Below are positions 1 through 64,000 of a stretch of 64,000 nt of DNA, piece by piece (positions within the stretch are counted from its first letter, which is position 1; the number at the start of each line of letters is the position of its first letter). The DNA is from Octopus sinensis (taxonomy: Eukaryota), in contig NW_021833250.1 in the NCBI RefSeq assembly GCF_006345805.1, positions 14,668 through 78,667 of the forward strand. Reading direction: 5' to 3'. Below the pieces are notes generated by a model. The model was given only the letters and a program-made list of their open reading frames with translations. It was not told where the DNA came from and ran no database searches. Position numbers and translations under genes: made by a program.

Positions 1-493
1 CATCTTCCCACACAGCCTGAGACTCAACACGGAGGCCTACATCAAATGTCCGGAGACGGTAGGGCTGCTCTGGATGAAAAGGGTGACTGGTGGAAGACCT
101 TATGTCTGGCAACAAGACTCTGCACTATGCCACACAAGCAGGATAGACTATGCATGGCTGTCAGTCAATTTCTGCGACCACATCACCCTTAACATCTGGC
201 CAAATAACTCCCCAGACTGCAACCCCTTTGAGTATTATGTGTGGGTTGCAGTTGAGCGAGTGACCAACAAAACTCCTTGTAACGCCAAAGATGAACTGAA
301 GGCAAGGACTTTGGCAGATTTCACCAACTTAAACAGGAAGACCGCCCAGAAGAGTCGCATGAGATTCCGAAGTCGTCTGGAGGCTGTGGTTACAGCCAAT
401 GGCGATTTTATTAAAATGATTTTATTAAAATAAGGTGTCAGCGCTATTTTCATTTTTGTGTAATTTAGACGACAGTTTATTTACCGCACCCTG
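1..493 (+). mobile_element. Tc1/mariner-superfamily transposon 3' remnant (DDE transposase C-terminus + right TIR)
   Basis: ORF 74-433 has YVWQQDSALCH...WPNNSPDCNPFEYYVW. The element ends ...gcaccctg followed by TA at 493. The window start truncates it. Confidence 0.85.
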
Positions 494-581
<88 letters not shown>

Positions 582-849
582 ATAGTTATCGCCATACTAA
601 TATGGCATTCTTATAAAAATAAGAAAAAAGCTGTCCGCTATTAGCTCCATGAGGCCATCGCCTTAAGTTAGCTATTTGATACACAAACTGTATCCATATA
701 ACCTTCGAACAAGGGAGGTCAGTCGCTCCACACTACTTGCATATTTGAGTTTGTTGGCACTGTTAGTTTCGAGCAGATCTTCAAAGCGATAACAAGCCGA
801 AAGGGTATGCTCCCACTTTCAGTGTTTTCAAATCCAAACCAGGGAGTTC

Positions 850-902
850 TGAGCTGATGATAGAAGTGTCGATTTTGACTAATCTTGAAACGTACGTTCT
901 CA
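850..902 (+). ncRNA. Minimal type-I hammerhead ribozyme motif
   Basis: TGAG-CTGATGA-[T AGA...TCT T stem II]-GAAA-C GTAC G-TT-CTCA. Stem I is tgag/ctca; stem III is the palindrome ACGTACGT; predicted GUU cleavage after 898. Confidence 0.7.
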
Positions 903-983
903 AATAACCTTTGCATTTGATTTTTTAATGTCTCTACCCCCATACTGTTCTCTTTTAGAGAGACTTAGTTATTTTAATATTTC

Positions 984-1029
984 TATTATTGAAAACAAGT
1001 GGATGTATTCCACCGAAACTAGGTAAATA
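984..1029 (+). ncRNA. Degenerate hammerhead-like motif
   Basis: tatt(a)-TTGAAAA-caa-GTGGA tgtat TCCAC-c-GAAA-C tag G-TA-aata. Extra nucleotides flank stem II. Confidence 0.4.
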
Positions 1030-1077
1030 AAACCATCGAACAGAGATTGTCGGAAGCGACACCTACTGGCTGGCTAC

Positions 1078-1119
1078 GCTGCATTGAAAAGGGGCAATAC
1101 CCCGAAACGCGTCTGTAGC
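1078..1119 (+). ncRNA. Minimal type-I hammerhead ribozyme, U3-A8 core variant
   Basis: GCTGCA-TTGAAAA-GGGG caata CCCC-GAAA-CGC-GTC-TGTAGC. 6-bp stem I (one G-U), 4-bp GC stem II, palindromic ACGCGT stem III, GUC triplet at 1111-1113. Confidence 0.8.
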
Positions 1120-1454
1120 TGCCGGTCAAGTAGTGTGGAGCGACTGACCTCCCTTGTTCGAAGGTTATATGGATACAGTTTGTGTATCAAATAGCTAATT
1201 TAAGGCGATGGCCTCATGGAGCTAATAAGCGGACAGCTTTTTTCTTATTTTTATAAGAATGCCATATTAGTATGGCGATAACTATTATTTTCCGGGAACG
1301 CTGCCGCTGTTCTCTTTTAGAGAGACTTAGTTATTTTAATATTTCTATTATATATATATATATATACAGTTTTCACGAGCAAAGTGTTCCGTTGATAGTA
1401 TCAGCTGTGACCCTTGTCGTCGTAACCGATGATGTGTTCCTATATATATATATA

Positions 1455-1730
1455 TGGAGCAGTTTGCTCGTGAAATTAACGTGCAAGTGACTGAGCAATC
1501 CACAGAGACGTGTACCCCTAACGTAGTTCTCAGGGAGATTCAGCGTGACAAAGAGTGTGACAAGGCCAGCCCTTTGAAATACAGGTGCAACTCATTTTTG
1601 CCAGCTGAATGGACTGGAGCAACGTGAAATAAAGTGTCTTGCTCAAGGACACAATGCGTCGCCAGGAATTGAACTCACGACCTTACAATCGTGAACCGAA
1701 TGCTTTAACCACTAAGTCACGCACCTTCAC
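1455..1730 (-). mobile_element. tRNA-derived SINE
   Basis: The minus strand begins gtgaaggtgcgtgacttagtggttaaagc...gagttcaattcctggc (A/B-box-like), followed by a gtgtccttgagcaagacact central domain. Confidence 0.75.
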
Positions 1731-2593
1731 TATATGTATATATATATATATATATATATTTCACCGTTTCTCGTACTGTTAGCGTTCCGTATTTCAGTCG
1801 AGTGTGTTAGTATTTATGTGGTAACATCGTAGTTTCGTCTTGGTATATGTTTGGCTGAAGAAGGTAAAGCAAATATGGGTGAGAGACATATCTTGCAAAA
1901 CCTGAAACCTGCAGGTACCACATTATCCATTTTCCGGGTGTTTCATCTTTCAGATGTTCTCCCTGGAGGTAAGACGGTTTTTTTTCTCTATTTTGTTGCA
2001 CACACGCATTTTTACTAATACATACGCGGTGAAGCTACACATTAGCGTCGTAATTTTACGTTCGCTATTTCCAGTAAATATCGGTACTTAGTTGTGCCAT
2101 TTATTTACTAATTTGTATATATATATATATATATATATATTACTGTTGAGTGTAGTGAAGAAGTCCATTATTGTTTCTTGCTGGTATCAAAAGGAACCTC
2201 TTTTTTTTACCTTGTGTTCCAATGGTAGCAACAGTAGTGATTGTTGGTCGTAGTAGTTGGTCGTAATTTTGGCTTCCTTGGTGGTGGTTGGGGTTAGTAG
2301 TAGAGGACTGTTGATCGTAGCAGCAATAGTGGTGGGTTCACTGGCACTGTTCACTGACGTCACATAATTCCAAACCAATCAAAACCAAACTTCAACGAAT
2401 ACAAGGAAAAGACCCTTAACTGTATCCTGTAAGGAAACCAACCAAGCAGAACGACAAGCTTGACCACGGAAGAAAAACGTCATCAATTTTTTAACGAATC
2501 AAAATCAGATCTGCTCGCAGAAAAAAATTCTTTATATATATATATATATATATACGAAAGAAGGCTTGAAAATGCAATTTAAAAGATGTTTAT

Positions 2594-2638
2594 TTACTTA
2601 ACCGGTTTCACTCTTTGGAAAAAGATTGTCAAAAGTAA
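2594..2638 (-). ncRNA. Hammerhead motif, U3-A8 variant with imperfect stem II junction
   Basis: Minus strand: TTACTT-TTGACAA-TCTTT ttcc AAAGA-gt-GAAA-CCG-GTT-AAGTAA. 6-bp stem I, palindrome ACCGGT, two unpaired nt before GAAA. Confidence 0.55.
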
Positions 2639-3318
2639 CATATGGAAGTTTGGTTGCGTTAATTATTGGTTGTTGCAAATTGCTACATTACATGTATATA
2701 TACAGTCTTTGGTAACAGGGACATGTTAAGGACGTAAAAAAGTACAACAGTATGATGAGAATATAAAGAGGTTTAACAAGCTCATTGAAAAAATGGGCAG
2801 AAAAGATAAAAACAAATATATTATACATCTCAGGGTAATTTCCAGGAGGAATTATAAAAAAAAGTTCAGTACAGAATATTATGAATTCAAAAAAATTTAC
2901 ATTAAGATTTACATTAATGAAGTGGCGAGGTTGTTTACTGACCTGTCCGTTTTAGCAGAAATGTGGAATTGAAAAAGATGTACCCGTTTTTTTCTTTTTT
3001 TGGCTCTCCTTCAAGCATCAATGATTTTGGGGTTAGGATGAGGTGAATATGTGTGTCTCTGCGTGTATGTGTGCGTGCATACATATACATGTGGTGTGAA
3101 TAGATGTGTCTGTGTGTCTGTAGTATTTGGTCAGATGGTGTCTGTTTGTCAAGTGTGTGTGGTTGTCATGGAGTTGTGTGTGCGTGTGTGTGCGCGTGTG
3201 TGTGTTTGTATGTGCGTGCGTGCGTGTGTACGCATGTATGAGTGTGGATGACATTTGACATGGTGCTGCGTGTGTATATATGTGCATACAACTATTCTGG
3301 ACGGACTCCTCGTTTAAG

Positions 3319-3947
3319 TTAGTGAAATGCTGGCATAGTTCTTGCCTTCATCTTCGGTACACCCCACACATAATACTCAAAGGGGTTGCAGTCTGGGGAG
3401 TTACTTGGCCAGATGTTAAGGGTGATGTGGTCGCAGAAATTGACTGACAGCCATGCATGGTCTATCCTGCTTGTGTGGCATAGTTCAGAGTCTTGTTGCC
3501 AGACATAATGTCTCCAGCAGCCACCTTTTTCATCCAGAGCAGCCCTTCCGTCTCCAGACATTTGATGTAGGCCTCCGTGTTGAGTTTGAGGCCATGTGGA
3601 AAGATGAATTGGGGCATAACGTCGCCATCACTAATGACCACTCCAAACACCATGATGTTGAATGGATGTTTAATTTTTATCACACTCGGTACATGTCTTC
3701 AGATTGCACTGTCCTCAGATTGGCACCCAAACACTGAAATGTTCGTATTGAAGCTTCAGGCGTGAATGCCAAGCAGTACATGTTGTTTTCAAATTTCTGT
3801 GAGAGTGAATTGCGTCATGGCGCTATTTTTCTCACAGACGGTGCGCAACTGACCCTACTATACCGTGTAGCCGACAAAATCAAAAACAAACTATGCGCCT
3901 ACGCGAAATTAGAAATATAAAATGGCGGCAACTTATCCTTCGCTCTC

Positions 3948-3949
<2 letters not shown>
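3319..3949 (-). mobile_element. Tc1/mariner remnant (left TIR + internally deleted transposase), inverted relative to the copy at 1-493
   Basis: 3370-3606 is the reverse complement of 1-240 with few differences. Frameshifted ORFs carry MVFGVVISDG and WQQDS...SPDCNPFEYY. The end cagagagcg abuts (TA)n. Confidence 0.85.
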
Positions 3950-3995
<46 letters not shown>

Positions 3996-3996
<1 letters not shown>

Positions 3997-5606
3997 TAGC
4001 AGTAGAGCCTGGCGTTGCCCGAGATTAAGTTAGGATTATCAAGCTAATAAAGTATTTGTTTCAAACCAAACTAAGTTACACCGACGTTAAATTTGAGCGA
4101 GATCCATTGATATTGGTAAACGTTTGGCCGAAAATGGGTTGCAGACAACTTGATTGGGAAATCCCACAAGGAATCGGTTTATCGATTTTTCCACTCATCG
4201 ATTGTTTTTTTTTTTTTTTTGGAGCACTTAAAGCATTCAAAAATCCCATGAGTCCTAAGTAACACCGGCATAGGTTTCAACAAAATACGTCAAAATTGGG
4301 AAAAGTTATAGTTGAAAATGGGGAGTAGCCAATTTTAGTGGGAAATCCTATAAGGAATTGGTTTATCGCTTTTACATCCTGATTGAATGGAAAACCCTAT
4401 AAGAATCAGTTTATTGATTTTTCACCCTAAATAGGACTTAACCGAACACAACATTGCTGATTCAAAAAGAATCTCTATATTTATACTTTAAAGTTGGTTT
4501 TCACACCCAACCCAGTTCTGCAGAATCAGTGTCATGACGGGTACGCTTGGGCTGGGAGTGTGACCGGCAGAGGTGATCAGGTTTCACATGCCGGCCGTTT
4601 CGAAACTTCTCCCCCATCATCTAACCCTGGCCCATGGGTTGGGAACCCTTCCGGCAAGGAAAATAGAACGCCCAAAAGGGCTCTCGATCCTCTGTGTCAG
4701 AAGAGGTTATGTTCAGATCACAACTAAGCCTTAACCGAAGCCTAAACTAAACTAACTAAAGTGGGCTCGGGAACCTCTAAAAGGCAGTGACTAATCCTAA
4801 CTCCTCCTAGGGGTACTATCGTTCAAGGCTGCATCGAAGCTAAAGGTTGCCTCGTAGATCTGCATCGAAGATCTGCATTGGGGAAGGTTGCATCGAAGGT
4901 TTGTACTGGATAAGGATGGATCAATGGTTTGCATTAGAGATCTGCAGTTAAGAAGGTTGACTAAAAGATTTGGATTGGATAAGGTAGCATTAGAGATCTG
5001 AATTGGAGAAGGTTGATTCGAAGGCTTGCATTGGGGATTCGGATTGGAGTAGCTTAGGAAAACTTACCAACAGACTTAACAAAAAAATAAGGGGCCTGGC
5101 ACTTCTAGCCTAACTCTATGAGCAACTTGGCCAAGCGCTGATATCAGCCAAGTGAGCATTGTTGTTGGAGAAGTCAGCATTGTACAGTAAAGAAGAGGAA
5201 GTGTCCATGAGTCATGTTTGCCGTCGTTTGAGAATATGTCCGACCAATGCTTCCGGCTTATAACCACATAGGCTACAATGATGACTTGTTCTTTCTACGT
5301 CTATAAAACTTCACTATAGACAACATTGCGTGTTCTGCCCTGAGGATCATACACAAAAAGAGCGTTTCTACTCCCCACACGAGAGCAGGCCACATGAAGT
5401 TGCCCATGTGAAAAGCACGGCTCTCCCAAATGGATGCCCGCTACCGAAAGTGTTTGGCCTTGGGATTTGTTGATGGACATGGCGAAGCATGGCCTCACCA
5501 GGAACTGCGATCTGCGGAAGTTAAACGGCATCCCGAGAGATAAAGGTGCATCCTTGGAATGAAACATTTTCCCCGCTCCTGCACCCCGTAACAATGGTGG
5601 CTTCAA
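3996..5606 (-). mobile_element. Helitron 3' portion: PIF1-type helicase C-terminus, 3' UTR and terminal hairpin/CTAG
   Basis: ORF 5301-5606 has FAMSINKSQGQTL...FSHGQLHVACSRV. The minus strand ends in a cgggc-aac-gcc hairpin then CTAG at 3999-3996. 3996-5040 is homologous (inverted) to 58800-59577. Confidence 0.85.
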
Positions 5607-6411
5607 TAAAGTGGGGCGTCAGGGACTTGTCTACCAAGCGGGTCCCGTTGCACTGTTTAGGCGGATAAAGCGTGTAGTCTTTATCCCATTTGAGTTTTAT
5701 TGAATGGTTCTATAAAATTTTCTTAACAATAGGATATATTGTAAGTTTACACACACATACACACACACACACATACACACACAAACACATACACACACAT
5801 ACACACACATACACACATACACACACACACACACACCACACACACAAACACACACTTGGTGTTACTGTTGTTGTGATGCGTGTAGTCTTTATTCCATTTG
5901 AGTAGTTGTTTTGAGTGAAAACGTGCCGTTTGAAGTATTCATCTCGTTGGATGGTAGGTTTTCTTGAGTGGGGGATTAAAGCAGTGACTTATTTCTGGTA
6001 TCATTATATCATTGAAGATTTTATGGCAGGAGATAAGTTTCAGTGAAGGCTAATCTTTGTTTTGAGTCACAGAGTTGTCAATGATCTATCAGCTGTTAAG
6101 GTACAGCTTCGGTAAATTCCGTAAAAAAATTTTATTTGTTTTTTTGAACTGGAAATGTACATTTAATTTGACGTTAGCATAAAGTGAAAAAGAGAGAAAA
6201 TGACAGGGACATGTGTATATGTTGATGGTGGGATGTGAGATAGAAAGTGTGTGTGTGAGAGAGAGAGAAGGTGTGTGCTGATGTGTGTGTGTGTGTGTTT
6301 GTGAGGGAGAGAGGGAGAGTGACAGCGTACATTTTTTAATTTATTTTCCCTCGCATCTTTTTGGAGTGAGTGATTAACTGAAAGAGAGAGAGTGAGAGAG
6401 AGAGAGAGAGT

Positions 6412-6442
<31 letters not shown>

Positions 6443-6783
6443 ATAGCGTAACACCCCTCTCTCTCACACACCAAAAAAAGATGCGAGAAAAAGCAAATAA
6501 AATTTATGGTATCTCTCTCTGTCTCTCGCTGTTTCTCTCTCTCTCTGTCTCACACACACAGTAACATACACTTTCTCTCTCATTCCGACAACACACATCA
6601 CTCTCTTTGTCTCTCTCTCTCTGTCTCTCTCTCTCTCTCTCTGTCTTTCTCGCTCAGTCAATCACGCACACACTCAAGAAAGATGCGAGGAAGACAATTT
6701 TTTTTGCTTATAACAGGGGAAAACAAAAAAATAGATAGAAGTATGGTTAGAGGATGAATAATTAGTATAGAGATCATGAGGGA

Positions 6784-6898
6784 AGAAGAAGAAGAAGAAG
6801 AAGAAGAAGAAGAAGAAGAAGAGAAGAAGAAGAAGAAGAAGAAGAAGAAGAAGAAGAAGAAGAAGAAGAAGAAGAAGAAGAAGAAGAAGAAGAAGAAA
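6784..6898. repeat. (GAA)n microsatellite
   Basis: Direct reading. Many other (TA)n, (CA)n, (GA)n, (AAAG)n, (TATG)n and (TAA)n tracts occur throughout the window. Confidence 0.95.
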
Positions 6899-7399
6899 GG
6901 AAAAAGCAATATATAACAAGTCGGTGTATCTGGACTAAAGATTCTCAAAATGGTCAACGATTCCCAGAATACTTATAGGTAAAAGCAGAGAACTGGAGTT
7001 CAGAAAAGTGATTTAAAAATTTATAAACAATGTTATTTTTCAACGAATATTGTTTGGGTGCATTGAAGATATGTAAAATAAAGAAAATATAGAATATATA
7101 GAAAAATAAATTTGAAATTTAAAATTTCAGTATGTCCAAGAGCACTAGTATAATTACAATATCGTGTCATATAATAAGTTGGTAAGATGCATAGATTGAA
7201 AATTAATACTTAGTAACGTTGATATAATAGCCCTATAAAGGAGACTGCAGTAAAATGGGTTTATAAAGTTTGAAGATTAAGAAAGATAAAGATTAAAATT
7301 TAGAATGAGCAGAAGCAAAACTTTATATTAAGTTTTGCAGTAAGTTGCTAATTTTAAATGATAAATTGAATGTGAGAAACTTTTCGGAACAAATGCCCG

Positions 7400-8000
7400 A
7401 TATACAATCACCTAAGAAGGCCTTCATGTATGCCCTGCCACTTCTGTCGATAGACAAGCAAATCATGCAGAGTCCCTCTTGGAGCTACGAGCTGATAGTG
7501 ATAAAGAATGTGATTCAGAGTAAAAGAGTCGCGTAGTCTGACACTTATTAGAATAGTGCAAGATAAGAGTAAAATTTAGAATAGCTGGAGGAAGCATTCC
7601 AAGAGATTAGGAAGAACCATTTAAGAGCTTGGGGCATATATACGCTGGGACATTGTCAGATACGAGTCGTGGGATGCAGATCATGAAACAAGCCAGGAGT
7701 GGACTAACAGTTGGTTCGAAGCTACCAGGGAAGCAAACTAAGGTGCTTACATTTCGGCTTATATCCGCAACTTTCGTGGCCACTTTTAATATACGAGGTG
7801 GCATAACACGAGTCCAAATCATTGAGAAAAAGTGCAATGCATTCATTAGAAAGTGGTTAGGCGTACGTCGGATATTGAACAGCTCAGCTTTTTATCGAAA
7901 AGAGGCTCAATGCAATTACCACTGGAGTCAGTAGTCGAAATTAATGTAGTAAGGAAGGTGTGAACGGTGATGATGCTAAGAGAATCGAAGGATGTAGAAA
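7400..8000 (+). mobile_element. Degenerate HERO/NeSL-like (RLE-type) non-LTR reverse transcriptase fragment
   Basis: Frameshifted translation EEPFKSLGHIYAGTLSD...LPGK / CLHFGLYPQLSWPLLIYEV / FIRKWLGVRRILNSSAFY matches the RT thumb region of this group, by recall. Confidence 0.6.
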
Positions 8001-8109
8001 TCAGGTAAAATCCACCAGATTACTATACAAAGTAGTTAAAACTGATGGAATAATTTCTGGAATATTGGAATAATTATATTTTTGGGAAAATGTTAATAGT
8101 TTCGTAAAT

Positions 8110-10926
8110 TCATTTGGATTCATTTCCTTTTGGAAATTCATAAATTGTGTGAATAACTTTGTGTGACAGAGACGTATCAAAATGAAATTTAGCATTAATT
8201 TTCGACAATACATTAGGCATCCATGAAGTCATCAATATCAAAGCAATCCGTGCGAATGCTGATAGATCAAAATCCTTTCGATTTATTATGTTATTGCAAG
8301 CAAAGAAAAAAGATACGATTAAAAATAATTTTACAATGGCTTTACCAATCTCGTAACTCAAAGGAAAATACTCGTTAACGATTGCTTCAAACAATTTGGC
8401 ATCAATGTATTCCTCTTCATATTTTAACTGAACTAATTTTGGTTTTATAGTTTTGGTAAACATTATTGATTGAACTAGTATCCCTTTATAATGTTCCTGA
8501 ATAGCGTTCATAACTGTAAAAGCGTGAACGAAAAACATGGCAATAAGCCATATACCACCGACAGTATCAGGTTTAGCAAGCATTGCAATAGCTATTGAAA
8601 ATACATAAGTGCAAATGATTTGAAAACTCATAAGAAATACATAGCCTGAAGCAAATGCCCATAATATAAAAAACGGCAATGACGGCAATGATAAAATTTT
8701 ATCAGGACACTTGGAAGGATATATATTTTTCTTCATTAGAGGTAAAATATATTTTTTGAAATAACTTAATGGTAAAGTTAGAATCAAATATATGAATGGG
8801 ATTCCGTAATAAACGAGGCGGAGAAGTAATTCACAGATAAAAAATACAACAAATAAAATTGTAGCCAAAATAGGAAGCAAACATAATATAATTTTTATAA
8901 AAATATTACTCTTGCAGAAAATAGTCCACATTTTATGTATACGCGTAATCCACTTAACAAATATAGATTTCCAGAAATATGGGTCGGCAGCAATGAAAAC
9001 TTTAACTTTAATTATTGCAAGGAGTCGATCATAACCCTGAAGTGTAGAAAAAGAATCTTCTTTGAGTTTTGTATCTAATATACTTTCAGCGATAATCTCA
9101 CTTAAATGACTGGGAAGAACAAACAGGATAAAGTTAAAAATTATGTAGCTGATTATCCCCAAAAAGGGACCCCAAACAAAACAATCTGAAAGTTCATAGC
9201 TTTTCTGGATTCCTAGAATGAAGGAGCGATAACCCAATGGAATGCGATCATGTAAAAATATTGTCACCGTTTCATATAAAAATAAGTAATACATTAAAAG
9301 ATCTAGAAGAATTACTGAGAGAGAAAGCAAAATAAGAATACCTCTTCTTAGTCTTGAAACAAACAAAGTCGAATAATGAAAACAAAACAACCAATATAAA
9401 AAATGAGAGAAACTGTAAATATTATGTTGTATACTAATCCATTCTGATTTGTCTGGCAATGCGTATTTACATAGATATTCATTGTTAGGTAATTGTTGCT
9501 GGTGAGGTTCTAGGGAGTTTGGCGATGTGTCTTCATTTTGAGAATTTAATCTCTCGTTAGTTGACTGTTGCTGGTTAGGTTCTAGGGAATTCGGCGATGT
9601 GTCTTCATTTCGAGAATGCACTTCCTCGTTAATTGATGGTTGCTGGTTAGGTTCATTTGAATTTGGTGATGAGGGTAGAATTTCCAAATGCACTTCCTCG
9701 TTAGTTGATTGTTGATGGTTAGGTTCTAGGGAATTTGGTGATGAGGGTAGAATTTCCAAATGCACTTCCTCGTTAGTTGATTGTTGATGGTTAGGTTCTA
9801 GGGAATTTGGTGATGAGGGTAGAATTTCCAAATGCACTTCCTCGTTAGTTGATTGTTGATGGTTAGGTTCTAGGGAATTTGGTGATGAGGGTAGAATTTC
9901 CAAATGCACTTCCTCGTTAGTTGATTGTTGATGGTTAGGTTCTAGGGAATTTGGTGATGAGGGTAGAATTTCCAAATGCACTTCCTCGTTAGTTGATTGT
10001 TGATGGTTAGGTTCTAGGGAATTTGGTGATGAGGGTAGAGTTTCCAAATGCACTTCCTCGTTAGTTGATTGTTGCTGGTTAGGTTCATTTGAATTTGGTG
10101 ATGAGGGTAGAATATCCAAATGCACCTCCGCGTTACCTGATTGTGGCTGGTTGCAGGAATACGGAGGTAATTTAGCTTTTGATATAAACCTGATATACAA
10201 TGGAAATATGGCCAACAGAACTGCTCCAACAACATTTGCACAATTGACAAACATACTGTTTTCAATGGTATTTCCAGAACAAATGGATTTTGGTTCATAA
10301 GTAGTATTATCATTTTTATGTAGTTCACAACAATAATTCTTCAGTATCTCACGATAAATACCCAATATTCTGTACGCTAATAACGTATAAGGACTGTTCT
10401 TCTGCATGTCGTGCGACAAATTTATAAAGAAACACATATATCCAGATTCTCCCATCTGCGATTCATTGATAAATACGATTCTCTTTAATTCCTCGAAAAT
10501 CGAATATATTACATCGTATCGCTGAACATTTTGTTTTCCACAATTCATATCGATATCAATACTTGGAGTAGCAATGTAAGCGTCTAATATATTAAATGAG
10601 CGAATTGAAAAGTCAAAGAGGACATTTTTATACATTACTAAACCATCTGGTTTATCTGGAATCCATGTGAAACGTCTCGCATTTGCAAAATAATCTAGTG
10701 GCACAGGATTGAGAAGGCCATCAATTTTTTTATCAATTATATGGACTTCAAAATTGAAAACTTGTTTGCCTGATCTTACTAGACGAGTTAAATTTTTAAT
10801 GACAGTGGGAGAAATTTCAGTTGTACAATTATTTCTGTGTTCTTTTGCATATGTGTTTAGTGATGTGAGAGAAATAATAAGGATGACTGATAAAAGAGGT
10901 GCTGTTACCATCTGCATGACAGCCAT
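8110..10926 (-). CDS. Uncharacterised multi-pass membrane protein, paralog 1 (938 aa), CDS in one exon
   Basis: Uninterrupted 938-codon ORF in DNA otherwise full of stops. Hydrophobic N-terminal signal, Cys-containing ectodomain, many hydrophobic helices. Colinear with the ORF at 51551-53761. Confidence 0.9.
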   Translation of the reverse strand: MAVMQMVTAPLLSVILIISLTSLNTYAKEHRNNCTTEISPTVIKNLTRLVRSGKQVFNFEVHIIDKKIDGLLNPVPLDYFANARRFTWIPDKPDGLVMYKNVLFDFSIRSFNILDAYIATPSIDIDMNCGKQNVQRYDVIYSIFEELKRIVFINESQMGESGYMCFFINLSHDMQKNSPYTLLAYRILGIYREILKNYCCELHKNDNTTYEPKSICSGNTIENSMFVNCANVVGAVLLAIFPLYIRFISKAKLPPYSCNQPQSGNAEVHLDILPSSPNSNEPNQQQSTNEEVHLETLPSSPNSLEPNHQQSTNEEVHLEILPSSPNSLEPNHQQSTNEEVHLEILPSSPNSLEPNHQQSTNEEVHLEILPSSPNSLEPNHQQSTNEEVHLEILPSSPNSLEPNHQQSTNEEVHLEILPSSPNSNEPNQQPSINEEVHSRNEDTSPNSLEPNQQQSTNERLNSQNEDTSPNSLEPHQQQLPNNEYLCKYALPDKSEWISIQHNIYSFSHFLYWLFCFHYSTLFVSRLRRGILILLSLSVILLDLLMYYLFLYETVTIFLHDRIPLGYRSFILGIQKSYELSDCFVWGPFLGIISYIIFNFILFVLPSHLSEIIAESILDTKLKEDSFSTLQGYDRLLAIIKVKVFIAADPYFWKSIFVKWITRIHKMWTIFCKSNIFIKIILCLLPILATILFVVFFICELLLRLVYYGIPFIYLILTLPLSYFKKYILPLMKKNIYPSKCPDKILSLPSLPFFILWAFASGYVFLMSFQIICTYVFSIAIAMLAKPDTVGGIWLIAMFFVHAFTVMNAIQEHYKGILVQSIMFTKTIKPKLVQLKYEEEYIDAKLFEAIVNEYFPLSYEIGKAIVKLFLIVSFFFACNNIINRKDFDLSAFARIALILMTSWMPNVLSKINAKFHFDTSLSHKVIHTIYEFPKGNESK
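9481..10128 (-). repeat. Coding minisatellite, 9 x 72 bp (24 aa: EVHLEILPSSPNSLEPNHQQSTNE)
   Basis: Period 72 read directly (atttggtgat at 9661 and 9733). Four central units encode identical peptides. Confidence 0.95.
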
Positions 10927-11177
10927 GTTTCGTTTTCTGTAATAAAGAAAAATTGAACATATAAATTAATGGAGGTTTAATTTCATTTTCCTTATTCCGT
11001 AACTATTTAGAATGGAAAATATTTATTCAAAACTAAAGGTAACTGTCTTGTAGCTTGTTTAGTTTTGTTTATTCTTTAATCATGCTTTCGTTCATAGTCA
11101 TACTGTGTATATTTTCATATCAATCTCTTGACACTTCCTCTTGAAATTTTTATTGTGATTTCTTTGAGTGCAAAAAA

Positions 11178-11244
<67 letters not shown>

Positions 11245-12289
11245 GAAGAAAGAAAGAATGAAAGAAAGAAAAAACGGACAGAAAAAAGATACATTTTACA
11301 CGGTATTGGATGGTTCCTAGTTGTAGATTAGTCCAGTTTTATCAAAATAGTAAAATATTATATTAGTTGAATCAAGTGATATTTGAACTAAAATTATGGA
11401 TGTATATATATCATAATGAAGAAAGTTATTCATTAATTATATGTGTAACAGTTACTAAAAGAAAGCAATTATTAAAGGCTTGACCATCTGGAATTTTTTA
11501 TAAATTCATGTTCCAAGAAATTTCCTGTAATTTTGATTTCTGAAGATTATGTAATATTTGAACTACAAGTGTTTTTACAGATTTGAATATTCAGAGTAGA
11601 CTTTAATGTTTAATAAACAATATTCGTTGCAGGTGAAATTTTCCATTTTCATTTGCAACAGTCTCTCACTCTCTCTCGCCTCTATTTTCATTGATGATAA
11701 TTTAATATATATTCATTTCAATATTTTCATTTCAATTTTTAATTCGCTATTTGCAAATCCTACAGTTTATTCTATATACGTAATTTTTAAAAAATTATTT
11801 AATGAATGAATGAATGCTATTAGACAAAATAGCTGTATAACTTTAAAGCTTATGTTAATATCAGTTTCCGGAATTTGTTAAATGAATAATTTTGATAAAA
11901 TGAAAATTTCTTAATATACCGGCATAAATTTTTTAATAAATAAAGAAGAGATTTTGTTGGTGGCTGTTTGGAACGCTATAAGCCTTCCAATAATAAGCAT
12001 GTGATCGCTGCTACTTCCAGCACGCTAAACGTAGTTGGGTTACCTTGAAGATTCTTTAAATGAGAGGTATATTACAACAACGATAAATTACTGGAAGAAA
12101 TATTTACTAAGCAACACTCCTAGTTTGGTTTCATTATTACACAAATATCACTTTGGAATTTTGTGTCCAAAAAAATTTGCGACTGAAAATATCAATGTGA
12201 AAATATTGTCAAGTGGCTAGCAGAAAACCACCCGGAGGGCAATCTTTCTGCAAGGGGGATTAATATTGGAAATAATTTCATTATTTTAA

Positions 12290-12593
12290 TAGGCTGGTGG
12301 CAGAAAGTTGGCAGAATTGTTTGCATGCCGGATAAAATGCTTTGTAGTGTTTTTGTCTGTCTTTATATACTATTTTCAAATTCCACCGAGATCGGCTTAT
12401 TTTTTCGGGGTCAACAAAAACTTCTATCTTTTAGTCGTTTCAGTCGTTATACTGCGGCTCTGCTAGGACCCCACCTTTAGCTTTTAGTCGAATGAATCAA
12501 CCCTTATACTTATTTTTAAGCCCAGTACTCATTCTGTCGATCACTTTGCCCAACCGTTAATTTATGGTAATGCAGTCACACAAACACCAGTTG

Positions 12594-12596
<3 letters not shown>
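12290..12596 (+). mobile_element. SINE-like interspersed repeat (related copies ~26690-26935, ~54700-54960, and inverted ~55670-55870)
   Basis: Shared ggcagaa...gccggataaaatgc...gtcgaatgaatcgaccc sequence between copies. Confidence 0.65.
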
Positions 12597-12619
<23 letters not shown>

Positions 12620-12629
<10 letters not shown>

Positions 12630-13100
12630 TTTCCTTGTCCTGTCTTTTACTGTTTTTATCGTTATTTATACTGTTTTTTTCTTCATTTGTATTGCTTTTA
12701 CGTCCTGTTCTTGTCACTTTTTTTTATTTTACCCCTCCGCAAATGAATCTTATTTAATTCATTTTGCGGGAAGGACTGCTTCGGTGTTGTCGTGTTCTGC
12801 CCTTACCTTCGAAACAAGCATTGAGTCGAAACAGGGGCAGCTGAAGAAGGGGAATTTTCCTTGTGTTGTTTGTCTTGTACTCTGTTTTTTCGTTGTTAAA
12901 AAAAGTCCTTTTACTTGTTTGGTTTTATGTTATCGTTTCTCGTTGTGTTCTACGTTTATTTGTGGTGTCCTGTACTCATATATGCATGTATATATACATA
13001 TAGATGTAGGTACGTACATATATGTATGTATGCATATGTTTTATTTATTAAATTGTTATTATATATATGCACACACATATATATCAGTAAACAAACAGGG
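12620..13100. repeat. Interspersed repeat family, also inverted at ~17770-18080 and ~18480-18800
   Basis: Shared cttaccttcg...gaaacaggggcag...tcgtttctcgttg blocks. Confidence 0.65.
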
Positions 13101-14122
13101 AGTATCAAGGATTGAATAGAAAGAACACAACAAAGAAAAAAATTAACGGAAACACAGCAAACAGAAAACTAAGGAATCCGTGACAAGAGTAAAATTAGAC
13201 GAAAACATAACCAACGGAAAATTCGACAAAAACATGGAACATCGAAAATTCGTAGCTGATTTCCTCATCAGTGAATGTCCAAATTATCCTGGTGGTTTCT
13301 CTCTTTGTGTCAAAAAATGACTACTAAATATTACTTATATCAGCGCTTAAATTTTTTTTGAAAAGGATACATTGGCTATAATAATTTCGAGTAGGCATTA
13401 CGCCTTTGTAGACAGGATAGTGGTCGGAGATGGAACATTTTGTACAATAGAACTACTTGTTCAAACTTACCTTTCAGCTAAACAATAGCAACAATACCAA
13501 CGACGGTGACCACAACAACAGCAATAACAATAGTAAGAATTGTTTTCTTACCTTTTGTGAGCGAGTCACTTCTCAAACACGAAAATGTAATTTTGTTCGC
13601 TTTCCTGGTTAAAATAAATGTGCGATAAGATAGTTGGTCTGCACAATAATAACTTTAGTTTGATTTAATGGCTTTAAATACAGACATAAATACATAGATA
13701 CATACATTCATATTTATATACACACATATATACTTATATGAATATATACATACATAACCTAGATAACGACAATGCTCTCTGAGTATATTAGTTGCAAACA
13801 ACTTGCAGAAAGAAGTGCTAACAGTTAGATATCACAGATGCCAGATACTACCTGATGTATGAGGTCATCAAGAGAGAAGGCACATCGTTCTGAGAACTTT
13901 CTTTCGCTGGTGTTATTGCACATTGACCCCACTTACAGAGATAAGGCCCCGCTTACTAGAGCAACTGTTTCATGTGGTATTCTTCTAGCCACTTAGTATA
14001 AAGGGGGGGAGATATGTGTAAGAATGTATTTACATAGGTAGACGTGTATATGTCTGCATGTCGTGAGTGTTTTTGTATGTATGCATATACGGGCACACAC
14101 ACACACTCATATATATGTGTGT

Positions 14123-14631
14123 GTAAACGCTCTAAGTTAAGTCGTATTTAGGCAATGCATATAATTAAGGCTAAAGTATCTTCCTGGTTGCTAACAAAAA
14201 TTTAATTAGCCTTTACTATTTAATTGAAATAATACTGTTTTTTAAACAATGGCGGTGAAACTTAATAGACATTTTCAATGTTTTAGGTGCCTAATATCCA
14301 TGTATGGATATGTTTAAAATTTCACACTCATATATATATGAGTGTGAAATTTTAAACATATCCATACATTTTCCCTTTGTCACTACTATACCTTTATTAA
14401 ATAGGACTTAACTGATATCAAGTATCCTGTTTACATTATACCTTCTCATGTCCAAAATATTAGGCACCTGAAACATTGAAAATGTCTAGTAAGTTTCACC
14501 GCCATTATTTAAAAAACAGTATTATTTCTATTAAATAGCAAAGGCTAATTAAATTTTTCTTAGCAACCAGGAAGATACTTCAGCCTTAATTATATGCATT
14601 GCCTAAATATGATCTAACTTAGAGCGTTTAC
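14123..14631. repeat. Fold-back inverted duplication with a perfect 70-bp central palindrome (14300-14369)
   Basis: Outer arms of ~180 bp are reverse complements, and the centre is (TA)n. The homologous region upstream of the pseudogene (~29715-30000) has only the right arm. Confidence 0.85.
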
Positions 14632-15091
14632 TCACAGTTATAGAACGATAATACACACACAATAACGTCTTAGAATGCATTCTAAATATACGAGGTGATA
14701 TCAAAATATTCCCGGACTAGTTATCTTCTTATATAATAACACGTTTAGTGTGACCCTGTCTTTCACGCTGTACGCTGTAGGTAAAAAAAGTAGTAAAACA
14801 ACACACGAAGTGGCAGTGAGTGGTAGTCAGAGATGCTAAAGCAGACAGACAATATTTAAAGGCTCTACTCGGAAGACGCTAGGGAAAGACGAGTGACAGT
14901 CTGAGGCGGCGACAGTCAGAGGTGAGCTCTGAATTCCCCACAATGAAAATGAAATCAAATTTTCATCGTAAATTATATCTCTCGATTTCACAAGCACACA
15001 CACACACACACACACGCACACATTTACACACACACACGCGCATTTGTATGCACATGCATAGATTTATATACATAGGTATGTGCATGTATGA

Positions 15092-15148
<57 letters not shown>

Positions 15149-15771
15149 AGGTTTTGGTATCCAGAAGACCTAAGATGGCAGGTAAGGCTATGAAAGTGCT
15201 ATAGAAGGATAATAGACCTCCGGTCCGATAATATAAATTTTAAACAGCGATACGCTGCGCATCTCAATTCTTTTAGAGATGAGAAACACAGTAAACCCAC
15301 AACCCACGCCAGTCGCATACATCATCACAAAAATAGGAATATTACATATAACTTATGATGGTCCATAATAGATTCAGGGCTTTCATACCAAGGTCACGCT
15401 CAGCCTGCAAGTTATATCTAAAAGAAGCATTCAACATATTAAAGCATAACTTTTCAATACTACTAAATAAATATAACGAGGCCTTAGGTACATACAACCA
15501 CCGCTTTTTTTCATACATTCAAATTTTACCTCAGATCTAAATGCAACCTAAATCACTACACTGTACATATATCGAACACCCTTTAGACAATCTCCAGCAG
15601 CCCAATCCGACTTTCCAATGTCTTAATTTTTTAACTTTTCAATTTTTTTATTGTTTAACTATAAATTTTAAACAGCAATACCATGCGCATCACAGTTCTT
15701 TTAGATTGGTTTCCGGTATGCGGAAATTTAGATTGGTAGCACTTGCACAAAGTTGTTTGCAAAACATATAT

Positions 15772-15805
<34 letters not shown>

Positions 15806-16881
15806 ATTATTGAAGTAGATAAATGAATTATCTTATTACGGATAATTCAAATGATAACCGATACCTGGTTAGCAAAAATCACAACAGAAAAGGCACGGTT
15901 GGGGTTACGACCATGGGGCCTAAAATCCGTGCCTTAGTGCGGAAATTTGAAGTTTTATATATTTAGTGTAGGAAGAAATGGAGCTGAACGAAGATTTAAC
16001 AAAATTCCTTTTTATTATTTTCTACATATGTTTCAAAGGTTGCAAAGTCCCTAATTCGGATTGAATAAGGAGTCCATTTTGCAGCCTTCTCTTCAGGAAA
16101 ATCCAGGAACTTAATTCTCCAACAAAATGCACAGCAAACTTTTCGACAAAACGCTCACGAGGAGCCCATGGAATAAATGGCACAAACTGTCCATCTTTAT
16201 GCGTTGACGCCAGGTTGGGTGAAAGCAGACGAGAAGGTCCGTTGAGATAATACAAGGTCAAAATCCGGTTAGCAGAAGGGGAGTACAGGAAAATCAAAGA
16301 GTGTGAATGTATTCTGTATGACTGGTGTTAATATTTGAATTATTTTAAGAATGAGTGCTAGAGCGTTTGAGTGTGAGAAATTGCTTTCATGTATGTGTGT
16401 GTGCGTCTATGTATGTGTGGCAGTGTGTTTCGAAGGCAGCAAGAGAGAGAGATATATATAGCAGGTATTAATGGTCAAGCAACAGAAAAGACTGTGTCTG
16501 TGTGTTCGACTGTAACGACTTGATAGAGAGAGGGGGTGTCACAATGGTCATGGCAGGATACAGTGCTGCTGTCAGGGATGTCAGCAGTTCTAGACAACTA
16601 GCAGTTCTTATAATAACAGGGGAGTGATATCCCCTTACAAATTTAATTCAAATTTTTTTCCAATTTTCTTAGGAAATCAAGGGGTTAACTATATTAGACT
16701 TCATTGGTATGAGAGAAATGTATGCCTTTTCCAGTGGGGGCATCTGAAAGAATTTTGCACAATCGAGTTAACAAGGTACCCTCGGGCGAACAAAATATGA
16801 AAGAGTTCCGAGTTACAAAGAGCACAGATTTTTTTGCCCTTATCAAACGGTATAATAACTAATCCACCCGGCTATGATTAA

Positions 16882-16962
16882 CTATATACGCGTTTCGGAG
16901 CTAGACAGATGTGAAAAATGTAAAATCATATTTCCACTCTATCATTCTCCTCTTCAGTACAG
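16882..16962 (-). ncRNA. Type-I hammerhead motif with a long loop II
   Basis: Minus strand: CTGTA-CTGAAGA-GGAG [46 nt] CTCC-GAAA-CGC-GTA-TATAG. The flank at 16970-17070 is homologous to 21805-21900. Confidence 0.7.
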
Positions 16963-17407
16963 TAATTCAAGATTTTAAATTTGAGAGCAGCACTGCAAAA
17001 ATTAAACATGCCTTATCTGACCAGGCGACATCAGACAACATACATCTAACGACCAGTACTTCCGAATTCAAACAGAATTATGCTCATAATTATAAAATTG
17101 TATGTATCGAAACATTTGTAACGATTAAAAAGTTGCCTAACCATACTTACTCTTCCTTTTGACTCTTTTAATTTTTACTTACTCTTCCTTTTGACTCTTT
17201 TAATTTTTACTTTATATATATATATCTCATGGTGCGATACGAACACTTAACGTGGTTTTTGTAGTCAGAGTTTCGACTGCTATTTCGGCATGTTGGTGTC
17301 TCTTAGACACCCTCATTTTTAATTGTTAAAAATTATTACCTTTGTACGGTATTTTTCCCATGCTGGCCACTTGATAATATGGATACTTAAATATCGATAT
17401 TATCCTC

Positions 17408-17515
<108 letters not shown>

Positions 17516-17645
17516 CTTAGTTGGAAAAGGATGCGTGGCGTTCGATCATAGAATAATATAAATAATATATAAATATATGCATATATACATATAGATATAT
17601 GTACATACCTACACACACACACATACACACACACACACACACACA

Positions 17646-17757
<112 letters not shown>

Positions 17758-18986
17758 CATATATGGGTACAAGACATAAAAAAACGTAGACAATGAGAAA
17801 CGAAAACATTAAAAACAAAAACACAGAAAACGAACTTTTTTCGAACAACGAAAAAAAAAACAAACAGAGAAACGAGACATGCAGCATAAAGAACATTCTC
17901 TTCATAAGTTGTCCCCCGTTTAATCTACTCCGCGTTGCGAAGGTAAGGACAATACGCAACTTCGTTAAAACAGTCCTTCCCGCAAAGCAAATTAATTGAA
18001 ATTTGAGATTTTTTGCGGAAGGTGAAAGTGGTAAAAAAAACAGGACAGTGAGAACAAGACAGTAAAAACAAAAAGTGAGGGCTATTAAGCCAAGACGATG
18101 TGAAGATTATGAACGCTAGAAAAACGAAGTTTGAGAAGAGACAGGTAAAAGCACGACTTGTCTTTAGGAAGGAAGTGGAAGAAAGATAGATGGCCTTTCG
18201 TCATGTGTCAGCGACGTGAGAGTCAAGGAGGAAGAGTGAGATAGAGAGAGAGGGAACGGTGAAGGGGAGAGGAGAAGAGTAGGGAAAGGGTGGGAGAGAA
18301 AAACAGAAAAGAAGAACAAGAGAGGGAGATAGATAGACAGCGAAGAGATAGAATAAGAGTGCGCGTCATAATTATTAAGATAAAACTTATTTGGAAAAGG
18401 ATGTGTGGCGTTCGTTCATATAATAATATAAATAATATATAAATATATGCATATATGCATACATATATGTACATACCTACATATATATGTATATATACAT
18501 GCATATATGGATACAGGAAATCAAAAAAGCGTAGACACAATGAGAAACGAAAACATAAAACAAAAACAGAAAACAAACTTTTTTTCGAACAACAAAAAAC
18601 AAACAAACAGAGAAACGAGACATGCAAAATAAGTTTTCCCCTGTTTTGTCTACTCCGCGTTTCGAAAGTAAGGACAATACGCGCCTTGGTTAGAACAATC
18701 CTTCCTGCAAAGCATCGTCTTGGTTTAACAACCGTCACGTTTGCTTTTACTGTCTTGTTCTCACTGTCCTGTTTTTGTTACCACTTTCGCTCTCCACAAT
18801 AAAACCCAAATTTTATTTAATTTGCTTTTTTTACCTGTTCAAAGTATGTTTTTACCTTTTCATATTATATTCGCTATCTGTTATCTTCTTCTTCTTCTTC
18901 TTCTTCTTCTTCTTCTTCTTCTTCTTCTTCTTCTTCTTCTTCTTCTTCTCACTGCTATTACTCTTATTATTGTTATTATTATTATT

Positions 18987-19510
18987 GAGTGAGAGAGCAG
19001 TGCATGTCATCAAAGTGACACTAGAGTAAAATATACGAAGCCCAGTATACTCATCATGACTATCCGTCTGATAAGGGTACAGTAGGCACATGCATCATAC
19101 CCATATGTGCGTGACATGATAATCTCATATCAAGATAAGCAGTGCATGACGTTGCAGGTGGGACTCAGAATTTTCTTCTGGTCGAGTAGCCCATCCGCTT
19201 AAAAGGTCCCTGAATAAGGAACGAAACACCCATGTTTCCAGAAGTGAATTATTCAAACCCCAAAGAATTCCTCTCAACACATGGCTATGATGCTCCCCCA
19301 CTACTTCTGCTCATGATCAGAGATGCAAATATCGCCAGCCATTAATGGACATGTTCAACTGGTTGGGGTCAAAGAACTGACAAGGAAATCTGTGGTATTG
19401 AGGAGAATATTTGCTGTAGCCCATTTTTATACCAAGACAAAACAATGTTCCTGATAACACTTCCAATCAGTGAAGATCAGAAGCCATGAGAATCACTGCC
19501 TAGTACTGCA
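18987..19510 (-). mobile_element. Non-coding TAA-tailed retroposon (copies at 45330-45819 and 45881-46215 on +)
   Basis: All three copies end ...ctgctctctcactc(aat)n and have variable 5' ends. All are flanked by (TAA)n. Confidence 0.75.
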
Positions 19511-19526
19511 TATTATTATTATTATT

Positions 19527-19750
19527 CAGCAGTTTTATTTTTATAATATGCTTTCACTGCATTACCGAGCGCAGCTCTGTGTGCCTTAGGTATGTGCTGT
19601 GGTTTGCCGTGATGCTCTTATGGTAATTGTATTGAAAGCGTTTTATGCAGGATATGTGCAGTGCCTAGTAGTACTATTTTCTGTATGTTATATATAATTT
19701 TTAGTCCTGGTATTTTTGTTATGTATTTGTCTGAATGTTTTGTATCATAC
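19527..19750 (-). mobile_element. 3' terminal fragment of the R4/Dong-type LINE
   Basis: Reverse complement resembles 45030-45229. Flanked on both sides by (TTA)n. Confidence 0.85.
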
Positions 19751-19859
19751 CTATTATTATTATTATTATTATTATTATATTATTATTATTATATTATTAT
19801 TATTATTATTATTATTATCATTATTATTATTGTTGTTATTAAGGCTTACAGTATCGTAG

Positions 19860-20790
19860 ATATCGATAGACCTATATCTTAAAAAAGTCTTATCTTATAT
19901 GTCTCAATTTGGTTTTTAAAATGCTTATTCAAGATGAATAATGCATCATCCCTGTATAGACCACCTCCTAGCTCAGGAAATTCCCTACTTATTGTAAACA
20001 GCGTATACATACCCATCAGATTAGTGACTTGTGCTGAATCCATTGATCCCATAGTTATATCGAAGTTATCATTTTTATCCTTCCTTAACCAGTCCTTATT
20101 CCGAAATTTTATAAATGATTTTCTTGCCGCTAAACTTACGTTTGTTTCTTCATGGTTAGTGCAGAGTTTTTCTTAGCAAATAAAAGCTTTGTTAAGTAGG
20201 ATGGACTTTATAGATGAGTAATAGCTATTTATGTAGATTTGTATAAATTTATTTATATATTTATTATCTATCTTATTAAACCAATTGATTACTTCATATG
20301 AGCTAGACCAAAAAGTTAGTTTAATTATAATTCTTAAAGTGGATATATATTTATCCATGATCATCTAACTAATCTCACCAAAGTCTGATTCCGAGAGGCA
20401 TATGAGCCTTACATTAAGCTTAGTCCTGAAATTAGGATTGTGGTCCTTAATGATAATTCTTGACATTCTGAGTTCATAAGGTTCTGTCTTCTTGGCTATC
20501 TTATATTTTTCCATTGCATACTTCTTAGGTTGTTGCTGTTTGCTACTTTATAGTTCTTAGTTATTTCTTCCTTAAGAAGTCTTTGATACTAAGGAATGCT
20601 TATATTAGAAAGGATACCGGTCTTTTTTGGCATAAACCAGTGCGCCTTTCTTCCTTAGTACTTTTATAATAGAGTGTAATTTCCTTAGAGGTTCCTTTCT
20701 AGGTAGAGGGAATTTATTACGGTTAATAAATTTAATATTCTTGACTATATACCTAGCAACCTAATTTGAAAAGGTAAATTGTAAAATTTA
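19860..20790 (-). mobile_element. Penelope-like element RT fragment, Naiad/Chlamys-type, pseudogenised
   Basis: Minus-strand translation across stops: IIKDHNPNF..RLI..SDFGEIS* / EVINWFNKI / FDITMGSMDSAQVTNLMGMY / GGGLYRDDAL. Confidence 0.75.
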
Positions 20791-20805
20791 CCTTTATATA
20801 TATAT

Positions 20806-20846
<41 letters not shown>

Positions 20847-20950
20847 TGTATATATATATATATGAATATATATATGTATATGTATATATATTATATATAT
20901 ATATATATGTATGTATATGCATATATATATATGTATACATATATATGTAC

Positions 20951-20984
<34 letters not shown>

Positions 20985-21134
20985 CGATATATATGTACGT
21001 GTATATATATGTATATATGAATATGTATGTATATATATGCATGCATATATATATATATATATATATGTCTACATCTATATATATATAGTATACGTACATG
21101 TATAAATGCATATATGTATATATATTATATATAT

Positions 21135-21216
<82 letters not shown>

Positions 21217-21259
21217 GAGAGACTAAACTGTACGTACGCTGCCATATGTATATATAAAA

Positions 21260-21452
21260 AGGAATACAAAAAAGGACAACAAAACATCCAGACAGATTAA
21301 ACAAAAGAGGGACAAGAAAAAAACACGGACGGGTCATTCGAAATTCGATTGAGGAAAGAAAACATTGAATGACCTGTCTGTGTTTTTTCTTCTCCCTCTT
21401 TTGTATCATCTGAGTGGATGTTTTGCATTCTTTTCCCGTTTTTTGTATTCCT
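21260..21452. repeat. Palindromic (hairpin) element
   Basis: acaaaagagggacaagaaaaaaacacggacgggtcattc is the reverse complement of gaatgacctgtctgtgttttttcttctccctcttttgt. Imperfect pairing extends out to ggaatacaaaaaa. Confidence 0.8.
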
Positions 21453-21744
21453 CTCGCTCTCTCTATGTATATATATATTAATTTAATAATTAACAAATTT
21501 CACTATGTAGCTACGGTATGGAAAAAAAACCATAATCGGTAAAAACTTATACAAAAAGCTTTTTTATAATTATAAATATAATTAAGTGTTTAGCAAAAAG
21601 TTGCTTTACCACATACCGAAAATTTAGAAATAGCAGTTAAAAACCGCTAATTTTTTTAACTACAATATATCTCCATAGACCGCAATACTTGTAACTCACA
21701 TAGGCAACAAGGAAAAAAATCGAAATCAACCAGTCTTACGATTA

Positions 21745-21801
21745 ATCATGTACGCGTTTCGGGATTAGAATTTTAAAATTCATTTCCCTCATCAGCATGA
21801 T
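21745..21801 (-). ncRNA. Canonical minimal type-I hammerhead ribozyme
   Basis: Minus strand: ATCATG-CTGATGA-GGGA [20 nt containing GAATTTTAAAATTC] TCCC-GAAA-CGC-GTA-CATGAT. Perfect core and a 6-bp stem I. Confidence 0.85.
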
Positions 21802-21926
21802 ATTTCAAGATTATAAATTTGAAAATGCTAAACCTACCCGTTGCATCCTCGATCAAGCGACATCGAAACATAACATAAGATAGAACAGCACTTCCGGATT
21901 TATATAAATTTATATAAATTTAGAAA

Positions 21927-21974
21927 GTCTTACAACTGTTTCCGGGATATTTCATATAACCCTTCATCGGAGAC
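21927..21974 (-). ncRNA. Hammerhead-like variant (CCGATGA core)
   Basis: GTCT-CCGATGA-a-GGG ttatat gaa atat CCC-g-GAAA-C agtt G-TA-AGAC. Confidence 0.5.
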
Positions 21975-22327
21975 GGTGTGAGAAAATGGTTACACAATAG
22001 TTAATTTGGATAAGATATGAAATAGTGAGTGAAGTGAAGCAATGAAAATAGACGTGAGATATGCATGGATATTGCATCTGTAGATCCATTATTTAGGCAG
22101 AATGGTATACATATAAGATTTCAATACCTTGTGAGTAAGTTCCAACAGTACTTAATACTGTTGGAACTTACAAGGTATTGGAATCTTATATGTATACCAT
22201 TCTGTCTAAACAATGGATCTACAGATGCAATATCCATGTATATCTTACAACTATTTTCATTCCTCCACTTCACTCTCTATTTCATATCTTATCTAAATTA
22301 ACTATTGCTTAACCATTTTCTCGCATC

Positions 22328-22375
22328 GTCTCCGATTAAGGGATATATAAAATATCCCAGAAACAGCTGTAAGAC
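22328..22375 (+). ncRNA. Hammerhead-like variant, probably inactive (G8 changed to U)
   Basis: GTCT-CCGATTA-a-GGGATAT ataaa ATATCCC-a-GAAA-CAGCTG-TA-AGAC, with palindrome ACAGCTGT. Confidence 0.45.
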
Positions 22376-22479
22376 ATTCTATTTATAAATGTTCTAAACT
22401 CTTTCATAGCCTTGGATTTTTATCTCATTCTGAAAATTGTATATATCTTAGGTCCTGGTAGGGTATAAAGGTATTGTAT

Positions 22480-24420
22480 CTCCTAAGGAGGCCTTAATGG
22501 ACGACCTGACACTTCTATCTATAGACAAGCAAATCTTGCAGAGTGCCCTCACGAGGCTAGACGAGCTGATAAAGCAATACAGGGTGCGATTTAGAGCAAA
22601 AAAGACACGTATTCTAACATTCTGGACTATTAACACTGTCGGATTCCAGACTCATACCGAAATTCTTCAGGTGTAGAAAATCCCGGTTTCATGACCTTAA
22701 AAACGTTGTGTGGGTGTGCTGAAGAGTAAACTATAATACAAACAAGAAAACGAATAAATCATTTAATTCACCTTTAATGATTCGTTACAATTATTTTTGA
22801 TTAACTTTTCTGTTAACAATTATTTACGTAAATAATTCGAAGTTAAAATTTGTGTAACGTTTGCGGCTTTAGACATTTGAGTTGCACTTCGTCAGACTTG
22901 TATCAAAGGTGTGGCTCTTACGTTTTGCGTCGTCCAGACATGACATTTTTTTTTTTTTGCTTATATCGGGAGGAAACGAAAAGTGGATAGAAGTATTGTT
23001 AGACGGTGAATAATTAGTATAGAGATCATGAGAGAAGGAGAAAAAGGAAAAATAACAAGAACTACGGACATTAATAAATGAGGAAAAGACAATATATAGC
23101 AAACCAGTGTATCTGGACTAAAGATTCTCAGAATGGTCAGTCAATACAACATTATGACCGGTACAAAAATTCATTAGATGTGTGAGAAATTATTTCAGTT
23201 TAAGATTAAAAGTATGAGACGAATGAAACTGATGACAATGGTAAGAACTATTGCCAGAATTACTTTAATTGAAAAGTGGTCAAAAAAGTTATAATCTATG
23301 TTAGTTTTGAACGAATATAGTTTAGATAAATTGATGATATATAAAATAGAGAAAATAGAGGAGATATAGGAAAATCAATTTGAAATTTAAAATTTTAGTA
23401 TGTCCAAGAGCAGTGGCATAATTACAATAGCGAGTCGTATAAAATGTAGTAGATAAGATGCTTAGATTGAAAGTAAATACTTAGCTAGTAATATAGATAT
23501 GACAGCCCTATAAAGCAGACTGTAATAAAACACGATCAAGGTAAAAAGGGATAAGATAAAATATATAATGTATTAAGTTTGAAGGTTAAGTATAAGAGTT
23601 TAGAATTAGCAGAAATAAAAATGTTATGTAAGTTATACAGTAAGTTGCGAATTCTTTATAAATGGAATAGTAGATAAAGCCGTAGAGAGGGAAAATTGAT
23701 AGTTAGCTAGTAATATGCATATAATGGGATTGGAGTAAAGCATAAATGTATGAAGTTTAAAATCATAAATTTACAAGTAAAATATAAAAAATTGTAAATT
23801 ATAAATTGAAAGTGACATACATCTTGGAACAAATGGCCCATATACAATCACATAAGAAGGCCTTAATGAATAACCTGGCACTTCTATCTATAGACAAGCA
23901 AATCATGCAGAGTGCCCTTACGAGGCTAGATGAGCTGATGAAGCAATAAAGGATGCGATTTAGAGCAAAAAAGACACGTATTCTAACATTTATTAAGGCA
24001 GTGAAAAAATTAAATTAAAATTTAAAATAGCAAGAGAAAGTATCCCAACAGTTAAAGAAGAACACGTAAAGAGCTTGGAGTGTATATAGGCTGGAACATT
24101 GCCAGAGAAGAGTTGCGGGATACAGATAATGAAAAATCCGGATGTAGACTAACAGCAATTGATGAATCAAACTACTAGGGATGTAAAATATGGCGTTTTC
24201 ATTTCGGCTTATATGTGCGACCTTCGTGGCCACTTTTAATATACGAGGTGGTACTATCACGAGTTCAAATCATTGAACAAAAGTGCAATGTATTCTATAG
24301 AACAGCTCAGCTCTTTATCGTAAAAGAGGCACGTTGCAGTTACCACTGACATCAACAGTCGAAATTTATAAAACAGGGAAGATGCGAACAGTAATGATGC
24401 TAAGAGTATCGAGGGAGCTA
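22480..24420 (+). mobile_element. HERO-like RT fragments (22480-22620 and ~23840-24420) homologous to 7400-8000
   Basis: 22480-22620 reads ALMDDLTLLSIDKQILQSALTRLDELIKQYRVRFRAKKTRIL (RT DD motif). 23840-24420 aligns by eye with 7400-8000. Confidence 0.6.
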
Positions 24421-24446
24421 AAAATCAGGCGTAATCTATCAGATTA

Positions 24447-26672
24447 CTATGCACAGTAGTTAAAAGCGATGGAATAATTTCTGGAATATTGGAATAGTTT
24501 CAGTTTTCGAAAAATATTATTGATTTCATAACTTGCTCTCGGATTCATTTCATTTTCCAAATGTTTTGTTTCAATAACATTGTCTAACAGAGGTTTCTTA
24601 AAAGGAAATTTAGTAGTAATTTTCGACAAAAATTTAGGTATCGCAGAAGTCACCAACATCAAGGCAATCCGTGTGAATGTTGATAGACCCAAATCCTTTC
24701 GACTTATTATGTTATTGCAAGCAAAGATAAAAAGATACGATTAGAAATAGTTTTACAATGGATTTACCAATCTCGTGTCTCAAAGGACAGTGTTTGTTAA
24801 CGATTACTTTAAACAACTTGGCTTTAATGAATTCCTCTCCACATATTGACAGAACTAAATCTGGGTGAACAGGTTTGGTTAACTGTATAAATTCAACAAG
24901 AAATACGTAGCTTGAATAAAATGCCCATGCTATATGAATTAGCAATGACATCAACGATAAAATTACAATAACACACTTGAAAATATGACTACGTTTCTCA
25001 TAGAGAGGTAAAATATACATTTTGAAATAACTTAATGGTAAAGTTAGAATCAAATATACGAAGGGGATTCCGTAATAAACGAGACACAGAAGAAATTCGC
25101 AGATAGAAAATACAGCAAATAAAATCACAATAAAAGGAAAAAAATATAAATTTTGGAACATTTTTATCCCATTTTTTTTATACGTTTAATCCAAGTACTA
25201 AATAGTAAGTACCAGAAATCTGGGTTTGCAGCAACAGAAATATTAGCTTTCATTATTGCAAGGAGTCGATCATAATCCTGAAGTGCAGTAACATTCAAAT
25301 TACCATACTCCATTAAAATTTTTTTATCTTTAATGAGAAATGTGCAAGTGGATTCTTGATATAATGCATTATAAGCAATAGCGTCACTTACACGACTGAG
25401 AAGAACTAAGAGAATAAAGTTAACAATTATGTAACTGATTATCCCAACAATAGGATTCAAAACAAAACTACCTGAAAGTTCATTACCTTTCGGGATTCCT
25501 AGAATGGAGGAGCGATAACCCAACGGAATACGATCGTGTGAAAATATTGTCAACGTTTCATATAAAAATAAGTAATACAGTAATAGATCCAGGAGAATTT
25601 CTGAGAGAGAAAGCAGAATAAGAAAGCCTCTTCTTAGTCTTGAAACAACAGTAGTCGAATAATGAAAGCAAAATAACCACGATGAAAAAATGAGAAAAAC
25701 TGCAAATATCATGTTTTACACAAATCCATTCCGATTTGTCTGGCAATGTGTGTTCAATTGTAAATTCATCGTGATGTAATTGTTGCTTGTTAGATTCAGG
25801 GGAATCTGGCGATGCCTGTTCAATTGACAAGACGACTTCCTCGTCAGCTGATTGTTGCTGGTTAGGTTCACTGGAATTTGGCGATGTGTTTTTAGTTGGC
25901 AAAGAGTGGTTAGCTGATAGTGGTAATTTAGCTTCTGATACAAAACTGATGAATAATGGAAATATAACCCACAGAACTGCTCCAACAATATTTGCACAAT
26001 TGTCAAACATACTATTTTCAATGATATTTCCAGAACAAATGGATTTCGATTCGTAAGTGTGCTTATCATTTTCATGTAGTTCACAGCAATGGTTCTTCAG
26101 TATCTCTCGATTTATACCCAATCTTCTCTATGTTGATAACGTAGAAAGGCTGTTATTCCTCAAGCGACGCGACAAATTTATAAAAAAACACATATATCCA
26201 GATTCTCCCATCTGCAAGTTATCGATAACTACGATTCTCTTTAATTCTTCGAAAATCAAACTTACCGAATCGTATCTCCGAATATTTTGTTTTCCACAAT
26301 TTATATCGACAACAATATTTAGAGAAGCAATGTAAAAGTCTAATATATTAAATTAATGAACTGAAAAATCAAAGAGGACATTTTTATACATTACTAAACC
26401 ATCTGGTTTATCTGGAATCCACATGAAATGCCTCGCATTTGCAAAATAATCCAGTGGTACAGGATTGAGAAGATCATCGAGCTTTTTATCAGCTATATGG
26501 ACTTCAAAATTGAAAACCAGTTTGCCTGATTTTACTAACCGAGTTAAATTTTGACTGACATTAGGAGAAATTTTAATTTCACAATTATTTTCGAGGTTTT
26601 CCGCTTGTATGTTAATGATTGATGTCAGTGAGATAATAATGGTGATTGATAAAAGAAGTGCTTTTACAATAT
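24447..26672 (-). pseudogene. Pseudogene of the multi-pass membrane protein (paralog 2)
   Basis: Translation HIVKALLLSITIIISL...PDKPDGLVMYKNVLFDFSVH*...LST*RRLGINREILKNHCCELH matches paralogs 1 and 3. It has two in-frame stops (~26354, ~26129), several frameshifts, an internal deletion near 24900, and no start codon. Confidence 0.9.
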
Positions 26673-26974
26673 GGTATTTGATGGTTCTTAGAAGCTGGCA
26701 GAATTGTTTACATGCCGGATAAAATGCTTTGTGGTGTTTTGTCTGTCTTTATATACTTCAAATTTCGCTGAGGTCGTCTTATCCGTTCGGAGTCGATAAA
26801 AACTTCTTTAACTATTTTCAGCCATTATACTGCAGCCCTGCTGGTGCCCACTTTGAGCTTTTAGTTGAATGAATCGACCCCAATACTTAATTTTTAAGCC
26901 TGGTACTTATTTTATCGATCAATTTGCCGAGCCACAAACATCTCCCCACACACACATCCAACCCACGTAAGTAT

Positions 26975-27066
<92 letters not shown>

Positions 27067-27081
27067 TAATAGTATTTTTGG

Positions 27082-28293
27082 CGATCACCGTGCATTGACT
27101 AAGGAAAATAGTCTAATAAAGGGGCAAATAAACCCTCGTCAGAGAAAAGAAGGCTTTTCTATCTGCATAGGAGTCGAACCCACATTCCTTTGTTAACGTG
27201 ACTGTGTTACCTTTATACTAGCCAATTAGCCTCCCTTTTCCTGGGAAATTTAAGAACTATAATAGTTCGTGTTTGTTTGTATCTTTTGTATGTAAACAAA
27301 CTTCCTATGTGTTTTCAGTGCGAATGGTTTTTATACTGTGCCGTTTTTACAATACTGTTAATAATAATAATGGTATTTTTATATAAGCTTAAAGCTTATT
27401 GCGACCACCGTGCAATAACTAGGGTAAATAGGGATCTTTTCGGTTTGAACGGCAGTTTTTAACATAATTTCTAGGTAACTAAAAATTTTAAACTTCGTAT
27501 ACTGGTAGAATGTGTTTATAAAACATCTTTTTCTCTTGGCATTATTGAGAAAATTCTATAGTTTGTAAGATATTTGTTGTTTCTTTCTTCAATTTCTGCA
27601 ATTTCAACCAATCAAATACGTCTATTGAGGTAAAAAAAAACATTCTGTGCCGTATGAATATGTCCCTCGTTTAAGAAACAGATTGGGTTTATTTATTTTC
27701 GTGAAGAAAAAAAAGATACCCTTCTCCCCACCCCTAACCCTAAACCTAACCCTAACTAACCCTAACCCTAAAACAGATTGAAATGCAATAGATCGATACT
27801 AGGGTCATAATTTTGAGTGACAATTTCATGACACCGCTAGAAAAAACTGCCGTTCAAACCGAAAAGATCCGAAAATAGTATAATAAAGGGGCATAAAAAA
27901 AAACAGAAGGATTTCCTATCCGCGTGGATATGTAAATAAACTTTCTATATGCTTTCGGTTTTTTTTTTTATGCGGCGCCGTTTTTACAATACTGTAAATA
28001 ATAATGAAACAAACACGAACTATTATAGTTCTTAAATTTCACAGGAAAAGAAAGTTTGATTCGCTGGTGAAAAGGTAATACACTTAGTCGCGTTAACAAA
28101 GGGATGTGGGTTCAACTCCCATACGGATAGGAAAGCCTTCTATTTTTCTGTTGATGGTTTATATGCCTCTTTATTAGACTATTTTCCTCAGCCAATGCAC
28201 GGTGATCGCTTTAAGCTTATATAAATATACCATTATTATTATTTACAAGATTGTAAAAGCGGCACCGTGTAAAAAGCCATTCGCACCGAAAGC

Positions 28294-28295
<2 letters not shown>
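27082..28295. mobile_element. Inverted pair of tRNA-derived SINE-like repeats
   Basis: 28005-28295 mirrors 27082-27400. The + copy has gctggtgaaaaggtaa...gggttcaactccc (A/B-box-like). Confidence 0.6.
27432..27870. mobile_element. MITE with ~29-bp TIRs and 8-bp TSD, Merlin-like
   Basis: TIRs GGATCTTTTCGGTTTGAACGGCAGTTTTT / AAAAACTGCCGTTCAAACCGAAAAGATCC; flanks gtaaatag / gaaaatag; internal (CCCTAA)n at ~27730-27772. Confidence 0.75.
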
Positions 28296-28328
<33 letters not shown>

Positions 28329-28329
28329 T

Positions 28330-28480
28330 ACGATGGGCTTCTTTCAGTTTCTGTCTACCAAATCCACTCACAACGGTTTGGTCAGCTCGAGGCTATAGTA
28401 GAAAACACTTGCCCAAGGTTTGATTCAGTAAGACTGCATCTCAAACCATGTGGTTGGGAAGCAAGTTGTTTTACCACGCC
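28330..28480 (-). mobile_element. SINE (related copies ~55010-55150 and the inverted pair 60137-60372)
   Basis: Shared aaccatgtggttgggaagcaag...ttaccac head and cttctttcagtttccgtct body. Confidence 0.7.
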
Positions 28481-30159
28481 TTTGTTCGATAAAATTTAAA
28501 TGCCATTTTTTAATTATGAGTATTTAGGAGACTGTACAGAGACGAATTATATTGTTGTAAACTCTTACGTATTTCCTTATACAGTGCGCATGGTAAAATA
28601 ACTTCACCACTATTTCTATGGGGTCAATGTATCCAGTTTTTCTCCGCTGCTCAGACAGAATGGAAAAATGCAACACCATTTTATAGGGATTCCAAGAATG
28701 GTAGGAGAACGAAAGCAATCTCAGATCATTGTTTATGCTAAAAATGACAACTAAATATCCCTCATATCATCCCTTAAATTTTTAGAAAAGGATACATTGG
28801 ATAGAAACTTTCGAGTGGGCATTACATATCTATAAACAGGGTAGTGGTCGGAGATGGATTGCTTCGTATAATAGAACTGCTTATTTAAGGTTGACCTGCG
28901 GCTAAACAATAGCATCAGTACCAACGACCACAACAGCATCAACAATAACAAGAAATAATAATAATTTTCTTACATTTTTTCTGGGCGAGTTACTATGAGA
29001 TATATATGTGTGTATATATATATTCAGTAAATACTGTAAAGTACAGCTTTAACTAATTTCTTAGAAACATCAGTATTAATTCTCGAACATGAAAGCAAAC
29101 TTTTTCTGCTTTCGGGATTAAACTAAATGTGGGAGAAAACAGTTGGTCTACACTATAACGACTTGAGCTTGAGTGATTTATTCACTTCAAATGAAACAAA
29201 CATATATGCATAGCTACATACATATATATTTATATATGCACATATATACATATATGAATATATACATACATAAGGTAGATAACGACAATGTTGTCTGCGA
29301 TTATTAGTTGCAAACAACTTGCAGATGGAAGTTCTAACTGTTAAAAGCCACGTATACCGAATAATAGCAGACGTATGAAGTCATAGCGAGAGAATGCACT
29401 CTGTGTTTGAGACCTTTCTTTTGCTGGTATTATGGCATGCTGATCCCACTTACGGAAATAAGACCTTGCTTGCCAAATCAATTGGTTCACGCAGTATTCT
29501 TTTCGCCGTTGAGTATAAAAGGAGGGAGATATTTATATGAATGTATGCATATAGGTAGGCGTCTATATGTCTGTATATATATATATATGTGTGTGTGTGC
29601 GCGTGAGTGTATTGTATGTATGCATATATGGACACACACACAGGCATATGTGTGTGTATGTATTTGTGTGTGTGTCTGTGTGTGTGTGTACACAGATACA
29701 CACACACACACATATATATATATATGAGTGTGAAATTTTAAACATATCCATACATTTTCCTTTGCCACTACTATTAACTGTTATCAAGTATCCTAGTTTA
29801 CATTTTGTCTTTTCATGACCAGGTTTCCAGGCAACTGAAACATTCAAAATGTCTATTAATTATCACCAGCATTGTATCAACAACAGCATTATTTAAATTA
29901 AATGACAAAGACTAGTTAAATTTTTGTTACCAACCAGGAAAATGTTCCAGTCTTGGCTATATGCTTAGCCTAAATATGACCTAACTTAGCGCGTTTACTC
30001 ACAGTTAGAGAAGGATAATAATACACACACAATAACGTCTTAGATTACATTCTAAACATACGAGGTGGTATTAAAATATTCCCGGCTAATTATCTTATAA
30101 CTTATGAAATAAGAAGAGTGCAAGAGCGATACTGTGAAGGGAAATATAATGGCATGGAG

Positions 30160-32983
30160 CAGTGGTTCCCAAACTTTTTAGTGTCGCGACCCACTATTTA
30201 TCACACCAGTTTATGACGGCCCACTTAACTCTACTGAGTAAAAACATTAATGAAATTAACAAATTTATTTCAGATTACATCTTCAGTGAGGCCTGTGGGA
30301 AGGATGAGCCTGTTTCTTGCTACACTCAATAATAGAATTAACATCTATTGATCTATCTACCGTCTAGCTGCTGTCTATTCCAATCATTTCATTGGCTAAT
30401 TGATAGCCTCCTGGTGATCACACCTATAGTTTTTTAATAATTTATATACTTACTAGTGAAATCCATAATGTCTTATTTATTAAAATTTTTTGCTATTTAT
30501 ATTAAACTAGCTGAAGGTGACCCGCTCTACACGCGGGTAAGAGTGTGGTTGTTACTTTCTGTTGCTTCCTTTCAGCACGTAAAAAGCACCATCCGAACGT
30601 GGCGGATTGCAGCGCCGCCTTGACTGGCTTCTGTGCTGGTGGCACGTAAAAAGCACCAACCGATCGTGGCTGTTGCCAGCCCCCCTGGAACCTGTGCCGG
30701 CGGCACTAAAAAAGCACCCACTACGCTCACAGAGTGGTTGGCGTTAGGAAGGGCATCCACCTGTAGAAACACTGCCAGATCGGACTGGAGCCTGGTGCAG
30801 CCTCCTGGCTTCCCAGACCCCGGTCAAACTGTCCAACCCGTGCTAGCACGTAAAACGGACGTTAAACGATGATGATGATGATAATGTTTCTCCCTCTTTG
30901 TTTCTCTCTCACTTTCCCCACTCTCTTACTCTTCCTTTCTCTCGGACTCTCCCTCACTTTCTCTTACTCTCTATCTTTATCTATCTCTCTCCCATTTATA
31001 AACAACAAAAGATCTTGAGTAAGTTGAGAAATAAAATATTTAGAAAGATCAATCATAAATATCAGGCAGTAACAACAGAAAGGTCTGCTTCAAGGCAGAC
31101 AGCAAAACACTAACATTTAAAAGGGACAGACGAACATGCGAACTGAATAAAATTAATAAAATATTGGAAACCAAAGTTTGAAGGGATAGAATCTGAGGGT
31201 AGTAGAGTCAGCATGGCTGGCATTTCTTAACGACGGACAGCAACGTTTTGACAGTTTAATGGCTGGCGTAAAATTTTGAACTTGATGTAAAAGAAAATCC
31301 CTAAACACCAAGTTTTGAAGTGATTCTTTTTCACAACAGTAGACTCACCATGGCAAGCATTCAAAACTTCTTCATCATGGACGGCAACACATTGACGATT
31401 AAAAGGCTGGCGCAAATTTTTTAGCTTGATGTAACAGAGAATTCCTAAACACCCGCTCCTTTAAATTTTAATCCCTTTCCAGCCCCATTTAGACCCCTTT
31501 TCACATTTTGATTAATATAACGCGATTTCATTCGGGTGTACTGGGGCCACATTTTATAAGATGAGGAATTTTGTCCTAGAGGTCACGCCTTTCATTTGAG
31601 GAAAAAAAATAGTTGTCATGCAAACTTGCCAGCACTTTTAACATAGGTTTGCATCTATGTATGTGTGTGTGTATGTATGTGTATGTATGTGTGTGTATGT
31701 ATGTGTATATGTGTGTGTATGTATGTGTGTGTGTATGTATGTATTTCCATTGAGTCAACCTCACTATTTTCTACATAGCAGACCGTTACATAAACAGGCA
31801 AAGGCACATACAAACATACACACTCACACATACATACACACACATACACACATACACACACATACATACACATACATACACACTCATACATAGATACATA
31901 CACACACACACATACATGCATACATACATATACACATACATGCATACACACGCAAGCACTACAAAAATCGAGTAAAAAATTTCAGTTATCTCTCTCTTTC
32001 ACACAGACAGATACATAAAAGAAGGCCGTTTGTATGAAATAGAGTGAGTATTGTTTGTTGGTGGTGTTGGTGGTGGCGATGATAATTATCATTAGGAAAA
32101 AGAGTGAGTGAGTGAGGAAGAAATATACATAAGTTGTGGCGATGATAATTCTCCCTATGAATGCAGACAGGTACATCAAAGAACGCCGTCTGACGAACTT
32201 AAAAAGGGAAAGTGAAAGGGAGTTGAGGGGAATACATTAAATAACGGGTGTGGATATCTCAAAGTTATACATGAAGGGGAGTAAGAGAGGGAAAGGAGGA
32301 AATAGCGTGAGTGAGGAAGATGGCCCCTAGCAACCACACCTTTTAAGCTAGATATTTCTACGGTAGCCCACGGGCATCGTCACCTCATTCTACATGTCCC
32401 TGTAAATTTTGGAGCGAATCAGACGGGACGTAGTGGCATTGAAAGCGATCCAAGCGGTAAAAACGCATTTCAGTTTTATATATAGAGATGTGAAACAAAA
32501 CGTTTTATAACTGTTTCAATGTCTCTATACCCTATGTGTAAATACTAACACTAATACAAAACCTTGAAGTAGTAACTGTTATCGGCTCGATCAGTGTTAT
32601 ACTTCGCCTTGTTAAAGTTCTCTATAAATAGGTAAAAACGGACCTTTCCTTTTTTACGATTACGTACGAATAAATAAGTTGAGAAAATGACAACCTCTGA
32701 TTTGTTAATTCCGTGAAAAAGCCTACTGCTTGATAAAACAACAAGTTTGGTATTGAAAACATAAGCCTTGAACTATCTCGATAGACAGTAGTTAACCAAA
32801 GCTAATGCGTAATTTTATAACTTTTTGCGACCCACTAAGATTCCGTTCGCGACCCATCTGAATGTATGCATGTATGGACACACACACAGGCCTATATATG
32901 TGTATGTATTTGTGTGTGTGTGTGTCTGTGTATGTGTACACACAAACACACGCACACACACAGGCATAGTTTGGGAACCACTG
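30160..32983. mobile_element. hAT-superfamily non-autonomous element (16-bp TIRs, 8-bp TSD)
   Basis: TIRs cagtggttcccaaact / agtttgggaaccactg; flanks gcatggag / gaatggag (7 of 8 match). Confidence 0.85.
30507..32488 (-). mobile_element. Non-autonomous Helitron nested in the hAT element
   Basis: Minus strand starts A|TCtctatatataaaactg at 32488 and ends in an acccgc-gtgtaga-gcgggt hairpin then CTAG|T at 30510-30507. It contains a further repeat at ~30570-30880 ending in (gat)n. Confidence 0.7.
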
Positions 32984-33131
32984 GAATGGAGAATGTGACT
33001 GATATCAGAAAAGGGAAGAATAGAGTTGTATAAGCAACAAATATGGAGTAGCAGTGGAATAGTAACGTTAATACAGTTGCCATTTAGAGATAGACATGCG
33101 CGTGCTTTCAATCTGTCCTCTCTCGCTCGCG

Positions 33132-33162
<31 letters not shown>

Positions 33163-33699
33163 TTCTCTTTCTCTCTATCTCTCACTCTCTGTCTGTCTCT
33201 GTCTGTCTGTTTCTCTCCCTCTCCCCCTCTCTCTCTCTCTGTAACACGCACACATATGCACAGACTCACAAATCTATAGACAAGTATATTTGACAACGTT
33301 TTAACCGAAATTATCCGGAAATAACCGAAATATTCCATTTTTCCATTTATGAACAGACGATAAAGAAGTTATCGTCTGCTAAATTCTTAAAGTCAAATCA
33401 TTTTCTTTTTCACGAAGACGATGTTTCAAGTCAACATTGATAGTGAAGTACCTTCTTAATTTCGTTTTTATTATTTACAAAATTATAATCACTCATTCAT
33501 CTATCGCAAAGTTAGAAAGAGAGATTTCTAAATGAGAAATTGTTATCACTTAGTATCTTATCCGTTTTGGTGTTGTAATTTTCTGTCACGTTCTGTTCAC
33601 GAAACCATCTAAAGTTTAAACTGAAGGTGAAGTTCTTTACTGAATTTATTGAAAAATATTCAACAATTACATTAATTTATTAATTCACCCCTTTAATAA

Positions 33700-35290
33700 A
33701 GTCATGGGTGATGATAACTACATGTTCAGAGTTGTGTCACTCATGCTCAAAAACAACACAAATTACCGAACACTTCGGAAAGAGTCCGTGCGATACATAT
33801 GCAATAATTGGAAGTATTTTCATTCTTTTATTCCTAATAGGACAACGCAGGAATACCAAGCATACATGATTAGGGATAGAACATACATTAGTAATGTGGA
33901 ATTAGCTGCTATTAGTGAATTGTACAATGTTACAATTCAGGTTCACCACAAAAATGACGATGAAATTATTCTTCCTCTGTTCACCGTTTGCAGCAAACAT
34001 TTACAGAAAGGAAGATTTCATTGTTGTACAGTGGCGAAATTGACAGCGGTCACTATGATGCTCTCTTTCCCATAAACAACCATGAGGAAATGAAATATCA
34101 CACGACAGTAAAAAAGTCAAAAGAATGAGAATTCAAATACTTAATATGAAAAGCGCAGAAGAAAGCAAAAACCATCGGGAAGTGAGGTTGCGAGAAATGA
34201 GGGAGTATGAGAGGAGGACAAGAGAACAAGAAGGTGATAAAGATATGGGAATAAGATTGCAGAGAAAGAAGGAAAATTATAGAAATATAAACGTAGAAGA
34301 AAATAAAAAAGTCAAAGAAATACGATTGCAAAAAGGAGAGAAAAGGTAGAATAAATAGAAAACAAGAGTGAAAGCGGCCGAAAAATACGATTAAAAAGGA
34401 GAAAGCTTTCCAGAGAAAATCAGCAGAAAACGTATTGGCGATTTCAATGGCAAGGTGTAGCATTTAATTATGATCCTAATCGTAAGTTATGCATCTGAAA
34501 AAATTGTCCCCCTGGGCTCTATGTGCGAAACATGGGAAAAGTGTGGTGTTAGGAAGTGAGGCAAGGAACCATTAGGTATGTGTTGTTATAAAGGTAAAGT
34601 CCATTTACTAATAACTGAGCCTCAAGAACTTATAAAACATCCTGTTTTGGGTACCACTTCAGAATCAAAACACTTTCTTAAAAATATTCTAGCATACAAT
34701 TGTGCTTTTCAAATGACATCATTTCGGGCAAAACTTAAGTGGATTTATGCTGACTTTTAAAGTGCAAGGACAAATTTATCTCTTAAGCCTTTACAGAATA
34801 AAGATACACAATTTTTTCAAATATATTTTATAGGTGACGTTCAAAAAGAAGCACAGTGTTGCAGCAATAATTGTCCAGGTACAAGATTTGAATTTCTTTT
34901 TAAGCTTCAAGAAATGCTTTACGAAAAGAATTCTTATGTGAGAAGCTTTCAGTATGCTTTAGAATATACTTCAACTGCGGACTTTCAAGTTGTCATTGAT
35001 GCCGACAAAAGACCAGCAGGAGAACATGTCCGTCGATTCAATGTTCTTGAGTGTAATGAAGTGGCAATTATTATTGTTGGAGAACGAGATATTGTTTTGA
35101 AGTATTGTGACAATAGCATCACGTTCTTAAATGAAACTCATCGTTCATATCATACTTTACAATATCCCTTGCTTTTTGTTAACGGAGAAGATGGATACTA
35201 CTTTGATATACCACAAGCTTGAGGAATCACTTCCAAAAGAACTGTATCCTGTAAGGAATACTATGTTCATCGATTGATGATTTGAATATT
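33700..35290 (+). mobile_element. Helitron remnant with OTU-protease-like and Rep N-terminal regions
   Basis: GDDNYMFR...VELAAISELYNVTIQV and (frameshifted) SGHYD (OTU); CCYKGKV; AYNCAFQMTSF; FKVQGQIY; ETHRSYHTLQYPLLF...GEDGY. Confidence 0.8.
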
Positions 35291-35389
35291 ATGTGAATAA
35301 TATTCGAATATTATGTTCATCGATTGATGATTCGAATAATAGTGTGAATAACGGTGGTAATGGAACTGAAGCCCTTGATGGTGACAGCG

Positions 35390-37790
35390 TTGTACCCTGC
35401 AGGCTCAAAGATAATGATGCGGCTCCAGTCGGTCGTTATCCAGCAAGAGACCAGCACACACGGCGTTGATGGAACGAAAAAGTCAATGCTGTGGTCATGA
35501 AGTGTTAATACCTGAGCAACCCCGTAGACGAAAATGGTGTTCATCTTAGGGGATCTACGACAGAAAAAGGGCAAGGCTACAAGAGTACGATAGCGGCTTT
35601 TTTTGCAACCCGAAAAAGGTGCATCGGTGGAAATTGAACCAAGAAACGAAAAATGCGAATGAAATTCTGAAATACATCAGAACAAAATACATCACAGAAA
35701 CAAACAATTTGATCAATGCAGCAAGTATCTTTGTAGCAGAAAATGTGGGTGTTGATGTCAAGAAAGAGAAATATAATCGGAGTGACAAAAGTAAAGATCC
35801 ATGGTAGAAAAGGAGAATACGGTTGGGGTTAGATATGCTCTCGTTGGATATTTCTGTGTTAGACCGAAAAGAGAATGAGGAGCTTAAAAGCGAACAAAAA
35901 TACAAGGCACTGAAAAGGAAGTATGATATTGAAAGAAAGGGCCTGAAAGTTGTAATGGAGGAACTGAAACAACGCTTCGTTGCAGAGAAAGCAAAGATGG
36001 TAAGACACGATCAAAGAACGAAAGGATACCACCAAAATAGGTTATTCGGAGTAGATCAAAAGAGATTCTACAAAGAAATAAAAGGAGATTGTACATACGA
36101 AAGTTGATACCGAATAACAATGAAAGTCAAAGGTTTTGGAGTGACATCTGGATCAAAGACAAAGAGCACAAGAAGGATGCTGAATGGTTGAAAGAACTGA
36201 AACAAACAGTATTCTGTCCAAAACAAGCAGAACTAATCATTTCAGTTACGGAAGTGAAGGAAATTAGCAAAAAATGGGTAACAGGGTGGCCCCGGGACCA
36301 GATGGAGTTCAAGGCTATGAATCAAAAGATTTAGTGAATGTCATGCACGAATAGCTGCACAACTCAACACCTTGTTAAATACCGACCAAGTAACAGCAGA
36401 GTGGTTGACAATAGATAGGACAGTGCAGTGCTTGAAAAATATCGAAAAAGGCAATACGGTAGACAATTACAGGCCGATATCCTGTTTGCCACTTATGTGG
36501 AAGATATTGATTGGAATACTCACAAAGTCAATGTACGAAGATCTTGAAAAAATGGAGTCCTACCACCTGAGAAGAAGGGTTGCAAGCGTAAATGCAGAAG
36601 ACAAAACTGTACTTAGAGACTGCAAGCGGAAGAAAACTAACATTGCCATTTCATGAATCGATTATCGTAAGGCGTACGATACGATCCCAAATTCTTGGAT
36701 TATGGAATGTATGAACCTCTTTGTTATTGCATCGAATGTCGATGTTGAGCAATTTCTTAGAAAATATTTGACGAAATGGAGGACGGAACTGACAGCATAT
36801 GGAAGAAGTTTAGGGACAATAGAAGTCAAGAGAGGCATCTTCCAAGGGGACTACCTGTCCCCACTGAATTTTGTATTGTGCATGATACCACTAACAATGA
36901 TTTTGAGGAAAGCAAAGGTTTGGTATGTATTCGAAAGCCGCTTACAAAAAGTCAACCACTTGTTATTCATGGATGACCTCAAACTTTATGGTAAAAATGA
37001 AACCCAAGTCAGTTCTCTCGTTGACACGGTGTATACTTTCAATGCTGATATCAGAATGGAGTTCGGACTGAAAAGGTGTGGTGTGTTAGACTTGAAGAGA
37101 GACAAACTCAAATGTATAGATGGGCTAACGATAGCGTCGGGAGAGTTTATGAAGCAGATAGAAAAGACGGGCTTTAAATACTTGGGGATATTGGAAATAG
37201 ATAAATTGATGGAGAAAGAAAAATTTAAGGTGGAGTACTTGCGCAGATTGAGACTGATCCTCAAATCGAATAAGATTGAAGCTATCAACACCTGGGCGGT
37301 TTCACAACTTAGATATGGAGCAGGGATAATCGCATGGACAGTAGATGAATTAAACAGCTTAGATAGAAAGATAAATTTCTGAATAGATATGGGATACTCT
37401 ACCCCAAAAGTGACACAGACAGAATGTATGTACCAAGAAAAAGAGGGTGAAAGGGACTGATATGATGCAAACACAGCATTAGAGCAGAAGAAAACAACAT
37501 AGTATGGTAAGTAAAAATGCCACAGAACCACTATCATTGGAAGTAAGAAAGTCATGCTTGTGTAGGATGGAAGATTGCAAAGATAACGCACTGTACAAGG
37601 ACTTGAGAATGAATGAAACGGAAAATAGGTGGATAAAGAAAAGAATGCATAGGCAATTTCAGAGGGATGTTGAAGTTAAGACAGACAGAGGAAAAATTTG
37701 GTTATGGATGACTAAAAGTGATTTAAAACCGAAAAAAGGGGCTATAATCTGTGCTGTCCGTGTGCAAACATTAAAACCTAATTACAACAA
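35390..37790 (+). mobile_element. R4/Dong-clade LINE fragment (subfamily A), degenerate
   Basis: [46 protein letters not shown]; followed by (AAT)n. Confidence 0.8.
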
Positions 37791-38139
37791 TAATAATAGT
37801 AATATTAATAATGATAATAATAATGATTTCTTTTATTTGCCACCAGGGAGAAGGATGAAGGGGACAATACTATTACAGACATAATGTGTGGGGGCTTACC
37901 TACAATGAAATGATAATAATAATAAATAATAATAGGGTAAAGACCTCCCTTTGATTATGGATCACTATGGAATTGCACCTAGAAATTTTACCTCCGAGGC
38001 ACCTTCGGGCAAGGTTGTTTATTGAAGAACAGCGGTCTCCCATGCATATCAGTCTCTCATCTCCATGCCACAGATGTTTTAAAACTATATGCTGCAAATG
38101 ATAACCAGCTGGAAACATTACTACAGACGAAGATTTCAA

Positions 38140-40975
38140 CGATTCTATGTGGGGAAAAGATTAGAAAATGACAACATTCCCATAAAAAGCTTACTTGGCA
38201 AGATGGTATTCAACACCAAATTCAGTTACTTAAGTCTGACATAGAATGTTGAAAAACCTTAAGTTTGACAAGACTATCAAACCAACAGAAATCTGAAAAT
38301 TAAAGAAAATATATAATATGAAAACTATACTTGACATCGATACCACCATAGAAACTATCAAGCAAAAGGTATGTGCAAAAGCTGCCCGCATACAGGAACA
38401 TAGGGAAAATACCAGTTACAGTAAAGTCTATCCATCAAAAGAAGTGCAGGAATTTTGGAATAAAATTTGTGCAGAAGGAAAAACACACAATAAAAAGGCC
38501 TATTGGATTGATAGAATAACTACTGACTTAGACAGACTCCTTAAAAGAGCAAAAGTGGGAGGGTATCACGGTAGAGGATGTAAGCAAGGAGAAGTCTCTA
38601 GGAAAGAATAAAATTCTTAACTTCTGGTTGAATGCCTTCCTAGAGAGTCATGAACTGCTAAAAAAAACTTTACAACAATGTTTTGCAACAACCTAGTATG
38701 ATTCCCTCTTGGCTAGTTAATGGTTAAACTTTCCTACTTCCAAAAAATGAAGAAACAAATGAACCAAAAAATTATAGACCTATAACCTGCTTAACAACAA
38801 TGTATAAAATACTAACATCTGTTTTGACTGAATATACCTATAGTTTTTAATAGAAAGTGGCATATTCCCTAATGAGAAAAAAGGATGTAAACGTGGGTCT
38901 TGTGGTTGTAAAGATCAGCTACTCATCAATAAGATGATCTTGGAAGATTCTCACAAACGACACAAAAACTTGTCGATAGCCTTGATAGACTATAAAAAAG
39001 CTTTTGATATTCTGTCACATAAGTGGATTAAGAAATGTCTGGAAATGTATAAAATAGCACCTACTCTGCGAAACTTCTTGTCTGTAAGTATGAGATCATA
39101 GAGAACCACATTGACTTCGAACAGTGACAATGAATCTCTCAATGCTGGAGATGTAAGCATTTCTTATGGCATTTTCCAGGGTGACTATCTATCCCTGCCC
39201 TTCTTTTGTCTAGCCTTAATACCTCTCTTGAAATTGCTCGATGATGTATAATATGGCTATAAAATGATTTCAAGCTCTTTGCAAAATACGACCAAAAAAC
39301 ACAGGGTTTACCAACAATTGTTAAAAAATTCAGTGATGATATCAGAGTGCAATTTGGCCTCGATAAATGTGCAAAAGCTACTGTTATCAAAGGAAAAATA
39401 ATAGAAATACCAAACATTAATCTTGACCAAGAGTATGTTATAACGGAGTTAGAACCAGCGGAGAGCTACAAATTGCTAGGGGTATTTGAAGGTGATAGAA
39501 TCAAACATTCAATGATGAAGGAAAGGATCAGAAGAGAATTTTATAGCAGAGTAAGGTCAATACTCAAGACAGAGCTGAATGCAAGAAACATGATCAAAAC
39601 GATCAATACTTTAGCCATACCAGTCGTGATTTACAGCTTCAATATCATTAACTGGTCAGATATATATACGAAAATAGTTGACAATACATAGAATGCACCA
39701 CCCTAAGGCAGATATAGAACGACTTTACCTGCCAAGAAAAGAGGGTGACCGTGGACTTTTACAACTGGAATTAACAATGAAAATTGCCACAGTTAGTCTA
39801 AACACCTACCTGAAAAACTCTGATGACTGGTTGTTAAAACTTGTCTTAAAGCACGAAAACAAGAAACCATTATACTCAGTAAAAAAGCAGGCAAAGAAAT
39901 ATCTAAGTGAATTCCAAATACAACAAATCCCAGAATTAAACGTACTAGAAACACGCACAGAAAAAGCTAAGAGTATGAAAACCCGTGTTAAAACTGCTGC
40001 CTAAGATATTCTTACTGATAATTGGCAAGAAAAACATCTCAATGACAAATACCTAAAGAGAGCTAATAATGTCGATGTTGACAATACCCTTACCCGTCAA
40101 TGGTTTGTGTCTTCTGGCTTAAAATCAGGAACTGAAGGGTTTATCCATGGCAGCCGAAGATCAATGCCTACCTACAAGGAGGTACCAGGCCTAAATATTA
40201 AAGACTGACAGTAGCCCAACATGTCGTGTATGTAAACAAAATGAAACCATTGATCATATTGTCTCCATGTGTAGTCTTCTTGTGCCTACAGAGTATCTCA
40301 ACAGGCATGATAGAGCAGCACAATATATTCATTGGGTAATTTGCAAAAACCTGGACCTGCTCCATAATGAAAAATAGTGGAACACAAACCACCTACAGTG
40401 CTTGAAAATGACTACATTTCACTCCTCTGAAACTTCACCATTCAAACTGACAGAAAGATAGATGCGAAGAGGCAAGACATTATATTGAAGGACTTCAGAC
40501 AAAAATCATACCTCCTAACTGATATGACTGTCCCAATCGACATAAATATATTTGTCAAGACCTACCAAAAACTGAGCAAGTATAAAGATCTTGAAACAGA
40601 AATTGGCAAAATGTGTAACCTCAAGACTTATACAGTATCTGTAGTCAAGGTGCCCTAAGAATGATAGCAAAATGGCTGATTCCTACCTTGCTCAGATACC
40701 AGGAAACCCCAAAATAGCAGAAATTCAAACGGTAGTGCTCATGGGAACTGCCCATATCCTACGTAAAATACTGTCTACGTAATCTCAAATCTTAAAACGA
40801 ACTTATAATTTTCTTATGTTTTTTTAAAACATTCTCTAGAACAATATGTGCAAAACCAAGTATATAGCACCTTAGGCATAAACACCAATTTGAACTTCTA
40901 ACTTGTTGTCTATTGAAGTCTCTGGGTGAGACTTGGAGTCACCTTGTACGAATACAAAGCAAATGTCAAACATAT
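38140..40975 (+). mobile_element. R4/Dong-clade LINE (subfamily B), 5'-truncated and degenerate, with RT and RLE region and own 3' UTR
   Basis: MHHPKADIERLYLPRKEGDRGL, HFPG/QGD region, KYKDL...VP; ends in (TAA)n at 40975-41125. Confidence 0.8.
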
Positions 40976-40999
40976 AATAATAATAATAATAATGATAAT

Positions 41000-41081
<82 letters not shown>

Positions 41082-41083
41082 TA

Positions 41084-41125
<42 letters not shown>

Positions 41126-44100
41126 GAGAGAACACCGGGGGACGTTTAGGATGTAAGAAGGAAAAAACAGAGTTCCGAAATCTATCCACAAACATCAAAA
41201 ACAAGGATATCGTATGGAGCCAAAGATTTACTAACAAAGGATTGGACTGTATCCGAGTAAGTAATACTAATTGAAATTTATTACTATTTTCGAAACGAAA
41301 TGTTGTATTTTGACTCGATATCATCTCCACCTCTAACAAAACACATGTAAACATGCGTGAAGCATTACGATCCATCAACACCAGATCATCCCCGACCCCA
41401 AACACCATGTACAAAGGAACTACGAAGAAATTAAATACCACCGATATTATTCAACCCAAGAATAACAATCGAGCGGTACGTACTTTAAACTTACAACAAA
41501 AAATGTACGAAAAACTACACGTGCGAAATAATGTGACAACAGAAATGAACGGACCGGTACCCTACGAAAATGACGACCGTCAAAATGATGGGCCGGACGT
41601 TGTTCCTCATGTCCCGCAAATAAAACCCAAAAGACATAAATGGACACGTGAGGAATACATTTCCATCTTACACGCATACTTCACAGCAGTGCTCTACCCA
41701 AAAAATTAAAACACAACAACACATACATATAACATATGGAAGGAAAACAACATAAATATAGACTTGGATACAGCAATGAACCCTAATAAATTAGCTAACG
41801 TACGAAGATACATTCTCAACGCAAAAAAAATATCAGAAATAGAAATAGAACATCTAAAAGAAAAAAACACCACGAAAATGTAGATAGAAGCCACACAACA
41901 ATACCCAATAATATAAACACTGAAATAGTAAAACACGAAGACAAACGAAACATTCCCAACAAACACGATGTAAGCAACGAAGGGGAGCCTAATGATTATG
42001 ATAATATAAAAAGTAAAATAATCAAAGAACTGAAAACCACAGAGCTCAAAATGGACCACCGACCATACCTCCCAAGAATCAAAATAGACGAAGCAACACC
42101 AATTATAACAGCATAAACCTAGCCGTCACGGAACTAATAGCCACTGAAACAAAAAGCGATATCACTGAGTTAAATGACTTAGTATACGCAGTAGCCACTG
42201 AAGCCACAAAAGAAGCTGGATACTCACTCAAACCCATCCAAACAGGAGTACCACCACCCAAAAAAACACTCTGGATAAATAACATCCAAAACAAAATACA
42301 AAAAATGAGAAAAGATCTGTCGATTCTTAATGAAATCAGCACACAATCAACGCTACTGAGCAACAAAAAGAAAACAAAAATACTCCGCAAATATAACATC
42401 ACAGAAAAAGATTTACCTGAGATAAAAGAAAAGCTGAAGCAAGATATCCTTGCCAAAGCACAAAGAATCCGCCGGTACGAGAAACGCCAGCGCTTCTTTG
42501 AACAAAACAAAAAGTTCAACTCCAACCCCAAAAAGTTCTACCAAGAACTTGGCAAAAATAAAATAGAAATCACTGCAGCACCAACGGCAGAAGAAGTGGA
42601 AGAATTCTGGAGAGAAATATGGTCGGCGAACGAACAACCAAAAGAAAGGAGTATCAAAATAACAGACTCGGCATCTGAACAACTTTGGACCCCCATAACA
42701 ACTGAAGAGGTCACCCAGGCACTGCAAATACTAAGCAACTGGAAGGCACCTGGGCATGACAATATCCCCAACTTCTGGTTGAAATATCTAACAGGAATGC
42801 ACAAAAAGCTGGCTGAAAACTTTAACAATATGCTAGCAGAGCCAGAGACAATGCTTGAATGGCTCACGAAGGGGAAAACCATCTTAATTCCCAAATCAAA
42901 TGAGACAGCAAAACCAGAAAACTACAGACCAATAACCTGTCTCCCTACAATGTTCAAGGCATTTACTACAGTGATATCGCAAAGGTTGAACAAGCACCTG
43001 GACGAAAACAAACTGTTCCCAGAAGAGCAGAAAGGATGACGCAAAGGCTCATATGGCTGTAAAGATCAACTAATGATTAATAAAGCCATAACTGAAGACA
43101 GCCACAGAAAGAAGAAAGGCCTCAGTATGGCCTGGATCGACTACAAAAAAGTGTTTGATAGCATCCCCCACACATGGATCCTCGAAACACTAGCCATTAA
43201 CAAAGTAGCACCAACAATCATAAAATTCATAGAGCACTCTATGAATAAATGGCAAACAGTGCTACAGCTCCAAACAAAAGAGGGACTCATGAAAACCAAA
43301 GACATCCCCATTAGAAGAGGAATATTCCAGGGAGACACGCTCTCTCCACTCCTTTTCTGCTTGGCACTGTCACCCTTATCTGATATGCTAAATAGAACTG
43401 GATGCGGATATAAATGTTACGGCAAAACGATCAGCCACCTTTTATATATGGATGACCTAAAACTATACGCTGCAAATGACAAACAGCTGGAAACACAATT
43501 AAAGACAGTTCATGGATTTACCAAAGAAATAGATATGAAATATGGATTAGAAAAATGCGCCAAAGTAACCATGAAAAGAGGAAAACTAGTTAAGAGTAGC
43601 AACATCACACTAGATAAACCCAATGAAATAAAAGAATTAGACCAAAGCCAAACTTACAAATACTTAGGAATCCATGAACTAGATAAGACACAACACACAC
43701 AAATGAAAGAGAAAATAAAAAAGAATATTATAGACGAGTTAGATCAATACTAAAAACAGAGCTCAATGCTAAAAACAAGATAATAGGTATCAACACTTTA
43801 GCTGTCCCAGTTATAAGTTACAGCTACAATATCCTTAACTGGACACTAAATGAACTGACCAAAATAGATAGGAAAACAAGAAAAATAATGACAGGATCTA
43901 GGATGCATCACCCAAAATCTGACATAGAAAGACTATATATACAACGTATAGAAGGTGGTAGAGGCCTTATACAACTGGAAAACTACTATAAAATAACCAC
44001 CATAGGATTGCAAAAATATCTACTTCAGAAAGAAGGAAAACTGATACAAATAGCGGCAAAACACGAGCGAAACAAAAAACTGTTCTCAGTATTTAAGGAA

Positions 44101-45229
44101 GCTGACAAATACAAACAAGAAATCATACCACCTAATAAATATGAAGAAGAAGAAGAAGAAGAAGAAGAAGAAGAAGAAGAAGAAGAAGAAAAAGAAGAAG
44201 AAGAAGAAGAAGAAAAAGAAGAAGAAGAAGAAGAAGAAGAGAAGAAGAAGAGAAGAAGAAGAAGAAGAAGAAGAAGAAGAAGAAGAAGAAGAAGAAGAAG
44301 AAACAACAAAAGCTATAAAACAAATGAAATCCAAACTAAAAATAGAACAACAATGAACCATGATAAAACGATGGCAAGAAAAGCCCCTTCATGTAAATAC
44401 TGGACTAAACTAAACGCAAAAGAAATAGACAAAGAAAAATCCCAGCAATGGTTGAGAAGCTCAGGACTCAAAGCAGAAACAGAGGGCTTTTTAATTGCAG
44501 CACAAGACCAAAGCCTCCCCACCAGAAATTACCAAAAACATGTAATGAAAAGAAATATTACAAGTAACTGCAGAATATGTGGAGATGGACGAGAAACAAT
44601 AAATCATATTATCTCTAGCTGCCCAGTCCTGGCTAAGAAGGAATATATTCACAGACATGACAGAGTTGGAACCTACATACATTGGAAGCTATGCCAACAT
44701 TATGGAATAACAACAGAAAAAAGATGGTATAGGCACACACCAGAAAAGGTCACAGAAAACGAGAAAGCAACCATACTCTGGGATATGCCGATACACACAG
44801 ATAGAGAAATTAAGGCCAACAGACCAGATATAGTTGTCAAAGATCATGAAGAAAAAAATGCTTTCTAATTGATGTATCAATAACGGCTGATGATAACGTG
44901 CCTCTAAAAGAAATGGAGAAACTCTCAAAATACAAAGGCCTGGAAATAGAGGTAACCAGAATGTGGAATCTAAAAACAGAAACAATTCCTATCATAGTAG
45001 GTGCAGTAGGCATGATAAAAAAAATATTCAGATAAATACATAACAAAAACACCAGGACTTACAAACACATATAACATGCAGAAAATTGCACTACTAGGCA
45101 CTGCACACATCCTACGCAGAACACTTTCCATACAATAACCATCAGAGCATCACAACAAATCACAGCACATACCCAAGGCACACAGAGCTGTGCTCGGTAG
45201 TGAAGTGAAAGCACGCTATAAAACTACTG
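41126..45229 (+). mobile_element. Near-full-length R4/Dong-clade LINE (subfamily C): RT + CCHC finger + restriction-like endonuclease, disabled
   Basis: WKAPGHD, YRPITCL, IDYKKVFDS, IFQGDTLSP, LYMDD, CRICG...H...C and RPDIVV...LIDV...KYK. In-frame TGA at 43037, frameshifts, (GAA)n expansion 44143-44301; (TAA)n on both sides. Confidence 0.9.
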
Positions 45230-45255
45230 AATAATAATAATAATAATAATAATAG

Positions 45256-45304
<49 letters not shown>

Positions 45305-45329
45305 TAACAATAACAATAATAATAATAAT

Positions 45330-46215
45330 CATGTACATTGTTTTGTCTTGGTATAAAAGATGGGCTACAGCAAATATTCTGCTCAATACCACAGATTTGC
45401 TTGTCAGTTGTTTGACTTTAACCAGTTGAGCATGTTCCTTAGTGGCTGACGATATGTGCATCTCTGATCACGAGCAGAAGTAGTGGGGGAGCATCATAGC
45501 CATGTGTTGAGAGGGATTCTTTGGGGTTTGAATAATTCACCTCTGAAAACATAGGTGGTTCTTTCAACATCCTTAAACAACCCTTATTCAGGGACCTTTT
45601 GAGCGGGATGGGCTACTCAACCTGAAGAAAATTCTAACTGGGCCCCACCTGCAAGGTCATGTGCTGTTTATCTTGATATGAGATCACCATGTCGCGCACA
45701 TATGGTTGTGATGCATGTGCCTGGTGTACCCTTATCAGACGGGTAGTCATGATGGGTATATTGGGCTTCGTATATTTTACCCCAGTGTCACTTTGATGGC
45801 ATTAACTGCTCTCTCACTCAATAATAATAAAAATAATAATAATAATAATGATAATAATAATAATAATAATAATAATAATTGGGGGAGCATCATAGCCATG
45901 TGTTGAAAGGGATTCTTTGGAGTTTGAATAATTCACCTCTGGAAACATGGGTGTTTCCTTAAACATCCTAAAGCAACCCTTATTCAGGGACCTTTTGAGC
46001 AGGATGGGCTACACGACCTGAAGAAAGTTCTAACTGGGTCCCACCTGCAAGGTCATGTGCTGTTTATCTTGATATGAGATCACAATGTCGCGCACATATG
46101 GTTGTGATGCATGTGCCTGGTGTACTCTTATCAGACGAGTAGTCATGATGGGTATATTGGGCTTCGTATATTTTACCCCAGTGTCACTTTGATGGCATGA
46201 ACTGCTCTCTCACTC
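45330..46215 (+). mobile_element. Two TAA-tailed non-coding retroposon copies (45330-45819; 45881-46215, 5'-truncated)
   Basis: Identical 3' ends followed by (AAT)n. The second copy starts internally at gggggagcatc. Confidence 0.8.
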
Positions 46216-46267
<52 letters not shown>

Positions 46268-46340
46268 TAATAATAATATAATAATAATAATAATAACAAT
46301 AACAATAACAATAACAATAATAATAATAATAATAATAATA

Positions 46341-46422
<82 letters not shown>

Positions 46423-46424
46423 TA

Positions 46425-48151
46425 TGCTTGGCACTGTCACCTCTATCTGATATGCTAAATAGAACTGGATGCGGATATAAATGTTACGGCAAAACGATCA
46501 GCCACCTTTTATATATGGATGACCTAAAACTATACGCTGCAAATGACAAACAGCTGGAAACACTATTAAAGACAGTTCATGGATTTACCAAAGAAATAGA
46601 TATGAAATTTGGATTAGAAAAATGCGCCAAAGTAACCATGAAAAGAGGAAAACTAGTTAAGAGTAACAACATCACACTAGATAAAACCAATGAAATAAAA
46701 GAATTAGACCAAAGCCAAACTTACAAATACTTAGGAATCCATGAACTAGATAAGACACAACACACACAAATGAAAGAGAAAATAAAAAAAGAATATTATA
46801 GACGAGTTATATCAATACTAAAAACAGAGCTCAATGCTAAAAACAAGATAATAGGTATCAACACTTTAGCTGTCCCAGTTATAAGTTACAGCTACAATAT
46901 CCTTAACTGGAAACGAAATGAACTGTCCAAAATAGATAGGAAAACAAGAAAAATACTGACAGGATCTAGGATGCATCACCCAAAATCTGACATAGAAAGA
47001 CTATATATACAACGTATAGAAGGTGGTAGAGGCCTTATACAGCTGGAAAACTACTATAAAATAACCACCATAGGACTGCAAAAATACCTACTTCAGAAGG
47101 AAGGAAAACTGATCCAGATAGCAGCAAAACACGAGCAAAACAAAAAACTGTTCTCAGTATTTAAGGAAGCTGACAAATACAAACAAGAAATCATACCACC
47201 TAATAAACACAAAGAAGAAGAAGAAGATGATGAAGAAACAACAAAAGCTATAAAACAAATGAAATCCAAACTAAAAATAGAACAGCAACGAGCCATGATA
47301 AAACGATGGCAAGAAAAGCCCCTTCATGGTAAATACTGCACTAAACTAAACGCAAAAGAAATAGACAAAGAAAAATCCCAGCAATGGTTGAGAAGCTCAG
47401 GACTCAAAGCAGAAACAGAGGGATTTTTAATTGCAGCACAAGACCAAAGCCTCCCCACCAGAAATTACCAAAAACATGTAATGAAAAGAAATATTACAAG
47501 TAACTGCAGAATATGTGGAGATGGACAAGAAACAATAAATCATATTATCTCTAGCTGCCAGTCCTGGCTAAGAAGGAATATATTCACAGACATGACAGAG
47601 TTGGAACCTACATACATTGGAAGCTATGCCAACATTATGGAATAACAACAGAAAAAAGATGGTATAGGCACACACCAGAAAAGGTCACATACTCTGGGAT
47701 ATGCCGATACAAACAGATAGAGAAATTAAGGCCAACAGACCAGATATAGTTGTCAGAGATCATGAAGAAAAAAAATGCTTTCTAATTGATGTATCAATAC
47801 CGGCAGATGACAACGTGTCTCTAAAAGAAATGGAGAAACTCTCAAAATACAAAGACCTGGAAATAGAGATAACTAGAATGTGGAACCTGAAAACAGAAAC
47901 AATTCCTATCATAGTAGGTGCAGTAGGCATGATAAAAAAATATTCAGACAAATACATAACAAAAACACCAGGACTTACAAACACATATAACATACAGAAA
48001 ATTGCACTACTAGGCACTGCACACATCCTACGCAGAACACTTTCCATACAATAACCATCAGAGCATCACAACAAATCACAGCACATACCCAAGGCACACA
48101 GAGCTGCGCTCGGTAGTGAAGTGAAAGCACGCTATAAAAATAAAACTACTG
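46425..48151 (+). mobile_element. 5'-truncated copy of the subfamily C Dong-type LINE
   Basis: Nearly identical to 43360-45229. Begins directly in (TAA)n and ends ...aaaactactg(aac)(aat)n. Has a ~20-bp deletion near 47690. Confidence 0.9.
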
Positions 48152-48569
48152 AACAATAATAATAATAATAGCGGTTATACATATTACAATCATAGATAAA
48201 GAAAAGCGACTGATCATGCCCGTTTGAATGAGAATCGTAAAGAGAAAGAAAAATAAAAAACAATACAATTCTTAAAATTTGAAATAGGAAGAATTTGGAG
48301 CATGCAAACAGTAAATGTGCCCAAAATAATTGGTTCACTGGGAAAAGAAATTCAAGTTATAGACAAATGACTGAGAACGATTGAAATAGGATGCCCAGTA
48401 GTACACCTACAGAAAGTTTGTCTCTTAGGGACAGCAAGGGTTATCAGGAGAGTACAAAGCACCGAAAGGACAGATGAAAATTTGTGGATGCCTAAAGTTA
48501 CAGGTACTAACCCACTATTCACATAATCCCTACCAGGAATAAGACTGAACCTGAGGCAAACCAAAATAA

Positions 48570-49480
48570 TAGCAGTAATGGTTGTAAAAGCTGAGGGCCC
48601 TTCATGGTAGAATTACCGAGTAACTGAATAAGATCTTGACTGGAGAGGAGAGGTTGCCAGAATGGCTAAACTTTGGGAAATCGATCTTGTGTTTGAAGGA
48701 ACCCAGTGAAGGAAATGCAGTTGACAACTTTAGACATTTAAACCTCTTGCCTCCCTCTTATGTGGAAGTTATGATAGATGTCATTGCTGAAGCAATGTAT
48801 GAATATCTAGAAGAGATACTACCTGAAAAGCAGAAGCGATGCAGAAGAAGCAGGGGGACTAAGGATCACTTGTTGATTGACAAGGCGATCCTTAAAGATT
48901 GTAAAAAGAGGCGCACAAGCCTTTCAATGGCCTGGATCGATGACAAGGTGTCACATAGTCGGATATTGGAATGTTTGGTATTGCAACTAATGTTAGACAG
49001 TATTTAATGAGCAGTATGGATAGTTGGAAGATTGAGCTGACATCATGTGCACAATTGAAGAATATTCCAGAGAGATAGTCTTTTACTTTGCTGTTTGTAT
49101 TGTGCATGGTTCCCCTTTCATTAGTGTTGAGAAGAGAGAAGGCTGGTTACGAGTGGAGAGGACGTTAGTTTAAGAAAAATCACCTGATGTTCATGGATGA
49201 TTTAAAACTCTTTGGGAAATCTTATAAACATACTGATTCCCTTGTACAGAGATTTCATACATTCAGCACGGACATGGGGATGGAGTTTGGCAAAAAACAC
49301 GTGGGGTGCTACTACAGAAGACAGACAGATTTAATTAGATGGAAGGAATTATATTACCAGACAAGCAAGTTATGGCGGAAATTGACGACAACGGGTATAA
49401 GTACTTATGTATCCTGGAAACAGACCAAATGAAAGAGAACACCACCGACCTGAGAATATCTAAATTTCTTAAAATCTTTC
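48570..49480 (+). mobile_element. Degenerate R4/Dong-like RT fragment
   Basis: [46 protein letters not shown]. Confidence 0.7.
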
Positions 49481-49673
49481 AATATCGCAAATATCACGGA
49501 AAAATTTTAACGGCATCTAATTTTCAGTATCTGATCTCCTTTCTCTGAAGTGTATCCTTGTTACTCATATTTAATACACACAACAAAACGTCTAAGTTGC
49601 TGTTTCTGGAGATGTCTGAATGAGACTTGGAACAGCTCTTACAAAATAAATCAACAACAACAACAACGAAAAC

Positions 49674-49753
<80 letters not shown>

Positions 49754-50789
49754 AAGAAGAAGAAGAACAAGAAGAACAAGAAGAACAAGAAGGAGGAGGA
49801 GGAGGAGGAGAAGAAGAAGAAGAGAAGAAGAAGAAGAAGAAGAAGAAGAAGAAGAAGAAGAAGAAGAAGAAGAAGAAGAAGAAGAAGAAGAAGAAGAAAG
49901 AAGAAGAAGAAGAAGAAGAAGAAGAAGAAGAAGAAGAAAAGAAGAAGAAGAAGAAGAAGAAGAAGAAGAAGAAGAAAGAAGAAGAAGAAGAAGAAGAATA
50001 TTTATTTATGAACGACAAGAACTGAAAGAAATACAACAAAATTCAAAGAAGTTCAAAAGATGAAAGACAAAAATTACAATAATGTTTTCATCTAAAGTTT
50101 AAAAGTCTTCTTGTGTTGATTAGGGTACACCATGTTTCTGATTAGGTATCTCCACAATTGTATTGTTAATATCTGTAGATTCCAGCACCTTCGGTGAGGA
50201 ACTCTTGGGTTACAGTAGACAATCGAGGTCGCACGTCATGTTTTATCTAAAACCAATCTTACTTCTTTGTCCATATGTACCTTAAGCAGTATATTATATC
50301 GTTGTTAGCCTTACGAAAGAATATGTATTTCATTTTGTTCAGGATGGTAGCTATTTCCTTCATATTGAGATGAGCAGTTTGTCAGCAGGGAGTTTCTTCT
50401 TTTCCACAGGTTATGAAACTACACTTTATCTCATTAATTTTATTTATTTATATTGCATTGGGTCTTTCGAAGAAGTGTGCATAAGTCGTTTGGTCTGCAT
50501 CAGGTCACCAGACTCTTAAGTACATGGCCATATGCTGCTGTGAAGGAGTGCTTCTCGGTCGCTTCTCTTTTGTTATTGTAGTTGTTGTTAGAAGTGATTG
50601 GTTTTTGTCCACGTCAGGGCCAAAGAGTTTGATCGTGACAGTGAGAATTATGTAAATTTGTTTGTCGAATCATGGGTTATAGCTATTGTGGAGTTTTGGA
50701 CGGCAACCTCCATGCTTTGTAGTCTTGTTTCTGGATTTTTCTTTAATATTTTCTTTTTTGTTTTTGACTGCTGGTCTTGATTCCGCGAT

Positions 50790-51100
50790 ATGAAAGAACA
50801 GTGTTGATATCAAGGAAAAACCCAGTCAGACCATAGAGTCAATGTGCCACGCTTTCTCAAACATCTTTGAGGAGTCACGAGCATTGGCCTTAGTTTCACT
50901 AGAAGCGTTAAATGAACGAGAGAAACGTTTCGATATGACAGTGAGAATGTCAGCAGTAGACCTAGATGCACGCAAATCTTATGGAAAATCAGCAAGTAGA
51001 CCGGAAGAGTCAAAGTATCTGATCAAAGCCACCTTAATAATAGATTCAAAGATTTTCTTGATCATAGGGAAAAGACTTATTGGAATATAAATGTGTAAGT
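50790..51100 (-). mobile_element. Degenerate CR1/L2/Jockey-group RT fragment
   Basis: Minus-strand translation IPISLFPMIKKIFESII...LLADFP*DLRASRSTADIL...DSSKMFEKAWH resembles RT domains 1-3. Confidence 0.6.
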
Positions 51101-51362
51101 CAGATGATTCCCTACTATTCTTAAACGCTGGAGCAATATATTAATAATTCTAACAAGACGAAATGCAAGTTATAGTCAGAAGACAAGCTCAGGGCTACTT
51201 TGCTGCAAAACAACTTGTGTACCATCATGACCAGTGGCCTTAGATGAATCTACTTTCGCAATTATAGATGCTACAATTTTAGCTGTTATATGGAAGGTGC
51301 AAGAAGGGAAGGCTACAAGCGGTACGTACGTGTGTGTGTGTGTGGGTGTGTGGGTGTGTGTG

Positions 51363-51393
<31 letters not shown>

Positions 51394-51550
51394 CTGTGTG
51401 CGTGCACGCGCGCGCGTGTGGTGTGTGAAGGTGATGGCTGTATGTGTGTGAGTGTGTGGACTAATGACACTTATTAAGATAGTTAAAGATACTTAAAAGA
51501 GATTATTTTGGGAGAAAGCAAACATTTTGTAAATTGCTCTATGAAATATT

Positions 51551-53761
51551 TCATTCTTCAAATACATTAATTATCCCAATGATTTTATCTGATAGGGATA
51601 TATCAAAATGAAATTTAATATTGAATATCGATAATAATTTTGGTATCATAGACGTCATCAATATTAAGGTAATCCGTGTGAATCCTGATAAATCCAAATC
51701 CTTTCGACTTATTATATTGTTGCAAGCAAAGAAAAAAGATACGATTAGAAATAGCTTTACAATGGATTTAGCAATCTCGTATCTCAAAGGAAAATGATGG
51801 TCAATAATTGTTTTAAACAACTTGACATTAATGAATTCCTGTCCATATTTTGACAGAACTAAATTTGGACGAACACTTTTCGTAAACTTTATAGTTTGAA
51901 CTAGTATAGTATGATACTTTTCCTGAATAGTTTTCGTAACTGCAAAACCGTAAACAAAAAACATGGCAACAAACCATATATCGCCAACAGTATCAGGTTT
52001 AGCAAGCATTACAATAGCTATTGAAAATGAATAGTTGCAAAGAACTTGGAAAGTTGTAAGAAAAATATAAATCGAATCTAAATACCATAATACATAAAAG
52101 GGCAACGAAGCGAATGTTAAGATAAGATCAATAATCTTGGAAATATGGTTAGGATTCAAATACATTGGTAAAATATAGACTTTGAAGTAACTTAAGGGTA
52201 AAGTTAGAATCAAATAAACGATTGGGATTCCGTAATAAACGAGGCACAGAAGTAATTCGCAGATAGAAAATACAGCAAATAAAATCGTGATCGTAATAAA
52301 TAACCAAAGAAATATGAATTGGCTAAAAATATTTCTCTCGTAGAAATAAAGACAAATTTTCTTTATACGTTTAATCCAAGTATAAATAATTAAATACCAC
52401 AAATTTGGGTTTAAAGCCGTAGAAATATTAGCTATCATTATCGTATAAAGTAGATCGTAATCTTCAAGTGTAGAAATATTAAAATTTCCATAGTTCTCTA
52501 TTAATGTGATATTTTGAATGAGAAATGTGCAAGTTGATCTTTGATGTAATGTACTATAAATGATAGTCTCACTTAAACGACTGGGAAGAACGAAGAGAAT
52601 AAAGTTGAGAAATATATAGATAATTATCCAAAAAAATGGACCCCCGAAAAAACCATCTGTATTTTCATAGCTTTCTGAGGTTCCTAGAATCATGGCACAA
52701 TAACCCAATGGAATACGATCATGTAAAAGTATTTTCATCGTTTCATATAAAAATAAATAATGCATTAAAAGATCCAGGAACATTATTGAAAGAGGAAACA
52801 TAATAAAAATGAATCTTCTTAGTTTTGAAGCAAAGAAAGTGGAATGGTGAAAACAAAATAACCAAGATAGAAAATGAGAGAAAGTGTAAATATTATGTTT
52901 TTCATTGATCCATTCTAATTTGTGTGGCAATGTGTAGTTAATTCTAAATAAGAATTCATCGTTAGCTAATTGTTGCTGGTTAAGTTCTCGAGAATATGAA
53001 GGTAATTTAAGTTTTGATACAAAACTAACAAGCAATGGAAATATGGCCCACAGAACCGCCCCAACAATATTTTCATAATTAACAAACATACTATTTTCAA
53101 TGATGTTTCCAGAACAAATGGATTTCGGTTCATAAGTGCGTTTTTCATTCTTATGTAGTTCACAGCAATAGTTTTTCAGTATCTCTCGATTTATACCCAA
53201 TCTTCTGTATGTTATTAACGTATAAGGGCTGTTCTTCTGTATATCATGCGACAAATTTATAAAAAAGCACATGTATCCAGATTCTCCCATTTGCAATTTA
53301 TCGATAAATACGATTCTCTTTAATTCCTCGAAAATAAAAAATATTACATCGTGTCTCTGAATATTTTGTTTCCCACAATTTATATCGATAACAATACTTG
53401 GAGTAGCAACGTAAACATCTAATATATTAAATGAATGAATTGAGAAGTCATAGTGAAAATTTTTATACGCTACTAAACCATCTGGTTTATCTGGAATCCA
53501 TATGAAATGCCTCGCATTTGCATAATAATCCAGTGGTACAGGATTGAGAAGCCCATCCAGTGTTTTATCAGCTATATGGACTTCGAAATTGAAAACCAGT
53601 TTACCTGATTTTACTAAACGAGTTAAAGTTTGACTGACATTAGGAGAAATTTTAATTTCACAATTATTTCCGAGTCCTTTCGCATCTATGTTTAGTGATG
53701 TAAGTGAGATAATAAGGGTCATTGATAAAAGAAGTGCTGTTACCATATGCATGACAGCCAT
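51551..53761 (-). CDS. Uncharacterised multi-pass membrane protein, paralog 3 (736 aa), CDS in one exon
   Basis: Intact ORF colinear with 8110-10926 (shared LLNPVPLDY, WIPDKPDGLV, QMGESGYMCFFINLSHD, KNYCCELHK, MLAKPDTVG, KLFLIVSFFFACNNII). Lacks the 24-aa repeat array. Confidence 0.9.
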   Translation of the reverse strand: MAVMHMVTALLLSMTLIISLTSLNIDAKGLGNNCEIKISPNVSQTLTRLVKSGKLVFNFEVHIADKTLDGLLNPVPLDYYANARHFIWIPDKPDGLVAYKNFHYDFSIHSFNILDVYVATPSIVIDINCGKQNIQRHDVIFFIFEELKRIVFIDKLQMGESGYMCFFINLSHDIQKNSPYTLITYRRLGINREILKNYCCELHKNEKRTYEPKSICSGNIIENSMFVNYENIVGAVLWAIFPLLVSFVSKLKLPSYSRELNQQQLANDEFLFRINYTLPHKLEWINEKHNIYTFSHFLSWLFCFHHSTFFASKLRRFIFIMFPLSIMFLDLLMHYLFLYETMKILLHDRIPLGYCAMILGTSESYENTDGFFGGPFFWIIIYIFLNFILFVLPSRLSETIIYSTLHQRSTCTFLIQNITLIENYGNFNISTLEDYDLLYTIMIANISTALNPNLWYLIIYTWIKRIKKICLYFYERNIFSQFIFLWLFITITILFAVFSICELLLCLVYYGIPIVYLILTLPLSYFKVYILPMYLNPNHISKIIDLILTFASLPFYVLWYLDSIYIFLTTFQVLCNYSFSIAIVMLAKPDTVGDIWFVAMFFVYGFAVTKTIQEKYHTILVQTIKFTKSVRPNLVLSKYGQEFINVKLFKTIIDHHFPLRYEIAKSIVKLFLIVSFFFACNNIISRKDLDLSGFTRITLILMTSMIPKLLSIFNIKFHFDISLSDKIIGIINVFEE

Positions 53762-53771
53762 ATTTCGTTAT

Positions 53772-54796
53772 CTGTAAAAAAAGAAAAAAATTATCTGAGC
53801 ACACATATATTGATGAAGGGTTAATTTCATCTTTCTTATTTCGTAATTATTTGAAATGAAGAATATTGATTTAAAACTGAAAAGAAATGTCTTTTATTTT
53901 ATTTAGTTTTGTTTTTCGATCTCTAAGGAAGTTTAGACGAATGTCTTGTGAAAGCTGTACAAGGCATGTACATGTGTGTTCTTACTAAGTTAAGAGTTAG
54001 TCTTGAATACAGTGACGAATTTAGGGTACAGGCAGGTGTGCAGCAAGGTTCGCTCCTCAGCTCCCTCCTATTCATCATCGTCCTCCAGGCCATAACAGAG
54101 CAATTTATTACTGGAAGCCTATGGAAACTACTATATGCTGATTATCTTGTAATCATAGCAGAATGTGTAAGAGACCTAGAGAAGAAATTCCAGGTGTGCA
54201 ATCAAAACCTGGAGTCAAAGGGTCTTAACGTTAATTTAGCAAAGATCAAAGTCCTAATGAGCAAGAAATCGGAGGGAAACCAGACACTTCCTGTAACTGA
54301 CCCTCCTCAATATGTAGAAAAGGTGTAGGCACTTCAGCAGCAGATCAAGGAATGAAGTCTATCAGTCAGCCTGATGCCCTCTTTGATACCCTTCCAGCAA
54401 CTTTAAGACATGTCACACTCTCCACTCTTTAAGATATTTTACCTAGAAGGCTACTACAGTATGAAATCTACAGTTTGCTCTTGATTGCAGCCGTCTTAAT
54501 CCGATAAGCCATTATGATAAAACCTCTGTTCTAAAGAGTGGGATCGGATAGTGCCCACCGACTCACACTTTAAAACTAGTAAGAGCAGACAGGAAGAAAA
54601 GAGTGTTAAGCTCCGTTTATATAACCACTTAATGGTGTGTCGCTTTTCCATTTGGTATTCGGATACGAAGAATCTACTATAATTGTATGCTCTCTTTCAT
54701 CTCTTTTACTTGTTTCAGTTATGAGACTGCGGCCATGCTGGGGCACCGCCTTAAAGGGGTTTTTTATCGAATTAAACGACCCCAGAACTTGTGTAT

Positions 54797-54856
<60 letters not shown>

Positions 54857-56946
54857 TTAAACTTGGTATTTATTCTATCGGTGTCTTTGTTGAACAGCTA
54901 TGTTACGGAGATGTAAACACACCAACACCGGTTGTCAAGCAGTGGTTGTGGGCAAACACAGACGCAAAGAAACACACACACACACATATATATATAGATA
55001 TGCATGCGAGAGGCTTCTTTCAGTTTCCGTCTTTCAAGTTTAAGCTTCCTGAGGCTAGAGTAGAAAATGCTGGCCCAAGGTACCATGCTGTGAGAATGAA
55101 CCCGGAACCATGTGGTCAGGAAGCAAACACATTGCCACACAGTACACTGCGCCTATATTGAGAGAGAAAATAAAATAGAGGTTGAGAGATAGAGAGAGTG
55201 GGGTAGACATAGAGAGACAGAGAAAAGATCGACGTACTGCTAAAGAGAAAGGGATTGGGAGAAAGCTTCAGAGACATAAATACAGAGATAGATAGGGAAA
55301 TAGAGACAGGGGAAGGAGGGAAGGCGGAAACATTTACATACATGACTAAGATACATTTAACAAGCAGCAACGTGTTCATAAATAGGGCAGAATTCTCGCT
55401 TAAACAGCCCAAATAAGCCCTCATAACTTTTTTTTATTTATGGCAATTTTCAGAAAAAGGTTTGTTAATTTTTGTCCTAAACATGGGAATTCATAACATC
55501 CGTATTAATATTAAAATTGTCGATCATTTTTCTCTTTTAATCTATTTGAAATACGGGCGGTCTGAATTTTTACCTAAATTCCAGCAGCAGACCGCCCTTC
55601 GGTTTATCATAATTCCATTAAATGGGTTCATGGAGAGAAAAATATATATTTTTTATTGCCCACAGGGGGATAAACATAGAGGGGAGACAAACAAGGATAG
55701 ACAAAGGGATTAGGTCGATTACATCAACCCCAGTGCGTAACTGCTACTTATACAATCGACCCAGAAAGGATGAAAGGCAAAGTCGACCTGGGCGGAATTT
55801 GAACTCAGAACGTAACGGCAGACGAAATATCGCTAGGCAGTTCGCCCGGCGTGCTAACGATTCTGCCAGGGGAGAAAAATATTGAAAAATATTGAAAAAC
55901 ACTAATACATGTCTGAATGATAAAGAAACGATGACGGTATCGTGTGTTCGTGGGATGTGCTATAAATTACATTTAGGTACACACACACACATATCCTGCA
56001 TTTTATTGATAAGTAGATTGATAAATAAGTGATTCAAAATAAATATATTTTAATTGTTGTGTGAGAAAGTATATATAATCTGATTATAAAATATAGTGTC
56101 TTTCAAAAACATCCTAAATTTGAAGACTATATCTCGTGTTTAAGAAAAAAACATTTTAGGTATACACGTGTATGTATGTGTATATGTATGTATTTATGTA
56201 TGTATGTATCGTGTACTACGTATATCCGTTTCATTTATAGCCAATGAATCACTCCGCCTCAAAGATTGTCATGATATTACAAATCATCACTCTTCGCATG
56301 AAATTACTTTAATCAGGAAAGCATAGACAAAATTTGTTCTGATTTCTGAGAATTAATATTGATGCTTCTAAATCTCCCTTAAATCACACACATGAAGTAT
56401 TATTATTTCAAAAGCGTATGAATTTCCGTACTTAGAACACAAATTCGCGAAAATTTCCTGAAAATTCCAAAGAATGAAAATGCTACAAGGGGTTATATGG
56501 GTTTCATTAACCAGAATTCCGCCATTTTGAAGGAATATCTGTAGATTCAATGGACCCTTATTCCTCCGTTTGCTCAGACAGAAAAGGGATCCTTTCATAG
56601 GGATCCCAAGTCGTGTGGGACAAAGAAAAGATAGAATCATGGTGTATCCTCAGACGGATATCCGATCTCAATGTGAACTCCAGTCAAGGTACCTACCTGC
56701 TAAAAACAACAGCCAAATATCCCTCAGATCACTCCTCATATTGTTAGAAGACATTACATTGGATAAATGCATTCAGGTGGATGGACATTACTCGTAAATA
56801 AACAGGGTAACGGTCATAGATGGGATGCTTTTTTATCATAGATCAACCCCTTCAAGACTGACTAGCTTATAAACAACAATACCAACGAAGACGTCTGCAA
56901 CAACAACAACAACAACAAAAATGACAAGTAATAATAATCTTGTTAC
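53772..56946 (-). other. Predicted 5'-UTR intron of paralog 3
   Basis: Acceptor ttttctttttttacAG lies 10 nt before the ATG. Donor CAG|GTAAC at 56946 is in the homologous upstream block. Confidence 0.6.
53948..54328 (+). mobile_element. RTE-clade RT fragment
   Basis: GVQQGSLLSSLLFIIVLQAI...WKLLYADYLVIIAE...LESKGLNVNLAKIKV. Confidence 0.75.
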
Positions 56947-57164
56947 CTGTTCTGGGCGTGTTACCGTGAGATATATATGTATATTCGACAAATGTTGGTA
57001 AATAGATCTTGAATTAATTTCTTAGGAGCATCAATATTAATTCTCAGAAATCAGAACAAATTTTGTCTATGCTTTCCGAATTGAACTAAATCCATGCGAA
57101 AAGTGATTTGTAATATCTTGACAACTTTTTAGGTGGAGAGATTCATTGGCTATAAATGAAACGG
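56226..57164. repeat. Inverted duplication (arms 56226-56371 and 57022-57164) around the predicted upstream exon of paralog 3
   Basis: ccgtttcatttatagccaatgaatc...gatttctgagaattaatattgatgc is reverse-complemented in the second arm. Confidence 0.85.
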
Positions 57165-57329
57165 CTGTACGTAAGTACACGATACATACATACATACACA
57201 CACGTGCATACCTATGCACATAGATACATACGCACGTAGCCTAAATACTTACAGTGCTATGTCATCTGTATGTTTGTATATCCATAAGCAGGTAACTACG
57301 ACAACATAACGTTGCAGGTAGTTACGTTA

Positions 57330-57370
<41 letters not shown>

Positions 57371-57476
57371 TATATATATGAATCATCATATCATATCTTA
57401 TCATATACCCAGGCCTATTCCCCATTTTTGAGGAGGAGGTCGCCATAGCAAGACACAAACCAGGCATATATATATA

Positions 57477-57726
57477 TCTGTATATCTATAAAAGGCAGGA
57501 AGTGTGTGTGTGTACGTGAATGTAATTTATGCATATCCACAAATTAGCACGCATGTCGCTCCAATTTTTGGAGGTCATTCGTCACGAACCTAGCTGGGTT
57601 TTGCCGACTTATTTTTCCCGAGGCATCTGCGGATAGCGGGAAAAATCTATTTTCAACTATAACTTTTACCAATCCTTAAGTTTGCTAACATGAGTTAAGT
57701 CCCCTTCTTGCCATAGCGAAGTGACT

Positions 57727-57764
<38 letters not shown>

Positions 57765-57803
57765 CTGTGTGTGTGTGTGTGTCTGTGTGTGTGTGTGTGT
57801 GTA

Positions 57804-57839
<36 letters not shown>

Positions 57840-58753
57840 CACAGGTGAATATAATTTATGCACGTCCACAAATTAGCACGCATGTTGTTCCAATTTTAGG
57901 ACATTGGTCACGATCATGGCTGTGTTTTTGTCAACTTATTTTCCCCGAGGCACTCGGAGGTAGTGGTGAAAATCGATTTACAACCATAACTTTTACCAAT
58001 TTTCACGTCAGTGAAATCCGTAAGTTTGCTAATATAAGTTAAGACATCTGTCTAGCAATGATGAGGAAGGAAAACAAAGGGTTAACTTTTAGATTAACAC
58101 CCACACGATTTTCACCAAGAAAAAAGAAAAAACTCGGATTTTTTGCGTTGAACTAGTACCCTTGACCTCTTAATATTCTGCAAATCCTTTATTTTGGTTC
58201 GGTAAAAAGGGGGTAGGGTGAAGGAATCATTGGAATTTTTTTTTCGTTGAATGAATTCCTGTGACCGTCTAATATGCTACAAGACCATTTCTGGGGTCCG
58301 AAAAACGAGGTGGGGAGAGGTTGAAGCCTCGGAAATTTCACCTACCCACCACCATTGATATTTTCACCCATCCGATTTTCACTAAGGAAAAAAAAAATAA
58401 AACTCGGACTTTTTTTTATTTTGTGTGAAATCAAGTACCCTGACCTAATATGCTGCAAATCACGTATTTTCGTTCGGGAAAAAAAGGTGGGGTGAGGCCT
58501 CCCCCTCCCTCCCGGAATCATTGGAATTTTTTTTTTCGTTGAATAAATTCCGGTGACCTCCTAATATGCTACAAAACCCTTTGGTGTGGTCCGAAAATGG
58601 GGCTGGGTGAGGTAGAAGCCTCGGAAATTTTACCCACTTCCATCATTTTACAGAAATAAATTTTCCAGAGTGTGAATTACATGGTTCGTTATTAAATATA
58701 TATAGTAGAGAATGTTACATATTGTGCGTGTATATATACATATATATGTATAT

Positions 58754-58796
<43 letters not shown>

Positions 58797-59577
58797 ACAT
58801 GCACACCTTCGATGCAACCTTCTCCAATGTACATCTTCGATGAAGATCTCCGAGGCAACCTTCTCCAATGCATATCTTTGATGAAGCCTTGACCGATAGT
58901 ACCCCTAGGAATGGTTCGGTCAAGATCGGGATTAGTCGCTTCCTTTCACAGGTGTTCTATTTTCCTTGCTGGAAGGGCTCCCAACCCATGGGCCAAGAGG
59001 GTTAGATAATGGGGGTGGTTGTTTCGAAAGGGCTAGCATGTGCAACATGGTCACCTCTGCCGGTCAAACTCCCAGCCCATGCATTCCTGTCGCGGCACTG
59101 ATTCTGCAGAACTGGGTTGGTTGTGAAAACCAACATTAAAGTATAAATATAGATTTTTGAATCAGCTATGTTGCGTTCGGTTAAGTCCTATTTCGAGCGA
59201 AATAACAATAAACCGATTCCTTATAGGATTTTTCACTAAAATTGGCTACACTCCATTTTCAATCATAACTTTTACCAATTTCGATGTATTTTGTTCCAAC
59301 TTTATGCCGGCGTTACTTAGGACTCATGGGATCTTTGGATGTTTTAAGTTCTCAAAAAAAAAAAAAACAATCGATGAGTGGAAAATTCGACAAACAAATT
59401 CCTTATGGGATTTCCAAATCAAATTGTCTGCTACCCATTTTCAGCCAAACGTTTACCAATTTCAATGGATTTCGCTCAAATTTTACATCGGTATTACTAA
59501 GTTTGGTTTGAAACACAGCGCTTTATTAGCTCAATAATCCCAACTTAATCCCGGTCAACGCCGGGTTATACTGCTAG
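57477..59577 (+). mobile_element. Non-autonomous Helitron, related to the element at 3996-5040
   Basis: Ends in a cccgg-tcaacg-ccggg hairpin then CTAG|T at 59574-59577. The putative 5' A|TC at 57477 is less certain. Has internal direct repeats. Confidence 0.65.
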
Positions 59578-59734
59578 TATGTATATATATATATATACTA
59601 ATAAGTCAGGACAAAAGAAAAAGTTACTAATGCCAAAATATGCCGAAAATAGACACAAAGTTAATAACCATGTAATTTATCACTACAAGCACGCGTTTCG
59701 AAAAAAGCCGTTAGAAATTTCTAAAAAATCCTGT

Positions 59735-59796
<62 letters not shown>

Positions 59797-59865
59797 GTAA
59801 TGCTATACGAGAGTATTGCTTTCCAGTATAGGATAGCCCGTGAGGGTAAAATTATACGTAAAATT

Positions 59866-59961
59866 AAATAAATGGCACAACGAAGTACCGATATTTACTG
59901 GAAAATAGCGAACGTTCACTATTTTCCAATAAATATCGGTACTTCGTTGTGCCATTTATTT
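59866..59961. repeat. Hairpin, 43-bp arms (one mismatch), 10-nt loop
   Basis: aaataaatggcacaacgaagtaccgatatttactggaaaatag and its reverse complement. One arm also occurs at ~2060-2110. Confidence 0.85.
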
Positions 59962-59966
59962 ACTTT

Positions 59967-60053
<87 letters not shown>

Positions 60054-60136
60054 TATACACACATATATATATACATACATATACATACATACATATGCAT
60101 GTATGTATACAATACGTCGGAGTGGGTATAGATGCA

Positions 60137-60372
60137 GGAGTGGCTGTGTGGTAGTAGCTTGCCTAACACACACCACTCCTACGACTGTGGCTGTATGGTA
60201 AGTAGCTTACTTACCAGCCACATGGTTCCGGGTTCAGTCCCACTGTGTGGTACCTTGGGTTAGTGTCTTGTACAGGCTATGATAGGAGACACTTGTCCAA
60301 TGTGCCATGCAGGGGGACTGAACACGGAACCATGTGGCTGGTAAGCAAGCTACTTACCACACACCCACTCCT
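60137..60372. mobile_element. Two SINE heads in inverted orientation forming a hairpin
   Basis: ggtaagtagcttacttaccagccacatggttccgggttcagtccc is mirrored by gggactgaacacggaaccatgtggctggtaagcaagctacttacc. Confidence 0.75.
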
Positions 60373-62588
60373 GCGTCTATGCATCGTATGTATATTGTAT
60401 GTATTTAGGCTATGTATATACATAGCCTAAATACCTGCAATGTTATGGTGTACAGTTACCTACATATGAATATACAGACAGACATACCATTGTAAATATT
60501 TAGGTTACATACGTATGTATCTAAGTGCATATATATATACATATATATATACACGCATATATATATACATATATATACACATATATACATATATACATAT
60601 ATATATATATGTACGTACATACATATACATATATGCATACATATATATACATACATATATACATATATATATATATACATATATATATAAATATATATAT
60701 ATGTACACACACACATATATATATATGCACATACATATATATGTAAACATATGCATACATATATATGTACATACATTGAATACATATATATGCACATACA
60801 CACATATATGCATATATATATATATATATAAGTAGTAATCGTAGCCACTATAGCATGGCTGTCTGTTCGAACATACTTTACTGCGATTTTTTAACCTCAA
60901 GAGGATATCTCCCCTAGGTGGTTAACGATGCACACCTGAATCCAAGATATTGCGAGCAGGGAAGTGACCCCCTACCATCGTCTAGGCATGGGACCAGTTA
61001 TCCAGCCTCGTCTGTTAGAGGTCGCAGTATCTGGCTTCTGCTCACAATATATATAGTTTCAAGTGACATACTGACGCTGATTTCGCAAAAATGCTATTTC
61101 TAAAATCCCTCTAAGTGATCAACGCTGTGGTTGTACTAACAAGTTGTATTAAGAAGTAATGTACTAACAAGTGGTATGTATGTATGTATGTATGTATGTA
61201 TGTATGTATGTATGTATGTATGTATGTATGAATGTATGTATGTATATATTCATACTAAATTCATACTACTAGATATATCGTACTATGCTTCATAAACCTA
61301 TTAGGTTTGAACAAGGCGCTTTCATTTGCGAAATGTATCTCCGATTTAATTAGAGAGGAAATAGATTTAATATTAGCGGCTCGGAACACCGTAATAGAAA
61401 TGGGAGGTAAACTTTGGACTTGGTCGGATAGGGAAGAACGTGTTGATGTAACAATGGGGGTCAAATGATTCGGCACAGGTAACGGATGTAGGTAGAATAT
61501 ATTCACTGTCTCAGATAAAATCCTGCTTCCTGGATTTTGTAAGAGGAGAGGCTCGGGAATTATATAAAGACGACTCGCTATCTATATTGAGAAGAAGTAG
61601 TAGCGTGGAAATGGAGAGAAGTAAGAAAAAACTAGATTTTTAAAAAAATCTCAACGAAGAGAATTTCGAGTTTTTCCAAACTATACATGCATACATACAT
61701 ACATGCATGCATGCATGCATGCATACATACATACATACATACATACATACATACATACATACATACATACATAAATATATACATACATACATATATACAT
61801 GCATACGTACATACACAAATGCGTGTATATAAAAAAGGGAAGGAGTATTTAGTAGATCAAGAATAAAGGAATTGTATTTTTTTGTGTGGCTGTTTTAGGG
61901 TGAAGCGGGGTCACAAAACCCTGTTAATAGCAAACGTACATGTCAACAAGTCTACATACCAATATGGTCACACACACACACAAACATGTATTTAGTTTTT
62001 ACACTGTGTACACACATAAACACACGTCCTAACTACAGAACTCAGAAGAAAACAAACACATAAAAAAAGAAATGATTTCATAAGCATACTCTTTGTCTTC
62101 ACACACAATCCCAAAACCTATGACATTCTCAATACTACTAAAAGATGTCTCCCAGTTCTTAAACAGTCATCAAAAATGAACAAACTAATGACAAAATCAG
62201 AAAAAATATATAGCTGACGCCAAGCAACCAAATTAAAAGACTTTTTAACAAAAATCAAGATTTACAATGAGAGGCGTAAAATCTTAGCAGGTAGACATGA
62301 AGGAATCAACCGAGGAAGGAAGAGAAAATCTTCTCAAATATTCTGTGCAACAGGCTGTAGCGATGCGAAGGGAAAAAATGTGGAAATGTTGACTGTAGCG
62401 TAGAGCATAGTGCACGCAACTGCAGCAGAGAACGGTCGACGCCTCTCGCAATAGAAGTCATTAAAATAAAGAAAAGACAGAAAAAGGGAAACAAAATATA
62501 AAAATCTACTGTAGAGTTACTTTGAAATTTCAGCATAGGTGGAAACTTTTTTAAAACAATTTAAAAAAAAAAAAAATCAATGTGCTAT

Positions 62589-62706
62589 GCTTACGGCACC
62601 AAGGTTTCCGAAGCGGTCACCCATCTAAGTAATGACTAGGCTCGACGTTGCCTAACTTCGGTAACCGGACGAGAACCGGTGCTTTCAACGTGATATGGCC
62701 GTAAGC
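62589..62706 (-). rRNA. 5S rRNA gene copy, full length but diverged (possible pseudogene)
   Basis: Minus strand GCTTACGGCCATATCACGTTGAAAGCACCGGTTCTCGTCCG...GATGGGTGACCGC...GGTGCCGTAAGC (118 nt). A T-run lies ~12 nt downstream. Confidence 0.85.
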
Positions 62707-63450
62707 AATTGTCAGCTCGAAGTTTAACAACTTTATTCTAATAAACGACTAAATGCTAACATTTATATTCTCTTACAATGTAAACTTGCTTTCGTCACAA
62801 TCTTTACGTCTCTACACTGCTTTTCTTCTACCAGCTCACTATTGCATCGACTAAGCAATCTTTCTTTTATTCTAACTCCCATTGTTCACCACTAGCGGCT
62901 ACCCTCACGCTTACTCACTCTCTCGCTTTCAGATTTCACTTTGCCGCTGACAATTTGATCAATAGGCCTTCACTGTCGCACCACACTACCCTTGCTGCTG
63001 CTACGTCCCCATCTTACCCACAAATGCTCCTCAACACAACGTCGCACACGTCATCACAAACATTTGCTCTGGCTATCCACACCAATAGCAAATACCTGAG
63101 CATCATCCTAACACGACGCTCGTCAAAACAACAACGTCCAACACTTAGCAAAATTATCGCAGCTTGCGTGATTGACGCTTTTTCAATTCACTTCCGTCGA
63201 CATTATGCTTGTGGAAACTACTCTCTCGCTGCATATTGCTAAAACTCGCATCAAGTTTACTCACTGGTGCATAATTGGACACTTGGCAGCGAGCAATGTA
63301 AGCAAGGTAAGTAACGAATGCTGCTAATGACAACAATCCTAATCAAATGTATGCTAATTTGAATGCGACAGGCAAGCAAAGACAAAGCCACAGATTTGCT
63401 ATCTTCACATGGTATATCAAATAAAAACGTTCTAATGACTCGGCTCTATC

Positions 63451-63544
63451 GTTTACGGCCATATCACATCAATGAAGTTAAGCAAATTCGAGCCTAGTTA
63501 GTACTTAGATGGGTGACCGCTTGGGAAACCTAGGTGCTGTAAAC
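63451..63544 (+). pseudogene. 5S rRNA pseudogene with ~24-nt internal deletion
   Basis: GTTTACGGCCATATCAC-[deletion]-ATCAATGAAGTTAAGC...AGTTAGTACTTAGATGGGTGACCGC...GGTGCTGTAAAC. Confidence 0.85.
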
Positions 63545-64000
63545 GTCTTTCTCTCTCTTTATTTTCGATTTATTCTTGCAGTCTTCTCCACTTCAAGTGC
63601 ATGTCTGCTTTCACTTCGAACAAAAATTATACATATTTGCACGCACCAATTTCCATGCTTTACTCTCACTGCACTTGCGCAGCTCTATTTTGCCAAATGA
63701 AATCACTGTTTACCAATGTTTATTTTGTCTTTCAGTCGTAGCCACCGCTCGCCTCAAGGTTCAACCAGCTTTCACTAATTCAGCCACATACACAACAAAA
63801 AAACACACACACATACACAACAATCACACACACAAACAAAAAAAATACACACACGCACACACATACACAACAAAAACACACACACACAGGTAATCGGTCC
63901 GTAAGTCAGGGATAACATTGAAATAAACAAGCCTTTGAAGACAGAAAACAGAAGACTGAAAAGGATGAATAACACAGCAAGTGAATTGAGGTCAAAACAG

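What the first reader, a model, noticed from the sequence alone, without database searches (positions are those of the whole stretch)
8110..53761. Tandem family of orphan multi-pass membrane proteins undergoing birth and death
Seen: three colinear paralogs on the same strand (two intact, one pseudogene). Each has a signal peptide, a ~200-aa ectodomain with conserved Cys (NNC, INCG, YMCFF, YCCELH, SICSG) and ~9-11 hydrophobic helices. I recognise no family: the pattern is not that of a GPCR, Cys-loop receptor or protocadherin. Inference: clustered genes with intronless CDS, rapid turnover and a ligand-sized ectodomain are typical of sensory or immune-recognition receptors. This could be an undescribed receptor or channel family.
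Basis: partly seen in the sequence, partly recalled or inferred. Interest (0 to 1): 0.8.

Follow-up and report, generated by a model that had tools for sequence, protein, structure and literature searches.

The report
Undescribed lophotrochozoan nine-pass membrane glycoprotein family
Three neighbouring octopus genes (two intact, one dead) belong to an uncharacterised family of membrane glycoproteins found across molluscs, brachiopods and annelids, with no detectable relative in Pfam or among solved structures; its function is unknown.

Summary
The window is 100% identical to part of Octopus sinensis scaffold VCDQ01000806.1. It carries three colinear paralogs on the minus strand. A (8110-10926, 938 aa) and C (51551-53761, 736 aa) are intact. 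B (about 24567-26670) is dead: no ATG, two stops, three frame changes and a 150-bp deletion.

"Orphan" is only half right. No Pfam family or solved structure matches, and the UniRef name "STRA6" on two octopus relatives failed every test. But exhaustive phmmer finds 91 clusters of colinear homologs of about 750-850 aa. Named members come from cephalopods, bivalves, a gastropod, a brachiopod and an annelid.

Family members share six ectodomain cysteines, a GGP motif, an FW motif and a glutamate in TM4. An AlphaFold model (pLDDT 83.9, pTM 0.80) has no Foldseek match in the PDB.

Charge and glycosylation-sequon distribution suggest an N-out, nine-TM, C-in topology. C is under purifying selection (dN/dS about 0.3) and its ectodomain is not hypervariable. 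That fits a diversified recognition repertoire poorly.

The single-exon coding sequence is shared with Mytilus and other cephalopod-clade members. Function (receptor, channel or transporter) and expression remain untested.

The parts
51551..53761 (-). Gene C: intact single-exon CDS, 736 aa. Domains in window coordinates: signal peptide 53681-53761; ectodomain 53090-53680; TM1 53015-53089; variable linker 52886-53014; 8-helix membrane core 51623-52885; C-tail and stop 51551-51622.
   Evidence: ORF. Purifying selection: dN/dS 0.35 against O. bimaculoides P0001 and 0.31 against O. sinensis P0003. AF2 model pLDDT 83.9, pTM 0.80. No exactly matching product on record.
53762..53800 (-). 5' flank of C: polypyrimidine tract plus ACAG, ending 10 nt upstream of the ATG, with an in-frame TAA in between. 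Likely a 3' splice acceptor for an upstream, probably non-coding, exon.
   Evidence: Alignment of the 5' flanks of A and C. The O. vulgaris model P0019 starts to align 12 nt upstream of the ATG.
8110..10926 (-). Gene A: intact 938-aa ORF, equal to O. sinensis LOC118761507. Same architecture as C, with a repeat-expanded linker after TM1.
   Evidence: ORF. Identical to P0014 apart from a 97-aa stretch that the RefSeq model splices out. 70%/58% identity to C. Membrane-core dN/dS against C is 0.65. All 8 nucleotide differences from the O. vulgaris ortholog are nonsynonymous.
9553..10152 (-). 72-bp x 8.3 tandem repeat inside gene A. It encodes 24-aa S/P/N/E/Q-rich repeats in the predicted cytosolic linker between TM1 and TM2.
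   Evidence: TRF, 93% matches. Protein length differs between O. sinensis (938 aa) and O. vulgaris (914 aa). The chromosomal allele is out of frame here.
10927..10965 (-). 5' flank of A with the same polypyrimidine tract and ACAG acceptor 10 nt upstream of the ATG.
   Evidence: The O. vulgaris model P0018 aligns from 10938.
8592..8882 (-). In-frame 291-nt GT..AG segment that the RefSeq model of A removes as an intron. It encodes most of TM4 to TM7, including the conserved CExxL...YYGxP motif.
   Evidence: Exact reconstruction of P0014 from the window CDS. The O. vulgaris model P0018 resumes at the same position, 8592. Whether the splice is real is unknown.
24567..26670 (-). Pseudogene B. Start codon deleted; stops at 26353-26355 and 26128-26130; frame changes near 25688-25712, 25165-25182 and 24727-24731; a 150-bp deletion at about 24889-24896 relative to O. 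vulgaris.
   Evidence: tblastn. 5' alignment. Comparison with O. vulgaris L008, which has the same two stops but retains the 150 bp. Closest intact relative is O. bimaculoides P0009, 75.7%.

Best explanation
A, B and C are a tandem array from an octopod-specific expansion of an old, undescribed protein family. Named members come from molluscs, a brachiopod and an annelid.

Architecture (shown or predicted):
- a signal peptide;
- an alpha/beta ectodomain of about 195 aa, rich in N-glycosylation sequons, with six family-wide conserved cysteines, inferred to form three disulfides;
- TM1;
- a poorly conserved, low-confidence linker, probably cytosolic, which is where the 24-aa repeats expand;
- an eight-helix membrane core with a near-invariant glutamate in TM4 (CExxL...YYGxP), GGP before TM3, an NPxFW..R juxtamembrane helix and several invariant prolines;
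- a C-tail, probably cytosolic.

The overall topology is inferred to be N-out, nine TM, C-in. The coding sequence sits on one exon and is probably preceded by an upstream exon.

C is a functional gene under purifying selection. A is intact but evolves faster and may be under relaxed constraint. B died before the O. sinensis / O. vulgaris split.

Mechanism (inferred, about 0.3 probability): a cell-surface glycoprotein whose conserved ectodomain binds a conserved extracellular partner. It would pass a signal or a hydrophobic or small substrate through a largely apolar membrane core in which E502 is the only conserved charge. This points to a receptor-transporter or receptor-channel rather than one member of a diversified ligand-recognition repertoire.

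The confidence of 0.6 covers the statement as a whole: identity, family membership and evolutionary history stand at about 0.85, the mechanism at about 0.3.
For: - Paralogy and the lesions in B.
- Source and synteny: the window is 100% identical to O. sinensis VCDQ01000806.1. It is about 98% colinear with O. sinensis chromosome CM016863.1 and 97-99% colinear with O. vulgaris OX597818.1.
- Family breadth: 91 representatives at 50% clustering with E<=1e-3, and 48 with E<=1e-10, mostly 750-850 aa and colinear. Named members are Mytilus, Mizuhopecten, Mya, Sinanodonta, Haliotis, Lingula and Owenia.
- Conserved residues among the 60 non-octopod sequences: C34, C129, C165, C199, C200, C216, GGP 373-375, P393, FW 454-455, R465, E502, P513, P589, Y604, Y616, P658, P707.
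- Structure: AF2 with the 69-sequence alignment gives pLDDT 83.9 and pTM 0.80, with an alpha/beta ectodomain and a helical core.
- Topology: the ectodomain has 4.3 sequons per 195 aa against at most 0.4 in any other loop. L3 has net charge +5.7, and SRxxR precedes TM2.
- Selection: dN/dS is 0.26-0.41 in all domains for C against P0001 and P0003.
- Octopod paralogs form one clade nested in a cephalopod clade.
- Single-exon CDS in O. bimaculoides, O. sinensis, P0020, P0023 and Mytilus.
- A second copy lies 9 kb from P0003 in O. sinensis.
Against: - There is no expression evidence for A or C. The Logan contigs proved to be genomic, and no paper mentions any member.
- The nine-TM count rests on two AF2 helices of 49 and 42 residues each crossing the membrane once. 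Hydropathy alone would give ten spans.
- The mechanism is inference only. No ligand, partner, localisation or oligomeric state is known.
- A has membrane-core dN/dS 0.65 against C and differs from O. vulgaris A by 8 nonsynonymous and 0 synonymous changes. Its chromosomal allele is out of frame in the repeats. A may therefore not be functional.
- Foldseek was run on the whole multi-domain model and only against the PDB and a viral set. A domain-level or AlphaFold-DB match could still exist.
Confidence: 0.6

Rival explanations
1. The family is a very distant STRA6-type receptor-transporter for retinol or another lipid, as the UniRef name 'Receptor for retinol uptake STRA6' on O. bimaculoides P0001 and P0002 implies.
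For: The UniRef names. STRA6 has nine TM helices plus one intramembrane helix (PMC8006376), and nine TM helices is the count inferred here. The membrane core is largely apolar, which would suit a lipophilic substrate.
Against: - No member of 77 scanned hits PF14752, even at E<=10. A human STRA6 sequence scores 869 bits against PF14752 in the same library.
- Family profiles do not hit 5SY1, although STRA6 itself does at 2.6e-169.
- hhalign of the family profile against STRA6 and against a 20-sequence STRA6 alignment gives probability 0.2%.
- Foldseek against the PDB lists no STRA6 among its top 50 hits, and all TM-scores are about 0.1.
- True STRA6 proteins carry a precomputed PF14752 hit; the octopus proteins carry none.
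- Only two of the octopod paralogs bear the name.
- As recalled from the published structure (not tested here), STRA6 has no signal peptide or 200-aa Cys ectodomain.
Confidence: 0.06
2. This is a diversified chemosensory or immune-recognition receptor repertoire. Tandem birth-and-death would generate ectodomain variants that recognise different external ligands.
For: - Tandem arrays, pseudogenes and truncated copies.
- Independent lineage-specific expansions in octopods and bivalves.
- A single-exon CDS.
- A glycosylated, disulfide-bonded ectodomain.
Against: - The ectodomain is no more variable than the core: 66% paralog identity and dN/dS 0.26-0.33.
- Ectodomain motifs are conserved across phyla.
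- The repertoire is modest: nine annotated loci in O. sinensis.
- There are no tissue expression data.
Confidence: 0.2
3. The ORFs are not host genes of their own. They would be transposon- or virus-derived ORFs, or annotation artefacts, that merely look like membrane proteins.
For: The coding sequence is intronless and multicopy. Retrotransposon fragments lie between B and C.
Against: - Purifying selection.
- Conserved position between O. sinensis and O. vulgaris.
- Colinear homologs across three phyla with conserved Cys and Pro motifs.
- A confident AF2 fold.
- No match in the viral structure library.
- No RT, transposase or capsid domains in the ORFs.
Confidence: 0.03

Closest known systems
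STRA6 / RBP_receptor family (PF14752; zebrafish structure 5SY1)
   Same: Similar size (about 670 against 736 aa). Multi-pass with about nine TM helices. By recollection of the STRA6 structure, N-out and C-in as inferred here. A mostly hydrophobic core. Two octopus members carry this name in UniRef.
   Different: No similarity by sequence, profile, profile-profile or fold comparison (with positive controls). By recollection, STRA6 lacks the signal peptide and the six-Cys ectodomain. Calmodulin-binding helices and RBP binding were not assessable.
Tandemly arrayed, single-exon chemoreceptor gene families (for example the octopus GPCR expansions, PMC6408891; vertebrate odorant receptors, from general knowledge)
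   Same: The genomic behaviour is similar: clustered paralogs on one strand, a single coding exon, pseudogenes and lineage-specific expansion.
   Different: The protein is unrelated: nine rather than seven TM helices, a large ectodomain, and no 7tm Pfam hit. The ectodomain is not fast-evolving, and the copy number is about ten rather than hundreds.
Receptor-transporters with an N-terminal ectodomain fused to a multi-pass core (for example SID-1/SIDT). This is an analogy from general knowledge, not tested beyond the Pfam and Foldseek searches.
   Same: The overall logic is the same: signal peptide, glycosylated ectodomain, then a multi-helix core.
   Different: No Pfam hit to SID-1_RNA_chan or any other family. 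No Foldseek hit in the PDB.

Membership tests
STRA6 / RBP_receptor (PF14752) | Match to the Pfam PF14752 profile at the gathering score (25 bits) | tested here: not met
   No hit at E<=10 for A, C, six octopod relatives and 60 distant members. The control, human STRA6, scores 869 bits.
STRA6 / RBP_receptor (PF14752) | Detectable sequence or profile homology to solved STRA6 (5SY1) or to a STRA6 alignment | tested here: not met
   The profile searches with A1 and A2 against PDB sequences did not return STRA6, while the control returns it at 2.6e-169. hhalign probability is 0.2%.
STRA6 / RBP_receptor (PF14752) | STRA6 fold: nine TM helices plus one intramembrane helix forming a dimeric lipophilic cleft | tested here: not met
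   Foldseek of the pTM 0.80 model against the PDB gives a best E of 1.5 and TM-scores of about 0.1. No STRA6 is listed in the top 50. The helix count of about nine is similar, but that is not specific.
STRA6 / RBP_receptor (PF14752) | Calmodulin-binding C-terminal helices; binding of holo-RBP and retinol transport | not testable with these tools
   Needs biochemistry.
GPCR (7TM receptors) | Seven TM helices and a match to a 7tm Pfam family | tested here: not met
   Nine to ten hydrophobic helices. No Pfam hit.
Cys-loop ligand-gated channels (including octopus chemotactile receptors) | Neur_chan_LBD beta-sandwich ectodomain plus four TM helices | tested here: not met
   No Pfam hit. The ectodomain is mixed alpha/beta and is followed by nine helices. 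No PDB fold match.
Protocadherins | Cadherin repeats and a single TM helix | tested here: not met
   No Cadherin Pfam hit; the protein is multi-pass.
The undescribed family defined here (six-Cys ectodomain plus nine-TM core) | Colinear full-length similarity to the 69-sequence alignment, with the six ectodomain Cys, GGP, FW, R465, E502, P513, P589, P658 and P707 | tested here: met
   A and C carry all of these. B retains the motifs but is disrupted.

The most novel reading that the evidence does not exclude
These genes are members of a new structural class of lophotrochozoan cell-surface receptor-channel or receptor-transporter, with a fold absent from the PDB. Its octopod expansion would contribute to contact chemosensation or pathogen sensing, in parallel with the known Cys-loop-derived chemotactile receptors.
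Probability: 0.15. Interest if true: 0.8.

Novelty: categorically new. Interest (0 to 1): 0.5.

Why it matters
If the family is as isolated as these searches indicate, it is a conserved and evidently functional membrane-protein class. It is hundreds of millions of years old and has expanded repeatedly in molluscs, yet it has no name, no Pfam model, no structure and no literature.

It would be a concrete target for structure determination and for functional work in cephalopods and bivalves. It also exposes a misleading "STRA6" label in public databases, which could mislead work on retinoid biology in cephalopods.

The tandem birth-and-death pattern on its own is ordinary.

Tried and rejected
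- AF2 with only octopod sequences (alignment A1) gave pLDDT 38.7 and was discarded.
- Searching the word-indexed protein database with the broad alignment A2 returned only octopod proteins and added nothing.
- Pfam scans of A, C and 66 relatives gave no shared family.
- Profile searches against PDB sequences gave only noise, best E 0.17.
- Foldseek against the viral BFVD library found nothing.
- The STRA6 lead was tested with a validated control sequence and rejected.
- An internal-repeat search within the membrane core by hhalign of sub-alignments found none, with probability at most 1.2%. There is therefore no evidence for an inverted-repeat transporter design.
- Logan contigs were examined as possible transcripts. 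The Mytilus contig is colinear with the genome. The P0023-cluster contigs end in microsatellites. They are genomic DNA and not evidence of expression.
- Literature searches by LOC, UniProt and locus-tag identifiers returned no papers.
- An exact-product look-up of C found no record.
Full report
**1. What is in the window**

The window is AT-rich eukaryotic DNA with microsatellites and retrotransposon debris. Window 1-20926 is 100% identical to part of Octopus sinensis unplaced scaffold VCDQ01000806.1 of assembly GCA_006345805.1. The window is also about 98% identical and colinear with O. sinensis chromosome CM016863.1 at about 50.27 Mb. That makes it probably an alternative haplotype of that region. 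It is 97-99% identical and colinear with O. vulgaris chromosome OX597818.1.

**2. The observation**

Two long minus-strand ORFs sit at the ends of the stated range:
- A: 8110-10926, 938 aa.
- C: 51551-53761, 736 aa.

They are colinear paralogs, 70% identical over the first 298 residues and 58% over the rest.

tblastn finds a third colinear copy, B, at 26613-24573. B shows these lesions:
- in-frame stops at the equivalents of S110 and Y185;
- three frame changes;
- a missing stretch of about 50 residues in the membrane core;
- a deletion that has removed the ATG.

The O. vulgaris copy of B has the same two stops but still holds the 150 bp that the window lacks. B therefore died before the two species split and has kept decaying.

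The extra length of A comes from a 72-bp x 8.3 tandem repeat. It encodes 24-aa Ser/Pro/Asn/Glu/Gln-rich units just after TM1.

**3. The family is not an orphan**

The word-indexed search found only octopod relatives: Octopus bimaculoides, O. sinensis, O. vulgaris and Argonauta. Nine of these are full-length. The rest are shorter models of 376-629 aa or fusions.

The exhaustive phmmer search against 1.84 billion cluster representatives found 91 proteins at E<=1e-3 and 48 at E<=1e-10. Most are 750-850 aa, 21-27% identical, and aligned over nearly the whole length.

Cluster look-ups name the following as sources, all labelled "uncharacterized":
- Mytilus (four species);
- Mizuhopecten yessoensis, with two genes on one scaffold;
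- Mya arenaria;
- Sinanodonta woodiana;
- Haliotis asinina;
- the brachiopod Lingula anatina;
- the annelid Owenia fusiformis.

In a tree of 69 sequences the octopod paralogs form one clade inside a cephalopod-type clade. Bivalve sequences fall into several old subfamilies. Expansion has therefore happened independently in different lineages.

**4. Gene structure**

The coding sequence is an uninterrupted ORF in all of these:
- O. bimaculoides P0001 and O. sinensis P0003;
- the more distant P0020 and P0023;
- Mytilus.

The single-exon coding sequence is therefore seen in both bivalve and cephalopod-clade members.

A and C share a polypyrimidine tract plus ACAG that ends 10 nt before the ATG. 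C has an in-frame TAA in between. O. vulgaris gene models begin to align exactly there. I infer an upstream exon spliced onto one large coding exon.

**5. Protein anatomy**

Across the 60 non-octopod sequences the best-conserved positions, in C numbering, are:
- ectodomain: C34, W88, C129, C165, C199, C200, C216;
- membrane region: P242, R313/R316, GGP 373-375, P393, F454-W455, R465, E502, P513, P589, Y604, Y616, P658, P707.

AF2 with this deep alignment gives a confident model with mean pLDDT 83.9 and pTM 0.80. It shows an alpha/beta ectodomain (35-221) and TM1 (225-249). A low-confidence linker follows (254-282). The rest is a helical core that includes two very long helices (539-587 and 589-630).

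Three lines of evidence bear on topology:
- N-glycosylation sequons are concentrated in the N-terminal domain, at 4.3 per 195 aa against at most 0.4 in any other loop.
- The 392-477 loop has net charge +5.7.
- A conserved SRxxR motif precedes TM2.

Together with the AF2 helices this gives N-out, nine TM, C-in. Hydropathy alone would allow ten spans. The nine-TM count is an inference.

The membrane core has only one conserved charged residue, E502, and no conserved His, Asp or Ser set. It also has no detectable internal repeat.

**6. Comparison with known families**

There is no Pfam family for A, C, six octopod relatives or 60 distant members, even at E<=10. Profile searches against PDB sequences return only noise. 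Foldseek of the good model gives nothing better than E 1.5 and TM-score about 0.1 against 350,542 PDB chains. It also finds nothing in the viral library.

The only functional label in any database is the UniRef name "Receptor for retinol uptake STRA6" on two O. bimaculoides members. I tested it as follows:
It scores 869 bits on PF14752 and hits zebrafish STRA6 (5SY1) at 2.6e-169. The libraries can therefore detect STRA6.
- hhalign of the family profile against that sequence gives 0.2% probability.
- hhalign against a 20-species STRA6 alignment also gives 0.2% probability.
- True STRA6 proteins carry a precomputed PF14752 hit, and the octopus proteins do not.

The STRA6 name is unsupported. One caveat is that the STRA6 alignment is mammalian only and shallow.

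**7. Selection and turnover**

C against its closest annotated relatives gives dN/dS 0.35 (P0001) and 0.31 (P0003). No domain beyond the signal peptide exceeds 0.41, and the ectodomain gives 0.28-0.33. Among the eleven full-length octopod sequences of alignment A1 (C plus ten relatives), the ectodomain is 66% identical on average. That lies within the range of the membrane segments, 56-75%. This is purifying selection with no sign of an especially fast-evolving ligand-binding domain.

Synonymous divergence between C and P0001 is uneven, at 0.54 in the ectodomain against 0.21 in the core. This hints at gene conversion or a mosaic history.

A belongs with O. bimaculoides P0009 and pseudogene B in a faster-evolving subgroup with repeat-expanded linkers. 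Three observations raise doubt about A:
- Its core dN/dS against C is 0.65.
- All 8 differences from O. vulgaris A are nonsynonymous, although the number is too small for significance.
- The chromosomal allele is out of frame inside the repeat array, which is either a real lesion or an assembly error.

A may be under relaxed constraint.

**8. Interpretation**

Shown:
- A real tandem trio with one dead member.
- Membership in a wide, conserved, unnamed family.
- A confident predicted structure with no known relative.
- Purifying selection on C.

Inferred:
- Surface localisation.
- Three ectodomain disulfides.
- The nine-TM topology.
- An upstream exon.

Speculative (about 0.3): the conserved ectodomain binds a conserved extracellular partner, and the apolar core, with E502, transmits a signal or moves a hydrophobic or small substrate.

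Its genomic hallmarks are present but its evolutionary hallmark is not. Expression could not be tested. The candidate transcript contigs proved to be genomic, and no paper mentions any member.

**9. Verdict**

At the level of protein family, and probably of fold, this is new. At the level of genome dynamics it is ordinary. Interest is moderate (0.5). It would rise sharply with tissue-specific expression or a demonstrated conductance or transport activity.

Noticed in passing
window 8592-8882 (-): The RefSeq model of gene A (LOC118761507, 841 aa) removes an in-frame 291-nt GT..AG segment from an otherwise open ORF. This deletes most of TM4 to TM7, including the most conserved motif. The O. vulgaris model P0018 resumes at the same acceptor (8592).
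   Followed up: partly
L007:10001-12811 (O. sinensis chromosome CM016863.1): The chromosomal allele of gene A goes out of frame and back within the 72-bp repeat array. This is either a haplotype-specific disabling lesion or an assembly error in the repeat. Its membrane core also differs from the window allele at several residues.
   Followed up: partly
window 36702-47645 (+): Fragments of non-LTR retrotransposons (RVT_1 plus zf-RVT) lie between B and C. They include two related copies (43073-44868 and 46428-47645) and long poly-E/K/R low-complexity runs.
   Followed up: partly
window 51551-53761: Gene C is an intact 736-aa ORF under purifying selection. No gene with exactly this product is on record in the collection. 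It may be unannotated or modelled differently in O. sinensis.
   Followed up: partly
gene C against L003:10001-12244 (O. bimaculoides P0001): Synonymous divergence is uneven along the gene: dS 0.54 in the ectodomain against 0.21 in the membrane core. This suggests gene conversion or recombination among paralogs.
   Followed up: no
P0001 and P0002 (UniRef entries for O. bimaculoides): The automatic name 'Receptor for retinol uptake STRA6' is not supported by the Pfam, PDB profile, hhalign or Foldseek tests. It looks like an annotation error that could propagate.
   Followed up: yes
window 30494-31642: This 1.1-kb stretch is 93.8% identical to sequence about 5 kb downstream of another family member (P0003) on a different O. 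sinensis chromosome (L002:16996-18151). It is probably a young interspersed repeat.
   Followed up: no
L003:1-7460 and P0019: A gelsolin gene lies upstream of the O. bimaculoides relative P0001. In O. vulgaris a gene model (P0019) fuses gelsolin domains to a family member through the acceptor just upstream of the ATG. This is either a read-through transcript or a merged annotation.
   Followed up: no
window 17326-17793 and 49524-50039: The long 'ORFs' here are artefacts of microsatellite and homopolymer-type repeats (poly-YI, poly-F/S, poly-K/R translations), not genes.
   Followed up: no
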